A stretch of DNA of 64,000 nt from Gammaproteobacteria bacterium (lineage in GTDB: Bacteria; Pseudomonadota; Gammaproteobacteria; UBA4575): NCBI GenBank assembly GCA_965222615.1, contig CBDCUI010000008.1, positions 1,034,705-1,098,704 on the forward strand, given 5' to 3'. Made by a program: the position numbers and the translations under genes. The notes beneath the pieces are model-generated. The model was not told the origin of the DNA, did not search any database, and worked only from the letters and a program-made list of their open reading frames with translations. Position 1 is the first letter of the stretch. The number at the start of each line of letters is the position of its first letter. Positions 1 through 64,000 of the stretch are shown piece after piece.

Positions 1-1
1 A

Positions 2-976
<975 letters not shown>

Positions 977-1072
977 ATACCATCACTTGTGTTTAGGATA
1001 TTATTGGTTACTAAATTTTTCAAATTCAAAGAAAATTTCAGTTTCTCATGTAATACAAAGGAGGAACGAATT

Positions 1073-1648
1073 ATGAACAAGATATACTCTAGTAGCCTAA
1101 TGGCGTTGTGCCTATTTTTGGTGGCTTGTGAAGATTCGTCAGAACGTACTGCTAAAAAATCAGAGGCAGTGGCGACAGTTCAATCGGCAGAATCCGATAA
1201 GAGCAGCGGTCTTAAAAGTGCCTGTGATGTATTTCCTTTGGATATTGCGCAACACATTTTAGGCGATAATGTTGAAAAGGGACATGGCAGTCAGCCGGAT
1301 AGCTATGATGAGCAGCTCAAGGTAAGAGTCTCAACATGCACTTATCAAGCAGATGATCCAAATTCGGCGGGTATTTTAGTGGCTTCTCTTAGCCTCAGAG
1401 CAGCTGGCTCAGATAAACAAAGAGCGGACAACGAAGCATTGTTGGAATTAGGAATGCAAGCTTTTGAAAGTGACGATTTTAAAGTAGAGAACATAAATGG
1501 ATTGGGTGATAAAGCATATGCGATTTCGAGCTCACTTGGAGAATTTATTCACATGTTGGCTAATGATAACCAGTACATGCTAATAGTTAGTGCACAAACA
1601 CGTGAACAAACTGAGGAATTAGTCAGGCTTGTGCAGGGAAATTTATGA
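1073..1648 (+). CDS. putative lipoprotein (DUF3558-like)
   Basis: ATG at 1073 after a GAGGA RBS; lipobox LVAC; ACDVFP..ILG and GLGDKAY segments. Confidence 0.6.
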   Translation: MNKIYSSSLMALCLFLVACEDSSERTAKKSEAVATVQSAESDKSSGLKSACDVFPLDIAQHILGDNVEKGHGSQPDSYDEQLKVRVSTCTYQADDPNSAGILVASLSLRAAGSDKQRADNEALLELGMQAFESDDFKVENINGLGDKAYAISSSLGEFIHMLANDNQYMLIVSAQTREQTEELVRLVQGNL

Positions 1649-1713
1649 AATAGTATAAAAGTTGATTTATCCGCAAAGTAGTCTAAAGACTGACATAGTT
1701 TGACTGAAATGAT

Positions 1714-2076
1714 TTATTGTATTGGGCTGATCATTTCGATGATTTCATCAATATAGTCCAATAAGGCGCAGGCCAGCATATCATCTGACTTTTTTTCACC
1801 AATATTCAGCAATCCTTGTAATGCATTGATGATTATCTGTGAATCTTGCTTAGAGTGATTAAGTTGTTCTTCTATATTTTCAATATGTATCATGGCAGCG
1901 GTTTTATCACGATCTGAATCCAGAATATCTGGAAAGTGCGTACTAACTTGTTAGATAAATTTAAGCAGTGCATGTTTTTTGTCTTCATGGGTGTAACCAC
2001 TATAGGCGTGTCTAAGTGGTGGTATCAATTGCACAGGGTAATTTTTGGTTGCGGATTTATCTTTTTCATTGGTCAT
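1714..2076 (-). pseudogene. hypothetical ~120-codon gene interrupted by an in-frame TAA
   Basis: ATG at 2076 with an AGGA RBS overlapping the msrB stop. Reads MTNEKDK...LLKFI*(TAA 1951-1953)QVSTHFPD...MISPIQ* in one frame. Confidence 0.6.
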
Positions 2077-2084
2077 AGTTTTTC

Positions 2085-2579
2085 CTAAGCTGGCTTAAAT
2101 TCAAGTACTTGGCCGTTGTTACACCAGCGTTGGCCAGTAGGTAAAGGACCATCCATAATCAAATGCCCATGGTGACCTGAGCAGCGTGCGCATCGATATG
2201 CTGTGCTTGGCAAAATGCTTCTGAAATCAGCATATACCTCCAGATGACCTTTAATATGGTCACTAAAGCTAGGCCAACCAGTCTTACTGTCATATTTCAT
2301 CTCAGAAGTGAATAATGCCAATTGGCAGCCCACACAATAATAAGTCCCGGGTGCATTAAATGTATTAAAGTCACTGGAAAAGCGTGGTTCAGTGGCGCCA
2401 GTGCGTAATATGGCGTATTGAGCCGGGGTAAGTTTGTTGCGCCAAAATTCGTCGGAGTGCATCCATTTTTCTATACTGGGATCGGCTTTAATTGTAAGTT
2501 TATTATGACCTGAACTTAGTTGCAGCACCGTAAACACTGAAACACCACCAACAGCGAATAAAAAACTTCTTCTATTCAA
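2085..2579 (-). CDS. msrB: peptide-methionine (R)-S-oxide reductase with Tat-like signal
   Basis: ATEPRFS, CxxC pairs (CVGC, CARC), KYDSKTGWPSF, GHHGHL, RWCNNG; N-terminal NRRSFL. Confidence 0.92.
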   Translation of the reverse strand: MNRRSFLFAVGGVSVFTVLQLSSGHNKLTIKADPSIEKWMHSDEFWRNKLTPAQYAILRTGATEPRFSSDFNTFNAPGTYYCVGCQLALFTSEMKYDSKTGWPSFSDHIKGHLEVYADFRSILPSTAYRCARCSGHHGHLIMDGPLPTGQRWCNNGQVLEFKPA

Positions 2580-2704
2580 AATGCATCCTTAAAGTATGCA
2601 GTACCATATCTAAGATCAAGTTTAGCGTTTTGCACGAGGTTAAAGTGAATAATTATGGCCGCAGAAATAGCTAATGTTTTTATTTATATATACTCTATAA
2701 CTAC

Positions 2705-3280
2705 ATGATTAAAAACAGTTATTTAGTATTTTTAATATTGCTATGCAGCATGCTGGCACAATTCAGTATGCAACTTGGTACGGATTGGTTTCAGTATTCC
2801 AGGTCGGATATCGAGGCGGGACAATGGTGGCGTTTTTTTACTGGAAATTTCATTCATCTCAATTGGCGTCATTTTGCAATGAATGCGGTTGGGCTTATTG
2901 TTATTTATGCATTATTCCCAAAAATTTTACGCCCAAACACTTTTTTATTGGCTGTAGTGTTATGTAGTTTGGCGGTCACACTGGGTTTATGGTTGTTCAG
3001 TCCCCTGGTGTATTGGTATGTTGGACTATCAGGTGCTTTACATGGGGTGGTAGTGACATTATTGATTTTGGATTATGTCCGCAGCCGCAGCCTGATGACG
3101 GTTGCATTAGTGCTTCTTGTCTTGGCCAAATTGGTGTGGGAGTTTACTATGGGTCCATTGCCAGGAAGTGAATCTACAGCTGGTGGTCCGGTAGTGGTTA
3201 TTGCGCATCTATATGGAGCACTGGGAGGGTTGCTATTTACAATGTGTCTGTTATGGATAAGTTCTAATAAAAATAATTAG
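2705..3280 (+). CDS. rrtA: rhombosortase (rhomboid-family intramembrane serine protease)
   Basis: QWWRFFTGNFIH..HFAMN, YVGLSGALHG and AHLYG motifs; short 191-aa form. Confidence 0.85.
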   Translation: MIKNSYLVFLILLCSMLAQFSMQLGTDWFQYSRSDIEAGQWWRFFTGNFIHLNWRHFAMNAVGLIVIYALFPKILRPNTFLLAVVLCSLAVTLGLWLFSPLVYWYVGLSGALHGVVVTLLILDYVRSRSLMTVALVLLVLAKLVWEFTMGPLPGSESTAGGPVVVIAHLYGALGGLLFTMCLLWISSNKNN

Positions 3281-3288
3281 TTATATAA

Positions 3289-3597
3289 ATGACTGAAAGT
3301 AAATTATCAATTTTTTTGCAAGATGAATTTCAACAACTTTGTCGCAAAATGACCTACGCAACGGTTATCGCGGTATGCATATTTGCAGTAGTAGCTTGGT
3401 GGTTTGGTATAGAAGTCAAAGGCAATATGGCTACTTTGATTGGGCTTATATTTATAATACTGGCAGTACTAACGTTTAAAATTCCACATATCGCCTATCG
3501 CTATATGTTGAACAAATATAAACACGAGCCCGAAAAGCTGTCCGCATTAGGATCCAGCTGGAAAGAGTTTAAAGATAGTTCTCAACAGCGCTACTAG
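3289..3597 (+). CDS. hypothetical membrane protein
   Basis: 102-aa ORF with two hydrophobic segments, directly after rhombosortase. Confidence 0.6.
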   Translation: MTESKLSIFLQDEFQQLCRKMTYATVIAVCIFAVVAWWFGIEVKGNMATLIGLIFIILAVLTFKIPHIAYRYMLNKYKHEPEKLSALGSSWKEFKDSSQQRY

Positions 3598-3776
3598 GGG
3601 CCTCCAACCAATTTTCTGAATATCCGTTGGACAGAAATTAGTCACTCACTATCTGATGTGTGCTTTCAGATATCTTAGGAGTTCTCTATTCTATAAACTA
3701 ACTTATTCATTTTATTAGTGAAATTAAGCACGTCAATAATTTGGCATGGTTTTGAGACTGATTTTAAAGCGACCAC

Positions 3777-4115
3777 ATGTTGGGGATTTTTCGAAAATCT
3801 AAATTACGCTCGTCTTTTTATCCTCGTGAAGAGCGAAGAGCCATTGAAGGGGAGGTTTATATTAAGCGTCCTGGGCGCGAGCTATTGCTTGCCACTACTG
3901 GAAATATCAGTGCTAACGGGCTTTATGTAGAGATCTTTAACCATGATCTCGATAAAGGCAGAAAAGTAGAAATTATCTTGGTAAAGCAAAACGGCTCGGT
4001 CAAGAAGATCACTAAAATGATGGGAATTGTGGTACGTGCCGATCAAAATGGGGCAGCTATGGTGACCTATAAGCGACAAGATGTAGGTTCCTTAGAAGAG
4101 CTTAGTCCGCCATGA
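3777..4115 (+). CDS. stand-alone PilZ-domain protein
   Basis: RxxxR (REERR) and D/NxSxxG (NISANG) c-di-GMP-binding motifs. Confidence 0.75.
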   Translation: MLGIFRKSKLRSSFYPREERRAIEGEVYIKRPGRELLLATTGNISANGLYVEIFNHDLDKGRKVEIILVKQNGSVKKITKMMGIVVRADQNGAAMVTYKRQDVGSLEELSPP

Positions 4116-4229
4116 TGCGGCTCTGCTGTAGTAGGGGATGAGTAGCCTCAGCTGGGTTTCTCGGGTTAAAAGGTCATTTTTTACAGATAAGCTGTAAGGT
4201 CTAAGTCTGCTTAGCCTCTATAATATCCA

Positions 4230-4290
4230 CTGTAGTTTCTCTCCTTCTGAAGCTGACCCACGTCACATCCTTAAGACGTGGGTTTTTTTT
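4230..4290 (+). ncRNA. candidate ~60-nt small RNA with anti-Shine-Dalgarno seed
   Basis: TATAAT at 4219-4224, CU-rich TTTCTCTCCTT, then the strong terminator; no ORF. Confidence 0.35.
4256..4290 (+). terminator. Rho-independent terminator
   Basis: 9-bp stem ACCCACGTC/GACGTGGGT, 10-nt loop, followed by a T run. Confidence 0.8.
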
Positions 4291-4359
4291 GTCCAATACA
4301 ATGTAGTTCAAATTTTTCCTGTTGCTATAGACTCCATTTTGCTGTGTTAGCATCTCAAA

Positions 4360-4728
4360 ATGAATGCACTGTTATTAATTGCTCATGGTAGCCGAAGACA
4401 AGATTCCAATTATGAAGTAAGAGATTTAACGAATAATCTCGCTCAGATAACGGCCCATAAATTTAAAATTGTCGAATGCGCCTTTCTGGAATTGGCTACA
4501 CCTTCCATCTTTGAAGGGGTAACACGATGTGTACAACGAGGTGCTGAGTGCGTGACTGTCTTACCTTATTTCTTATCGGCAGGGCGACATGTGGTGGAGG
4601 ATATACCTGCTGAACTCGAAAAAGCATTACAAGAGTACCCGACGCTGCAAATTAAAGTCGCTCCACATCTAGGTTCGGCTTCTGGAGTTTGTGATAATTT
4701 AGTCGCCCTATCTGAGTTAGCCATTTGA
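4360..4728 (+). CDS. small CbiX/SirB-family (sirohydrochlorin) chelatase
   Basis: AHGSR, AFLELATP, PYFLSAGRHVVEDIP, PHLG. Confidence 0.85.
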   Translation: MNALLLIAHGSRRQDSNYEVRDLTNNLAQITAHKFKIVECAFLELATPSIFEGVTRCVQRGAECVTVLPYFLSAGRHVVEDIPAELEKALQEYPTLQIKVAPHLGSASGVCDNLVALSELAI

Positions 4729-5831
4729 CACCCAGGCGTTTAATGCCAGTAATTGAAGATAAAAAAACTTCTGTTGATCAAAAAACACGGGGGCGTGGTT
4801 ATGTCGCGAATATACCAAATCGTTTTGATCATATCGTCACAGAATATGATGCAGGAGTTAATGTTCACGATTCCAAAATTGTTCTAACCGAGCTCTCATC
4901 CACACAGGCAAAATTGATCCTATCTAAGAATACGTCACCTGATGTTCCATTTGATCAAAGCTTGAATCCATACCGTGGTTGTGAGCATGGCTGTGCTTAT
5001 TGTTTTGCTAGACCCACTCACTCTTATTTAGATTTGTCACCCGGGCTTGATTTTGAGACACAAATATTTTTTAAAAGAAATGCAGCAGAATTACTAGAAA
5101 ATGAGTTTCTAAAGCCGAATTACGAAGTCAAAACTATTTCACTTGGAAATATAACGGACTGTTATCAACCAGTCGAAAAGCGCTTAAAGCTTACACGCGA
5201 TATATTAAAAATAATGCTGAAGTATGAGCACCCAGTCAGTATTGTCACAAAATCGAAATTAATAGAGCGTGATTTGGATTTGTTGAAGCCATTAGCCCAG
5301 CAAAGGCTTGTGCATGTCGCTATTACAGTAACAACCTTGGATAAAAATTTGGCACAAAAATTAGAGCCAAGGGCAACAACACCTAGTCGGCGACTTGAAA
5401 CGATTCAAGCCTTATCTCAACAGGGGGTATCAGTTTCGGTTTTAGTAGCGCCCATAATTCCTGTTTTGACTGATTATGAGTTGGAAGAGGTTCTTAGGCA
5501 GTGCAAAGAATATGGTGCGAATGGAGCAAATTTTGTAATGCTACGTCTGCCTCACGAATTAAAGGATTTATTTGTGAATTGGCTTGAAAGGCATTATCCC
5601 TTAAAGGCCAAGCACATTTTGAATCGTGTAAAAGAAATGCATGAAGGAGAATTATACCAAGCCAAATTTGGACAAAGAATGCGAGGCTTGGGGAACTATG
5701 CAGAACTAATAGAAAATCGGTTTCGTTTGGCATATAAGAAATTTGGCTACCAAAGTGAATTCTATGAGCTGGATCATTCTAAATTTGTTCGATCAAGTGA
5801 TACGTTGCCAAAACAATTGAATATGTTTTAA
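4725..5831 (+). CDS. PA0069-family radical SAM protein (SPL-like)
   Basis: NPYRGCEHGCAYCFARPTH, TDCYQPVE, LRLPHE; C-terminal QLNMF. Confidence 0.9.
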   Translation: MTPRRLMPVIEDKKTSVDQKTRGRGYVANIPNRFDHIVTEYDAGVNVHDSKIVLTELSSTQAKLILSKNTSPDVPFDQSLNPYRGCEHGCAYCFARPTHSYLDLSPGLDFETQIFFKRNAAELLENEFLKPNYEVKTISLGNITDCYQPVEKRLKLTRDILKIMLKYEHPVSIVTKSKLIERDLDLLKPLAQQRLVHVAITVTTLDKNLAQKLEPRATTPSRRLETIQALSQQGVSVSVLVAPIIPVLTDYELEEVLRQCKEYGANGANFVMLRLPHELKDLFVNWLERHYPLKAKHILNRVKEMHEGELYQAKFGQRMRGLGNYAELIENRFRLAYKKFGYQSEFYELDHSKFVRSSDTLPKQLNMF

Positions 5832-5835
5832 CGAA

Positions 5836-5862
5836 ATATCAGAATAAATCAGAGCTTTCTTA
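5836..5862 (-). repeat. truncated end of palindromic MITE family A
   Basis: Reverse complement TAAGAAAGCTCTGATTTATTCTGATAT matches the start of the 63614 copy with 1 mismatch. Its TAA is the MBL gene stop. Confidence 0.75.
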
Positions 5863-6579
5863 GATCTTAAGTGATTCGATTTCGTCTTTTTTTATGGCGG
5901 AGTAAGGGGAGTTTCTGATTTGATCGTGTACTTTCATACGATAACGTACAAATTTATCGACATCGGTGAAATGCATAAACGGGTTGCCTTCTAATTCTTC
6001 TCCAAGCGTAGATGTTTCTTGTACTGCGTAATGATGACCAGGATGAATAATAATTGAGGAGGGTAGCTCATCGCGAAATCGTTGTAAGGTGGTATGCATG
6101 AGTTCTGGATCGCCACCACTTAAATCACAGCGTCCACATCCAAATACAAACAGTGTATCTCCTGTTATTAAATCATCATTAATACGGTAACATGCAGATC
6201 CTGGGGTGTGTCCTGGTGTATGCATAATTTCAATTTCAGTCACACCTATTTTGATTCGGTCACCGCCATAGTGCAGGCTTGGCTTGGCTAATTCTTTTCC
6301 CCAAAATGAAGCTTCATGTTTAAGCAAATGTATCTGTGCATCATAGTGTTTTAGTAATTCATCAATTCCATTGATGTGGTCATGGTGACTATGAGTTAAT
6401 AAAATGTTTGTAATTGTTACATTAAGTTGTTTAGCGCGTTCTAATATTGCTGGCACATCCCATGCAGGATCTACTACAGCTGCAGTTTTGGAGCTTTCAT
6501 CGATCAGAAGATAAATAAAATTTTCCATTGGCCCTAATTCCATAGGCTCGATGGAATATGTCGATACGTTTTTAAGCAT
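5860..6579 (-). CDS. MBL-fold metallo-hydrolase (glyoxalase II-like)
   Basis: THSHHDH, HTPGHTPGS, TGDTLFVFGCGR, PGHHY. Confidence 0.88.
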   Translation of the reverse strand: MLKNVSTYSIEPMELGPMENFIYLLIDESSKTAAVVDPAWDVPAILERAKQLNVTITNILLTHSHHDHINGIDELLKHYDAQIHLLKHEASFWGKELAKPSLHYGGDRIKIGVTEIEIMHTPGHTPGSACYRINDDLITGDTLFVFGCGRCDLSGGDPELMHTTLQRFRDELPSSIIIHPGHHYAVQETSTLGEELEGNPFMHFTDVDKFVRYRMKVHDQIRNSPYSAIKKDEIESLKI

Positions 6580-6685
6580 AGTTTATTTAAACAAAAATAA
6601 TATAAAGGCTATTATGGAATTGAATATACTATTTTACTACATGTTACAACATGAGATTATAGCTAAAATTACGCTCAAGTAGATT

Positions 6686-7234
6686 ATGAACACTCTCCCG
6701 GATTTCATTGATCATGGACTAGCTATTCTATCGATTGGACTTAATCCATCAACGATTTCAGTGGAAAAAGGCTATTATTTTGCAAATCCTCGTAATAGAT
6801 TTTGGAAGGCTTTGAATACTAGTGATTTGATCCCGGAAGAATTAATACCTTCAGTGGATGCGCAAGAGAAGATGCTGAAACAATATAAAATAGGATTTAC
6901 CGATGTTGTGAAGCGTCACACTCGCATGGGGAAAGACTTGAAAGCAATTGATTTTAAAAAATATGCTCCAAAGTTATACACAAAAATTGAAAAATACCAG
7001 CCAATGGTGTGTTGGTTTCATGGCAAAGTAGCTGTTCAAAAATTTTTGAAATATTCAAATTGTCTTGAAACAGAAATATCGTGGGGAACACAGAACTTTA
7101 AAATCTGCAACTCTGATGCTTTTGTAACTCCAAATCCAAGTCCAGCAAATGCAGCTTATTCACTAGATGTGATTTCAGAGTGGTATACCATGCTCTATAA
7201 TACTGTTAAGCAAAAGGATCATTTAATTATTTAA
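6686..7234 (+). CDS. mug: mismatch-specific uracil/thymine DNA glycosylase
   Basis: IGLNPS, FANPRNRFW, PNPSPANA. Confidence 0.85.
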   Translation: MNTLPDFIDHGLAILSIGLNPSTISVEKGYYFANPRNRFWKALNTSDLIPEELIPSVDAQEKMLKQYKIGFTDVVKRHTRMGKDLKAIDFKKYAPKLYTKIEKYQPMVCWFHGKVAVQKFLKYSNCLETEISWGTQNFKICNSDAFVTPNPSPANAAYSLDVISEWYTMLYNTVKQKDHLII

Positions 7235-7240
7235 TATAAA

Positions 7241-7720
7241 ATGAAGTTTATATTGCTAATATTATCCCTGTTTGTAATTTCGTGTACGAACAATTCAGAG
7301 TTAAAACATGATGATCAACAAGCACGTGACACCCTTGTTGGCGTTTGGCGTGGAGCAGGTAATTATCAAGACGAGGGTGATCGTGGTTGGCGAGAGTATT
7401 GGAAAATGATACGACATAAAGATGGCAGTTATGATGTGAGTTATTTGTTAATTCATGAGAAAAATAAACAATATGAATTGACCTCTGATTCAGGAAAATG
7501 GAAATTCGAAAATAGTAGATATTTTGAAGTAGACCGGCATGAACAAAAGTCGGAGTTTAAAGTTCTTTCGCTAAAAAAAGATTTGTTCAAGTACAATTAT
7601 ATTCAGCGTGATGATAATCTACCCATTAGTGAAACCAAAACCAGTGACAATTATCAATTGCAAGAACCGCCAGAAGGTTATACAGAGTTTGTGTATCAAA
7701 AACCAAATAAAATAGAGTAA
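7241..7720 (+). CDS. hypothetical lipoprotein
   Basis: Lipobox VISC; LVGVW motif suggests a lipocalin-like beta barrel. Confidence 0.6.
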   Translation: MKFILLILSLFVISCTNNSELKHDDQQARDTLVGVWRGAGNYQDEGDRGWREYWKMIRHKDGSYDVSYLLIHEKNKQYELTSDSGKWKFENSRYFEVDRHEQKSEFKVLSLKKDLFKYNYIQRDDNLPISETKTSDNYQLQEPPEGYTEFVYQKPNKIE

Positions 7721-7744
7721 TTATTACTATTTAAGGCTGAGTTA

Positions 7745-8242
7745 ATGTTTAGTAGTCGTGCTTTATATTTTTATGGGTTTATAATATGTGTTGCATCACT
7801 TGCATTCGCCTTTTTTTATCTTGAAAAGACGTTATACTTAGACCCTTGTCCGCTTTGTATTTTCGATCGGGTAGTAATTGCCGCCTTAGGAATAATCTTT
7901 TTTATTGCTTTCTTGCATAATCCAGCATCATTCTTTAAAAAATTATATGGAATTGTATCGATACTATTATGTTTTATTGGGATTGGTCTCGCTTCCAGGC
8001 ATATCTGGTTGCAGAATTTGCCTAAAGACCAGGTTCCGGAGTGTGGGCCTGATTTGTATTTTATGTTTGAGACCTTGCCATTTTTTGATGTAATTAAAAA
8101 AGCACTTTCCGGGTCAGGTTCTTGTGCAGAAGTTAGTTGGACCTTTGCCGGCTTGACGATACCCGAACAGACCTTAATTTTATTTGTGGCATTACTGATC
8201 TTGTCGGTAATCCAGACCTTACGAGCACGTAAATCTATATAA
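7745..8242 (+). CDS. dsbB: disulfide bond formation protein B
   Basis: PCPLCIFDR, HIWLQ, PECGP and GSGSCAEV motifs; 4 TM segments. Confidence 0.92.
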   Translation: MFSSRALYFYGFIICVASLAFAFFYLEKTLYLDPCPLCIFDRVVIAALGIIFFIAFLHNPASFFKKLYGIVSILLCFIGIGLASRHIWLQNLPKDQVPECGPDLYFMFETLPFFDVIKKALSGSGSCAEVSWTFAGLTIPEQTLILFVALLILSVIQTLRARKSI

Positions 8243-8282
8243 ATAGTAAGCAATTTACGTACAATTCCGTTCTTTTGTTTTT

Positions 8283-8433
8283 TAAGGAAACTCTGATTTA
8301 TTCTGATATGGCCCTAGGAAAATGCTTAAGAAAAAATGTCTCGAAATACTCATGTATTAGCCTATACACTTCGCTTTTTCGACATTTTTTGCCTAATATC
8401 AGTCAGCTATGCCAATAAATCAGAGCTTCCCAA
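8283..8433. mobile_element. palindromic MITE-like element, family A copy 1
   Basis: ~20-bp terminal inverted repeats TAAGGAAACTCTGATTTATT / AATAAATCAGAGCTTCCCAA; inner stem AAAAAATGTC/GACATTTTTT; core CTCATGTAT..ATACACTTCG. Confidence 0.8.
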
Positions 8434-8515
8434 GCTATATTGGAATTTTTGTACATTAGAATCCAGGCGATACAGTGAATGTTGAATATTTTTTAGTGTT
8501 AAATAGAGAACTATT

Positions 8516-9673
8516 GTGAGTACGGCAGCAAAAGATATACATCCCATACCAAACCGTGTGCCACCGGCAACGCAGTTTGTGGAATTACGAGGCGATTACG
8601 GCACGTCGGATTTCATCATGCGACGTGGTGGTTTTTTGCCTAAAGTAGTGGTTGCCTATGAATCGTGGGGTGAATTATCCGAAACTCATGATAACGTGGT
8701 TCTGGTATTTACGGGTCTTTCTCCATCTGCACATGCTTGCTCATCATCAAAAGATCCATCTCCCGGTTGGTGGGAATATATGATTGGTCCCGGAAAACCC
8801 ATCGATACCAATAAGTTCTATGTTATTTGTGTAAATTCTCTAGGTAGTTGTTTTGGTTCAACCAGCCCAACTTCGATCAATCCAAAAACCGGTAAGCAGT
8901 ATTGTGCTGAGTATCCCGAGCTAACAATCGAAGATATTGCTAAGGCAGGGCATCACGCCTTACAAGAACTTGGTGTTGATCACTTATGCGCTGTCGTGGG
9001 GGCATCTATGGGGGGGATGTCTTCACTCGCTTATGCATTGCAGTATCCAGATGAAGTCGATTATTTAGTTAGCATCTCTGCAGCTTGTCGTTCTCTACCT
9101 TTAGCCATCGCAATGCGTTCTTTACAACGTGAAATTGTACGCTGTGATCCGGAATGGAAAGATGGATGCTATGAACCAGATGAGGAACCCAAACACGGTA
9201 TGGTATTGGCGCGTAAGTTAGGTTTGATGTCTTATCGTGCTGCTGCAGAGTGGAATGAGCGCTTTAATCGTGCACGTGTAGATCCTTCAAGACGTAGTGA
9301 AGACAAGTTTGGGATTGAATTTGAAGTTGAATCATATCTCGATTACAACGCACATAAATTTGTGGATACCTTTGATGCTAATAGTTATCTATATTTGTCT
9401 AGAGCGATGGATTTATTTGATGTTGCTGAGCATGGAGGTTCGGTAAATGCGGGTTTGGCAAAAATTCATGCTAAAAAATCCTTAGTAATCGGTGTTGAAA
9501 CCGATATTTTGTTCCCAATAAAACAACAAGAAGAGATTTATAATGGAATTAAGAAGGCAGGCCGTAATGTCGAATTTGCGCGTCTACCTTCTATTAATGG
9601 GCACGATTCGTTCTTAATCGATGAGGAACATTTTGCTCCCGTGATGCAAAAGTTTTTTTCTGAATTCGCTTAA
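8516..9673 (+). CDS. metX: MetX-family O-acyltransferase, probably serine O-succinyl/acetyltransferase subgroup
   Basis: GASMGG nucleophile, [16 protein letters not shown] and GHDSFL motifs. TGLSPSAH replaces the HALTG of typical homoserine enzymes. Confidence 0.8.
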
Positions 9674-10977
9674 CTGCGTTTATTAATCTCGACGTAATCA
9701 CGTTCATCTGGTCCAGTATATAATTGACGTGGGCGGCCAATTTTTGCCTCAGGATCGCTCATATGTTCCTTCCAGTGGGATATCCAGCCTACGGTTCTTG
9801 CTAAAGCAAAAATTACTGTAAACATGCTTAGCGGAAAACCCATTGCCCGCAAAATTATGCCTGAATAGAAATCTACATTTGGGTAAAGCTTGCGCTCTAC
9901 AAAATAGTCGTCTTCGAGTGCGATGCGTTCAAGTTCCATCGCAGTATCAAATAATGGTTTATTGGGGTTGTCGTCTCCTAGCTCAGCAAGCAATTCATGA
10001 CAGACATTGCGGATTATTTTGGCACGTGGATCATAGTTTTTATACACACGATGACCAAAGCCCATTAAACGGAATTTAGAATCTTTATCCTTTGCACGGT
10101 CGATGTAATAGGCAACATCATTGTCTGATTCGACGATATCTTCAAGCATACGGATGACGGCTTCATTGGCTCCACCATGTGCAGGTCCCCAAAGAGAGCT
10201 AATACCTGCTGAAAGTGCGGCATAAGGGTTTGCACCAGAACTTCCTGCCAGACGTACAGTAGAGGTAGATGCATTCTGTTCGTGATCCGCATGCAAAATT
10301 AAAATAACGTCCATCGCTTTAACAAAAATCGGACTAGGTGTGTATTCTTGAGTTGGAAAACCGAAGGTCATGTATAGAAAATTGGACACATAATCCAAAT
10401 TATTATTGGGGTACATAAACGGTTGACCAACTGTATATTTGTATACCCAAGCAGCCATAGTTGGTACTTTGGCGATTAAACGATTAGCTGCAATTTCACG
10501 AGATTCTGGATCATGTACATCGATTTGTTCATGATAAAAAGCTGATAGAGCACCTACAGTCGCAACCATCATCGCCATTGGATGCGAATTATTATGAAAT
10601 CCCAAATAGAAGCGACGCATTTTTTCATCAAGTAGAGTATGTACTCTAAGTCTGGACACAAATGCATCAAATTCTTGTTTGGTGGGAAGTTCTCCATATA
10701 AAAGTAAATAACAGACCTCTAAAAAAGTACTCTTCTCTGCGAGTTGTTCAATTGGATAACCACAATAACGGAGTAGACCTAGGTCGCCATCAATAAATGT
10801 GATTTTGCTCTCGCAACTGCCGGTAGAGACAAAGCCTGGATCAAAAGTGAAGTAACCCAGTTCTTTATATAAGTTTCCAATATCAATTGTACTTGGGCCA
10901 TTGGCGCCATCAAGAATTGGTAGGTCGACCTTTTTCCCTGTCGAATTGTCAATAACGGTAACGGTTCGAGCTGCCAT
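9670..10977 (-). CDS. gltA: type II citrate synthase
   Basis: [49 protein letters not shown]. Confidence 0.97.
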
Positions 10978-11232
10978 TTAAGACTCTCCTAAATAATTAT
11001 TGGTTAGAAATAAATTGTTTATCTTGTAGCCAAAAGACACTCTCTCCGTCCATCAATTTGGAGAAAACCTTCTGTCTTAGTTCTAATAAGTTAGATAAAG
11101 TACTTATAGTAACTTGCTGTTATTACTAAAGTTACTTGCTGTGTATCGCTGTATTAGCCAATACTAACTTGTTATTTTGTCCAGGAATTATAGCATTTTT
11201 GTGTTATTCAGTGGAGCAAGAGATTTTGACGC

Positions 11233-11769
11233 TTATCGCGAAGATTTGTTTATAAATTGCTCGATATAAGTGGCAATCTGATGTGGATGGTTAAGCTCTA
11301 GTAAAGGCAGTGGACTACTCACATGATTGGGTTCATCCGTTGCAATGGCAATTACGTTTTCGTCTGTTGCGGAAATAAGGGGTTTTCCTAAACTCGGCCG
11401 ATGAATTTCTATTTTGGGGATAGGCTCGGATTTATAACCTTCAACTACTACAAAGTCTATGTTGTCTATGACGATGTGTCTCAGTGCTTCTTGTAGAGAT
11501 AGTTCCAAGTGGTCAGAAGGATTTTCATGAATCATTACCCAACGATTAAGTGAAGAAATCAGAATTTGTTGCGCCCCTGCTTTTCTAATTTTATAACTAT
11601 CTTTTTCGGGGTGATCGATATCAAATGTGTGATGCGCATGTTTAATAACTGCGACCTTATAACCATGTTTACTAAAAATTGGAATGAGCTTTTCCAATAA
11701 TGTTGTTTTTCCAGAACCGCTATAAGCACATAGGCCTAAAATAGGCTTTTGAAAGACAATTTGTTTCAT
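11233..11769 (-). CDS. mobB: molybdopterin-guanine dinucleotide biosynthesis protein B
   Basis: AYSGSGKTTL, IKHAHH, KDSY, VEGYK. Confidence 0.92.
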   Translation of the reverse strand: MKQIVFQKPILGLCAYSGSGKTTLLEKLIPIFSKHGYKVAVIKHAHHTFDIDHPEKDSYKIRKAGAQQILISSLNRWVMIHENPSDHLELSLQEALRHIVIDNIDFVVVEGYKSEPIPKIEIHRPSLGKPLISATDENVIAIATDEPNHVSSPLPLLELNHPHQIATYIEQFINKSSR

Positions 11770-11775
11770 TATTTG

Positions 11776-12378
11776 TTATTTTACTAAAAGTTTAGCTAAA
11801 GAATTTTTATCTTCTGGGGTGTTTACATTAATAAAGCAATCTTTATTATCACTGAAATCTACTTCAATTAATTTGTGCTGTTCAAACCAACGATCAATTT
11901 TACGTTCACCGCTATTTAAATATTCATTCAAACTTTCTAATAAGTCACATTGAATAAGCGCATATACGGGCTGTATTCGCCTACCATCATGTGCTACAGC
12001 AATTTCTGCGTTCCGATTTTTGGTGGAGTTATATAATCGTGATACTAAATCATCTGCAATCAGCGGACCATCACATGGACAGGTACAAATATAAGGCGTG
12101 GTGCATTTATGCATTGCTACAGCAATACCGGCTAATGGTCCTTGGTAATCATTTAGGTTATCAGTAAATACTGGATACCCATATTTTTCGTAAATTTCTA
12201 TATTGCGATTCGCATTAATCAAAATACTAGCAACTTGAGGCTCAAGTGCGCGGATTACATATGAAATCATGGTTATACCATTGATTTCCAACAAGCCTTT
12301 ATCTTGGCCTCCCATACGTTTGGCTTTTCCCCCAGCTAAAATTATGCCAGTAACATTATTGTTGTTGGTGTTGTTCAC
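11776..12378 (-). CDS. mobA: molybdenum cofactor guanylyltransferase
   Basis: LAGGKAKRMGGQDKGL, GPLAGI, PCDGP, FINVNTPED. Confidence 0.94.
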   Translation of the reverse strand: MNNTNNNNVTGIILAGGKAKRMGGQDKGLLEINGITMISYVIRALEPQVASILINANRNIEIYEKYGYPVFTDNLNDYQGPLAGIAVAMHKCTTPYICTCPCDGPLIADDLVSRLYNSTKNRNAEIAVAHDGRRIQPVYALIQCDLLESLNEYLNSGERKIDRWFEQHKLIEVDFSDNKDCFINVNTPEDKNSLAKLLVK

Positions 12379-12469
12379 AGGATTATTAAACTAAAATTTT
12401 TCAATGTTCTGAAACTTAGTACAAAATACAAATATAATATTAAAACCAGATTGTTTTGAGGTAAAAATT

Positions 12470-12784
12470 ATGAGTGATGAGAAATATGACCGGAATCAGT
12501 TAGAAATCGAGGCAGCAGTATACAGAAGGTTGGTAGATCATTTGCGAAAAAAGACAGATGTGCAAAACATAGATCTGATGAATTTAGCGGATTTTTGTCG
12601 TAATTGCTTGTCTAAGTGGTATGTTGCTGCTGCTGAGGAAAGGGGAATTACGATTGAGTACGAAAAGGCTAGAGAACTCGTTTATGGCATGCCGTACTCA
12701 GAATGGAAAGCAAAATATCAAACAGAGGCTAACAAAGAACAATTGAAAGCATTTGCTGAAGGTGAAAAGAGACGTAACAGTTAG
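12470..12784 (+). CDS. DUF1244-family protein
   Basis: DVQNIDLMNLADFCRNCLSKWY and VYGMPYSEWK signature. Confidence 0.88.
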   Translation: MSDEKYDRNQLEIEAAVYRRLVDHLRKKTDVQNIDLMNLADFCRNCLSKWYVAAAEERGITIEYEKARELVYGMPYSEWKAKYQTEANKEQLKAFAEGEKRRNS

Positions 12785-12816
12785 CAGTTTTATTCATCAA
12801 GACTTAGGATTATCAA

Positions 12817-13587
12817 TTGAATCAAAAGGAAAGTAAAAATGATCTAAGTGATGATGAGTTGCTTCGTTATAGTCGACAAATCATGCTTCCACAACTTGAT
12901 ATAGTTGGCCAGAAACAATTATTGAAGTCACGTGTTTTGCTATTTGGAGCAGGAGGACTAGGTTCGCCAATTGCAATGTACTTAACCGCAAGTGGTGTAG
13001 GACAAATAACCATTGTGGATCCTGACACTGTAGATCTTTCTAATTTGCAGCGTCAGATTATTCACAGCAGTAAAAATTTAGGACAAGACAAGGTAGATTC
13101 GGCAAAACAGACACTATGTGAGCTAAATTCTCAAACTAGTGTGCAAACAATAAACACAATTTTAAGTGGGGCAGAACTTGAAAATGAAGTCCTGAAGGCA
13201 GATGTAGTAATTGATGCAACAGATAATTTTAAATCAAGATTTGCTATTAATATGGCATGCGTAAAACAAAGAACTCCACTCGTGGTTGGAGCTGTAATTC
13301 GTTTTGAAGGGCAAGTAATGGTTTTTACAATGGATGATAATAGCGCCTGTTATCAATGCCTTTTTTCTAACCAGGTTGAGGAATTGGACGAGAGTTGCAC
13401 GCAAACCGGTGTGCTCGGTTCTGTAGTAGGGCTAGTTGGTTGTATACAGGCGACAGAAGCTATAAAAATTTTAGCCAATTTTGGTGAGACGTTATCCAAT
13501 AAATTATTGTTAATCGATGCATTAAATGCGGAGTGGCATACTGTCAAAATTAGAAAAGACCATAAATGTGCAGTATGTGCGGCGTAA
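12817..13587 (+). CDS. moeB: molybdopterin-synthase adenylyltransferase (MoeB/ThiF family)
   Basis: RYSRQI, GAGGLGS, SNLQRQ, DATDNF, CYQC and C-terminal CAVC. Confidence 0.9.
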   Translation: MNQKESKNDLSDDELLRYSRQIMLPQLDIVGQKQLLKSRVLLFGAGGLGSPIAMYLTASGVGQITIVDPDTVDLSNLQRQIIHSSKNLGQDKVDSAKQTLCELNSQTSVQTINTILSGAELENEVLKADVVIDATDNFKSRFAINMACVKQRTPLVVGAVIRFEGQVMVFTMDDNSACYQCLFSNQVEELDESCTQTGVLGSVVGLVGCIQATEAIKILANFGETLSNKLLLIDALNAEWHTVKIRKDHKCAVCAA

Positions 13588-15658
13588 TAAATTGTATTTA
13601 GGCAAACTATTTTATGCTTGGTTATGCATATTGCCATTACTATTATTTTTTATTCCGTGGACATATGCGAACTCTCTTCAATTTAAAACTTCAATTTTAG
13701 TAGATCATGTTGAAGGTCATGGTTTTGAATTAGAAGGGATAAAAATCATCTTTGACGTACAAGCAAAGAATGTTTCAAGTTATATAGTCGAAATACAGTC
13801 GGCTTTATTACCAGTACAAAAAAGCCGGATTAAAGACATTGCCTTTACATGTAATGAGGGGCTGTTTTCGCAGCAGGAAATATCATGTATTGATGGTATG
13901 TTGTCATTTAAGGATCCGGTTATTACAGCAGACTCCTCACCAATAAACTTTCATATCAAAAAAAATGGAGAATATTCTCTCAGGATAGATTCAATTCAAC
14001 TCGCGGGTGGTTTTACATCAGTTGATATGACTATGCAGCATGATAAATGGGTAGCTAATTTAAGTACACGGAATGTTTCTCTAGCTAAATTACAATCTGT
14101 TCACCCCTATCTATCTGAGTTGTCTCTAGTAGGAAATTTGCAAGGCAGCTTGAGATTAGATGGCTACCGTTCAGTGATTCAAGCCATCATGGGTAATGCG
14201 GAAGTGACAGGTTTAGATTTCTCCAATCAGGAAAGCACTAGCGTTGGAGAAGATGTTGCCGCTAAATTTTCTTTTAAGGCGCATCGAATAGATCAATTGT
14301 GGAGAAGTGATATTTCATCCACAGTTTTTGCTGGCGAACTTTATTTCGATCCTATATTTATCGATGCAAATGAAAGCCCTAAGGATGTATATGGAGAGAT
14401 TGCATGGGAAGTGCATACAAATAATATACAACTTGTCCCTCTGCATATGGAAGATCAGAATGCCGGTCACATGAAAATTTCAACCACATTTAATATAGAA
14501 GAAAAGAAACCAATTGCACCCATAGAGCTAAATATTGAATATGCGATTTTGCCACAGGCATATAAAACTTATATGCAGCCATTTTTTTTAGATACAAATT
14601 TGGCTGATTTAACTACAAGCGGATCGCTGTCAGGCTCTGTAGAAATAGATGATGTGAATATAAGTGATGCGAATTTTGATCTTAATAGAGTTTCATTTAT
14701 TGATAAACAAAAACGGTTTGCACTTTTGAATTTAGATGGAAACATTGGATGGGGCGAGCGCTATATCGATACTGATTATAAGATGGAATTTGAGTCAGCT
14801 AACATTTATAAACTTCGCTTGGGGAAAACTGCGTTTTCATTTTCTAATCAGGGGGATTCGCTAAAATTAAATCAAGTAGCAAATGTACCTGTCTTAAATG
14901 GGGCGCTGAATATAGAATCATTTATAGTGTCTAATCCTGGTAAAGATGATCAAAGCATATCTTTAGATTTAAGCTTGATTCCCGTTTCTATGGCAAAATT
15001 GTCTTCAGTATTTGCTTGGCCTGAATTAAGTGGCGATCTTGCAGGTTATGCGCCGAATGTCACATATAAGCAAGGCGACTTGGATGTACAAGGAGCATTA
15101 TTAGTTAGGGCATTTAATGGGACAACCACTATTCATAATTTAAGGGCGCATGATTTATTTAGTGTAACGCCAAAACTATTTGCAGATATTAAAATTCAAA
15201 ATCTCAATTTGGGGTCATTGACGGAAACATTCTCGTTTGGTGAGATCACTGGAAAACTAAATGGTTACATAAATAATTTGCAATTTGTTAACTGGCAACC
15301 TATACAATTTGATGCTTGGCTTGGGACTCCTGAAAATGATAAGTCCCGTCACAGAATTAGCCAAAAGGCGGTAGACAATCTCACGCAGATAGGTAATGGT
15401 GCATCTAATATTTTTTCTAAAAGTTTTCTGCGGTTTTTTGATAGTTTTGGCTATGATCGTCTAGGCATAGGGTGTCGGCTATATAACTCTATCTGTGAAA
15501 TGCGCGGAGTTGCGAATAGAGATAATGGTTTTTATATTGTAAAAGGAAGTGGAGTTCCAAGGATTGATATAATTGGATTCACAGAAAAAGTATCTTGGCC
15601 AGTATTAATAGCACGATTAAAGCGGGTGATAAGTACTCAGGATATTGTGGTTCAATAG
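13577..15658 (+). CDS. YdbH-like intermembrane lipid-transport (AsmA-like) protein
   Basis: N-terminal TM, long beta-rich body, C-terminal ISQKAVDNL/FGYDRLGIGC/GSGVPRIDIIG; followed by a YdbL-like gene. GTG start at 13577 is inferred. Confidence 0.7.
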   Translation: MRRNKLYLGKLFYAWLCILPLLLFFIPWTYANSLQFKTSILVDHVEGHGFELEGIKIIFDVQAKNVSSYIVEIQSALLPVQKSRIKDIAFTCNEGLFSQQEISCIDGMLSFKDPVITADSSPINFHIKKNGEYSLRIDSIQLAGGFTSVDMTMQHDKWVANLSTRNVSLAKLQSVHPYLSELSLVGNLQGSLRLDGYRSVIQAIMGNAEVTGLDFSNQESTSVGEDVAAKFSFKAHRIDQLWRSDISSTVFAGELYFDPIFIDANESPKDVYGEIAWEVHTNNIQLVPLHMEDQNAGHMKISTTFNIEEKKPIAPIELNIEYAILPQAYKTYMQPFFLDTNLADLTTSGSLSGSVEIDDVNISDANFDLNRVSFIDKQKRFALLNLDGNIGWGERYIDTDYKMEFESANIYKLRLGKTAFSFSNQGDSLKLNQVANVPVLNGALNIESFIVSNPGKDDQSISLDLSLIPVSMAKLSSVFAWPELSGDLAGYAPNVTYKQGDLDVQGALLVRAFNGTTTIHNLRAHDLFSVTPKLFADIKIQNLNLGSLTETFSFGEITGKLNGYINNLQFVNWQPIQFDAWLGTPENDKSRHRISQKAVDNLTQIGNGASNIFSKSFLRFFDSFGYDRLGIGCRLYNSICEMRGVANRDNGFYIVKGSGVPRIDIIGFTEKVSWPVLIARLKRVISTQDIVVQ

Positions 15659-15740
15659 GTAAAGGTGCAAATAATGTGCAAGGGAACTTATTCAATTCCA
15701 AAGATATCTAACACAAACAAAATTCGGGAAAAAATTTGTT

Positions 15741-16355
15741 ATGAATATTAAGCAACGCAAATCAATTTTTAGTAGTTTTGTATTAGCATTTTTACTTTCG
15801 GCATGTGTCACTATAAATATTTATTTTCCTGCTGCAGCGGCAGAAGATGCAGCACGGATAATAGTACGTGATGTACTCGATGAAGGTGAAGCAAGTGAAT
15901 CAACCACTACAGGCGAAGAGACAAGTTACCAAGTACCTCATGTTACCTTGCATTATTTTGCTGCTTTGCTTCTAGATGTTTTAATTTCACCTGCATATGC
16001 TGAAGCAGATATCAATATTAATACGCCTGCTATTGCTACTTTGCGTGCGAGTATGAAAAGCCGTGCGTCTAGCTTAAAAACTTATTACGCAAATGGTGCG
16101 GTTGGTTTAACCACAGATGCAAATGTGCAGATAAGAGATCTTTCCGTGATACCACTAAAAGACCGCAATACTGTAAAGAAATTGGTAGCTGATGAAAATC
16201 GTGAGCGTGGCGCATTGTATGCCGAGATTGCGAGAGCCAATAACCACCCGGAATGGGAAGCCGATATTCGTGCAACCTTTGCTAAAGTGTGGGTGGAAGA
16301 GGTTCCTGCTGGCACCTGGTATCAGGCAGCTGATGGTAGTTGGGTGCAAAAATAA
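15741..16355 (+). CDS. YdbL/DUF1318-family lipoprotein with YnbE-like N-terminus
   Basis: Lipobox LSAC-VTINIYFP; DUF1318 core ENRERGALYAEIARAN..GTWYQ...G.W.QK. Confidence 0.8.
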   Translation: MNIKQRKSIFSSFVLAFLLSACVTINIYFPAAAAEDAARIIVRDVLDEGEASESTTTGEETSYQVPHVTLHYFAALLLDVLISPAYAEADININTPAIATLRASMKSRASSLKTYYANGAVGLTTDANVQIRDLSVIPLKDRNTVKKLVADENRERGALYAEIARANNHPEWEADIRATFAKVWVEEVPAGTWYQAADGSWVQK

Positions 16356-16601
16356 CTTATTTTGCTAAGTGTGGTTTAAAATCTTCCTATAAACTGATCT
16401 AAGTTAAACCGTCTATACAAGCGGATACTTGTAGGGTTTTAACGAATTTTTCAACTGCTGTGGTTTTTACTGGCCATTCCTATTGTCTGATTGAAGCTAC
16501 CTTTGAGTGTTGGAGCAATAAATCCATCTTGCTTTACATTTGCTATCCATGTATCTGCTACAATTTGTATAACCTTCACATAGAGTGTCTAATAATATCT
16601 T

Positions 16602-17987
16602 ATGCTTAAAGAGAAAATTAATGAGCTTATTTGGCAGGCTGACATTAAAGAAATGCCGTGGTGGAAGGCTTGGCCATTAAGCATTGTTCGCTTTATACAT
16701 GTCATATTGATTGACTTTATGGATGGCCAATTAAATTTACGTGCAATGAGCCTTGTGTTTACTACAATGCTTTCTATTGTTCCGGTCATTGCTGTTAGTT
16801 TCACTGTGGCAAAAGCCTTTGGTATGCATAACCATATGGAACCATTATTGCTAAATTATTTAGCGCCGTTGGGTGAACAAGGAAAAGAGATTGCCCAGCA
16901 GATAATGGGGTTTGTTGATAACATCAAAGTAGGCATATTGGGAGGAATTGGTTTAGCCTTATTGTTTTTAATTATAATCAGGCTAATACAAAAAATTGAA
17001 TATGCATTTAATTATACTTGGAGGGTTAAACATACTGGTTCTTTAGTACGAAGAATAGGAAATTACTTGATAGTAAGTATAGTAGGGCCACTATTAGTTT
17101 TCATAGCACTTGCAGTAACGGGCTCTGTTATGAACAGCTCAATCGCGCAAGCCATTATTTCTATGGAACCATTTGGGACGCTATTAAGTATTGGAACAAA
17201 GCTTGTTCCATATTTGTTAATTATTGCAGCATTCACTTTTACTTATCTGTTTATACCTAATGCTAAGGTAAGGGTTGTCCCGGCATTGATAGGAGGAATA
17301 ACTGCTGGAGTATTATGGCAGACGGTAGGTTGGGCTTTTGCAACCATTTTTTCCGCATCGATTTCAACAAGCTATACAGCGATATATTCAAGTTTTGCTT
17401 TTTTGTTTGTTTTTATGATCTGGTTATGGTGGAGTTGGTTAATACTTCTTGTTGGTTCAAGTGTTGCTTTTTATAAGCAATATCCTGAATACCTATTTAT
17501 TAATACACATAATTTATCTTTGACCAACAAACAAAAGGAAGAGCTTGCCTTAAAGTTAATGACGGTTATTGGTCAGCAGTTTTATAGAAACTCTCCCCCG
17601 ATATCCGTAAATGATCTTGTAGAAATTTTGCATCTTCCTAAACAATGCATTGAACAACAGCTGCAGTTATTTGAATCCCATGGCTTGCTGATAAAGATAG
17701 ATTCAGACATACCAACTTATACACCAGCAAGACCGTTGGAGGAATTGAGCTTGAAAACGGTTGTTGACACCGTACGCGAACCTGGTCCAAATAGTCATAT
17801 TAAATCTGCATTAACACAGAAATTTCCTAGTATAAACTCTTTGCTAGGGAATTTAGATAAAGAGATAGGCCAGATCTTAGACAATAAAACAATGAAAGAG
17901 ATTATCAAACAGCAAGATACGGATTCTAAGTATAATGATAATGCAGTGACTCCAATTACCTCAGGAATGAAAAGCAAAAATGAATAG
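16602..17987 (+). CDS. YihY/virulence factor BrkB-family membrane protein with C-terminal winged-helix extension
   Basis: RAMSLVFTTMLSIVP, IEYAFNYTW, YLFIPN, AIYSSFA. Confidence 0.88.
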   Translation: MLKEKINELIWQADIKEMPWWKAWPLSIVRFIHVILIDFMDGQLNLRAMSLVFTTMLSIVPVIAVSFTVAKAFGMHNHMEPLLLNYLAPLGEQGKEIAQQIMGFVDNIKVGILGGIGLALLFLIIIRLIQKIEYAFNYTWRVKHTGSLVRRIGNYLIVSIVGPLLVFIALAVTGSVMNSSIAQAIISMEPFGTLLSIGTKLVPYLLIIAAFTFTYLFIPNAKVRVVPALIGGITAGVLWQTVGWAFATIFSASISTSYTAIYSSFAFLFVFMIWLWWSWLILLVGSSVAFYKQYPEYLFINTHNLSLTNKQKEELALKLMTVIGQQFYRNSPPISVNDLVEILHLPKQCIEQQLQLFESHGLLIKIDSDIPTYTPARPLEELSLKTVVDTVREPGPNSHIKSALTQKFPSINSLLGNLDKEIGQILDNKTMKEIIKQQDTDSKYNDNAVTPITSGMKSKNE

Positions 17988-18033
17988 AGGTTATGTAGTT
18001 ACTTTGGCTATATTTGCCAAAAGGTAAGTAATA

Positions 18034-18390
18034 ATGACAGAGCCTGTAATAGAAGAACTAAAATTAAAACTCAGAGAATTTGCGCAAGAGCGTGATTGGG
18101 AAAAGTTCCATAGCCCAAAAAATCTTTCCATGGCCTTGTCTGTAGAAGCGTCTGAACTAGTGGAGAATTTTCAATGGATGACAGAAAAGCAAAGTTTTAA
18201 TCTTGATCCAAAACGTCATGCAGCCGTAGCATTTGAGCTTGCAGACATATTTATTTTTTTGCTAAGACTATCAGATCAGTTAAATGTAGATTTAATGGAA
18301 GTAACAAAACGCAAAATGGAGCTTAATAATAAACGTTATCCTATAGACATGGTCAAAGGCAGTTCTAAAAAATATAGTGAATATGAATAG
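18034..18390 (+). CDS. MazG-like nucleotide pyrophosphohydrolase (dCTPP1-like)
   Basis: ERDWEKFHSPKNLSMALSVEASEL..ELAD..RYP. Confidence 0.9.
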   Translation: MTEPVIEELKLKLREFAQERDWEKFHSPKNLSMALSVEASELVENFQWMTEKQSFNLDPKRHAAVAFELADIFIFLLRLSDQLNVDLMEVTKRKMELNNKRYPIDMVKGSSKKYSEYE

Positions 18391-18465
18391 CTAGATAAAC
18401 GTTTCATCTAGTTTTCAACAAAATAATAATTCTGAAACTAATCTTTAACTTTCTAATGCTTAGTT

Positions 18466-19647
18466 GTGTCTGAACCACTGCAAAATTTATTTGTCAATGA
18501 AAGCAATTTGACTATTTTAGGTACTGCGCACGTGTCACGTGCAAGTGCAGATACTGTGCAAAAAATGGTACGTTCTGAAAGGTTTGACGTAGTTTGTATA
18601 GAACTTTGTCAAAGTCGTTTCAATTCTATTATGCAACCTAATTCATTGGCAGAAATGGATTTGTTTAATGTTATACGCCAAGGTAAAGCAAGCATGGTAA
18701 CCGCGAGCCTGGCCTTAGGAGCTTATCAGCAAAGATTAGCCGAACAACTTGGAATAGAGCCTGGCAAAGAAATGAAAACTGCTATTGTGGAAGCAGAAAA
18801 ATTGGGCTTACCACTAATTTTAATAGATCGAGAAGTAGGGACTACACTTAAGCGTGTTTATCACAATGTACCTTTTTGGAAAAGAATTTATTTGTTTGCA
18901 GGATTATTTGGCAGTGTCTTATCTCGTGATGAAGTTTCAGAAGAAGAGATTGAAAAATTAAAGAGTGGGGACATATTAGAGACCACTTTCACACAGTTTT
19001 CTGAAGATGCAAAAGAGTTATTCATACCTTTGATTGATGAGAGAGATCGGTACATGGCTGCAAAATTATTACAAGTCACTGAAGATCATAGCAGTCGTAA
19101 CATACTAGCCGTTGTAGGCGCTGGCCATATTAAAGGTATGAAAAATTATTTAGAAAGCACTAATTTGGATGCTGAAAATACGATTAAAAATTTAGATGCG
19201 GTACCTAAAAAAGCATCATGGCTTAAGTTAATTCCGTGGATAATTGTTGGGTTAGTATTTGTGGGATTTTTTCTTGGTTTTAGAAAAAGCCCAGATCTTG
19301 GTTGGAGTTTAATTGGGCAATGGATTGTAATTAATGGTGGACTATCTGCATTAGGTGCCGCAATAGCAGGTGCTCATATTTTAACAATTTTGGTTGCTTT
19401 TTTAGCTGCTCCAATTACGTCATTAAATCCAACCATTGGTGCTGGTATGGTAACGGCGGCTATGGAATTGTTTCTCCGCAAGCCTGCAGTTAAAGATTTT
19501 GGAGAACTGCGTAAAGACACAACTACAATTAAAGGTTGGCGCAAGAATAGAGTAGCTAGAATACTATTAATATTTCTTCTAAGCAGCTTGGGTTCTGCGA
19601 TTGGAACCTATGTGGCAGGGTTTAGGATATTTAATCAAATAACCTAA
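18466..19647 (+). CDS. TraB/GumN-family protein
   Basis: LGTAHVS, VCIELC, PGKEM, LIDERD, AVVGAGH; C-terminal TMs with APITSLNP. Confidence 0.9.
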   Translation: MSEPLQNLFVNESNLTILGTAHVSRASADTVQKMVRSERFDVVCIELCQSRFNSIMQPNSLAEMDLFNVIRQGKASMVTASLALGAYQQRLAEQLGIEPGKEMKTAIVEAEKLGLPLILIDREVGTTLKRVYHNVPFWKRIYLFAGLFGSVLSRDEVSEEEIEKLKSGDILETTFTQFSEDAKELFIPLIDERDRYMAAKLLQVTEDHSSRNILAVVGAGHIKGMKNYLESTNLDAENTIKNLDAVPKKASWLKLIPWIIVGLVFVGFFLGFRKSPDLGWSLIGQWIVINGGLSALGAAIAGAHILTILVAFLAAPITSLNPTIGAGMVTAAMELFLRKPAVKDFGELRKDTTTIKGWRKNRVARILLIFLLSSLGSAIGTYVAGFRIFNQIT

Positions 19648-19672
19648 TAAAGCAGGGTTTACATAGCTTAAT

Positions 19673-20694
19673 GTGTGTGATTCACAGACATGGTTTCAAA
19701 TTTCTGACTTGTAAATCTAGCTGGTAGTTAGCTTCTTGTATACGTTCTTTTTCAGGATGATAGTCTTTTAGGACTTCTTCTCTAAGAGGGGTTTTATCCA
19801 GTAAGTGGCAAACTTTCTCCATAGGGGTTTTGCCTTTTAAGGAGCCATGTGTACGTTGCCAATTATAGTAGTGTTGCCATTCTGGAAGAGTGAGTTGCAA
19901 CTCATCAAGATCAAGTTTTGCGGTTGCGTAAAATTCTTCTTTATCAGTTCGTTGAGAGCGTTCAACTTTACCGTTAAGATGAGGGGAGCCAGGTTTATTG
20001 GGCCTGAATTTAATGCCGTGTTCTATCATTTTTTCTTGAACCTTTACAGCAAAAAACTCACGCCCTCGATCTGTTTGTATACGTTGAATAGGAAAAGGCA
20101 TCTCTTCAATCACTTGTTCTAGAAATTGCAATGTATTGGCTGCTGTACGTCTTGAGAAGGCTGCTAAAACCCTGTATCTAGAGCAATCATCAATCGCCGT
20201 GTATTGGTAAATACCATGTGTAATTTTACTGGTATCCATCTGTATGCGATCACCAGGTATCGGCCTTTGATATCGAATATAGCCCGCTTTCTTTCGATTA
20301 CGCTTAAGTGGCTTAACGTGATGCTTAGTCAGTATTTTGTGAATCGTTGCTAGTGATAAAGAGTAGTCATGCTCACGTAAAAGTTCGTTTTGAATACGTC
20401 TTGCACCGAGTTTACGCTGCTTTCTAAGGCTCAGTATCCAAGCTTCTTCTTGTTGACCAACTTTTGTATTAGGTGAGTGATGAGGCCGTCTACTGCAATC
20501 TCGTAAACCATTTAAGCCATCTTTCTCATAACGCTTCAACCATTTGCGTAAAGTGGGTCTTGAAATACCACAACGACGACAAACTAACCCTGCATTTTGG
20601 GTTTCCATATACAGGTCAACCCATACCAATCTTTGTTTTACTTGCTTGTTCATAGGCATCCATTTTAGTGAAAGGATGTCTGTGAATCACACAC
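19673..20694 (-). mobile_element. IS481-family insertion sequence (~1.02 kb)
   Basis: Inverted repeats (G)TGTGTGATTCACAGACATggTTTCA vs (G)TGTGTGATTCACAGACATccTTTCA; TAAT flanks both ends; single transposase ORF. Confidence 0.93.
19682..20659 (-). CDS. IS481-family DDE transposase
   Basis: N-terminal HTH (CRRCGISRPTLRKW); rve core QMDT, AIDDCSR, QTDRGREF, NGKVER. Confidence 0.95.
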   Translation of the reverse strand: MPMNKQVKQRLVWVDLYMETQNAGLVCRRCGISRPTLRKWLKRYEKDGLNGLRDCSRRPHHSPNTKVGQQEEAWILSLRKQRKLGARRIQNELLREHDYSLSLATIHKILTKHHVKPLKRNRKKAGYIRYQRPIPGDRIQMDTSKITHGIYQYTAIDDCSRYRVLAAFSRRTAANTLQFLEQVIEEMPFPIQRIQTDRGREFFAVKVQEKMIEHGIKFRPNKPGSPHLNGKVERSQRTDKEEFYATAKLDLDELQLTLPEWQHYYNWQRTHGSLKGKTPMEKVCHLLDKTPLREEVLKDYHPEKERIQEANYQLDLQVRNLKPCL

Positions 20695-22796
20695 TAATGG
20701 TTACGATCTACAAATGAGCTTGATTTATGCGATGTTAAAATTTTAGCTAAATCAGTTGCAATATTTGCAGTTTCGTCAAGTAAAACATCAATATATTCAT
20801 CATCATCATCAAGCTTATTTAAATTATCTTCGGTGTTTTTTAAGTAGTTTTGATACTTAGAACGTGTAGACTCATACAACTCGTATTCTTTCCTTCGTTT
20901 AGACTCAAGTAATGAAACCGTTTCTTGATTTCTTAATTTAAAATCTAGCTCTAATAATTTTACTAGCGAATTAAATTTTTCGTCTTTTCTAATGCGGGCA
21001 GTATGTAAACTCGAAGTATTTCTAATGATCTGATCATTAACTGAGCCATAATGATAGTTAACTGGAGAAATTGAACTCCATGGCAACGCATTTTTAAGTG
21101 CGCGTTCACCATATTTCTCTCCTGAAAAAATTGTATTGAAATCGATGTCTGGTTCAACACCACGATGTTGTGTACTGCCTCCATTAACTCTAAAATATTG
21201 TGCAATAGTTGCTTTTAATTGCCCGAGTTTTTCATCACGTTTAGCATCAAAATTATTTAAATCGACTAATTGTTGTACAGTACCTTTCCCAAATGTTGTT
21301 TCGCCAACTACGATACCACGGTGGTAATCTTGTATTGCACTTGCAACTATCTCAGAAGCTGAGGCACTAAATCGATCAACCAACACAACCAACGGGCCTT
21401 TATATGAAATGCTTGAATCTAGATCTCGATGGACTTCTATATGCCCATTTGAACTGCGAACTTGTACAATGGGCCCATCATTGATGAATAATCCTGTTAA
21501 CTGAGTAGCTTCAGTTAATGATCCGCCTCCATTGCTGCGTAAATCTAGAATCAACGCGTCAATATTTTCAGAATTTAAGTTCGAAATTAAGTTGTCTACA
21601 TCGCGTGTTGTACTGCGATAGTCTGAATCTCCTCGTTGGTAGGCTTGGAAATCTATATAAAATGCAGGTATATCAATCACTCCAATTTTATAGTCTTGCT
21701 TAGAATCCTTAATATGTATGACTTCGCTTTTTGCAGCTTGTTCTTCTAATTTAATTTTGTCACGTGTGATTTGAATTTCTTTTATTTTCGCATTTTGACC
21801 TTCATCACCAGGTAGAATTTGTAAACTTACTTTTGTGCCTTTAGCACCGCGGATAAGTTCAACTACTTCTTCTAAACGCCACCCAACTACATCTTTAAAT
21901 TCTTTTTCATCTTGTTGCGCAATGCCTATAATGCGATCACTTGCATGCAATAGATCACTTAAATCTGCTGGTCCCCCAGGGATAATTCTTTCTACCAAGG
22001 TATAGTCACCATCAGTTCGAAGCAGTGCGCCAATTCCTTCGAGTGAAAGGCTCATACGTATTTCAAAATTTTCTGAAGTACGAGGAGACAAATAACTTGT
22101 ATGTGGCTCTAGTGTGCTAGCAAAGGCATTAATAAATAGCTGATAAACGTCTTCTGAATCAACCTGTTGGCTTCGCCTTGCAATAGCGTTATAGCGTTTT
22201 TCTAACGTTTCTTTAATTTCATCGGGATCTTTGTCCGCTAGTTTGAGCGAGAGAACATCATTCTTAATACGTTTCCGCCAAATTTCATCGAGTTCATTTT
22301 TATTTTGTGCCCAATCCAGGTTTGAACGATCGATAATTAATTCCTCGTCAATCGTAAAATCGAATTTTTTATCTAAAAGATTTATCGCATACAATACACG
22401 CTCTTCCACCCTAGCTTGATAGAGACGAAACATTTTAAATGGGGTGCCGAGTTCAGGGTTATCTAAAGCTTCATCAAACTTAAACCTGAAAACATGAAAG
22501 CTATCGATATCTTTTTGATAAAAATAGCTTCGGTTTGGATCTAATACATCTATGTAAGCGTAAAGTATTTTGTCGGATAGGTTGTTGTTAAGTGTAAAAT
22601 TTTTATAATGATACTTATCTAAAAAGTGAGTAATCAGTTTAGTAGCACGAGTATGTTCTTTTTGAGGTGCTAAAGAAGATTTAGTATTTCCATAAGTATT
22701 TGGAGTAATGGCTAATACCGTTACCAAAACAACGAGGATCGTAAGTGGAAATGTAGGAAATTTAAACAATATTATTTTAGACATTGAAATATCCAT
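20694..22796 (-). CDS. prc: carboxy-terminal (tail-specific) processing protease
   Basis: EPHTSY, LEGIGA PDZ, DLRSNGGG, SASASEI, FGKGTVQ. Confidence 0.93.
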   Translation of the reverse strand: MDISMSKIILFKFPTFPLTILVVLVTVLAITPNTYGNTKSSLAPQKEHTRATKLITHFLDKYHYKNFTLNNNLSDKILYAYIDVLDPNRSYFYQKDIDSFHVFRFKFDEALDNPELGTPFKMFRLYQARVEERVLYAINLLDKKFDFTIDEELIIDRSNLDWAQNKNELDEIWRKRIKNDVLSLKLADKDPDEIKETLEKRYNAIARRSQQVDSEDVYQLFINAFASTLEPHTSYLSPRTSENFEIRMSLSLEGIGALLRTDGDYTLVERIIPGGPADLSDLLHASDRIIGIAQQDEKEFKDVVGWRLEEVVELIRGAKGTKVSLQILPGDEGQNAKIKEIQITRDKIKLEEQAAKSEVIHIKDSKQDYKIGVIDIPAFYIDFQAYQRGDSDYRSTTRDVDNLISNLNSENIDALILDLRSNGGGSLTEATQLTGLFINDGPIVQVRSSNGHIEVHRDLDSSISYKGPLVVLVDRFSASASEIVASAIQDYHRGIVVGETTFGKGTVQQLVDLNNFDAKRDEKLGQLKATIAQYFRVNGGSTQHRGVEPDIDFNTIFSGEKYGERALKNALPWSSISPVNYHYGSVNDQIIRNTSSLHTARIRKDEKFNSLVKLLELDFKLRNQETVSLLESKRRKEYELYESTRSKYQNYLKNTEDNLNKLDDDDEYIDVLLDETANIATDLAKILTSHKSSSFVDRNH

Positions 22797-23060
22797 ATAA
22801 CAACAGCCGTTTCTTAAAATCAGTATTTATATTTGTTAAGTATATAGGTAAATAGGACCCATTTTTTAGCATTGGGCGTACAAATATTGGTAATAATAGT
22901 TGACTGAAGCCAATATGTATATGTAAACAACTGATTGTAAGAACTATATTTAACTTGCTATGCTTCAGAGGTAAAAGCTGTATCAGATGTCTAAATAGGC
23001 TGATATCAGGCGGGCCAATGGCTTAATCATTATAAAATCGATATTAAAGTACTTAATCCA

Positions 23061-24548
23061 TTGACTGAAAATAGAACTGTATTAATCGGGAAAAGTGATG
23101 TACTGCAGACACTTTTCTTAAATCGTGCCAACCGTCATGGCTTGATTGCCGGGGCTACGGGTACAGGCAAGACGGTCACATTACAAATTCTTGCAGAAGG
23201 TTTTTCTCAGGCCGGGGTACCTGTGTTTGCTGCCGATATCAAAGGCGATTTAAGCGGTATTAGCCAAGCTATTGAATCGAAGCCTAAGCTTGTAGCGCGA
23301 GCTGTCAAAACAGGTATCGAAAACTACACGCCTCGAGGTTTTCCAACCTTATTTTGGGACATCTTTGGTAAACGAGGTCATCCAGTCCGTACCACGGTTT
23401 CTGAAATGGGCCCACTACTACTCTCAAGATTATTAGAACTAAATGATACGCAAGAGGGCGTGCTGAACATCACCTTTAAGCTCGCTGATGATGAAGGGTT
23501 ATTGCTTTTAGATTTCAAAGACCTGCGCGCTATGCTTAATTATGTAGGCGAACATTCATCGGAGTTAACCGTTGACTATGGAAACGTTAGTAAGCGGTCT
23601 ATAGGTGCTATACAGAGAAGACTATTGGTTTTAGAACAGCAAGGGGCAAAAAACTTTTTTGGTGAACCTGCGTTGGACTTGAAAGATTTAATGAAAACCA
23701 ATGAAGATGGAATGGGTTTCATTAATTTACTCGCTGCAGATAAGCTAATGACAAGCCCACGCTTATACTCAACCTTCTTATTATGGTTATTGTCAGAATT
23801 ATTTGAAGAGTTACCCGAAGTGGGCGACCCAGATAAGCCTAAGCTTGTTTTTTTCTTTGATGAGGCGCATTTGCTATTTAAAGATGCTCCCAAAGCTCTT
23901 GTTCAGAAAGTAGTACAGGTAGTTCGCTTGATACGCTCTAAAGGAGTAGGAGTTTATTTTGTTACTCAAAATCCAATTGATGTACCTGATGAAGTATTGG
24001 GACAGCTGGGTAATAGGGTTCAACATGCACTGAGGGCATATACTCCACGAGACAAAAAAGCAGTAAAAGCTGCTGCCACGACATTTAGGGAAAATCCAAA
24101 CCTCAATACTGAAAAAGTAATCACTGAATTAGGAGTAGGTGAAGCGCTAGTTTCGGTTTTAGACCTAAAAGGTGTGCCGACAATGGTACAACAAACCTTA
24201 ATACGACCTCCTGAGTCTAGGATGGGGCCTGCGAAGCCAGCTGAACGAAAAGCTGTGTTTGCAAAAAGCCCAATTAAAGGTGTCTATGATAAAAAAATAG
24301 ATCGGGAAAGTGCTGCTGAAAAACTGAAAGCGCGTACAGAGAAAGCCGCGCAAAAAGCAAAAGAAATTGAAACAGAAAGAGAATATAAAGCAAAAAAAGC
24401 CAAACGAAAGAGCGCGAGTCGGGAAAAACGTACCAGACGTGAATCTACCACCCAAACAGTGATAAAAAGTGCTACTAAAATTGCCACATCGCGTTTGGGT
24501 CAATCGATTATAAGAGGGGTGTTAGGCTCAATATTTAAAGGCCGCTAA
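23061..24548 (+). CDS. DUF853/YjgR-family HerA-like ATPase
   Basis: [42 protein letters not shown]. Confidence 0.9.
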
Positions 24549-24644
24549 GTAGATTTATTTTTATATCTGTGTTGGCTTTAGTTATAGTTTTGTGTCTAAG
24601 TTAAGTTTTGCTATAGGTTTTTAACTATTATTGGGGAAACTAGT

Positions 24645-24920
24645 ATGTTTGGGACATTTTTATTATTTATTATATATGTTGTAACCTCGCTTGGCGCATT
24701 AGTAAGTTTAATTGCCGCAGTGTTTTTTTTCTTAAAGACAAAGAACGAATTGCACCGACCTAGGGAAATTGCAGAGATATTGAAAGAGCCTTCGATTTTT
24801 ATGTCTGAACATGAGTTTAGTGAGGATGGAAATCAATATCGTCTCTGGTTTTTGCGATTACTGAGCACAGCTGCTGGCCTTATTGTTTTATATATATTAT
24901 TAAAGCTAATTCTTGCCTAG
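24645..24920 (+). CDS. hypothetical membrane protein
   Basis: 91 aa, two hydrophobic segments, GGGGA RBS. Confidence 0.55.
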   Translation: MFGTFLLFIIYVVTSLGALVSLIAAVFFFLKTKNELHRPREIAEILKEPSIFMSEHEFSEDGNQYRLWFLRLLSTAAGLIVLYILLKLILA

Positions 24921-25022
24921 ACTAATGCGAAGTGACTATAGGTAATATTTTCTGTGTTAGTTACTTATTAATAAAAAATAGTAAATAAATGGGAGTGTTA
25001 ATTTCTGTAATGTGGTATTGAT

Positions 25023-25391
25023 ATGAATGCAGATCAAGTATTAAAGCAATGGGAAAAGTCATTGAATAATGGTGATTTGACTAATGTTGTTAGTCTGTAT
25101 GCGAAAGATGCAGTACTTTGGGCCACTTTTTCAAAAATTATTCGCAATAATCCAGATTTAATTGAGCAATATTTTCAAGACTTATTGCAGAAAAAAAACT
25201 TTAGAGTCAATTTTAGTTCTTCTAATGGCAGAGCCTATGAAAATACTCATTTGTACTCTGGAACATATGAATTTTCATATCTGGACAGTAACCTGATAAC
25301 ATTTCCCGCTCGATTTACTTTTGTTATATGTAAAAATGAAGCTGGTGGTTATAAAATCGTAGAACATCACTCTTCTTTAATTCCAGATTAG
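25023..25391 (+). CDS. SnoaL/NTF2-like (CaMKII association domain) protein; possible iota carbonic anhydrase
   Basis: LYAKDAVLWATFS, YF, GTYEF, ARFTFV, C-terminal HHSS. Confidence 0.7.
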   Translation: MNADQVLKQWEKSLNNGDLTNVVSLYAKDAVLWATFSKIIRNNPDLIEQYFQDLLQKKNFRVNFSSSNGRAYENTHLYSGTYEFSYLDSNLITFPARFTFVICKNEAGGYKIVEHHSSLIPD

Positions 25392-25395
25392 AATT

Positions 25396-26559
25396 TTAGG
25401 CTAAGATCGAATTTAAGCCTTTTTGTAAGCGCTCTAACCCTATTTCTAAATCACGATCTGAAAGCGCACCATAGGATAATCTCAAAGTACAGTTATTTTC
25501 AATGCCAAAAGCAGAGCCAGGAATCGTAGCGACACCAAATTTCTCAATTAAAAGTTTTACTAGTTGCATATCATCCATTTCCGTATCGATACTAAGTAAT
25601 ACATAAAAAGCACCTTCAGATAGAGGTGTATTTTTCAAGCAATGTAATTCGTTAAGTGTATTCAAAACTAAGTTGCGTTTTTTTGACATTGCATCACGTT
25701 TTGTCTCGATAAATGAGTAACCGGAATCAAGCGCACCAATTGCAGCATATTGAGAAATTACTGGCGGTGAAATTAAAATGGTATCTTGTATTTTTTTTAC
25801 TGCGTCCAATAAATGTTTTGGAATGACCATGTAACCTACACGCCAACCTGCAAACCCAAATCCCTTTGAAAAAGAATACAGTGAGATGGTGTAATCGCTA
25901 GTTGCAGGATCAGATGCTACGGAATAATGTGTGTTGTTATCGTAATAAAAATCTTCATAGGCTTCGTCGCTAATATGATAGAGTTTATGTTGTCGACATA
26001 AATTATTTACAGTCTTTAACTCATTTTTCGTATACACCGTGCCACTGGGATTATTAGGACTGATCGTCACTATCGCCTTAGTTTTGGGAGTAATTGCCGC
26101 TTCTAGCTTGCCAATATCCAAGTGGAAATGTTCATCCGTTGGCACCAATACCGGTATACATTTTTCCATCATTAAGGACATTTCATGATTAAAATAATAA
26201 GGAAGAGGAAGTATGACTTCATCACCTGGATCTGTGATAGCAAGAATGGCGGTGTTGAAAGCCATATTAGAGCCTGCAGTGACGACTATTTTATTCACAG
26301 AATTAATTTTGATTCCGTTCTGTGTTTGTAGTTTATTAGTTAAAGCTTCTTGTAGATCTGGTATGCCTTCAACAGGACCATAGTGATTGATTGCAGGATC
26401 TGTTAGCGAATGTTGCACTTTGCGAAAGGCTTCGGGAGGAGGCCCATAAAATGCAACACCTTGTCCAAACGAAATGGTACCTTCGTGCTTTCTAGTTAAT
26501 TTTCCGATTAATGGAATAATAGGATTTTGTACCGCGTCCAAGCGTTGGCTATTTTTCAT
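25396..26559 (-). CDS. PLP-dependent aminotransferase class I/II
   Basis: SPNNPSG, SDEAY, SFSKGFGFAGWRVG. Confidence 0.9.
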   Translation of the reverse strand: MKNSQRLDAVQNPIIPLIGKLTRKHEGTISFGQGVAFYGPPPEAFRKVQHSLTDPAINHYGPVEGIPDLQEALTNKLQTQNGIKINSVNKIVVTAGSNMAFNTAILAITDPGDEVILPLPYYFNHEMSLMMEKCIPVLVPTDEHFHLDIGKLEAAITPKTKAIVTISPNNPSGTVYTKNELKTVNNLCRQHKLYHISDEAYEDFYYDNNTHYSVASDPATSDYTISLYSFSKGFGFAGWRVGYMVIPKHLLDAVKKIQDTILISPPVISQYAAIGALDSGYSFIETKRDAMSKKRNLVLNTLNELHCLKNTPLSEGAFYVLLSIDTEMDDMQLVKLLIEKFGVATIPGSAFGIENNCTLRLSYGALSDRDLEIGLERLQKGLNSILA

Positions 26560-26576
26560 ATCAGCGCAATAGATAT

Positions 26577-28835
26577 TTATAGAGTTATGCGTCGATAAAT
26601 ATCAGAAACTTTATAAGGGAGTCTGTCGACTTCATTGACTACAGTGAAATTAACTGCACCATACATATGTTGTAGATAATCCATGGCTTCTTGGTCAATC
26701 GTAATACAAAAAGGATGTATGCCCAAGAATTTTGCTTCAATTAGTGCACGGCGAGTATCTTCAATTCCATAAGGTCCTCGATAGCCATCTTGATCGTCAG
26801 GTCGGCCATCGGATAATGTAATTAGGATTTTGGTGCGTGCTTCCACTTGGTGTAATAGTTTTGTTAAATGCCGTATCGCAACTCCCATGCGCGTGTAGTC
26901 TTGCGGTTGTATCCCACTAATTCGAGCTTTAACCTCTTCATTATAGAGCTCATCAAATTCTTTTACTTTGTACAGTTCACAGCGTTCATGTGTGACACCG
27001 GAAAATCCATAAATTGCATACCGATCTCCTAGTATTTCTAGTGACTCACAAAGCAAGACCAGCGCTTCACGTTCCATTTCATTGATCCAGCCGGTGGTGG
27101 AACCACTCATGTCAATCATGAACATAACCGCAATGTTGCGATCAATTTTTCGTGACTTTATGAAAAGATTTTGTGATGCCTCAAAGCCGGCTTTAGTGTC
27201 AGAGAATGCTTCGATAACGGAGTCCAGATCAATATCATCGCCATACGGTTGACGTTTTACTCGTTTGTCGTCTTCGCGTAATGCTTCGAATGTTCGGTGT
27301 AAATGTTTTAATAAGTTGCGGTGCTTTTGTAATGTATTGTTTACAAAGTTATCATGAATAGGATGTACAGAGATTTCTTTTAGATGACACCACTCTTTAC
27401 GATATTTTTGACGTGAATGATCCCACTCATCATATAAAAATATATCTTCATGTTCGTTATTTTCCTCAGTGTCATCGTCTTCCGTAACTTGGACTTCATC
27501 GTCGTATTGACTATCATTAGAAGGAACTAAATAATCATCCGGAATTTCTCCTAGATCCTGTAGTATAGATTCTAATAATTGCTGTACATCATCGGGTGGA
27601 TCAATCGTCTTGTCATCAAACTGCAATTCAACTTTGTATCCATCAAGTAGCGACTCATTTTCGGTTTCTTGTATTGAAAAACCTTCATTTTCGCTTGCAT
27701 TCTCTTCTTCATTACTAGCGTTCGCACCACTAGCTTTTTCAAGTTCACGTTGCAGTTCGGCTAATTTATCTTTCAAATTTTCTTTTTCACGTTCCAGCCT
27801 TGCTTGAATCGTCTTCCAAGTTTCACGAGGTATTAGGATTCCTTGATATATTTTATCAGCTGGGTATTGTTCGTCCTTATACACAGTTTCTAAAAAGAAC
27901 ATGGTATCTTGTACGGTAGTATCATCTTCACGTAATTTTTCTAAAGCAAGTTGCCAATTTTTAGAAAGCTTAGAATTTTCTTGATCAGTAGATAGATTTT
28001 TTATTGCCCTTGAAACACCAGGTAGCTCACGTTCAATGCAAGCATCCAAACGAATAGTTTCAAGTTTATGAAAAAGTGACAGTGCACGATCTGGATCTTT
28101 ATAGGTTTTAGCCAAAGCATCTACATTCATACGCCATGTACCAAACCAAGTTTGAGCCCATTGATGTACAGCCATAGCTTTGTATAGAATGAAATTGTTT
28201 TCTCGCTTGGTAAAATCAGCAGAAATTTCTGGCAAGCGAATTGTTTCGGTATCCGTATAAAGAGAATCACTACTTTCAATACTTAGTTTTCTTCCATTTA
28301 AGCCAATAACAAAACTTTCTAAAATTCGAGAAACTTCTGTTAATGCAATACTTGCTGGGGCGTGTGAGAAAGATTGAATATATTTATCAACATCTCTCAT
28401 AGTATCGATTGCACCGTTTACTCCTGTTTCGTTATAAACTTCCAAGATTTTACTAATCCAGTCATCCCATTTTTCTTCATCGATGAGTTGTAAACTTGGT
28501 GGAGCGAATTGGCAGAAATTAAATGCAAGTTCGACATCGGTGGCACAAATTTTTTCTACAGAACTTAAAAATCGGTCCTGGTCTACTTTAGGAAACACCG
28601 CAAGCTCTTTAGCAGGTTCAAATACACTGCGATGTAAAGACAGTACCTGGTCTACGAGTAACTCCATGCGTAATTGCATTTCGCGAACCCCTCGACCCCC
28701 ATATGATGCGCTAGTGGTTAGACCTTGGCGTTCAAGTGATTTAATGTATCCGCCTTCTTTGCTGTAGGCACGTATTTCAGACGCATCATTATTATTATTT
28801 TGCCGGCGTTTTTTTAATAATTTATTCCAAAACAT
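26577..28835 (-). CDS. CbbO/NorD-like von Willebrand A domain protein
   Basis: YDEWD, GDDIDLD, MIDAS DMSGS..YTRMG..SDG, IEDTRRA, HPFCITID. Confidence 0.85.
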   Translation of the reverse strand: MFWNKLLKKRRQNNNNDASEIRAYSKEGGYIKSLERQGLTTSASYGGRGVREMQLRMELLVDQVLSLHRSVFEPAKELAVFPKVDQDRFLSSVEKICATDVELAFNFCQFAPPSLQLIDEEKWDDWISKILEVYNETGVNGAIDTMRDVDKYIQSFSHAPASIALTEVSRILESFVIGLNGRKLSIESSDSLYTDTETIRLPEISADFTKRENNFILYKAMAVHQWAQTWFGTWRMNVDALAKTYKDPDRALSLFHKLETIRLDACIERELPGVSRAIKNLSTDQENSKLSKNWQLALEKLREDDTTVQDTMFFLETVYKDEQYPADKIYQGILIPRETWKTIQARLEREKENLKDKLAELQRELEKASGANASNEEENASENEGFSIQETENESLLDGYKVELQFDDKTIDPPDDVQQLLESILQDLGEIPDDYLVPSNDSQYDDEVQVTEDDDTEENNEHEDIFLYDEWDHSRQKYRKEWCHLKEISVHPIHDNFVNNTLQKHRNLLKHLHRTFEALREDDKRVKRQPYGDDIDLDSVIEAFSDTKAGFEASQNLFIKSRKIDRNIAVMFMIDMSGSTTGWINEMEREALVLLCESLEILGDRYAIYGFSGVTHERCELYKVKEFDELYNEEVKARISGIQPQDYTRMGVAIRHLTKLLHQVEARTKILITLSDGRPDDQDGYRGPYGIEDTRRALIEAKFLGIHPFCITIDQEAMDYLQHMYGAVNFTVVNEVDRLPYKVSDIYRRITL

Positions 28836-28863
28836 TGCGGTTATTTTTATATAAGCTAAAAAA

Positions 28864-29598
28864 TCAAGCTGCTTTCTTTAATAAAATATCTTTGGCCTGA
28901 TTAATTTTTGATGCCAAATAGTCATTGCCGCCGCGATCGGGATGAAGTTTTTGCATTAAACGACGATGTGCTTCAATAATTTCTTCATCGTTTGCATTTT
29001 TATCTAGACCTAAGATGTTATACGCTTCTTCAACAGACATGGAAAAATTTTGTGTGGCCTTTGCCTGTGAAAAGTCTTCTTCTTCAACCTGATCTCTCCA
29101 TTTATCATCGTATTTACGATCTAAATAGGCTTCTAATAATTGAGCCGAGTCCGTATCTAGGTGTGCTAGTTCTTTATATAGATCCACCAATTCCGCGAGA
29201 GTTAAGTTATCTAAACTTTTTCCACTATGGGCACCTTTTTTTACTTGACCAGTCATTTCTCCACTTATGTGATCTAAGTTCATAAGTAAATATTCAGTTT
29301 CCACACATGAATTTTGATTTGGGTTAGAACTGGTATTTACATTTCTAAATTGTGTGAATAATCGACCGATTAAAGGTGCATAACTAAGTAGAGATAACAC
29401 TCTTTGAAGTAGAGGCACCATGGCGGCAAATAATGCAAATAACCAATGTAGCCTTCCAGTCAGGGCTAAACCGATCAAAACGATGGCAGTCAGAATTGAA
29501 ATTGCCTGTATTTTTTTTTGTTTGGGTTGCTTACGCACCCATCGCATAAATAAAAATAAGCCAATTATTCCTGCAATGATGAGTAACTGTTGAATCAT
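28864..29598 (-). CDS. membrane-anchored DnaJ-domain protein
   Basis: N-terminal TMs; LDHISGEM; C-terminal J domain EAYNILGL..LHPDRGG..INQAKD. Confidence 0.88.
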   Translation of the reverse strand: MIQQLLIIAGIIGLFLFMRWVRKQPKQKKIQAISILTAIVLIGLALTGRLHWLFALFAAMVPLLQRVLSLLSYAPLIGRLFTQFRNVNTSSNPNQNSCVETEYLLMNLDHISGEMTGQVKKGAHSGKSLDNLTLAELVDLYKELAHLDTDSAQLLEAYLDRKYDDKWRDQVEEEDFSQAKATQNFSMSVEEAYNILGLDKNANDEEIIEAHRRLMQKLHPDRGGNDYLASKINQAKDILLKKAA

Positions 29599-30305
29599 TT
29601 AGATTGGTCTGTTAACTGTTTAATGAGATCAGCACTTAATTCTGAATTTTTTTGTTTGTGTTTTTTTAGAGCGTTAATTCCACCCACTGCATAAACGGCT
29701 GCGGTCTTAAGTAGAGCGCGTAGTTGTTCGGCACTGGATTGATCGAATCGGCAATAAGCGCCTTTAGTAATTTGTGCAATATGTCGAAAAGTACGTTCCG
29801 CAATAGGTTCGTGTCCTTCGTGAAATATAAATACGGGAATTGCGCGCAAAGCAAGTTGGCCAGCCTGTTCGTAGAGTCTATCAGCCAGTTCTTCCATACA
29901 GTCACCAATAAAAACTAAAGCATTTACTTTGTTTGTTTTAGATTGAGTAAGGGTATGTTTAAGGATACGCTCTATTTGTGTTTGGCCCGCTTTACATCGA
30001 ACGGCAGTCATCACATTTTGCAGCTGAGAGGCATTTTGTGTCCAATTCGTGGTGTGAAATTCACCATACCCTTGGTAATAGCAGAGTTGTACTTGCAATT
30101 GTCCTAGTTCAGCAGTTTCAGTAAACATCTCAGCTTGTAATTGACAGGCGATGTCCCAGCATGGCTCACGGCTAGCAGTAGCATCCATACCAAAGATCAA
30201 TTTTCCCATTGAATCGGATGCAGCTGGGGCAGGTATTTTTGACGCCTGTTCCAAGAAAGACTTTACCGAGGATGATTGGGTAGATATGCTTTTCGACCTT
30301 GCCAT
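29595..30305 (-). CDS. vWA-domain protein
   Basis: MIDAS-like DATAS, GQTQI, FIGDCMEE; overlaps the DnaJ gene start. Confidence 0.82.
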   Translation of the reverse strand: MARSKSISTQSSSVKSFLEQASKIPAPAASDSMGKLIFGMDATASREPCWDIACQLQAEMFTETAELGQLQVQLCYYQGYGEFHTTNWTQNASQLQNVMTAVRCKAGQTQIERILKHTLTQSKTNKVNALVFIGDCMEELADRLYEQAGQLALRAIPVFIFHEGHEPIAERTFRHIAQITKGAYCRFDQSSAEQLRALLKTAAVYAVGGINALKKHKQKNSELSADLIKQLTDQSK

Positions 30306-30408
30306 ATTGAAATAATTAAATAAATCTCAAATTTTCACTTCTAGTTTAACCCAAATGGGTGTCTTGGTCGTTTAAGCATGTAAATCTAGGGAAAATAAAG
30401 GATTAACG

Positions 30409-31869
30409 ATGAAGCGATTCAAATCTAAAACGGCACTTATATTGGGTTTACTACTTAGTTTATTACTTGAACAAGTAGTTGCGAATACGCATGCAGATGA
30501 AGTGAAAAGTACTTTATATGACCAAAAAGAGGTTGCAGTCACCATTTATAACGACCAGTTGGCGTTAGTGAAGGACTTACGGATAATACAATTGGAAAAT
30601 GGCTTTAATAAGCTCGCGTTTCGTGAAGTTAGTGCGCAGATGCGCCCGGAAACTGCTTTGCTTCGCAGCTTAGATTATCCCGATGGATTTCAACTCATCG
30701 AGCAAAACTTTGACTTTGATCTTTTAACTCCACAAAAGTTATTAGAAAAGTATGTGGGTAAAAAAGTTAGAGTTGTAAAAACTCATCCAACAACTGGTAA
30801 AGAAAAACTACTTGATGCTACGGTTTTGAGTGTAAATAGCGGTGTAGTATTACGTATTGGTGATCGAATTGAGACAGGTGTACCTGGACGGATAGTCTTT
30901 GATGAAATACCAGGCAATTTACGTGATCGTCCAACACTTGTGTTGCAACTAAATAGTGCAACATCTGAAAAACAGCAGTTGCAATTAAGTTATCTTACCG
31001 GTGGCTTGTCGTGGAAAGCGGATTATGTAGCGGAATTAGATGAGTCAGATAAGTTTGTAGATCTTACCGGCTGGGTAACGCTTACCAATCAAAGTGGTGC
31101 AACTTATAAGAATGCAAAGTTACAGCTGGTTGCTGGAGATGTGAATCGTGTTCAAAATGAATTCAAAGCAGCAAACCGAGCGTTGAGTACGGTAGCCGAG
31201 GATGCAGTAATGCAAGAATCTGAAATGGTAGAAGAAGCTTTATTTGAATATCATCTCTATACTTTGCAGCGTCCAACTACGATTGCAGATAATCAAACTA
31301 AACAAGTATCACTTTTAAGTGCTACAAAAATTCCAGTAAAAAAAGAATTTTTACTCAAGGGTCAAGACTATTACTACCATAGCTCCTATGGCCAATTAGG
31401 GCAAAAGCTTAAAGTAGGGGTGTTCGTAGAGTTTGAAAACAAAGAAACATCCAACTTAGGTATACCGTTACCTAAAGGTATTGTACGTGTCTATAAGAAC
31501 GATAAATCCGGTAATGCACAATTTGTAGGTGAGGATCATATTGATCACACCCCAAAAAATGAAGATGTCAGACTAAAACTAGGCGATGCGTTTGATATCA
31601 CTGCCGATAAAAAACAAGCTAGCTTTAAGAAAGCACATGCCATTGGAAAATATAATTATGCCTATACAGCTAGTTTTCAAATTGATCTTAAAAATGCCAA
31701 GAGCGAAACAGTAGAAGTGGTTGTACAAGAGCCGATCCCGGGTGATTGGAAAATGAAAAAACAAAGTCACGAACATGAAAAGGTTGCTTCAGGTACTGCG
31801 GAATGGAGGGTAAAAATCCCAGCAGAAGGCAAAGCCACACTGACGTATGAGGTACTTATCCGCTATTGA
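30409..31869 (+). CDS. DUF4139-domain secreted protein, paralog 1
   Basis: VTIYN..LALV, EQNFDFDLL, YLTGGLSWKADY, LVAGDV, PLPKG. Confidence 0.85.
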   Translation: MKRFKSKTALILGLLLSLLLEQVVANTHADEVKSTLYDQKEVAVTIYNDQLALVKDLRIIQLENGFNKLAFREVSAQMRPETALLRSLDYPDGFQLIEQNFDFDLLTPQKLLEKYVGKKVRVVKTHPTTGKEKLLDATVLSVNSGVVLRIGDRIETGVPGRIVFDEIPGNLRDRPTLVLQLNSATSEKQQLQLSYLTGGLSWKADYVAELDESDKFVDLTGWVTLTNQSGATYKNAKLQLVAGDVNRVQNEFKAANRALSTVAEDAVMQESEMVEEALFEYHLYTLQRPTTIADNQTKQVSLLSATKIPVKKEFLLKGQDYYYHSSYGQLGQKLKVGVFVEFENKETSNLGIPLPKGIVRVYKNDKSGNAQFVGEDHIDHTPKNEDVRLKLGDAFDITADKKQASFKKAHAIGKYNYAYTASFQIDLKNAKSETVEVVVQEPIPGDWKMKKQSHEHEKVASGTAEWRVKIPAEGKATLTYEVLIRY

Positions 31870-32013
31870 TATTTCTCAAAATGCATCTAGCACGCTAATA
31901 CGTCGTTGCAGAGCTTTCTTCGGTGCTCATTTACTAATATTGTAAACTCTGCTCCTCATAAAGCTCTGCGCCTTGTCTAAGCGCACTATCTACTATTTTG
32001 AGTTCGCTTCATA
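31864..32013. mobile_element. palindromic MITE-like element, family B copy 1
   Basis: CTCAAAAT..ATTTTGAG inverted ends; stem GCAGAGCTTT/AAAGCTCTGC; core CTCATTTAC..GTAAACTCTGC; homologous to the reverse complement of 34498-34643. Ends are approximate. Confidence 0.78.
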
Positions 32014-32045
32014 TTTAGTTTATATAGAATTTATGAGGACAAATT

Positions 32046-33488
32046 ATGAATTTTTTAAATAAAGTAAAGACTACATCTGTACTGCTTTTATTTTTTATAC
32101 AAGTAGTATCCGCAGATGATGAAATACGCAGCACCTTAGCAGATCAACAAGAAGTGGCGGTTACCATTTACAATGAACAACTCGCGTTAGTGAAGGATCT
32201 ACGGCATATTACTTTGAACAAGGGTTTTAATCGGCTCGCATATCGTGAAGTTAGTGCACAAATGCGGCCTGAAACGGCATTACTGAGAAGCATCGATCAT
32301 TCACAGGGGTTTTATTTAATTGAACAAAATTTTGATTTTGATTTATTGACGCCGCAGAAACTTTTGGAAAAGTATGTAGGTAAGAAAGTCAAAGTGGTCA
32401 AGGTGCATCCAACTACAGGAGATGAAACAGTAGAAGAGGCTGAGGTATTGAGTGTAAACAATGGTGTAGTTCTACGCATAGGCCATCGTATCGAAACTGG
32501 CTATCCTGGACGAATTATTTATGATGAAGTGCCAGCAAATTTACGCGACAGACCCACGCTTGTCATATCTTTAAATAGTGGAACGAATAAAAAGCAAGAA
32601 CTGCAACTTAGTTATCTAACTGGTGGATTGGGTTGGAAAGCTGATTATGTGGCAGAACTTGACGAAAACGATGCATTTGTAGATTTAACTGGTTGGGTAA
32701 CCTTAACCAACCAAAGTGGTGCTACGTATAAAAATGCAAAATTACAACTCGTGGCAGGTGATGTAAATCAAGTAAGAAGAGATATGCAACCGCGTAGAAG
32801 AGAGATGCTCATGTCTAAATCTAGTGTGGGAGCAGCGCCTGCCATGGTAGAAGAGGGTCTGTTTGAGTACCATTTATATACCTTGCAACGTCCAACTACT
32901 ATTTCTGATAAGCAAACTAAGCAAGTTTCGCTATTGAGTGCAACTAAAATACCTGTAAACAAAGAGTTTTTACTCAAAGGTCAGGATTATTACTACCGCA
33001 GCTCATATGGTGAACTTGGGCAAAAGCTAAAAGTAGGGGTGTTCGTAGAATTTGAAAATAAAGAAGCATCTAATCTCGGCATGCCATTGCCTAAGGGTGT
33101 AGTTCGCGTTTATAAGAATGATGAATCGGGTAATGCGCAGTTTGTAGGTGAAGATCGTATTGATCATACGCCAAAAAATGAAAAAATTAGATTAAAATTA
33201 GGCGATGCATTTGATATCACTGCAGATAAAAAGCAAACGAACTTTAAAAAAGCCACTGCAATTGGGAAATATAATCAAGCCTATACAGCTAGTTTTGAAG
33301 TAGTATTGAAGAACGCCAAGGATGAAGAAGTTGAAGTGGTTGTGCATGAGCCGATCCCAGGCGATTGGAAAATGCAAGATGAAAGTCATGCACATAAAAA
33401 AGTTGCAGCAGGAACTGCAGAATGGATAATTAAAGTTCCTGCAGAAGGCAAGACTAAACTCACCTACGAAGTATTAATACGTTACTAA
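32046..33488 (+). CDS. DUF4139-domain secreted protein, paralog 2
   Basis: Same motifs as paralog 1, with long identical peptide blocks. Confidence 0.85.
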   Translation: MNFLNKVKTTSVLLLFFIQVVSADDEIRSTLADQQEVAVTIYNEQLALVKDLRHITLNKGFNRLAYREVSAQMRPETALLRSIDHSQGFYLIEQNFDFDLLTPQKLLEKYVGKKVKVVKVHPTTGDETVEEAEVLSVNNGVVLRIGHRIETGYPGRIIYDEVPANLRDRPTLVISLNSGTNKKQELQLSYLTGGLGWKADYVAELDENDAFVDLTGWVTLTNQSGATYKNAKLQLVAGDVNQVRRDMQPRRREMLMSKSSVGAAPAMVEEGLFEYHLYTLQRPTTISDKQTKQVSLLSATKIPVNKEFLLKGQDYYYRSSYGELGQKLKVGVFVEFENKEASNLGMPLPKGVVRVYKNDESGNAQFVGEDRIDHTPKNEKIRLKLGDAFDITADKKQTNFKKATAIGKYNQAYTASFEVVLKNAKDEEVEVVVHEPIPGDWKMQDESHAHKKVAAGTAEWIIKVPAEGKTKLTYEVLIRY

Positions 33489-33516
33489 GCGGTTATTAAC
33501 TGGCTAATAAAATAGC

Positions 33517-34419
33517 ATGCACAATGCGAAATTACTCGATTGGCTAGGCTTGTTCGCTCTAGTCGTAATGTTTGGTAGCGCATTTATGTTTACTAAGCTT
33601 GCGATCCAGGAATTCCCTCCCATGTTAGTGGCTGCTGGAAGAATTATTATTGCTGCACTAGTGTTACTAATATTTGCATTATTACGGCAAGAATCTTTTA
33701 AATTTTTATCCCGAACCTGGCCTTTGTTAATCGCATTGGCATTTTTCGGAGATTGTTTGCCTTTTTATTTAATAAGTTGGGGCCAACAAACGGTTGATAG
33801 CAGTATTGCCGGGATTTTGATGGCAGTTATGCCATTGACGACTATATTGTTAGCACATTTTCTAGTTGAAGGTGAGCCGCTTACTACGAATAGAGTTGTG
33901 GGCTTCATATTAGGATTTTTGGGAATATTAGTACTATTAGGCCCTGCTGCCTTGGCAAAATTTGAAGGCGGAGCCAATGTGTTGTTTGCTATGTTGGCAA
34001 TTTTGGCGGGTGCCGTGAGCTATGCAGTAAATACCGTGCTGGCAAAACGACTGCCTAAAGAAAGTTTTCTGGCGATTTCGACAGCTGTATTGCTGGTTGC
34101 GGCTCTAATGATGCTTCCAATGCTGTTTGCGTTTGATTATGAATGGAAGTTTAAATTAGCAAGTATTGAGTTTGTCTCGTTACTACTATTGGGATTATTT
34201 CCAACTGCTCTGGCTACTATTATTTATTTTGCAGTCATCGCTCGTGTTGGGCCATCATTTTTATCACAAATCAATTATTTAATCCCAGTATGGGCAGTTC
34301 TAATGGGAATAATTTTCTTGAGTGAGTCTGTTGGGCTGAATGCTCTTATTGCATTAGCGATAATACTATTAGGTATTGCAATTGCACAACGACAGAATTT
34401 ATCGTTTGCTAGATTTTAA
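33517..34419 (+). CDS. DMT/EamA-family transporter
   Basis: About 10 TMs in two EamA repeats; GQQTVDSSIAG, YLIPV. Confidence 0.88.
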   Translation: MHNAKLLDWLGLFALVVMFGSAFMFTKLAIQEFPPMLVAAGRIIIAALVLLIFALLRQESFKFLSRTWPLLIALAFFGDCLPFYLISWGQQTVDSSIAGILMAVMPLTTILLAHFLVEGEPLTTNRVVGFILGFLGILVLLGPAALAKFEGGANVLFAMLAILAGAVSYAVNTVLAKRLPKESFLAISTAVLLVAALMMLPMLFAFDYEWKFKLASIEFVSLLLLGLFPTALATIIYFAVIARVGPSFLSQINYLIPVWAVLMGIIFLSESVGLNALIALAIILLGIAIAQRQNLSFARF

Positions 34420-34497
34420 TTTTTGTGTAAAAAAAATTTCTATTTTATCTATTTTATAAAGAGTCTTAAATTATGTGCTGTATTACCTAAATCCTTC

Positions 34498-34643
34498 TAG
34501 AGCCTATCTCAAAATAGTAGATAGTCTGCTTAGACAAGGCGTAGAACGTTCGAAAAGCGCAGTTTACACGCTAGTAAATGAGCATTTGAGAACGTTCTAC
34601 AACGCGGTATCAGCGGACTAGATGCATTTTGAGCTAGATTTTA
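34498..34643. mobile_element. palindromic MITE-like element, family B copy 2 (opposite orientation)
   Basis: TAGAGCCTATCTCAAAAT..ATTTTGAGCTAGATTTTA; stem GTAGAACGTT/AACGTTCTAC. Its terminal TA overlaps the stop of the 34641-35168 gene. Confidence 0.8.
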
Positions 34644-35168
34644 GTTGCTTTTTTTGGAAATAAATCTTTCCAGCGCTTCAATTTCTACGGGTCCTGGATT
34701 GTGACCCACTAATTGCCCTTGAGGGTTAAACATCATGTAAGTTGGTGTTCCTTGTAGAGGTTCTTCTGTCGATGCTTCGTAATTAAATGCTATAACGGAG
34801 ACTTCACCGATTAAATTTTCAAAAGTCATTGGCATTTCGCTAATGTGTCGGGTAATTTGTTCTAATTGAGAATAGCCATCTAATGAAACACCAATTACTT
34901 TTGCATCAGTGTTTTTGTGTTTGTCATGAAATTCAGACATTACTGGAAACTCTCTCGTACATATTCCACAGTTAGTGGTCCAGAGCATTACTAAAGTCCA
35001 TTTTCCCTCTTCAAAGTGTTGAGACAAAGCTGTTATTTTTCCATCTAAGGTTCTCACTTCTACCCAGTTTGAGGCATGAGGCGTATTAGTAGCTACTAAA
35101 ATTAAAAAAACAATGCCATAAAAAACAAATTTTATTTTTTGTCTGAAAGGTATAATCTTTTCATCCAT
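34641..35168 (-). CDS. TlpA-family thioredoxin-like protein
   Basis: WTTNCGIC active site, GVSLD, cis-Pro GTPT; N-terminal signal. Confidence 0.82.
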   Translation of the reverse strand: MDEKIIPFRQKIKFVFYGIVFLILVATNTPHASNWVEVRTLDGKITALSQHFEEGKWTLVMLWTTNCGICTREFPVMSEFHDKHKNTDAKVIGVSLDGYSQLEQITRHISEMPMTFENLIGEVSVIAFNYEASTEEPLQGTPTYMMFNPQGQLVGHNPGPVEIEALERFISKKSN

Positions 35169-35269
35169 ATTTATATCTCGCAGAATAACAGTGCTTAAAG
35201 TTTGAACAAGGCGATGATACCTAGTTCAAATGCATTTGCATAATTAATACCACTCATCGAGGTGATTTT

Positions 35270-36133
35270 ATGGTAACTAATAGAATTCAAAAGATACTTG
35301 ATCGAGTAAACGCTTTAGCCTTTCCGGGCATCTATGACACCTTATCGGCTAAAATTGCGGAACAAGTGGGCTTTCCAATGGGGTTCATTTCTGGGTATTC
35401 GTTAGCTGCTGCCACCATAGGTGAGCCCGATTTTGGCCTACTTACACAAACAGAGGTGGTGGATAGGGCGCGTGCAATTTGTTCCAGTGTATCGATACCG
35501 ATTATTGTGGATGCGGACACCGGTTATGGAAATCCTTTAAATGTGTATCGTACCGTAAAACAATTAATTGACGCTGGAGCTGCTGGTTGTTTTTTAGAAG
35601 ATCAAGTATGGCCAAAAAAATGTGGACACATGCGTAACAAGAAAGTAATCGAGCGTGAAGACTATCTACAAAAAATTAAAGCTGCAGTGGATGCAAGAGG
35701 TAGGAATGATTTTTTTATCGTAGCACGTACCGATGCTGAAGCTGTTATTGGTTTAGATGAAGCTATCGAACGTGTAAAAGCCGCACGTGATTTAGGTGCT
35801 GATGCAAGTTTTGTCGAAGCGCCTGGTTCAATCGAGCAGTTAAAAAAAATTGGTCAACAAGCACCAAAACCCATTGTGGCAAACATGATTGAAGGGGGAC
35901 GTACCCCGGTACTACCTAAACAGGAGTTAGTCGATCTAGGATTCCAATTAATTCTTTATCCCCTGACAGGTTTGTTTGCAGCCGGTAAGACAATGCGTGA
36001 TTTTTATACAAAGTTACACCAAGATGGCACTACACTTGGAATGGAAGAGAATCTGCTTAATTTTACAGATTTCAATGAGCTTATTGGTGTCGAAGATAAA
36101 TATGAGCAGTCCGAAAAATATGGCGTGCAATAG
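35270..36133 (+). CDS. isocitrate lyase/PEP mutase family enzyme (PrpB-like)
   Basis: DADTGYG, LEDQ..KKCGH, ARTDA, FVEAP, NMIEGG. Confidence 0.88.
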   Translation: MVTNRIQKILDRVNALAFPGIYDTLSAKIAEQVGFPMGFISGYSLAAATIGEPDFGLLTQTEVVDRARAICSSVSIPIIVDADTGYGNPLNVYRTVKQLIDAGAAGCFLEDQVWPKKCGHMRNKKVIEREDYLQKIKAAVDARGRNDFFIVARTDAEAVIGLDEAIERVKAARDLGADASFVEAPGSIEQLKKIGQQAPKPIVANMIEGGRTPVLPKQELVDLGFQLILYPLTGLFAAGKTMRDFYTKLHQDGTTLGMEENLLNFTDFNELIGVEDKYEQSEKYGVQ

Positions 36134-36148
36134 GACGTAAAGGCTGAT

Positions 36149-37684
36149 TCATGTTTCAAGTAGAGCAATCAAATATGAGCTAAGCACATAAGCAAGAACA
36201 GTGATGATTGAGAGGCAAATCAAGTTGAGTCTCAAGCCAGTTTTGCGCATTTGTTGCATAGAAATATAGCCGGAACCAAAAACTATTGCATTAGGTGGGG
36301 TTGCAATAGGTAGCATAAAGGCACAACTTGCCGCAATAGCGGCAGGGATGATTAAAATATAAGGATGCATGTTGAATGATGGTGCAATGGCGGCTAATAC
36401 TGGTACCAAAGTCGCTGTTGTTGCAGTGTTGGAAGTCAATTCTGTTAAAAACACGACTGCACTGATTATAATTAATAAGATTAAAAAGGCTGGCATTACA
36501 GCAAGAAAGGTTGTCTGTGCACCGATAAATTCGGTTACCCCGTTATCTTTAACAGCAGCAGCTAGACTTAAGCCGCCGCCAAGCAATATTAAGATCCCCC
36601 AGGGCAAATTTATTAAATCCTCCCATTCGAGCACAAATTTTTTAGAGCTATTTTTGGCAGGGATAATAAATAACAGAATTGCACCAAATATAGCAATGCT
36701 TGAATCTGTTAAATCAGATAAAGGATTTATGGTTTTTCCATTGAAAGAAATTTCGATACTTTGTAAGTAAGTGCGGCTTAACCAAAGAAATACTGTCAAG
36801 CCAAAAATATATAATACTGTTTTTTCTTCATAACTCATGTTGCCAAGTGCAAAGCTTTCTTTTTTCAAGTCTGCAGACGAATGATTAAGTTGAATTTTGT
36901 CCACTTTGTAAATAACTTTCGTCAATAGCCACCAACAAAGTGGTAACAATATAATTACCACTGGCACTCCAATTTTTGACCATTCCAAAAAACTAATGTC
37001 TTGTTGATAAGGGGTTTCAATTGCATCTTTTACAAATGAAACTACAAAGAGGTTCGGTGCGGTGCCAATTACCGTAGAAATTCCGCCAATATTTGCCGCA
37101 TAGGCAATACTAAGCATAATGCAAGTGGCAAATGCATGCGTCTTGTATTTATTTGTCATGTTTATTTCATTTTTATCTCGTAGTAGTAACGCAATCACGC
37201 TGAGTCCTATGGGAAGCATCATTGTGGTCGTTGCTGTGTTTGAGATAAAAGCGCTTAAAAAAGCTGTAGCTAACATAAAACCACCCACAATTTGAGAAGG
37301 GGTGTTACCAATATTTCTCAAGATTGTTAATGCGATGCGCTTATCTAATCCCCAACGTTGAATTGCAGTGGCAATAATGAAGCCACCCAAAAATAAAAAT
37401 ATAATATGTGAAGCATAGGGCGCTGTAGCGGCTTTAATGGTAGTTACTCCAAATAAAGGAAAACATGCAATCGGTAATAATGCAGTTACGCGAATATCGG
37501 TGGCTTCTGTCAGCCACCAGATTGCCATCCACACCAACATGGCTAAGGTGGCTCGTGCGGCTTGATCAAATAAGTTAGTTTCCCCTTGAGTATTCAAATA
37601 CTGATCCGGCAATAAAAAATAGATAATAAGTGCCACCAAAGGACCTGCAATAAGCCAAATTACCTTGTTGCCACGGATTCGCAT
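36149..37684 (-). CDS. DASS/SLC13 sodium-dependent dicarboxylate/anion symporter
   Basis: Two SNTAT motifs, GTAPN, FMLPIATPPNAIVF. Confidence 0.92.
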   Translation of the reverse strand: MRIRGNKVIWLIAGPLVALIIYFLLPDQYLNTQGETNLFDQAARATLAMLVWMAIWWLTEATDIRVTALLPIACFPLFGVTTIKAATAPYASHIIFLFLGGFIIATAIQRWGLDKRIALTILRNIGNTPSQIVGGFMLATAFLSAFISNTATTTMMLPIGLSVIALLLRDKNEINMTNKYKTHAFATCIMLSIAYAANIGGISTVIGTAPNLFVVSFVKDAIETPYQQDISFLEWSKIGVPVVIILLPLCWWLLTKVIYKVDKIQLNHSSADLKKESFALGNMSYEEKTVLYIFGLTVFLWLSRTYLQSIEISFNGKTINPLSDLTDSSIAIFGAILLFIIPAKNSSKKFVLEWEDLINLPWGILILLGGGLSLAAAVKDNGVTEFIGAQTTFLAVMPAFLILLIIISAVVFLTELTSNTATTATLVPVLAAIAPSFNMHPYILIIPAAIAASCAFMLPIATPPNAIVFGSGYISMQQMRKTGLRLNLICLSIITVLAYVLSSYLIALLET

Positions 37685-37779
37685 ATCTCTAATGCTCTAA
37701 TAGCTTGATATTACTTAATAAATTAAGTTTAGTTAAAATAGTGGTCTCACAACCAGCTCATGAAGATACAGTAATTGCG

Positions 37780-38802
37780 ATGAAAAACAACGCACCAAGC
37801 CAAGATGTTCTTTCACGTCCATTATGTGATCTTAGAATTTCTGTTACGGATCGATGTAACTTTCGTTGTACTTATTGTATGCCCAAAGAAGTGTTTAATT
37901 CTGATTACGAGTTTTTGCGTAGGGACGACTTGCTCACTTTTGAAGAGATTACACGAATTTCTAAACTCTTCAGTACTTTGGGAGTTAAAAAAATACGCTT
38001 AACAGGCGGTGAGCCGCTATTGCGAAAAAAACTTCCTGTGTTAATTGAGCAGCTTGCACAAATAGAAGGGATTGAAGACATTAGTCTTACAACTAATGGT
38101 GTGTTATTGACAGAAAAACTTGCAGAACAGCTTAAAAGTGTTGGGTTAAATCGAATTACTATCAGCTTAGATGCATTAGATGATGCGGCTTTTAAAAGCA
38201 TTAGTGATGTTTCATTTGATGTTGGACAAGTATTACGAGCTATCGACTATGCTGACCTAGCTAGCCTTTCACCAATAAAGATTAATATGGTTGTTAAAAA
38301 GGGTGTCAACGAACATGCTATTTTGCCAATGGCTAAATATTTTCGTAGTAGCGATAAAATTGTACGCTTTATTGAATTTATGGATGTAGGCAGTACAAAT
38401 CAATGGCAAATGGAGGATGTCTTTTCAGCAAAAGAGATTATTGAGCTCATTGATGAGCATTATGCAATTGAACCTATCGATGCTAATTACAAAAGTGAAG
38501 TTGCTAAACGTTGGCGCTATAAAGATGGTGAAGGTGAAATAGGAATTATATCGTCAGTTACACAACCCTTTTGCCAGGATTGCTCGCGAGCAAGATTGTC
38601 AGCAGAAGGAAAACTATATACTTGCTTATTTGCAACTCAGGGTAGTGATTTACGACACTTGATAAGAGAAGGCGCTGATGATGAATACATCGCTGAAGTA
38701 ATCAGTTCAATTTGGAAAAAGCGCAACGATCGTTATTCAGAGCTTAGAACTTCGCAAACAGCATTATCACCAAAAGTTGAGATGTCTTATATAGGTGGCT
38801 GA
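37780..38802 (+). CDS. moaA: GTP 3',8-cyclase
   Basis: LRISVTDRCNFRCTYC, RLTGGEP, FCQDCSRAR..C, C-terminal MSYIGG. Confidence 0.96.
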   Translation: MKNNAPSQDVLSRPLCDLRISVTDRCNFRCTYCMPKEVFNSDYEFLRRDDLLTFEEITRISKLFSTLGVKKIRLTGGEPLLRKKLPVLIEQLAQIEGIEDISLTTNGVLLTEKLAEQLKSVGLNRITISLDALDDAAFKSISDVSFDVGQVLRAIDYADLASLSPIKINMVVKKGVNEHAILPMAKYFRSSDKIVRFIEFMDVGSTNQWQMEDVFSAKEIIELIDEHYAIEPIDANYKSEVAKRWRYKDGEGEIGIISSVTQPFCQDCSRARLSAEGKLYTCLFATQGSDLRHLIREGADDEYIAEVISSIWKKRNDRYSELRTSQTALSPKVEMSYIGG

Positions 38803-39165
38803 GAGCAACTGTAAGTAAAAAACTTGATCAATATTGTAGTTGGTAAGTTCAGCAAACCGCATTGCTTGATAATTTCATCGATATGCATTAACAGTATTAT
38901 TATGCCGTTTATGCGCAAAAATCTACCGTTCATCCTCAAGTTTTACTAAAGTAAGCCAAATCTTTATCAAATTATACTCATGTAAGCTGCACACTGCTTG
39001 TCATAAGAAGTAGTTTTTCTTAAGAAATAAGTAGTCTAATAAATAAAGTAATTTTAGCTTTATTGTCTTAGTGAAAAATTTATGTAGTCAGTAGTTATGG
39101 CTTTGTAAAGGCACTTAACAAAACAAAAATAAAGGCTTTATGTTATCCAGAGAGTTAAAAAGAAG

Positions 39166-39906
39166 ATGGAGAAGGTTAAACCAAAGTTTTTATGGATGGT
39201 TCTAGGTATTTTTATCGCCTATTCTCTTGGTGTCGTAACTGCTCGATATAAGCTATTTCCATATAAATCGTTGCGAGAGTTTAAAAGGTTCGTGCAAAAT
39301 GATGGTAGTGTAAATGCGCATGAACGTAATAATAAATATTCTTACACAAGTACTTACTATCTCAATAAAACCTCATTTTTCGTGGAACATAATAAGCATG
39401 TAGATATAGTGATGCTCGGTGATAGTCTTACTGATAATGCGGAATGGGGCATTTTACTTCCACAAGTAAATATAGCTGATCATGGTATTTCTGGGGATAC
39501 GACACTTGGTGTGCTTAATCGATTGGATTTAGCAATAAATACTAATGCTTCTAAGGTGTTTGTTATGATTGGTGTTAATGATTTATATAAAGGCATAGGT
39601 ATTGAAGAAGTAGTTACTAACTATCGGAAAATAGTTAATGAGCTAGTGGAAAATAAAGTTGATGTTTATATACAGTCTACTCTTTTCCTTGCTGAAGGTA
39701 ATGCTAGGCTGAATAAAAAAATAGTTCAGCTTAATGAAGAGTTAGAGCAATTTGCGCGTGCTAACGAGTCAGTTGCTTTTGTTGATTTGAATTCAAAATT
39801 ATCTAATGGCAAGTTTTTAATTGCTGAATATACTAATGATATTAAGATGTTAAATGGAAAAGGATACAAAATTTGGAGAGATATGATAAAACCATATGTA
39901 CATTGA
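39166..39906 (+). CDS. SGNH/GDSL hydrolase-like protein lacking the catalytic His
   Basis: GDSLT, GISGDTT and IGVND present; block V reads DIKML instead of DxxHL. Confidence 0.75.
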   Translation: MEKVKPKFLWMVLGIFIAYSLGVVTARYKLFPYKSLREFKRFVQNDGSVNAHERNNKYSYTSTYYLNKTSFFVEHNKHVDIVMLGDSLTDNAEWGILLPQVNIADHGISGDTTLGVLNRLDLAINTNASKVFVMIGVNDLYKGIGIEEVVTNYRKIVNELVENKVDVYIQSTLFLAEGNARLNKKIVQLNEELEQFARANESVAFVDLNSKLSNGKFLIAEYTNDIKMLNGKGYKIWRDMIKPYVH

Positions 39907-39978
39907 TTTGTTAGGAGAATATCTAAAGCTTTTTTACTATGCTGATTAGATTAGAGTCATTATTTGTATAGATTATGA

Positions 39979-40500
39979 TTACTCCTTGAGTCTTGGTATC
40001 AATTCAACTAAGTTGCAAGGTTTGTTACGGTTATCGAGTTGATGTGAGATAAGCTTGTCCCAAGCTTCAGCACATGCGCCTGATGAACCAGGTAAGCAAA
40101 AAATATACGTTGCATTGGCGACACCTGCGAATGCGCGAGATTGTAGTGTAGAGGTTTTAATTGTTTCATACGATAGCACACGAAACATTTCACCGAAGCC
40201 CGTAATTTCTTTATCCAATAAAGGTCGAATTGCCTCGGGAGTACCGTCTCGCCCTGTCACTCCTGTGCCACCAGTAGTAAGAATGACATCGGGTTTAATT
40301 TCGGCGACCCATGTGGCCACGATTGCTCGGATTTTATAGATATTGTCTGGGACAATTGCTTTCTCAAACTGATTATGACCTGCAGAATTTAAACGATCAC
40401 AGAGGAGTTTACCTGATTTGTCATCAGCTTCTGTACGGGTATCAGAGATGGTTAATACCGCAATATCTAAAGGTATAAAAGTACGCTCGTTCTTACTCAT
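39979..40500 (-). CDS. moaB: molybdenum cofactor biosynthesis protein B
   Basis: TISDTR, DKSG, TTGGTG..RDGTPEA, GFGEMFR, LPGS, PCNLV. Confidence 0.94.
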   Translation of the reverse strand: MSKNERTFIPLDIAVLTISDTRTEADDKSGKLLCDRLNSAGHNQFEKAIVPDNIYKIRAIVATWVAEIKPDVILTTGGTGVTGRDGTPEAIRPLLDKEITGFGEMFRVLSYETIKTSTLQSRAFAGVANATYIFCLPGSSGACAEAWDKLISHQLDNRNKPCNLVELIPRLKE

Positions 40501-40566
40501 ATATAATAGTAGCTAGATTGGTCGATATACTTAATTTAACGTAGTTGGCATTAAATGTCATAGAAA

Positions 40567-41016
40567 ATGAAAGTTGAAATTCGAAATGCTCAATTTGATC
40601 CTTGTCAGGAAGTCTTGATTTATCAAGAAAATAATCTTTCCCCAGGTAAATTTGGAGCCGCAACAATCTTTATTGGAACTATGCGTGATTTCAATGAGGG
40701 TGATGCTGTAACAGCTATGAATCTAGAATATTATCCAGAAATGACACAGCAACATCTAGAACAAATCGCAAAAGAGGCGATGGAGAAATTTGATATTTTA
40801 GACTTATTTGTTTTGCATAGAGTGGGACAAATATTTCCTGGAAATCCTATTGTATGTGTTGCTGTATGGTCAGAACATCGTGCTGCGGCCTATGAAGCCA
40901 ATCGATTTATTATGGAAGATTTAAAAGTCAAAGCACCTTTTTGGAAACAAGAAACATTAGAGAAAAATACTAGTGGGAGGACTATGCGCTGGGTAGAAAA
41001 AAATACTCAGAACTAA
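40567..41016 (+). CDS. moaE: molybdopterin synthase catalytic subunit
   Basis: FIGTMRD, EYYPEM, HRVG, HRAAA, LKVKAPFWKQE. Confidence 0.93.
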   Translation: MKVEIRNAQFDPCQEVLIYQENNLSPGKFGAATIFIGTMRDFNEGDAVTAMNLEYYPEMTQQHLEQIAKEAMEKFDILDLFVLHRVGQIFPGNPIVCVAVWSEHRAAAYEANRFIMEDLKVKAPFWKQETLEKNTSGRTMRWVEKNTQN

Positions 41017-41029
41017 GTGAGTATAAAGC

Positions 41030-42316
41030 TTAAACGATAACCTCAAAAGGTAATACTTGTACTACATCACCTACATCCACACCTTTAGACTCCATTGGTA
41101 AAATAATAAAGCAGTTTGCATCAGACATAGAACGTAGAATTCCAGAACCTTGTGCGCCAGTTTTCTTTACTTCGTGCTGAGTAGGATCATTTTTGTTAGT
41201 GTCTAAAACACCACGTTGATATTCAATTCGACCGGGTCTTTTACGTAGCTTTGTTTGGCAGATTGCATTAATTATTAACGGCTCGTGTAAATTTGTTCCC
41301 ATCATTTTTTTAAGTGCAGGCTGTACAAACATATAGAACGTAACCATTACTGAAACTGGATTACCGGGTAGACCAAAAAACCACGTATTGTTTATCTTGC
41401 CAAAGGCTAAAGGTCTGCCAGGTTTTATTGCGACTTTCCAAAAGTTTACTTCGCCAAGTTCTTCTAAAGTTTCCTTTACAAAATCTGCTTCTCCTACGGA
41501 CACACCTCCAGAGGTAATAATAACATCGGCTTGATTAGCTGCATTTGTAAATGCTTGCATAACTGCATCTTTGTCATCTTGAATAACACCCATATCGATG
41601 ATTTCAACACCGAGCCGCGACAGCATGCCATATAAAGTGTACCGGTTACTGTCATAGATTTGTCCTTTTTCTAAGATACTACCAACCGGGCGTAACTCAT
41701 CACCTGTTGAAAAAAAAGCTACACGCAATTTTTGATAAACCTCTATTTCACTAATACCCACAGATGCAAGCAGACCTAATTCTGCTGGTGTAACCAACTT
41801 TCCTGCAGCAACGACAGTTTCTCCAATTGTAATATCTTCGCCAGCTTGGCGTACGTTTTGCCCTGGTTTATTTGTATGATCAATTAAGATCTGATCACCT
41901 TCTTCGCTTACTATTTTCTCAACATGTTCTTGCATAACAACGGTATCTGTACTTTGTGGCATTACTGCACCTGTCATGATGCGGACGCACTCATCTTGAT
42001 TTACAGATCCTAAGAATAGTTGACCTGCCCAAGCTGTTCCAATCACTTTAAAAGCTTGTTGACCTTGTGACGGGATTAAACTGCTATGTAGTGCGTATCC
42101 ATCCATAGCAGAGTTGGTATGACCAGGAACATCGATCTTAGAGTGAATATTTTTTGCCGTAACTCGATTGAGTGCTTCTCTTATTAACAGTTTTTCAGAC
42201 TTTGACTGAACATTTACAGTATTTAATATTTGCTGCAGGGCTTTCTTGGCATCTAGAGATGATGGATCAAAATCATCCATGCAACTAGGATCGTATTTTG
42301 TATTACTTGCTGTCAT
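41030..42316 (-). CDS. moeA: molybdopterin molybdenumtransferase
   Basis: SAMDGYA, RIMTGA, STGDEL, SGGVSVG, KPGRP, LPGNPVS. Confidence 0.95.
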   Translation of the reverse strand: MTASNTKYDPSCMDDFDPSSLDAKKALQQILNTVNVQSKSEKLLIREALNRVTAKNIHSKIDVPGHTNSAMDGYALHSSLIPSQGQQAFKVIGTAWAGQLFLGSVNQDECVRIMTGAVMPQSTDTVVMQEHVEKIVSEEGDQILIDHTNKPGQNVRQAGEDITIGETVVAAGKLVTPAELGLLASVGISEIEVYQKLRVAFFSTGDELRPVGSILEKGQIYDSNRYTLYGMLSRLGVEIIDMGVIQDDKDAVMQAFTNAANQADVIITSGGVSVGEADFVKETLEELGEVNFWKVAIKPGRPLAFGKINNTWFFGLPGNPVSVMVTFYMFVQPALKKMMGTNLHEPLIINAICQTKLRKRPGRIEYQRGVLDTNKNDPTQHEVKKTGAQGSGILRSMSDANCFIILPMESKGVDVGDVVQVLPFEVIV

Positions 42317-42391
42317 GTTGTACTTAACTAGTGGTGTTTCCTATATTATAAGTATAATTTTAGTTATAGTATGAACTTAAGATCTTACACT

Positions 42392-42540
42392 TAAGGAAAT
42401 TCTGATTTATCCTGCCTTAATTAATTTTTTTGGTCGTTAAAAAATGTTGAGAAACGCTCATGTATTCGTATATACACTCCACTTTCTCAACATTTTTTGC
42501 TTCATCTCAATCATTGCATTAATAAATCAGAACTTCCTAA
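42392..42540. mobile_element. palindromic MITE-like element, family A copy 2
   Basis: TAAGGAAATTCTGATTTAT..AATAAATCAGAACTTCCTAA; 16-bp stem AAAAAATGTTGAGAAA/TTTCTCAACATTTTTT; core CTCATGTAT..ATACACTCC. Confidence 0.8.
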
Positions 42541-42580
42541 ATCTAATATAATTAGAACTTTTGCCATATTCAATTTTTTA

Positions 42581-43597
42581 ATGTTGATACTAGATAAAAA
42601 GTCAATTTGTCGTAGCTTTTTCAAGCAATTAATTCTTGGATGCTTGATAAGCATAGCAGGTTTGACGAATGCCGAATGGCTTACTGAAGATGCAACCATT
42701 ATGGGCACTACAATCCGTGTTGAAGTTTGGCATCCAAAAGAAGAGGTGCGACAGAAAGGCGCTCAACTAGTGTTAGAAGAGATGGAACGTATCAATCGTC
42801 TAATGAGCCCATATATTGACCAAAGCCAGTTATCTAAAATAAATAAGTATGCACATGAAGGCCCCATTGAGATTGATAAAGATCTGTTTGCAGTAATTAA
42901 GAAATCTTTAGAAATTTCTGAGCTCACACAAGGGGCGTTTGATATCACATATGCTAGTGTAGGTCATATGTTCAATTATAGAAAAAAAATTAAGCCAAGT
43001 GATATTGAAATAGATCGGGCAAGAGAATTCATTAATTATAAAAATGTAATTTTAGATCATGAAAAATGCACCGTGTCGTTTGCAAAACAGGGAGTAAAGA
43101 TCGATCTAGGAGGGATTGCAAAGGGTTTTGCTGTCGATCAGGGAATTAATGCCCTAATAGATCTAGGTGTTGAACATGCGTTGGTTTCTGCGGGGGGAGA
43201 TACACGTATTTTAGGGGATCGATTAGGGAGGCCTTGGTTGGTAGGCATCCGCGATCCAGAAAACCCAGATGAAGTTGCTGCAATGTTGCCTTTACAAAAT
43301 GAAGCATTATCTACATCAGGAGACTACGAACGGTTTTTCATTGAAGACGGGGTTAAATATCATCACATTATTAATCCTGGTACGGGTAAATCAGCAAGTG
43401 GCTTACGCAGTGTTTCGATTTTGGGTACTGATTCAACTACAACTGACGCTCTTTCAACTAGTATTTTTATTTTAGGTGTAGATGAAGGACTCGCATTGCT
43501 AGATGAATTAGCAGATATAGAAGGTGTCATTATTGATCAAAAGGGGAAGCTTTATTATTCAGAAGGTTTAAAGAGAGAAGAAAAGCCATTGGAGTAA
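42581..43597 (+). CDS. apbE: FAD:protein FMN transferase
   Basis: IMGT, GAFDIT, DLGGIAKG, STSGDYER, HHIINP.TG, DALST. Start 42581 is inferred; the upstream ORF extension lies in the MITE. Confidence 0.93.
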   Translation: MLILDKKSICRSFFKQLILGCLISIAGLTNAEWLTEDATIMGTTIRVEVWHPKEEVRQKGAQLVLEEMERINRLMSPYIDQSQLSKINKYAHEGPIEIDKDLFAVIKKSLEISELTQGAFDITYASVGHMFNYRKKIKPSDIEIDRAREFINYKNVILDHEKCTVSFAKQGVKIDLGGIAKGFAVDQGINALIDLGVEHALVSAGGDTRILGDRLGRPWLVGIRDPENPDEVAAMLPLQNEALSTSGDYERFFIEDGVKYHHIINPGTGKSASGLRSVSILGTDSTTTDALSTSIFILGVDEGLALLDELADIEGVIIDQKGKLYYSEGLKREEKPLE

Positions 43598-43780
43598 AAT
43601 AACTCATTGAGTTTTGTGATGCAGTTCTCTTTACATTTTTTAACAATTTATCTCTATACCGTTTATCTGTTGTTCATGACCGTTTGTACTTCTGTCACGG
43701 TTACACATTTATAACTCAAGAATAATTCCGATACAGAGTCCTAGTTAAATCAAGGACATAGTGGAATTAAGTTTTATGTA

Positions 43781-43802
43781 TAAGTCACATGGTAGTGACT
43801 TA
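43781..43802. promoter_or_regulatory. perfect 8-6-8 palindrome, candidate operator
   Basis: TAAGTCAC-ATGGTA-GTGACTTA, ~55 bp upstream of the cytochrome gene start. Confidence 0.4.
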
Positions 43803-43855
43803 GTATAAAGTTAATTATGGAACGTATAGGGAAATTAAGTTTATTGGAGTTGGAT

Positions 43856-46786
43856 ATGAAAAGGAATTTTTCGCACCTTTCAATTGTACTTATTGCTTTG
43901 TGCAGTATTGCAATGATATTGCCAAGTTGTAAGACCGGCTCGACCACATCAACATCAGGTTTTACTACAATCAATGGTGATTACCCGATCGTATATGCCG
44001 AGAGAAATCTAGATGCGGCAGGCAACCCAACGGATGGTGTGATTTTTTCACCTGGTGGCGATCTGATGTATAAAGATGCATCTATTCCTACTATTCTCCC
44101 TATGAATATCACTGCTGGATATACCCAAGGACAAGGTGACGTTTCAGACCCCGCAGTTAATTTTGATGCAACCAAAGTTGTGTTTTCTATGCGTGGTCCA
44201 AATGACACTACATTTAGCCTTTGGGAAATGGATGTCGCTACAAAACAAATTTCACCTTTAATGACAGATCCTGTTGCAGCGGAATTTGGTAACGATGTTG
44301 ATCCAGCATACTTACCTGATGGAAGAATTGTATTTTCATCTGATCGACAGAAGAGAATGCAAGAAATGCTACAAGAACAGAACATCGTAAAATATAAAGG
44401 TCTTGACGAATATGAGCGAGAGGAATTCTTATCGTTGCATATTTTTAATCCTGATACTCAGGACATTGAACAGATTTCATATAATCAAAGTCATGACCGT
44501 AATCCCACCGTACTTAAAGACGGTAGGATTATGTTTAGTCGCTGGGATCACTTAGCCAATCGAAATCATTTTCCGATATTTACCGTTAACCCAGATGGGT
44601 CAGACATGTTTGTTCTATATGGAGCATTTAGCCCTGGTAACTCTTTTTTGCATCCAATGGAAATGCAAAGTGGAAATGTAATGTCTTCCTTGATGCCATT
44701 ATCTGATACCGATGAAGGTGGGGCACTTTATTCTATTGATGTTAAAAATTATTCAGAGCACTGTGAACCAGCACCTGGAGTTGTACCAGGATGTAATGGG
44801 CAAGCTTATGCACTTTTTAACAATAAGCCTGTAACCATTGATGGTAGCTTTTCACCAGGTGGAAGATACAGTACACCTTACCCATTATGGGATGGAACCA
44901 ATCGTGCATTGGTTTCTTATGCCATTGCACCAAATGAGTTAGTCGGTGGTATACCGACAGAAACCCATCCAATGACCGGTGAGGTAAAACAAGTATTTGG
45001 TCCCACCAAATACCAAATTTGGATGTTGGATTTTAATCAGCCTGTGGCACGAGTTGTTGAAACTGCGCCAGTTGGTAAAGCACTCTTGGATCCAGTACCT
45101 CTTTATCCTCGTGCCTTAGCAGATGTGCCTAATATCATTCCAGATAAACCCAAAGATGATGCTTTGGCAGTGGAGCCTAACGGTTTAGGTGGTCAAGGCA
45201 TGGGTATCTTAGGCGTGAAATCGGTTTATCACGTAGACTTTTTAGACATCATGGGTGACCGTGTAGCTAAAGAAAGTTTGGGTGAGAAAATTCCAAAGCT
45301 GCCAGATGGAACTCCTGACTTGCTGAGAATGAAAAATCCAAATAATGCTCAAGATTATTTACAAAGACCAGGTTATTTTGCTCGTGTAACCCGTGCAATT
45401 CCAACACCTCCAGGAATTCGTATGAGAGCGATTGGGCTTACTAATTTTGAGATGCAAGAAGTATTGGGGTATGTACCGGTGGAGCCTGATGGTTCGCTAT
45501 TAACCAAGGTACCTGCAGATTCATCACTGACTATTTCTGTGTTAGATAAGTCTGGAAGAGCATTCCAGACACATACCAACTGGTTACAAGTTCGCCCTGG
45601 TGAAATACGTACCTGTAATGGTTGTCACTCTCCGCGTCGTTCATTGAGTTCCATTAATGTTGCCCCAGTGGCAGGAAATCATGCCAATGCCTTAGGTGAA
45701 GAGACCATGGCGGAAACCCGTGCACGTTTGAATAATGAAACTGCACCAAGTTTGTCAGACGATTTAGTATTTGCTGAATACTGGTCTAATGGACTAGAAC
45801 AAGATTTCACACTCTCATTGGCTAATTTAACAACACCTGTACCTGATAACGGTAGAATTGATTATGTTAAGCATATTCAGCCACTGTGGGATAAAGACCG
45901 TGGTACAAACACTTGTACGAACTGTCATCGCAATAGTTTACTTACAGATCCTATTTCTGCTGGATTAAGTCTTGAGGGTGGTTTACCTGGGAATGGAGGG
46001 CATGTAATTTCTTATAAAAATTTATTACATGGACCATTTAAACTTGATGAAAATGGTAATCCACTTCCACCAATTGTAAGACCCGATGGTAAAGTAGTTT
46101 TTCTACGTGGACCTAAACTCGTAAAAGTTGGTAATTCAGCTAATAGCTCAAGAACCAGTCACCTTATTGAAACGATTTACAATAGTGAATTACGAAGTAA
46201 TCAAAATATAGGACCTACAGACCATGCATCGATGTTAAGCGATGATGAAAAATGGTTAATTTCAACTTGGGCTGATATTGGTGCTCAATATACAAATGAG
46301 CCTTATGAGTTAGTAAATGGGCAATATGTATTACGTGATGATATTTTCTCAACACGAAGCGTGAGTAGATCCGTGTTTAATCAAGATATACATCCAATTT
46401 TGCAAAATGAATGTATGAGTTGTCACAAGCCATCAGGAAATAGTGGCGAGTCTACAGTTGATCCGAATCTATTTGCTGACGAGGCAAGTGATGACGATGG
46501 CTTTAATCGTTTTGTGTTAACTGGCAATCAGAGTGGTGACTTCAACGTTACACGCGCCATGATTAATGATCTGTGTGATCCACCTAATAATGATTTATTG
46601 TTACGACCTAAGTCAGATAATGTTGCGCCTAACTTGCCGCATCCACAAATCCTTGTAGATCCGGATGACCCTGATAATACCGCCACTCAGCCGGTATTCT
46701 CAGACACTGGTCCAGGATCCTCCTATGACACTATTTTGACCTGGATTAGCATGGGTGCAGCTAGAAACCCAACTTGCCTAAATTAA
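43856..46786 (+). CDS. HzsA-related beta-propeller (PD40) / three-heme c-type cytochrome lipoprotein
   Basis: Lipobox LPSC; PD40-like repeats (DPAYLPDGRIVFSS, HDRNPTVLKDGRIMFSRWD); hydrazine synthase alpha middle domain-like PVEPDGS..VRPGEIRTCNGCH; CTNCH; CMSCH. Confidence 0.8.
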   Translation: MKRNFSHLSIVLIALCSIAMILPSCKTGSTTSTSGFTTINGDYPIVYAERNLDAAGNPTDGVIFSPGGDLMYKDASIPTILPMNITAGYTQGQGDVSDPAVNFDATKVVFSMRGPNDTTFSLWEMDVATKQISPLMTDPVAAEFGNDVDPAYLPDGRIVFSSDRQKRMQEMLQEQNIVKYKGLDEYEREEFLSLHIFNPDTQDIEQISYNQSHDRNPTVLKDGRIMFSRWDHLANRNHFPIFTVNPDGSDMFVLYGAFSPGNSFLHPMEMQSGNVMSSLMPLSDTDEGGALYSIDVKNYSEHCEPAPGVVPGCNGQAYALFNNKPVTIDGSFSPGGRYSTPYPLWDGTNRALVSYAIAPNELVGGIPTETHPMTGEVKQVFGPTKYQIWMLDFNQPVARVVETAPVGKALLDPVPLYPRALADVPNIIPDKPKDDALAVEPNGLGGQGMGILGVKSVYHVDFLDIMGDRVAKESLGEKIPKLPDGTPDLLRMKNPNNAQDYLQRPGYFARVTRAIPTPPGIRMRAIGLTNFEMQEVLGYVPVEPDGSLLTKVPADSSLTISVLDKSGRAFQTHTNWLQVRPGEIRTCNGCHSPRRSLSSINVAPVAGNHANALGEETMAETRARLNNETAPSLSDDLVFAEYWSNGLEQDFTLSLANLTTPVPDNGRIDYVKHIQPLWDKDRGTNTCTNCHRNSLLTDPISAGLSLEGGLPGNGGHVISYKNLLHGPFKLDENGNPLPPIVRPDGKVVFLRGPKLVKVGNSANSSRTSHLIETIYNSELRSNQNIGPTDHASMLSDDEKWLISTWADIGAQYTNEPYELVNGQYVLRDDIFSTRSVSRSVFNQDIHPILQNECMSCHKPSGNSGESTVDPNLFADEASDDDGFNRFVLTGNQSGDFNVTRAMINDLCDPPNNDLLLRPKSDNVAPNLPHPQILVDPDDPDNTATQPVFSDTGPGSSYDTILTWISMGAARNPTCLN

Positions 46787-46807
46787 TAGTTAAAACAGAG
46801 GTTTGTC

Positions 46808-47317
46808 GTGAAACTATTGCGGCTGGTGCTACTAGCCGCAGTAGCACCAATAGGTCTTTTTCAAGGCTGTGACAGTACGTCTAATGAAGCACTACCAAAT
46901 AGTGGTGTAAGTCTGTGCATTAATCAGTACGAACAATGTATTGATCCTATTTTTCAAAATCTAACAAACACTGGTGCGACTTGTTCACAAGCAGGTTGTC
47001 ACAATTTACCAGGTGGTGTGCCAGCAGGTGGATTTGGTTTAAACCCCGGTGCTGCAATTGGTTCCACAGAAATGGTGATGAATTTTACAGCAGTGGAAGC
47101 CAGAACACTTAACAATAATTTATTACTCAATAAGGCAACAACGTCAAATGGTACTTCTCATGGCGGCGGACAGCAGCTTAGAGTAGGAGACGTTTGTTAC
47201 AACGCCATCGCAGAATGGCGGGGGGTATCAGCTCCTAGCGACGGATCACCGTGTAACTTAACGTCATTTTCATTATGCGTTAACAATGCTGCACTTGTTT
47301 CATCCTGCGGGCCGTAG
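46808..47317 (+). CDS. Cys-rich lipoprotein, putative cytochrome c (CX4CH)
   Basis: Lipobox-like FQGC; IDPIF...CSQAGCH; HGGG motif; 9 Cys. Confidence 0.6.
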   Translation: MKLLRLVLLAAVAPIGLFQGCDSTSNEALPNSGVSLCINQYEQCIDPIFQNLTNTGATCSQAGCHNLPGGVPAGGFGLNPGAAIGSTEMVMNFTAVEARTLNNNLLLNKATTSNGTSHGGGQQLRVGDVCYNAIAEWRGVSAPSDGSPCNLTSFSLCVNNAALVSSCGP

Positions 47318-47326
47318 GAAACCTAT

Positions 47327-48121
47327 ATGTTAAACACTAAAAAATATAAAAATTGCCACGCAACGACAAAGTATATAACTCACTTATTTTCGGTGTTTTT
47401 ATTTATTGCGTTAACAGTAATTCCATTTTCATCGGCATGGGCAGAAAAAGAATATCAGCGTTTAAAAATTGTTGATGCTTACATTGAGTTGCATACAGGG
47501 CCAGGAAGAGGCTATCCAATTTTTCATGTAGTTAAACGACATGATTGGGTTGAAGTTATTAAGCGTAAAACAGATTGGTTTAAAGTTAAAACTGATCGTG
47601 ATGTAACGGGGTGGGTAAGTCGCGAACAGATGGAGCGCACTTTAACAGTTGCAGGTATCCCAAAGTCTTTTAGAGATATTTTGTATGACGATTATTTGCA
47701 TCGACGTATAGAGTTTGGAATATCTGCTGGAGATTTTGATAGTGATCCAATCGTGTCAGCTAGGTTAGCATACAAATTTACAGAAAATATAGCTTTAGAG
47801 TTTCAAGTTTCAAAAGTTGCAGGCAAATTATCGAGCTCTGATATCTATGGTGTAAATTTGGTTTCTTTACCTTTTCCAGATTGGCGTCTTACACCACATT
47901 TTACAATCGGTTACGGACGTTTTGAAAACGAACCTAAAGGCGCCTTAATTCAACAAATTGATACTGAAGATGATTTTGCCAATCTTGGAATTGGGGCACG
48001 TTATTACTTAACGCGAAGATTCTTTTTACGTGCTGATTATCGTCGTTACATCGTTTTATCTGAAGATGATAGGAATGATGAATTTGATGAAATTAGTGCA
48101 GGGGTTTCATTTTTTTTCTAA
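47327..48121 (+). CDS. SH3-domain + outer-membrane beta-barrel protein
   Basis: Signal AWA; bacterial SH3 (LHTGPGRGYPI..DWFKV..GWV); barrel ending GVSFFF. Confidence 0.78.
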   Translation: MLNTKKYKNCHATTKYITHLFSVFLFIALTVIPFSSAWAEKEYQRLKIVDAYIELHTGPGRGYPIFHVVKRHDWVEVIKRKTDWFKVKTDRDVTGWVSREQMERTLTVAGIPKSFRDILYDDYLHRRIEFGISAGDFDSDPIVSARLAYKFTENIALEFQVSKVAGKLSSSDIYGVNLVSLPFPDWRLTPHFTIGYGRFENEPKGALIQQIDTEDDFANLGIGARYYLTRRFFLRADYRRYIVLSEDDRNDEFDEISAGVSFFF

Positions 48122-48144
48122 TGCTTAACTCATAGGGACATCTT

Positions 48145-48783
48145 ATGAAAATGCGATATTTAATATTTTTACTACTTGCTATCGTTTTACAGCCAGCATT
48201 TGCTGATGACGATGCGCCAGCACCTGAGTCTACACAGGAGCAAGTAATTGAGCCTGATATTTATCGTCGTGATATCAATGTGCCACGCATTGATACCGAG
48301 AATTTTGAAATCAGTGCTTACTACGGGGTTCTAGATGTCGAAGATTTTGGTACCGAGCCTGCTTATGGTCTCAGAGTTGCGTACCACATCACCGAAGATT
48401 TCTTCCTTGAAGGGGCCTATGGCATGTCAGAAACATCTGATGAGACTCTAGAAAACCTGACGACATTTAATATTTTGCGAGACGAAGACATTACTTATTA
48501 CAGTCTTTCAATTGGTTACAACATATTTCCCGGAGAAATTTTCTTAGGGCGAAATTTTGCAATGACTAGTAGTTTTTACCTGATGGCTGGAGTAGGCAAT
48601 GTGGAGTTTAACGAAGAAGATGAGTTTGCCTACAACGTAGGATTTGGTTTTAAGGTTCTGCCTACTGATTGGCTGTCTTTGCGTTTAGATGTACGAGATA
48701 TTGTTTATGAGACAGATCTTCTTGGTGATAACGAGTTTACCAATAATTTCGAAATAACAGCCAATGTAGGCGTTTTTTTCTAG
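48145..48783 (+). CDS. outer-membrane beta-barrel protein (GltA/B-like)
   Basis: Signal AFA; IDTENFEI, AYHITEDFFLE, GYNIFPGE; terminal F. Confidence 0.8.
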   Translation: MKMRYLIFLLLAIVLQPAFADDDAPAPESTQEQVIEPDIYRRDINVPRIDTENFEISAYYGVLDVEDFGTEPAYGLRVAYHITEDFFLEGAYGMSETSDETLENLTTFNILRDEDITYYSLSIGYNIFPGEIFLGRNFAMTSSFYLMAGVGNVEFNEEDEFAYNVGFGFKVLPTDWLSLRLDVRDIVYETDLLGDNEFTNNFEITANVGVFF

Positions 48784-48832
48784 GTTATATATTTACATTG
48801 AATAACACTAACTATTCGTGAAAGGGACAGAC

Positions 48833-49342
48833 ATGAATAAAAAATTAATTTTAGTTCAAGCATTCATTATAGCGTTATCACTTTGTGTAATAAGTGTCGT
48901 TACTTATGCAAATGTTAAAGCAGATGCTGCACCTGATTTTGTTTTGAAGAGCGCTTCCGGGCAAAACATCAGATTAAGTGAATTAAAAGGTAAAGTTGTA
49001 ATGTTAAATTTTTGGGCAACTTGGTGTGGCCCATGCGCAGAAGAGATTCCTCATCTAAACAAGCTACATGAATCATTAGATTCATACGACTTTGAGCTTT
49101 TAGGAATTAATTTAGATGAGGATCAAGCTAAAGCTTTGCATCTTGCTAGAAAACTTGACGTAAATTTCCCAGTTTTGTTTGATGATGAAAAAAATGTGAG
49201 TAAAAGTTTTTCAATTGATGCAATGCCCACGACAATCATAATTGATCGTAGTGGAAAAATACGACATGTCAACCGTGGATATAAAAAAGGTTATATAGAA
49301 CGTTATTACAGACAAATTCAAGCATTGCGTAGGGAACAATGA
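48833..49342 (+). CDS. TlpA disulfide reductase family protein
   Basis: APDF, LNFWATWCGPC, AMPTT. Confidence 0.92.
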   Translation: MNKKLILVQAFIIALSLCVISVVTYANVKADAAPDFVLKSASGQNIRLSELKGKVVMLNFWATWCGPCAEEIPHLNKLHESLDSYDFELLGINLDEDQAKALHLARKLDVNFPVLFDDEKNVSKSFSIDAMPTTIIIDRSGKIRHVNRGYKKGYIERYYRQIQALRREQ

Positions 49343-49611
49343 TGAGGAAGCACTTGTTAAAAAATTATTTATTAAAAGTCCTACTCATTATTTTTATTTT
49401 TGGATGTAGTTCATGTTCATCATTTAGGCTACCTAAAATTCCAAAAATTGAACCTTGGGTTGCGCCATATGAAAGAGAATACTTAGCAGATCCAATTATG
49501 AGTTTTAATAAAGACCCGCTTTCCAACAAATATAGGCAGCACGTTTTTAATACACGTGAAGGTGCTCGTGGAGCAGGGTATGCACATGGAGGCGGTTGCG
49601 GCTGTAATTAA
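49339..49611 (+). CDS. DUF4266-domain lipoprotein
   Basis: VAPYEREYLADPIM, REGARG, C-terminal GGGCGCN. Confidence 0.9.
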   Translation: MMRKHLLKNYLLKVLLIIFIFGCSSCSSFRLPKIPKIEPWVAPYEREYLADPIMSFNKDPLSNKYRQHVFNTREGARGAGYAHGGGCGCN

Positions 49612-49642
49612 TAGCATGTGTGAATATCTAGGAAAAATAATA

Positions 49643-50761
49643 ATGCTGAACAAAATATTCGTCGGAATCGTTTTGTTTAATATTTGTTTGCCTACTAGTG
49701 TGATTGCGGCAGTACTGCCAGATGAACGAGCTGATGCAGGTTATCACTACTATGATGGCGATGGAGTGGAAGTAGATGGGCCTACTTTTCTAATTCGTAA
49801 AAATTTCGCAAGTAAATTTTCTGTTTATGGAAGCTATCATCACGATAGTATCAGTGGTGCATCACCTGACGTATTAGCAGGTGCAAGTAGATACAGTGAA
49901 GACCGTGATGAATTTACAATCGGTGGTGCTTATTTGCGTGATAACACGATTTTAGATTTATCCTACACCCATAGCGATGAAGATGATTATCAGTCTGATA
50001 CCGTAAATTTTGATATTTCGCATGAAATGTTTGGTGCCTTAACTACGGTTAACATCGGTGCATCGATTGGTCAGGATGATGTTGAGCGAAATGATTTATC
50101 AAGTTTTTCAGAAGATTTAGATCGATACTTGTTCCGTGCCGGTGTCTCACAAGTTTTAACCAAGACTTCAGTTTTAGGCTTTGACTATGAAGCCACAGTA
50201 GAAGAGGGATTTCTCAATAATCCATACCGGTTTGTATTTGTAAACGGAGTGTCCCTTGGCAGTGGCTCAGAGCGCTATCCCCGTACCCGAACAGGCCAAG
50301 CCTTCGCACTACGAGGTATTAAATATTGGCAACATCGGGCCTCAACTTCGCTCGGTTATCGGTTTTATAGGGACACTTGGGATATTCGCGCGCATACCAT
50401 AGACCTAAATTACTCACAATATATTGGAAATCAATGGGTTGCGGATATTTATGGACGTTATTACAGCCAGGATGAGGCAGATTTTTTCAATGACAATTTC
50501 AGCACAGCCATGCGTTATATGGCGCGAGATAAAGAGTTGAGTTCATTTGATAGTTATTCAATAGGAGCTCGTGTCCGTTATGACTTATTTAAGGATTACA
50601 AATTTTTACGTACCGCATCAATTAATCTCGCAGTGGAATATTTGGACTATGACTACGACGATTATTCAGGAATTAAATCTGTTGCAGACACAGCGAGCTT
50701 GGGAAGTGGCTATTCGTTTGATGCAACGACAATTCAATTTTATTTTTCAGTTTGGTACTAA
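49643..50761 (+). CDS. DUF3570-family outer-membrane beta-barrel, predicted flavinylation substrate
   Basis: VLPDERAD, DSISGAS, GFLNNPYR, ERYPRTR, YRFYRDTW, ARDKELS; terminal aromatic residues. Confidence 0.88.
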   Translation: MLNKIFVGIVLFNICLPTSVIAAVLPDERADAGYHYYDGDGVEVDGPTFLIRKNFASKFSVYGSYHHDSISGASPDVLAGASRYSEDRDEFTIGGAYLRDNTILDLSYTHSDEDDYQSDTVNFDISHEMFGALTTVNIGASIGQDDVERNDLSSFSEDLDRYLFRAGVSQVLTKTSVLGFDYEATVEEGFLNNPYRFVFVNGVSLGSGSERYPRTRTGQAFALRGIKYWQHRASTSLGYRFYRDTWDIRAHTIDLNYSQYIGNQWVADIYGRYYSQDEADFFNDNFSTAMRYMARDKELSSFDSYSIGARVRYDLFKDYKFLRTASINLAVEYLDYDYDDYSGIKSVADTASLGSGYSFDATTIQFYFSVWY

Positions 50762-50796
50762 AAATGTAATTAGAAGATTGTTTATGGAGATCGAAC

Positions 50797-51345
50797 ATGT
50801 ATAGAAAATTAATTTTATTCATATGTTTTTCGATATTGAGTTATATGAGTGCAGCAGTTGCCGACATTGATAACTCTAAAGTGAATGAAGAACATAACTT
50901 TCAAAACCTAGATCAAGAGATACAAACTTTAAAACAGGAAGTTTTAGAACTAAATCGCGATCTCTATATACTTGAAGAGGAATTGTTATACCCATCCAAT
51001 ACGCAGGTAGCGGTATACGTATCTGTTGATGTTGGCGACTTTTTTGACTTGGATTCTGTACAAGTCACATTGAATGAAAAAATTGTTGCAAATTATCTTT
51101 ACACTGAGCGTGAAGTAGATGCCTTATTGCGTGGTGGTGTGCATCAAATCTATATTGGGAATTTGCCGTCTGGAGAACATGAACTGGTAGCGTATTTTGT
51201 TGGGCGTGGGCCAAAGGGTAGAGATTTTAAACGTGGAGCAAATCGAATTATTGATAAAGGTTTGGGGGCAAAGTATGTAGAGCTGAAAATTACAGATCGA
51301 ACTCCTAAGCATCAACCCGACTTTATTGTAAAAGAATGGGAATAA
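50797..51345 (+). CDS. exported hypothetical protein (coiled coil + beta domain)
   Basis: Signal AVA; heptad LDQEIQTLKQEVLELNRDL; beta-rich C-terminus; in operon. Confidence 0.75.
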   Translation: MYRKLILFICFSILSYMSAAVADIDNSKVNEEHNFQNLDQEIQTLKQEVLELNRDLYILEEELLYPSNTQVAVYVSVDVGDFFDLDSVQVTLNEKIVANYLYTEREVDALLRGGVHQIYIGNLPSGEHELVAYFVGRGPKGRDFKRGANRIIDKGLGAKYVELKITDRTPKHQPDFIVKEWE

Positions 51346-51352
51346 GAAAAAG

Positions 51353-53317
51353 ATGTTAATAGCTACTTTAAAAAAAGTGGTCATAACTTCTAAAGCCAAG
51401 AAGGTCTTGGCTTTTTGCGTATCTATGCTTGTATTTTTCTCGAGTACTTCTTATGCAAATTTACAGCAGCCTAAAGTTGTTAAAGATCTACATTATGGAG
51501 AGGTACTGTTTCATTTTTATCAAGAAGACTATTTCACATCCATTGTACATCTTTTGGCGGCACGTGAATTGAATCGAGTATCTCACCATATACCGGAAGA
51601 TGAGCTTTTACTTGGCGGTATCGATCTTTCTTATGGTTTACACAAAGAGGCATCTAGAATTTTCGATAAGCTATTGCAGGGGAATGTTACCGAAACGATT
51701 AAAAATAGAGCCTATTACTTTCTTGCAAAAATATATTTTCAAAGAGGATATTTAAATGAAGCAGATGGGTTTTTGCAAAATATTCGAGGACCCGTCCAAG
51801 AAAATATATTTGGTGATTTGAAACTATTAATGGGCCAGGTATATCTCGCGCAAGGCAAGTACGACAATGCAATCTCCAGCTTGAGTAAGTGGAAAGGGCC
51901 TAAAGATTATCGCCAATATGCTGACTACAATCTTGGCATTGCCTTTACAAAAAAAGGAAACGTAGACAAGGGAATCGAATATCTAAAAGACGTAGGAAAG
52001 TCCAAAGCTAAAACTGAATCGATTCGTACCCTTAGAGATAAGGCCAACCTCGCTTCGGGTCTGGCCTTGATTCAAAACGATAGGCCGGTGGAAGCAACTA
52101 AATATTTAGAAAAAGTGCGTCTACAGGGTTTGTACTCAAATATGGCGTTGCTCGGAATTGGCTGGGCCAATACAGAAGCGAATAAACATGATGCTGCATT
52201 AGGGCCTTTGATGGAGTTGCGTAATCGCAGTGCCTATCATCCTGAAGTACAAGAAGGAATTCTAGCGCTAGCGTATGCCTATAACGAAATGGGCTTAAGT
52301 GGCCGTGCCGTTAAGGCCTATGAGCGAGCTGCAGATATCTATTTAAATGAAGCACAAGAACTTGCGACCTCGGCAAAAGTGATAGAAGAAGGCGCTTTGG
52401 TGAAGGCACTATTAGACCGTACCAAAGGTGGTCCACAAATGGGATGGTTCTGGTCTTTAAGAGAGATACCAGAAATACCCGAAGTCAAATATTTCACAGA
52501 GCTTTTGGCTGAGCACGAGTTTCATGAAGCATTAAAAAATTTTCGTGATCTACTGTATTTAAAAAAGAACTTGGAATATTGGCACGAAAATATCCCGATC
52601 TTTATGACGATGTTGGATACAAGAAAAGCAAGATATGAAAAGTATTTGCCATTAGTTAAAAAAAGGCTAAATGAACTAGATATTAGCCAATTACAAAATT
52701 TACAAAACAATCTCACAAGCACGCTTGATGAAATTGAAAGAGGAAATGAATATCTACGGCTTGCTACGCCAGAGGAAAAACAAAAGCTTTTCCAAATTGA
52801 AAATCTATCGGAAAAACTTGAATTGCTAGAGCAAAATGATCTTGAAAATGAGCAGCTAGTACAAATGCGCGAAAAACTTGCCTTAATGGAAGGCGTTGTG
52901 CATTGGCAAATACATAGCGAATATATCGCCAGGAAATGGGAGCACAGACAAGATGTAGATGGCATCGATCAACATTTATTGGTAACACCTGGAAAGAGTG
53001 TATCTATAAAAGAGGCGATAAATGAAAGCGTTAAAAATTTTGATGAATTTGAACTACGCATATTAGCATTACAAAAAGAAATAAAACGCCTTATTCCCAT
53101 TGTAGATCGAGTATTTGAAAAGCAATCTCGATATTTAGAGCATGTAGCAGTTAAAGAGCTTAAACGTCGTGAAAATATATTGACCGGCTATGAGAAACAT
53201 GCACGATTTGCGCTGGCTTCTGCTTACGATCGAGCTGCATCATCTATAAATATGAATGACGAAGTTGCACCAAAAGAATCCAAGCAAAAGAAATCTAGGG
53301 GTTGGTGGCTGTGGTAA
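51353..53317 (+). CDS. exported tetratricopeptide-repeat protein (GltC-like)
   Basis: Signal SYA; TPR helices (AYYFLAK, ADYNLGIA, ALLGIGWA); coiled-coil C-terminus. Confidence 0.8.
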   Translation: MLIATLKKVVITSKAKKVLAFCVSMLVFFSSTSYANLQQPKVVKDLHYGEVLFHFYQEDYFTSIVHLLAARELNRVSHHIPEDELLLGGIDLSYGLHKEASRIFDKLLQGNVTETIKNRAYYFLAKIYFQRGYLNEADGFLQNIRGPVQENIFGDLKLLMGQVYLAQGKYDNAISSLSKWKGPKDYRQYADYNLGIAFTKKGNVDKGIEYLKDVGKSKAKTESIRTLRDKANLASGLALIQNDRPVEATKYLEKVRLQGLYSNMALLGIGWANTEANKHDAALGPLMELRNRSAYHPEVQEGILALAYAYNEMGLSGRAVKAYERAADIYLNEAQELATSAKVIEEGALVKALLDRTKGGPQMGWFWSLREIPEIPEVKYFTELLAEHEFHEALKNFRDLLYLKKNLEYWHENIPIFMTMLDTRKARYEKYLPLVKKRLNELDISQLQNLQNNLTSTLDEIERGNEYLRLATPEEKQKLFQIENLSEKLELLEQNDLENEQLVQMREKLALMEGVVHWQIHSEYIARKWEHRQDVDGIDQHLLVTPGKSVSIKEAINESVKNFDEFELRILALQKEIKRLIPIVDRVFEKQSRYLEHVAVKELKRRENILTGYEKHARFALASAYDRAASSINMNDEVAPKESKQKKSRGWWLW

Positions 53318-56112
53318 ACGTGCTATACAAAATTTTTGTAATAGTCACAATCACCATAGTACTTGTGTCATGTGGAAGTTTTGGCGGCTCAAGAAAAGAT
53401 ACGATCGGCAGTATTAGCAAAAATCGTGTCGTAGTAAAAGAAGATGTGCCCGTTAAAAGCAGTCGTAGCAAAGCCATTAATCAATATCGAAAATTGTTAG
53501 ATGAAGATCCTAAAGACGTAAATCCGGAAGTGATGCGTAGGCTAGGCGATTTACGCATGGAAGAAAGTGAAGATTACCTAGCGGATCAAGTAAAACTCCC
53601 AGATTCAGCCACTTTTGCTGAAACGATTAAACTTTATGAAGACGTATTGGCAAATCATCCTTCCTATGCGGGCAGGGATCGTGTGTTATATCAGCTTTCA
53701 CGCGCGTACGAACTTAGTGAGCAATATGAAAAAGCTTTAGGGGCGTTGGATCAATTAGTATATGAATATCCAGACTCAAAATATTACACAGAAACTCAAT
53801 TTAGGCGCGCAGAAATATTATTTGTAGAAAAACAATATGCAGCCGCAGAAGCAGCATACGAATCCGTAATTAAGCAAGGTCCGGAAAGTGACTATTACAT
53901 TCATTCTTTGTATAAACACGGGTGGTCTCACTTTAAACAAGTCGATTACGATTACGCTATGCCTTCGTTTAATAAGGTACTAGATGAGATTCTTAAGACA
54001 GGTGTAGAAGAAGAACAAATTGCACAATTGTCACGTGCAGACCAAGAGCTTGTTGATGACACACTACGTGCAACGGGATTGAGTTTTGGTTATTTGGGTG
54101 GACCAGACGAAGTTTCGAATTTTTATAATGAAACGGGTCGTAAACCCTATGAAATACTTGTTTATGAAAGGCTTGGCGAACAATACTTAGAAAAAAGACG
54201 TTGGAGTGATGCTGCGAATACCTACCGCGAATTTGTTGAAACGCATAAGTTCAGTCCTAAAGCACCACTTTTTCAAATTAAATCAATCGAAGCCTATCAA
54301 AAAGGCGAGTTTCCTTCTGAGGTGCTGCGTGCTAAGAAACAATTCGTTGTTGACTATAATTTAAAGTCAGAATATTGGGCACATAACGATATTCAAGCGT
54401 CAGAAGACATTGTTGTCCTGCTTAAATCTACAATTACAGATCTAGCTAAACACTATCATTCAGTGGCGCAAAAAGAACGTAAGCCAAAAGAATATTATGA
54501 TGAAGCGGCAACATGGTATCACGCCTATCTGGAGTCTTTCCCGCAAGATGAAAAAGCACCCGAGATGAATTTTTATCTTGCTGAGGTGCTGTATGAGACC
54601 AAGCAATACAATAGTGCTGTATCTGAATATGAAAAAACTGCTTACGGATATAAAAAACATCCCAAGTCTGCAGAAGCGGGTTATGCTGCAATCATTGCCT
54701 ATAATGAGTGGTTAAAATCAGAAAAAACGCCATCCAATCACAATGTAATTAAAACTCAGCTCATCGATAGTAGCTTTAGATTTTCTCAAAACTTTCCAAA
54801 TCACCCTGAAGTGCCCAAAGTGATGACAGTTTCCGCTGAAGAACTCTATGCGCGCAAAGATTATGCTCGTGCCAGTGAAGCATCAAATATCGTAATTACA
54901 AAATATCCAAATGCAGATAAAAAGTTACAGCTTTCGGCCTGGACAGTCACGGCACATTCCGCTTTTGATACAGGTGAATATGCAACATCTGAAAAGGCAT
55001 ATGTACAGGCATTAGCACGTGCGCAGGCAAAGGACGAATTGCGTGACCCTTTAAAACAAAGATTAGCAGCTTCAGTTTATAAACAAGGTGAAGCGAGCAA
55101 AAAAGCAGGTGATACCGAAGCAGCAGTGCAACACTACTTACGTGTAGGTCAAGTGGTGCCAGATGCAGAAATACGCGCAACTGCACAGTATGATGCTTCG
55201 GCCGCTTTACTTGAGTTAGAAGATTGGGACCGTGCATCTACTACTCTAGAAGATTTTCGTCATCGCTTTCCCAAACATGAGTTGCAAGATGAAGTTACTC
55301 GTAAATTAGCGGTGTCTTATGATAAAGGTGGTCAACATTTAAAGGCTGCAAAAGAATACGAAACAATTGGAGATGGAACCAAAGACGTTGCGTTGCAACG
55401 CGAAGCGCGATTACAAGCTGCCGAGTTATATAACAAAGGTGGTGATTTTTATGGAGCAGAAAAAAGCTTAATTACCTATGTGGAAAAACATCCAAGACCA
55501 GTCGAGCCTGCAATGGAAGCCATGCATAAACTAGTGACCATGTATGCTGAACGTAATTACCTGGATGATAAATTAACGTGGCAAGAAAAAATCATCGATG
55601 CAGATGCTAAAGCCGGTGCAGAACGTAGTGCTAGAACAAAATTTTTAGCGGCAAATGCTACGTTGGATTTAGCAAAACTTGAATATGATGCATATAGTCA
55701 AATATTTTTACTACATCCGCTGAAGAAAAATCTAAAACGCAAAAAGAAACAAATGCAAGTTGCATTAGATGTTTATGAAGCAGCAAGCCGTTACAAAGTG
55801 GAACAAGTTACTACAGCTGCAACCTATTGGACTGCGCGTATATATCAAGATTTTAGTAAGGCACTTATGGAATCAGATCGGCCAGCAAATCTCTCTGCAG
55901 AAGAATTAGATCAATATAATATTTTACTTGAAGAACAGGCATTCCCATTTGAAGAGCAGGCTATTGAGACTTATGAATTAAATGTTGCTCGTATATCAGA
56001 TGGCGTATATGACGAGTGGGTCAAAAAAAGTATGACCGAGTTAGCAATTTTAGCACCTGCACAATATGTTAAAGCAGAAAGGATTGAGGATCATGTGCAG
56101 ATTATTTATTAG
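53302..56112 (+). CDS. large TPR lipoprotein (GltD/AgmU-like)
   Basis: Lipobox LVSC; many TPRs; C-terminal RPANLSAEELDQYNILLEEQAFPFEEQAI. Confidence 0.8.
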   Translation: MVAVVNVLYKIFVIVTITIVLVSCGSFGGSRKDTIGSISKNRVVVKEDVPVKSSRSKAINQYRKLLDEDPKDVNPEVMRRLGDLRMEESEDYLADQVKLPDSATFAETIKLYEDVLANHPSYAGRDRVLYQLSRAYELSEQYEKALGALDQLVYEYPDSKYYTETQFRRAEILFVEKQYAAAEAAYESVIKQGPESDYYIHSLYKHGWSHFKQVDYDYAMPSFNKVLDEILKTGVEEEQIAQLSRADQELVDDTLRATGLSFGYLGGPDEVSNFYNETGRKPYEILVYERLGEQYLEKRRWSDAANTYREFVETHKFSPKAPLFQIKSIEAYQKGEFPSEVLRAKKQFVVDYNLKSEYWAHNDIQASEDIVVLLKSTITDLAKHYHSVAQKERKPKEYYDEAATWYHAYLESFPQDEKAPEMNFYLAEVLYETKQYNSAVSEYEKTAYGYKKHPKSAEAGYAAIIAYNEWLKSEKTPSNHNVIKTQLIDSSFRFSQNFPNHPEVPKVMTVSAEELYARKDYARASEASNIVITKYPNADKKLQLSAWTVTAHSAFDTGEYATSEKAYVQALARAQAKDELRDPLKQRLAASVYKQGEASKKAGDTEAAVQHYLRVGQVVPDAEIRATAQYDASAALLELEDWDRASTTLEDFRHRFPKHELQDEVTRKLAVSYDKGGQHLKAAKEYETIGDGTKDVALQREARLQAAELYNKGGDFYGAEKSLITYVEKHPRPVEPAMEAMHKLVTMYAERNYLDDKLTWQEKIIDADAKAGAERSARTKFLAANATLDLAKLEYDAYSQIFLLHPLKKNLKRKKKQMQVALDVYEAASRYKVEQVTTAATYWTARIYQDFSKALMESDRPANLSAEELDQYNILLEEQAFPFEEQAIETYELNVARISDGVYDEWVKKSMTELAILAPAQYVKAERIEDHVQIIY

Positions 56113-56719
56113 TTTATTTATTTGTTGTTTTATGTTGGTTGTTGCAAGTTGTGCAAGTGTGCCACAACTTAAAAAGTATACAATCACTTCTAAATCAAAT
56201 ACAAAAACAGAAAAATCCGCTGAAGCTGTACAGCCAACCTTTAAGGTAAGCGAAAAAACTGCAACTGCTTATAACGCTGCATTAAAGCATATGCGTACTA
56301 AAAACTATGATGTCGCTATAAGTGAGATGAAAAAAGTGGCAGGCATGGACAAACGTATCTCAGGACCATGGGTGAATATTGGACTTGCACATAAGGAATT
56401 GGGAGAAGCAAAAAAAGCCAAGGCTTCATTTGAAAAAGCTTTATCGATCAATCCAAAAAACCCTTATGCACTTAATTATTTAGCCATTATGCATCGAGAA
56501 GAAGGTGATTTTAGTAAAGCGGAGGGTCTTTATAGAAAAGCGCTTTCCGCACATCCGGATTATCAGAACGCTCATCTGAATCTGGGTATTTTGTGTGATC
56601 TGTATTTAAGGAAAATAGACTGTGCGATAGAGCATTATCAAAAGTACTTGAATTTGAGCGGTGGGCAAGACAAACAAGTAACCGCTTGGGTAGCGCAATT
56701 AAAAAAGCAGGGTAGCTAA
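56093..56719 (+). CDS. TPR lipoprotein (GltE/AglT-like)
   Basis: Lipobox VASC; TPRs with AHLNLGILCDLYL..A..HYQKYL. Confidence 0.82.
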   Translation: MCRLFISLFICCFMLVVASCASVPQLKKYTITSKSNTKTEKSAEAVQPTFKVSEKTATAYNAALKHMRTKNYDVAISEMKKVAGMDKRISGPWVNIGLAHKELGEAKKAKASFEKALSINPKNPYALNYLAIMHREEGDFSKAEGLYRKALSAHPDYQNAHLNLGILCDLYLRKIDCAIEHYQKYLNLSGGQDKQVTAWVAQLKKQGS

Positions 56720-56724
56720 GCGTT

Positions 56725-57003
56725 ATGAAAAATGTATGGAATATAAAAAGGATTATTTTTCTAATTTTCCTATTGTTGTTTTGTCAAGCAGCTATTGCAG
56801 AAGAAGCAACACAAGAGTTGGATGGGATTTCAGTAATTGGTAATCGCGAATTACCAAAAGCACTTGTAATCGTACCGTGGAAAGCACCAGAGCCTGGTGA
56901 TTTAGATGGTCAACCTTTGCAAAGTTTAATTGATGAGGTGCTAGGCCCTATTGATAGGGACGTGCACAAAAGAAAAGTTAGTTATTACGAACAATATAAC
57001 TAG
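56725..57003 (+). CDS. small exported protein (GltF-like)
   Basis: Signal AIA; LDGISVIGNRELPKALVIVPWK; lies between the TPR gene and exbB. Confidence 0.7.
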   Translation: MKNVWNIKRIIFLIFLLLFCQAAIAEEATQELDGISVIGNRELPKALVIVPWKAPEPGDLDGQPLQSLIDEVLGPIDRDVHKRKVSYYEQYN

Positions 57004-57044
57004 CAGTGTAAATATTTGTAGCGTTAACGCTAAGGAGCAAGACA

Positions 57045-57794
57045 ATGGAAGAGACAGGGCAAGAAATCATCTCAGCAACTGATGGTTCGCAAGTAATGGG
57101 AGCCGAAATGGTTGATGCCATGATGGCAACCGAACCGCAAAGTATGAGTCTGTATGAAACAGTAGTTTCATTTTTTCAATCGGGTGGGCCATTTATGATC
57201 CCGATTGCGATCGTATTGGCAATTGGTATTGCTATCGCGATTGAACGGTATCTATACCTATCTGCATCACGTACTCGCAATCAACTTGCATGGAATAAAT
57301 TACAATCGGCATTACAAAGCGGCAATCTATCTCAAGCGATAGGATTTGCTGAGAAATCAAAAGCGGCAGTTAGCCGTATTATTCATTATGGATTTATGCG
57401 TGCAAAAACTTCTCGTCGACGTGATGACGTGGAAATTGCTATGGAAGAAGGCTTGATGGAAGTTTTACCTAAATTAGAAAAGCGGACTCACTATTTAGCA
57501 ACTTTTGCCAATATTGCGACTTTATTAGGTTTGCTTGGAACCATTATTGGTTTAATAGGCGCATTTACATCGATCGCAGAGGCAAATCCTGCTGATAAGG
57601 CAGATATTCTATCTGCAAATATCTCGGTTGCGATGAATACGACTGCATTTGGTTTGATGGTCGGTATTCCACTTTTACTCATTCATGCTTGGCTTACAAC
57701 TAAAACTACAGAAATTGTAGATAGTTTAGAAATGGCATCAGTGAAGGTGTTGAACTTTGTAACCGAGCGCAAGCCTGCAGAAGCTGCAGCATAA
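57045..57794 (+). CDS. MotA/TolQ/ExbB proton channel (AglR-like)
   Basis: GGPFM..AIER, NIATLLGLLGTIIGLI, ISVAMNTTAFGLMVGIP. Confidence 0.92.
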   Translation: MEETGQEIISATDGSQVMGAEMVDAMMATEPQSMSLYETVVSFFQSGGPFMIPIAIVLAIGIAIAIERYLYLSASRTRNQLAWNKLQSALQSGNLSQAIGFAEKSKAAVSRIIHYGFMRAKTSRRRDDVEIAMEEGLMEVLPKLEKRTHYLATFANIATLLGLLGTIIGLIGAFTSIAEANPADKADILSANISVAMNTTAFGLMVGIPLLLIHAWLTTKTTEIVDSLEMASVKVLNFVTERKPAEAAA

Positions 57795-57806
57795 GGTTGT
57801 ACAAAC

Positions 57807-58304
57807 ATGATTACTAGAAGACGACTACGCAAACGCACCGCCAAGCCCGAAGCGGAGCTTAGTGTAACGGCATTTATGAATTTAATGGTAATTCTTGTGC
57901 CTTTCTTATTAATCATGTTGGTGTTTGCAAAAATTACAATTTTAGAATTGCATTTGCCGGCACAATCTAATGTTGCGAAGCCAGACGAAAGAAAACTTGC
58001 GCTAGAAGTGATTATTAAAAGTGATCAACTGATTGTGCAAGATAAAAATCGTGGTCGTTTAACTGTGATTGAAAAGTCTGATGAAGGTTATGATGTTTTG
58101 ACACTTTCTCAGTTTTTGCAAGCAGTTAAATATAAGTATCCAGATACCATAGCAGCCTCTATCTTGCTCGAGCCTGAAATTGAGTATTCAAACTTAGTAA
58201 TGGTGATGGATGCAGTGCGTGCAATCGATATCGAAAATGAAGACGGTAGTTTTACGCGTGCAGAGCTTTTTCCAGAAATTTCTTTGGGTGATGCGCCCGT
58301 TTAA
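57807..58304 (+). CDS. ExbD/TolR-family protein, Asn variant
   Basis: Single TM SVTAFMNLMVILVPFLL; periplasmic Y..LVMVMDAVR. Confidence 0.88.
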   Translation: MITRRRLRKRTAKPEAELSVTAFMNLMVILVPFLLIMLVFAKITILELHLPAQSNVAKPDERKLALEVIIKSDQLIVQDKNRGRLTVIEKSDEGYDVLTLSQFLQAVKYKYPDTIAASILLEPEIEYSNLVMVMDAVRAIDIENEDGSFTRAELFPEISLGDAPV

Positions 58305-58320
58305 GTAGAAAGGATAAATA

Positions 58321-58830
58321 ATGTCAGTAGGTACAAGAAGATTAGCGCGCATGGAACGTCAGCACGGGCGTTCTAAAAAACAACCACCCTTTAATATTGT
58401 TTCGTTAATGGATATTTTTACTATCCTTGTGTTTTTCTTGTTAGTAAATACTTCTGACATCACGCCTTTGCCCAACCCTAAAGGCATTGAAATGCCTGAG
58501 TCGATTGCAGAGACCACCCCACATGAATCAGTTGTAGTCATGCTTAGCAATGAAAATGTTCTTTTACAAGGTGAAGAAGTTATTTCTGTAGAAGAAGTAA
58601 TGAAAGAGGATTCACAAGAACTCGCAATCTTTGTCGCAAAACTGAAACAACTTGCCGATGAAGTCGTACCGGTTTCAGAAGAGGACCCAGAACGTGAAGT
58701 AACGATTATGGGTGATAAAGAAGTGCCATATAGAGTATTGGATCGCGTCATGCGTATTTGTGCAAATTACGCAGGGTTTTCCAAAATTTCATTATCTGTA
58801 ATTCAAAAAGATACCCAACTAGAGTCATAA
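58321..58830 (+). CDS. ExbD/TolR-family protein, Asp variant
   Basis: NIVSLMDIFTILVFFLL; IMGDKEVPY..L.RVM. Confidence 0.9.
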   Translation: MSVGTRRLARMERQHGRSKKQPPFNIVSLMDIFTILVFFLLVNTSDITPLPNPKGIEMPESIAETTPHESVVVMLSNENVLLQGEEVISVEEVMKEDSQELAIFVAKLKQLADEVVPVSEEDPEREVTIMGDKEVPYRVLDRVMRICANYAGFSKISLSVIQKDTQLES

Positions 58831-58831
58831 C

Positions 58832-59824
58832 ATGTCTGCAGTAATTGCCAATTCATATTTTCCACACGATTTACCCTGGACGATACAACCAGAAACTCAG
58901 GAACGTTTTAGAAAACTTCTGCGTTGGTCGTTAGCCAGTGTTCTTTTTCTAGCACTGTTATTTACTGTTTTACCATTACCTGAACCAGAAGAACCAGAGA
59001 AAGAAGAACCCAAGCAATTGGTAAAGCTCATACCAAAAGTAGAAATTCCACCACCACCGCCACCTAAGGTTAAGCCAATTGAAACTAAGGTAAAGCCTAA
59101 ACCCAAAAAACAGGTAAAACCGAAGCCGAAACCGCAACCAAAGAAAGAACCAAGAAAAACGGCAAAGGCGCCTAAAAAGGCTCCAGTGAAAACAAAATCA
59201 GCTAAAGAAATTGCTGCGGCATCAGGTTTGCTGGCGATGAAGGATGATTTAGCCGACCTCAAAAACGATTCATCTGCGAAAACTCTCGGTGAGCGTTCGT
59301 TAAATAGAAGCGGTTCACAAGGTAAAACAGTGCAACGCTCTTTAGTAACCAAGAATTATGGCAAAGCCAGTGGTGGTATTAATACGGCGAGTTTAAGTAA
59401 AGACACAGGTGGTAATGGTTTAGGAGGGCGTGCTGCGGGTCAGGTTGGAGGTGTGCCTGGTTTAGGCGGTGCGGGCGGCACTGGTAGTGGCGGCGGATCA
59501 GGATCTGGAGATGGTGACGGTACGGGCTACGGGAAAACCCGAGACCTAGAAAAAATTCAAATTACATTTGATCGCAATAAAAGCAGTCTTTTTACAATGT
59601 ATAACCGCGAACTTCGAAAAGATGCAAGCCTACAAGGAAAAGTGGTGCTAAATATTACTATTGCACCTTCAGGAAAAGTGACTTCATGCAGCATTGTTTC
59701 TAGTGAATTAGGTAATCCAGCATTAGAAAGTAAATTGTTACAGAGAGTAAAACTTATTAATTTTGGTGCAGAAGATGTCCCACCGTTTACTTTTAATTAC
59801 CCTATCGATTTTTACCCAGTTTAG
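58832..59824 (+). CDS. TonB-like protein with AgmX/PglI-type C-terminal domain (GltG-like)
   Basis: N-terminal TM, Pro/Lys-rich linker, Gly-rich region, TonB_C (YNRELRKDASLQGKVV..IAPSGKV..YPIDF). Confidence 0.88.
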   Translation: MSAVIANSYFPHDLPWTIQPETQERFRKLLRWSLASVLFLALLFTVLPLPEPEEPEKEEPKQLVKLIPKVEIPPPPPPKVKPIETKVKPKPKKQVKPKPKPQPKKEPRKTAKAPKKAPVKTKSAKEIAAASGLLAMKDDLADLKNDSSAKTLGERSLNRSGSQGKTVQRSLVTKNYGKASGGINTASLSKDTGGNGLGGRAAGQVGGVPGLGGAGGTGSGGGSGSGDGDGTGYGKTRDLEKIQITFDRNKSSLFTMYNRELRKDASLQGKVVLNITIAPSGKVTSCSIVSSELGNPALESKLLQRVKLINFGAEDVPPFTFNYPIDFYPV

Positions 59825-60449
59825 TACTAGGTATTCAATACTGGCGATCAGTATTATTCTTTTCTGTTCGGGCTCACATGCAATCCAACAAGATTGGGAG
59901 CTAAGTGGTACCTTTATAATAGGGAAGCAAGCGCAAGCCTTTTTTGTAAATAAAGACGGGACTGAACTGAGTTTAACCAAAGGTGAAATTATCCAAGGTT
60001 GTCAGTTAGTAGATGTACTAAGTGAAGCTGTAAAGCTACATTGTGAGGAAGAAGTTCATACCCTATTACTGCGCAATAGTGTAGGGGATATACACAAACA
60101 GGCCCAATTTCAAAGCACTCAGGTAAGCAAGCAAACGATTTTCTTACCGAAAGATGAGTTGAAAGATTATGCAAATCAGCGACAACGTATCGCCTCGGAA
60201 ATTGGATTTTTACCACTACTTGAAGATGAAAAAGTTATAGGATTTACAATATCTAAAGTTTCACCTGGCACTCCAGTGTCAAAATTAGGCTTATACAATG
60301 GCGATGTAATTACCTCGATCAATGGGGTAGCGGCGTCTAATACTAGCCAGTTTCTTGAAGCCATCAACGAGCTGCCATCTGCATCACAGGTGTCTATCCA
60401 TGTAGATCGTTATGGCCAGAACTTAGCTTATACATATATATTTGAATGA
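59775..60449 (+). CDS. GspC-like exported protein with PDZ domain
   Basis: HR-like domain LSGTFI..AFF..GEII.G..LVDV; PDZ GFTI..LGLYNGDVITSING..V.R.G. Start uncertain. Confidence 0.68.
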   Translation: MSHRLLLITLSIFTQFSTRYSILAISIILFCSGSHAIQQDWELSGTFIIGKQAQAFFVNKDGTELSLTKGEIIQGCQLVDVLSEAVKLHCEEEVHTLLLRNSVGDIHKQAQFQSTQVSKQTIFLPKDELKDYANQRQRIASEIGFLPLLEDEKVIGFTISKVSPGTPVSKLGLYNGDVITSINGVAASNTSQFLEAINELPSASQVSIHVDRYGQNLAYTYIFE

Positions 60450-60660
60450 ATTTTAAGTATTCACTTATAAAGTTATTTATAAACAAATGGTTATAAGCTT
60501 TAATTAATTTAGATTCTTATATAAACGTAAATAACATTAACGCAGACGTTTTTATTCAAAATAATCGGGTCTGTCATGTACGTTTCACACGTTATTACAG
60601 TCTATTGGAGTACAATAGATTAAAGAATTACGGCCGTATTTTCGTTAGGAGGAATCTTTC

Positions 60661-63147
60661 ATGACATTACTTGTTTGGCTGCTTGCTCTAGGAGCATTTG
60701 CGTTTGGGCTAGCTCGAGCAAAGTTGCCATTTTCAATTTGGACGATAATTATTGGTGGCGCTCTAATTTTACTAACTATTTCTCCGTTCTTAGGAGGTGT
60801 TGCGGCCTTAGTTCTTTGGACACTGTTTATTGTCGTGGCACTGCTTAATGTTGACAGTTTGCGAATCAAGTTCTTAAGTAAACCCATGCTTGCTTATACA
60901 AGGAAGATTTTACCTCCAATGTCGGATACGGAAAGAGCGGCCATTGAAGCCGGTACAGCATGGTGGGAGGCAGAATTATTTCAGGGAGATCCAGACTGGG
61001 GCAAATTGCTAGACCACCAGACTTCCGAGTTATCTGCAGAGGAACAAGCTTTTTTGGATGGTCCCGTAGAAGAGTTTTGTCAAATGCTGGATGACTGGGA
61101 GATTACTAACGATCTCAATGATTTGCCACTAAAAGCTTGGGAGTTTCTTAAGAAAAATAAATTTTTTGGCATGATTATTCCAAAGAAATATGAGGGATTG
61201 GAATTTTCTGCTATTGCGCACTCGTCCGTAGTGATGAAAATTTCGACACGCAGCGGTACAGCCGGTGTGACAGTGATGGTGCCTAATTCACTGGGGCCTG
61301 CAGAACTACTCTTACACTATGGCACAGAAGAACAAAAGGATTATTACTTACCGCGCTTGGCAGTGGGTGAAGAGATTCCTTGTTTTGCTTTAACGGGACC
61401 TGATGCTGGTTCCGATGCTGGCGCTATTCCCGATACTGGCATAGTTTGTAAAGGTACATATCTGGGTAAAAAAGTGTTGGGTTTACGCCTCAACTGGGAG
61501 AAACGTTATATTACCCTTGGACCAGTAGCCACGGTATTGGGACTTGCCTTTAAAGCCTACGATCCTGATGGTTTGCTTGGCGATCAAGAAGAACTCGGCA
61601 TTACCTGTGCACTGATCCCAACTAATACGCCTGGAGTAAAAATCGGCAATCGACATAACCCACTCAATTCAGCTTTTCAAAATGGGCCCAATTGGGGTAA
61701 AGACGTATTTATTCCCATGGATTGGGTGATTGGTGGCCAAGAACAAGTCGGTAATGGTTGGCGTATGTTAGTGGAGTGCCTATCTGTAGGCCGAGGCATA
61801 TCCTTGCCCGCATTAGGTACTGGAGCTGGAAAATTTACCAGCTATATGACGGGTGCTTACGCTCGTATCCGCAAACAATTTAATGTTCCAATTGGGAAGT
61901 TTGAAGGGGTAGAAGAGGCCCTGACAAGAATTGCGGGACTGACTTATATGATGGAAGCTGGTCGACGCCTAACCGCTTCGGCAATTGATCATGGTGAGAA
62001 ACCATCGGTCGTGACGGCAATCCTTAAATACCATAACACCGAGGGAATGCGTCAGGTTATTAACGATGCCATGGATATTCATGGGGGGCGTGGTATCTGT
62101 ATGGGGCCGAGTAATTATCTTGCACGTCCCTATCAATCAATACCAATTAGTATTACGGTGGAAGGTGCCAATATTCTTACACGTAGCTTGATAATTTTTG
62201 GTCAAGGCGCCATGCGTTGTCATCCTCATCTTATTGAAGAAGTCAATGCAGCTTCTAATCCCAATCAACAAGAAGGGCTTCAACAATTTGATCAAGCTTT
62301 GTTTAAACACTTAGGTTATGCGGTGCGTAATGGAGCTAGGTCATTTTTGTATGGGCTCACGCGTAGTCGTTTAGCACCCAGCCCTATTAACGGACCCACC
62401 AAAGGTTACTTTAAACGCCTGGCAAGAATGAGTGCCAGTTACTCATTTATATCTGATTTTGCAATGTTATTTTTAGGTGGAGGTTTAAAGCGGAAAGAAA
62501 AACTCTCCGGTCGGTTTGCCGATGCCTTGAGTTATATGTATCTAACCTCGGCAATTTTAAAACGCTTTGAAGATACGAATCGACCAGCTGAAGACTTGCC
62601 ATTGGTGGAGTGGAGTACAAAATATTGTCTTTATGAAGTTCAAGATGCATTAGATGAAATCATGCGCAATTTTCCATCGGTTTTCTTTGGGCAGCTATTA
62701 CGAATTATTGTATTTCCGACCGGTAAAAGTTTACGCTATCCAAATGATCGTGTCGGTCATGAAGCAGCGAAGATATTGATTGATGCCTCAGCAGCAAGAG
62801 ACCGACTTACTAATGGCATTTATAAAAGTGTAGATCCAAAAGATCCTGTTGGTTGTGTACAGTATGCATTCAATGCCGTCATTGCCGCCAAAGATGCGGA
62901 ACGTAAGCTTAAAAAGGCAGGCATCAAACCACCCGAACTGGGTAGACCTTCAAACTGGTTAGAAGATGCTGTAAACCAAGGGATTATTACGCAGCAAGAA
63001 GCTAACTTGGTTGATGAGGCCCGTAATGCAACGCGTGCAGCGATCATGGTGGATGATTTTCCACCTGCGAAAAAAGCTGCTAAAGCGAAATCGACAAGAA
63101 GGACTACTAAAAAACCTACACGCAAAGCAGATAAAAAAGCTGCATAA
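60661..63147 (+). CDS. fadE: acyl-CoA dehydrogenase
   Basis: N-terminal TMs, MVPNSLGPAELL, CFALTGPDAGSDA, KRYITL, ITVEGANILTR. Confidence 0.94.
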   Translation: MTLLVWLLALGAFAFGLARAKLPFSIWTIIIGGALILLTISPFLGGVAALVLWTLFIVVALLNVDSLRIKFLSKPMLAYTRKILPPMSDTERAAIEAGTAWWEAELFQGDPDWGKLLDHQTSELSAEEQAFLDGPVEEFCQMLDDWEITNDLNDLPLKAWEFLKKNKFFGMIIPKKYEGLEFSAIAHSSVVMKISTRSGTAGVTVMVPNSLGPAELLLHYGTEEQKDYYLPRLAVGEEIPCFALTGPDAGSDAGAIPDTGIVCKGTYLGKKVLGLRLNWEKRYITLGPVATVLGLAFKAYDPDGLLGDQEELGITCALIPTNTPGVKIGNRHNPLNSAFQNGPNWGKDVFIPMDWVIGGQEQVGNGWRMLVECLSVGRGISLPALGTGAGKFTSYMTGAYARIRKQFNVPIGKFEGVEEALTRIAGLTYMMEAGRRLTASAIDHGEKPSVVTAILKYHNTEGMRQVINDAMDIHGGRGICMGPSNYLARPYQSIPISITVEGANILTRSLIIFGQGAMRCHPHLIEEVNAASNPNQQEGLQQFDQALFKHLGYAVRNGARSFLYGLTRSRLAPSPINGPTKGYFKRLARMSASYSFISDFAMLFLGGGLKRKEKLSGRFADALSYMYLTSAILKRFEDTNRPAEDLPLVEWSTKYCLYEVQDALDEIMRNFPSVFFGQLLRIIVFPTGKSLRYPNDRVGHEAAKILIDASAARDRLTNGIYKSVDPKDPVGCVQYAFNAVIAAKDAERKLKKAGIKPPELGRPSNWLEDAVNQGIITQQEANLVDEARNATRAAIMVDDFPPAKKAAKAKSTRRTTKKPTRKADKKAA

Positions 63148-63154
63148 AAGCTAG

Positions 63155-63616
63155 ATGTCAGATGCTGAATTAGGTGGTGCCATTACGCGGCTTGAGAATT
63201 TTGAGCCGTTTAAAATGATGGAGGTGAAAATCATGGAACTATCCCCTGATTGGCGCAAGATTCGTTTATTGCTTCCATTATCAAAAGCCGCAACTAACCA
63301 CCAAGGAACCATGTTTGGAGGGTTTATCGCATCACTTGCGGATCCCATCGCAGCCCTATCTTGTGGAAAGCTATTTCCTGGTTACGCTGCTTGGACACGC
63401 AATTTAAAAATCGATTTTTTACGTGCGGGCACAACAGATTTAGAACTCAGATTCGACTTTCCTTTAGAATTAGAGCCTATCATTGCAAAAGAACTGCAAG
63501 AAAAAAATCGTAGTACACCTGTATTTGAATATGCATATTACTTAACAAACGGTACACTATGTACGGCTGTTGAGTGTACGGTTGCTATACGGCCTAAAGG
63601 CTATATGAAAAAGTAA
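63155..63616 (+). CDS. hot-dog fold thioesterase (DUF4442/PaaI-like)
   Basis: NHQGTMFGG..ADP, IDFLRAG. Confidence 0.8.
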   Translation: MSDAELGGAITRLENFEPFKMMEVKIMELSPDWRKIRLLLPLSKAATNHQGTMFGGFIASLADPIAALSCGKLFPGYAAWTRNLKIDFLRAGTTDLELRFDFPLELEPIIAKELQEKNRSTPVFEYAYYLTNGTLCTAVECTVAIRPKGYMKK

Positions 63617-63778
63617 GGAAGCTCTGATTTATTCTGATATGCCCCAAAGAAGATGAATTAGTAATGATTTCTCAAAATACTCATGTATGCCAAGAAAATA
63701 GAGGAAGTATACACTCCGTTTTTTCGAAATCATTTAGCCTAATCTCAGTCATTTCATTAATAAATCAGAGCTTCCTTA
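63614..63778. mobile_element. palindromic MITE-like element, family A copy 3
   Basis: Perfect 20-bp inverted repeat TAAGGAAGCTCTGATTTATT/AATAAATCAGAGCTTCCTTA with TA at both ends. The first TAA is the thioesterase stop. Confidence 0.85.
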
Positions 63779-63805
63779 ATTTTTAAAAAGGATTCTAGAC
63801 TTATC

Positions 63806-64000
63806 ATGAAAAAAATACTCATTGGTTTGTTTATATTGATTGTACTTTTTGTCGGTGCCGCCTATTTTTTGCTGGGTAACTTAGACAACATTGTAAAAGC
63901 CGCTATTGAAAAATATGGTTCTGAAGCTACGCAAACAAGTGTAAGTGTTGGCAACGCCCACATAGGGCTTACTGATGGCTTAGGCTCAATTTCAAATTTA
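63806..64000 (+). CDS. AsmA-like membrane-anchored protein, 3'-truncated by the window edge
   Basis: MKKILIGLFILIVLFVGAAYFLLGNLDNIVKAAIEKYGSEATQTSVSV...; frame open to the window end. Confidence 0.7.
   Translation, partial: MKKILIGLFILIVLFVGAAYFLLGNLDNIVKAAIEKYGSEATQTSVSVGNAHIGLTDGLGSISNL

Follow-up and report, generated by a model that had tools for sequence, protein, structure and literature searches.

What the core of a gliding or spore-coat machine is doing beside a flavin, thiol and haem module is the question raised by a cluster of genes in a gammaproteobacterial contig, studied here within a stretch of 64,000 nucleotides (the window). The pairing brings together two widespread gene sets that both lack a function. 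[quoted passage not shown] On the motor side, a gammaproteobacterial "core complex" of unknown function, made up of aglRQS and gltC/D/E/G, was reported by Luciano 2011 (PMC3169522) and Wartel 2013 (PMC3858216). A sequence-only reading of the window had named both precedents, in agreement with these papers, and had merged them into one proton-driven trans-envelope machine, a proposal that is partly supported by the analysis below.

The cluster comprises 18 same-strand (+) open reading frames at positions 42497-60449 of the window (Table 1). The tight packing on one strand claimed earlier is upheld, whereas the gene number of 17 given with it is not, since the accompanying list itself sums to 18. 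Adjacent genes overlap by up to 62 nt or are separated by no more than 41 nt, the sole exception being the 219 nt between apbE and the haem gene. The flanking genes are unrelated: on one side minus-strand moeA (41030-42316), on the other an acyl-CoA dehydrogenase gene of the fadE type (60661-63147). In addition, no difference in base composition was seen between the cluster and the rest of the window. Pfam and NCBIfam profile searches of the 18 cluster proteins confirmed the domains named beforehand, from apbE through the PDZ protein, and returned no family for two proteins of 182 and 92 aa. Lipobox-like motifs were additionally present in ApbE (LILGC) and in the 936-aa and 217-aa TPR proteins.

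Table 1. Genes of the cluster, with window coordinates and distinguishing features.
Gene	Product	Coordinates	Strand	Features
g01	ApbE-type FAD:protein FMN transferase	42497..43597	+	PF02424, 272 bits; likely start 42581
g02	HzsA-like haem lipoprotein, 989 aa	43817..46786	+	PD40, HZS_alpha 69 bits, three CXXCH
g03	Small CX4CH protein, 169 aa	46808..47317	+	Nine Cys, one CX4CH, lipobox-like FQGC
g04	SH3 domain + small outer-membrane barrel	47327..48121	+	SH3_3, OMP_b-brl; C-terminus ...VSFFF
g05	Small outer-membrane barrel, conserved N-terminal extension	48145..48783	+	TIGR04565 149 bits, cut-off 60
g06	TlpA/ResA-like thioredoxin	48818..49342	+	CGPC motif
g07	DUF4266 lipoprotein	49339..49611	+	PF14086 78 bits; ends GGGCGCN
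g08	DUF3570, divergent subfamily	49556..50761	+	139 bits; likely start 49643
g09	Exported protein, first gene of motor half	50797..51345	+	No Pfam family
g10	TPR protein, 654 aa	51353..53317	+	GltC/NfsC position
g11	TPR lipoprotein, 936 aa	53302..56112	+	GltD/NfsD position
g12	TPR lipoprotein, 217 aa	56066..56719	+	GltE/NfsE position
g13	Small exported protein	56725..57003	+	Conserved GN.ELPK.L.IVPWK; GltF position
g14	ExbB/TolQ/AglR-type proton channel	57045..57794	+	PF01618 (MotA_ExbB) 97 bits
g15	ExbD/TolR-type	57807..58304	+	Asn where membrane Asp is conserved
g16	ExbD/TolR-type	58321..58830	+	Membrane Asp retained (LMD)
g17	GltG-like protein	58832..59824	+	NF033768 61.9 bits, cut-off 40; PF03544
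g18	Membrane-anchored PDZ protein, GspC-like	59763..60449	+	GspC-like matches below cut-off

ApbE, DUF3570, DUF4266 and a thioredoxin-like gene all occur together in the cluster, which shares with the clusters of Meheust all four gene types, in addition to the C-terminal DUF4266 CXC, whose GGGCGCN is invariant in 23 of 23 sequences, and the tandem serine motifs of DUF3570. In g08 these motifs read SGAS and AGAS and align with positions in a canonical DUF3570 copy; of their target serines, S75 is invariant and S83 at least 90% conserved in the orthologue alignment, each with an Asp six residues upstream in the g08 family. Most orthologues, however, have SSAS/TSAS and T.AS instead of [S/T]GA[S/T], so that flavinylation of this DUF3570 is not certain. 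The predicted structure of g08 (pLDDT 86) is an outer-membrane barrel of 16 strands with the motif loop between strands 3 and 4, and, by the usual topology rule for such barrels, both flavinylation-type serines are modelled on its outer side. Departing from the Meheust clusters, the DUF3570 found with the motor forms a separate subfamily scoring 82-154 bits, as opposed to at least 160 bits for canonical copies, and its thioredoxin partner belongs with AhpC-TSA/Redoxin and not with PF13899. The cluster also has no DsbD, the single DsbD_TM match of the genome lying on another contig; 316 clusters without DsbD are listed by Meheust 2021 (PMC8238504). The same genome carries a canonical DUF3570 set, again on another contig, and its second ApbE scores 125 bits, against 285-500 bits for g01 orthologues in other loci.

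The motor half has its closest likeness in the Agl-Glt and Nfs machines of Myxococcus xanthus. Common to them are a channel of the ExbB type, a pair of ExbD-type proteins (aglR, aglQ, aglS), three TPR proteins of which two are lipoproteins, here in GltC, GltD, GltE order, and a GltG-type protein with a Pro-rich linker and a TonB_C domain. The ExbD genes match PF02472 at 45 and 60 bits, and g17, built of a membrane anchor, a Pro/Lys-rich plus Gly-rich linker and the TonB_C domain, passes the AgmX/PglI C-terminal model NF033768, as well as PF03544 at 24.8 bits (cut-off 24.6). Once the two small barrels are included, the gene order is collinear with nfsA-G, that is, barrel, barrel, C, D, E, small protein, G. 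The model TIGR04565 (OMP_myx_plus) recognizes g05, and g04 reaches 49 bits; the public names of 120 listed relatives are all generic. In the Myxococcus model (PMC11761067) the barrels GltA/B hold CglB, a lipoprotein with a beta-propeller, and dock on GltC via the N-terminal strand of GltB, the surface exposure of CglB being controlled by the Glt outer-membrane proteins. In the cluster, g02 is likewise a beta-propeller lipoprotein encoded beside two barrels, and the N-terminal extension of g05 contains a conserved VIxPxIxRR...IDxExFE segment.

The two systems also differ. The cluster holds the motor genes inside the locus, and motor-complex genes form a single locus in the window, in 30 other regions and in 80 further loci. 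Its GltG-like protein has only about 30 cytoplasmic residues and no FHA domains, unlike its published Myxococcus counterpart, and g12 reaches 44 of the 225 bits required by gliding_GltE, the only specific model for the GltC/D/E TPR proteins. Extra genes are the PDZ protein g18, limited among mapped loci to the gene order of the window, and g09, in which a long helix precedes a transthyretin/Ig-like sandwich, with 1591 representative clusters. The flavin, thiol and haem proteins of the outer-membrane half have no mention in the Glt and Nfs descriptions consulted.

The haem protein g02 has a beta-propeller and, in the middle, an HZS_alpha domain, carries CXXCH three times, and its alignment is collinear with hydrazine synthase alpha (5c2v_A), the domain order being the same (propeller, CXXCH middle domain, C-terminal haem domain). 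In contrast to the anammox enzyme, it is a lipoprotein (20 of the 21 family members have a lipobox), and the clade of the window has one CXXCH more; no hydrazine synthase beta or gamma subunits were seen among the cluster proteins. A 2025 survey (PMC12758564) reports that, among its top hits, none of the alpha-subunit relatives has had its function confirmed by experiment. The neighbouring g03 is limited to the window-type gene order in the mapped loci. In a class sample of 400 gammaproteobacterial genomes, HZS_alpha genes were found in 50, the motor being present in 48 of these, and in 41 genomes they lie within 10 kb of a divergent DUF3570. A third conserved set, consisting of a monohaem protein, a dihaem-LamG lipoprotein and a TAT protein, belongs to the system; in the genome of the window it is unlinked to the cluster.

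The idea of one system had been staked on the redox and motor modules co-occurring with shared synteny elsewhere, and they do: the two are found together in other genomes, and their linkage is kept in several gene orders. A Glt-like TPR gene was detected in 78 of the 400 sampled genomes, and linkage was scored within 30 kb of it. The divergent DUF3570 is represented by 61 copies, 58 of them in motor-bearing genomes and 39 linked; every linked DUF3570 copy (39/39) is of the divergent subfamily, and none of the 54 canonical copies is linked. The DUF3570 of the cluster is a member of a separate subfamily dedicated to the motor-bearing system. The 39 linked genomes span 27 family codes (as read from genome codes), and in 24 genomes, mostly fragmented assemblies, the modules lie on different contigs. 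Among 31 mapped regions (30 from relatives and that of the window), the modules are collinear in 11, divergent with 5-8 kb between them in eight, and on the same strand 9-17 kb apart in three. A further eight regions are motor-only and 15 of the 78 motor-bearing genomes have no DUF3570 at all, which indicates that the motor can exist without the redox half; in a tree of the large TPR protein, linked and motor-only copies were not separated. In split arrangements ApbE accompanies the motor half in 8 of 11 cases, and the gene directly upstream of g09 in the 80 further loci is TlpA-like in 48, DUF3570 in 10 and ApbE in seven. The pairing of the halves is thus no peculiarity of this one locus, and a literature search found no paper describing it.

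These comparisons demonstrate the gene content, the collinearity with nfsA-G and the evolutionary linkage of the halves. We read the 18 genes, with a probability of roughly 0.5, as a single conserved system of the envelope in which a motor assists a redox platform at the outer membrane. In such a system, the ExbB/ExbD/ExbD proton channel (g14-g16) would drive the GltG-like TonB_C protein, and the TPR proteins in GltC/D/E positions would span the periplasm. The small barrels g04 and g05 are taken as putative GltA/B counterparts, the extension of g05 presumably docking onto the TPR scaffold. The DUF3570 barrel would carry one or two FMN groups, which the ApbE of the cluster would attach to a loop facing either outwards or into the lumen, and the outer-membrane half would also include the CXC lipoprotein DUF4266 and the HzsA-like haem lipoprotein. 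Electrons would pass from DsbD, encoded elsewhere, to the TlpA-like thioredoxin, then through the DUF4266 CXC to the outer-membrane cofactors, FMN and haem, and finally to a substrate at or beyond that membrane, with the motor assembling, exposing or gating the platform and not moving the cell.

A more specific version is put forward tentatively and must be regarded as rather doubtful: the gammaproteobacterial Glt/Nfs core complex may be the energising and scaffolding half of a novel type of outer-membrane electron conduit, in which a 16-strand barrel with covalent FMN in its lumen or outer vestibule would be fed by a DsbD-TlpA-DUF4266 CXC thiol relay and wired to surface haem lipoproteins, while a proton-driven Ton/Tol-type motor assembles or gates it. 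MtrCAB is a porin-cytochrome conduit, a barrel with a decahaem protein. Under the platform reading the likeness to it would be in working only, barrel, redox cofactors and redox lipoprotein taking electrons across the membrane; there is no sequence relation, the barrel cofactor would be covalent FMN, and a proton-driven motor would be attached.

The same genes could instead serve display or secretion, with haem lipoproteins (g02 and, elsewhere, the dihaem LamG lipoprotein) brought to the cell surface by the motor and small barrels, and the thioredoxin, ApbE, DUF3570 and DUF4266 serving cargo maturation only, with no electrons delivered to a substrate. Thioredoxins of the TlpA/ResA type are known to assist the maturation of c-type cytochromes, and g06 is of this type, although its 124 bits with the ResA-like model stay below cut-off; the lipoprotein g02 adjoins the barrels, which recalls the Glt-governed exposure of CglB. 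Nevertheless, of the 57 genomes that carry the divergent DUF3570, 10 have no HZS_alpha match, meaning that the association with the motor is closer for the barrel than for the haem protein; moreover, canonical DUF3570/DUF4266/thioredoxin/ApbE sets occur without such cargo, and a flavinylated barrel is hard to account for as a maturation factor. This explanation is possible, but the balance is against it. That the halves are two independent operons, neighbours by chance, would fit the motor-only regions, the motor genomes without DUF3570 and the canonical sets found alone, but it is extremely improbable, being already disfavoured by the HZS_alpha co-occurrence, by a linkage kept through three gene orders and 27 family codes, by the dedicated subfamily that accompanies the motor, and by the exchange of ApbE and TlpA genes between halves.

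ExbB, ExbD and a TonB_C domain would also suit an uptake system, in which a TonB-like motor powers import of a substrate, for example a metal, needing reduction at the outer membrane, and Meheust 2021 (PMC8238504) linked flavinylation clusters to iron assimilation. We consider this quite unlikely: the 18 proteins include no Plug/TonB_dep_Rec match and no inner-membrane transporter, the families mapped across the 31 regions and 80 loci likewise contain no receptor or transporter, the DUF3570 barrel models with 16 strands as against the 22 of a receptor, the TonB_C protein, which is AgmX/PglI-like, is accompanied by TPR proteins in GltC/D/E positions, and in a Fur-box scan the upstream region scored no better than other parts of the window. 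Improbable as well is a Tol-Pal-like paralogue for envelope maintenance, repairing outer-membrane components or keeping them reduced. With TonB-ExbBD and Tol-Pal the cluster does share a stator, a periplasm-spanning TonB_C protein, a beta-propeller (PD40/TolB-type in g02) and a YbgF-like TPR protein; g11 passes the YbgF/CpoB (106.4 bits, cut-off 90.1) and BamD (84.2 bits, cut-off 81.4) models, and the small barrels belong to a general class of outer-membrane proteins. All other TonB/Tol equivalog models nonetheless stay below cut-off (TolQ 60 of 221, TolR 32 of 127 and TolB 24 of 343 bits, with TolA also far short), there is neither a TonB-dependent receptor nor a Pal-like peptidoglycan-binding domain among the cluster proteins, and the gene order matches nfs/glt and not tol-pal.

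Since a dedicated DUF3570 branch is the regular partner of the gammaproteobacterial motor core, the search for a function of both sets is narrowed, and a shared role is now open to testing. If the platform reading holds, the motor would have a redox-active outer-membrane partner, and the flavoprotein, a predicted outer-membrane barrel, would be attached to a proton-driven machine. Should that barrel take FMN across the outer membrane, it would provide a flavin-based counterpart of porin-cytochrome conduits. As to the origin of the Myxococcus machines, paired barrels together with a beta-propeller lipoprotein may already have existed in an ancestor older than gliding. Beyond what had been noticed in the window earlier are the dedicated DUF3570 subfamily, the third haem/TAT set and the small barrels that complete the nfsA-G collinearity. 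Carriers of the system include common sediment and soil gammaproteobacteria, with records labelled Steroidobacteraceae, Woeseiaceae and Chromatiales.

The motor and redox halves of the cluster are conserved together, as judged from co-occurrence and linkage in a 400-genome search, in maps of 31 regions and in 80 g09 loci, in keeping with the sequence-only reading, which had placed a redox module inside a Glt-like gene order. The cluster itself comprises 18 open reading frames (ORFs) on the plus strand (window 42497-60449, ORF listing), with spacings from a 62-nt overlap up to a 41-nt gap, the exception being 219 nt 3' of the first gene. The gene list of the sequence-only reading agreed with Pfam and NCBIfam, except that its count of 17 genes had to be raised to 18. 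The flanks are unrelated, with moeA on the opposite strand at one side and a fadE-type dehydrogenase gene at the other, and base composition does not distinguish the cluster from the rest of the window.

Genes of the cluster, with window coordinates where available
Gene	Product	Coordinates	Strand	Basis
g01	ApbE		+	Pfam/NCBIfam
g02	989-aa lipoprotein: PD40 propeller, HZS_alpha middle domain, three CXXCH		+	Pfam/NCBIfam, motif inspection
g03	Small CX4CH protein		+	Motif
g04	SH3-plus-barrel protein		+	Pfam/NCBIfam
g05	OMP_myx_plus barrel		+	NCBIfam
g06	TlpA/ResA-like thioredoxin, CGPC		+	Pfam/NCBIfam
g07	DUF4266, C-terminal CGC		+	Pfam
g08	DUF3570		+	Pfam
g09	182-aa exported protein, no family	50797-51345	+	
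g10-g12	Three TPR proteins		+	Pfam/NCBIfam
g13	92-aa exported protein		+	
g14	ExbB		+	Pfam/NCBIfam
g15, g16	Two ExbD	57807-58830	+	Pfam/NCBIfam
g17	TonB_C protein; AgmX/PglI C-terminal model passed		+	NCBIfam
g18	PDZ protein		+	Pfam/NCBIfam

In 400 genomes taken evenly from the window's class (one further genome not being scorable), the 936-aa TPR protein (g11) was present in 78/400 genomes, DUF3570 in 91/401 (including G039, a genome flagged unpublished) and both together in 63. Since related genomes are not independent, these and the following tallies characterise this sample and should not be taken as a statistical test. Two kinds of DUF3570 were set apart by score, the canonical one reaching at least 160 bits with the whole Pfam profile matched (54 copies) and the divergent one scoring 80-159 bits (61 copies). 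None of the 54 high-scoring copies was near the TPR gene. Of the 61 divergent copies, 58 were in genomes bearing the TPR gene and 39 shared a contig with it at a distance of no more than 30 kb, the unlinked rest being mostly on other contigs in fragmented assemblies. By our reading of the codes, the 39 linked genomes span 27 family codes. HZS_alpha was present in 50/400 genomes, 48 of which carried the TPR gene, and in 41 genomes the HZS_alpha gene was found within 10 kb of a divergent DUF3570.

The arrangement of the two halves was mapped in 31 regions (30 fetched from 27 genomes, plus the window), with the window's proteins as queries. The H half consisted of the haem lipoprotein, SH3 barrel, barrel, Tlp, DUF4266 and DUF3570, and the M half of g09, the three TPR proteins, the small protein, ExbB, the two ExbD and the TonB_C protein. 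They were collinear in 11/31 regions, the window among them, divergent and 5-8 kb apart in eight, and on the same strand 9-17 kb apart in three; the M half stood alone in another eight, and one region was too short to judge. ApbE, in the 11 split cases, lay beside M in eight and beside H in two, and was not seen in one. A scan with a 12-sequence g09 alignment, taking one genome per species, found g09 relatives encoded in at least 545 stretches, the best 80 of which were mapped. These 80 loci lean to the linked type because they were picked by likeness to linked g09 copies; among the 58 whose sequence extends 8 kb or more 5' of g09, an H gene was present in 48 and some redox gene in 57, and over all 80 the gene directly 5' of g09 was TlpA-like in 48, DUF3570 in 10 and ApbE in seven. 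Two cultured strains, Peristeroidobacter agariperforans KA5-B and Lentisalinibacter sediminis C23, each have the motor locus together with a DUF3570 of the divergent type at another place in the genome.

What separates the split halves is a set of three conserved genes rather than filler DNA. They code for a monohaem protein (some members of which match PSD2 weakly), a dihaem lipoprotein that contains a Laminin_G_3 domain, and P3, which is about 550 aa long, bears a twin-arginine signal and belongs to no Pfam family. P3 gave zero Pfam matches even at E = 5; the Atlas offered a lead, and only a lead, to DUF1501 (score 0.92, 158 shared features). This third set is found between or beside the two halves in most other genomes, and in many Steroidobacteraceae-labelled loci among the best 80 g09 loci it runs directly into the motor half (1>2>3>Tlp>g09...). 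The window's clade instead carries the CX4CH and PDZ genes. In the window's own genome (G000) the third set is unlinked, on another contig (G000:C9:340237-345146; fetched region L149 8238-13147, minus strand), with one CXXCH in its LamG haem lipoprotein. A third contig of this genome carries a canonical Tlp-DUF4266-DUF3570-ApbE set (G000:C7:697822-700856; L150 7823-10857), divergent from an adjoining DUF1501 protein and a 1610-aa PSD4/PSCyt3 protein. Given the third set and the PSD4/PSCyt3 neighbours, both DUF3570 kinds accompany planctomycete-type haem-motif proteins.

The window's order, that is, barrel, barrel, (Tlp, DUF4266, DUF3570, g09), C, D, E, small protein, (ExbB, ExbD, ExbD), G, matches that of the nfsA-G operon, as described in the sections consulted of Wartel 2013 (PMC3858216), plus two insertions, here in parentheses. 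For this reason we take the H half to be the platform that a Glt/Nfs-type machine has in the outer membrane, and predict it to be redox-active. According to the portions covered of the 2025 structural model of Agl-Glt (PMC11761067), the barrels GltA/B/H hold the propeller-VWA lipoprotein CglB, whose VWA is the adhesin domain in Myxococcus, the N-terminal strand of GltB docks on GltC, and the small GltF bridges to the TonB domain of GltG. On this reading the beta-propeller haem lipoprotein g02 would occupy the place that CglB has in Myxococcus. The barrel protein g05 has a conserved N-terminal extension ahead of the barrel, and its listed relatives bear generic names only. Electrons would pass from DsbD to TlpA, then to the CXC tail of DUF4266 and on to FMN and haem, and we infer a role for the motor at the redox platform.

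Two observations speak against the platform reading, namely that the motor is also found without the redox half and that S replaces G in the flavinylation motif of most DUF3570 orthologues. As to the former, no common alternative partner was found in the flanks of the eight motor-only clusters, and a quick, poorly resolved tree of the 936-aa TPR protein (29 rows; genomes G176 and G397 omitted as split or partial) left linked and motor-only copies inseparable. As to the latter, the window's DUF3570 has the serine motifs D-S-I-S-G-A-S and D-V-L-A-G-A-S, with one serine invariant and the other at least 90% conserved. DUF3570 was modelled as a 16-strand barrel (pLDDT 86), the closest solved folds being FadL, OmpG and the polysaccharide porins PelB, BcsC and AlgE (TM 0.45-0.53). 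In the model both motifs sit in the 11-residue loop that joins strands 3 and 4. By the usual topology rule for outer-membrane barrels this loop would face outward or fold back into the lumen, since placing the two termini in the periplasm puts every long loop at an odd position.

Among the other proteins of the H half, g02 aligns along its length with hydrazine synthase alpha, the propeller coming first, then the middle-domain CXXCH, the second CXXCH and the C-terminus; its family has two CXXCH motifs in most relatives and three in the window's clade, and a lipobox in 20/21 members. DUF4266, a lipoprotein, is about 50 residues long when mature and ends in an invariant GGGCGCN. In the M half, g09 combines a long helix with a transthyretin/Ig-like sandwich C-terminal to it, with only generic fold likeness, and its family counts 1591 representative clusters and has no Pfam model. 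Public Atlas clusters of g09 are automatically named "AraC family transcriptional regulator", which was rejected as a misfit for a protein that has a signal peptide, a long helix and an Ig-like fold. Longer g09 relatives were checked for thioredoxin fusions and none was found; one of them (P0262, 695 aa) is a g09-TPR fusion. Of the two ExbD paralogues, g16 retains the membrane Asp (LMD), which is replaced by Asn in g15 (NLM); across 28 homologues each of these residues is at least 90% conserved.

Meheust 2021 (PMC8238504) reports Chlorobium DUF3570 as flavinylated and calls its function uncertain; in its main text, TonB and the outer membrane come up solely where the PepSY section deals with siderophore uptake, and there is no mention of ExbB, ExbD or tetratricopeptide. 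The gammaproteobacterial core complex is described as conserved and of unknown function in the parts covered of Luciano 2011 (PMC3169522), Wartel 2013 and the CglB preprint, and a 2025 survey (PMC12758564, in excerpt) gives its top matches to hydrazine synthase alpha as being without experimentally confirmed function. Full-text search of the DUF3570/DUF4266 literature returned nothing on motors, and neither flavinylation nor ApbE was found in the Glt literature among the papers listed. Within the main-text literature searched, the motor-redox link is not in print.

Regarding regulation, a promoter/terminator scan gave nothing above shuffles (16 terminator-like sites vs 14.4 expected), an Rfam search of window 41000-61000 had zero matches, and the best Fur-box match 5' of the cluster (12/19) was not above other parts of the window. 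The moeA-apbE spacer (window 42391-42541) holds nested inverted repeats (20 nt at 90% and 16 nt at 100%) with a predicted RNA fold of -38.8 kcal/mol (z -7) and no Rfam family found. This repeat looks like a dispersed palindromic (MITE/REP-like) element and not like a cluster regulator: its own genome has dozens of copies, full or partial (84-97% identity), and none lies 5' of apbE in relatives. The genes mobB, mobA, moaA, a MoCF_biosynth gene, moaE and moeA, for Mo-cofactor, are also located 5' of the cluster (window 11233-12378 and 37705-42316), with no tie to it in the other genomes mapped. An IS481-type transposase gene (rve and HTH domains) lies on the minus strand at window 19682-20659. 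Next to the motor-only cluster of genome G080 (fetched region L045, 9869-14036), two genes convergent with it encode a VWA-domain protein of 816 aa and a 571-aa protein without a family. Window 26577-33488 encodes, on the minus strand, a 752-aa VWA-domain protein, a DnaJ-domain protein and an unassigned ORF, followed on the plus strand by two paralogous DUF4139 proteins.
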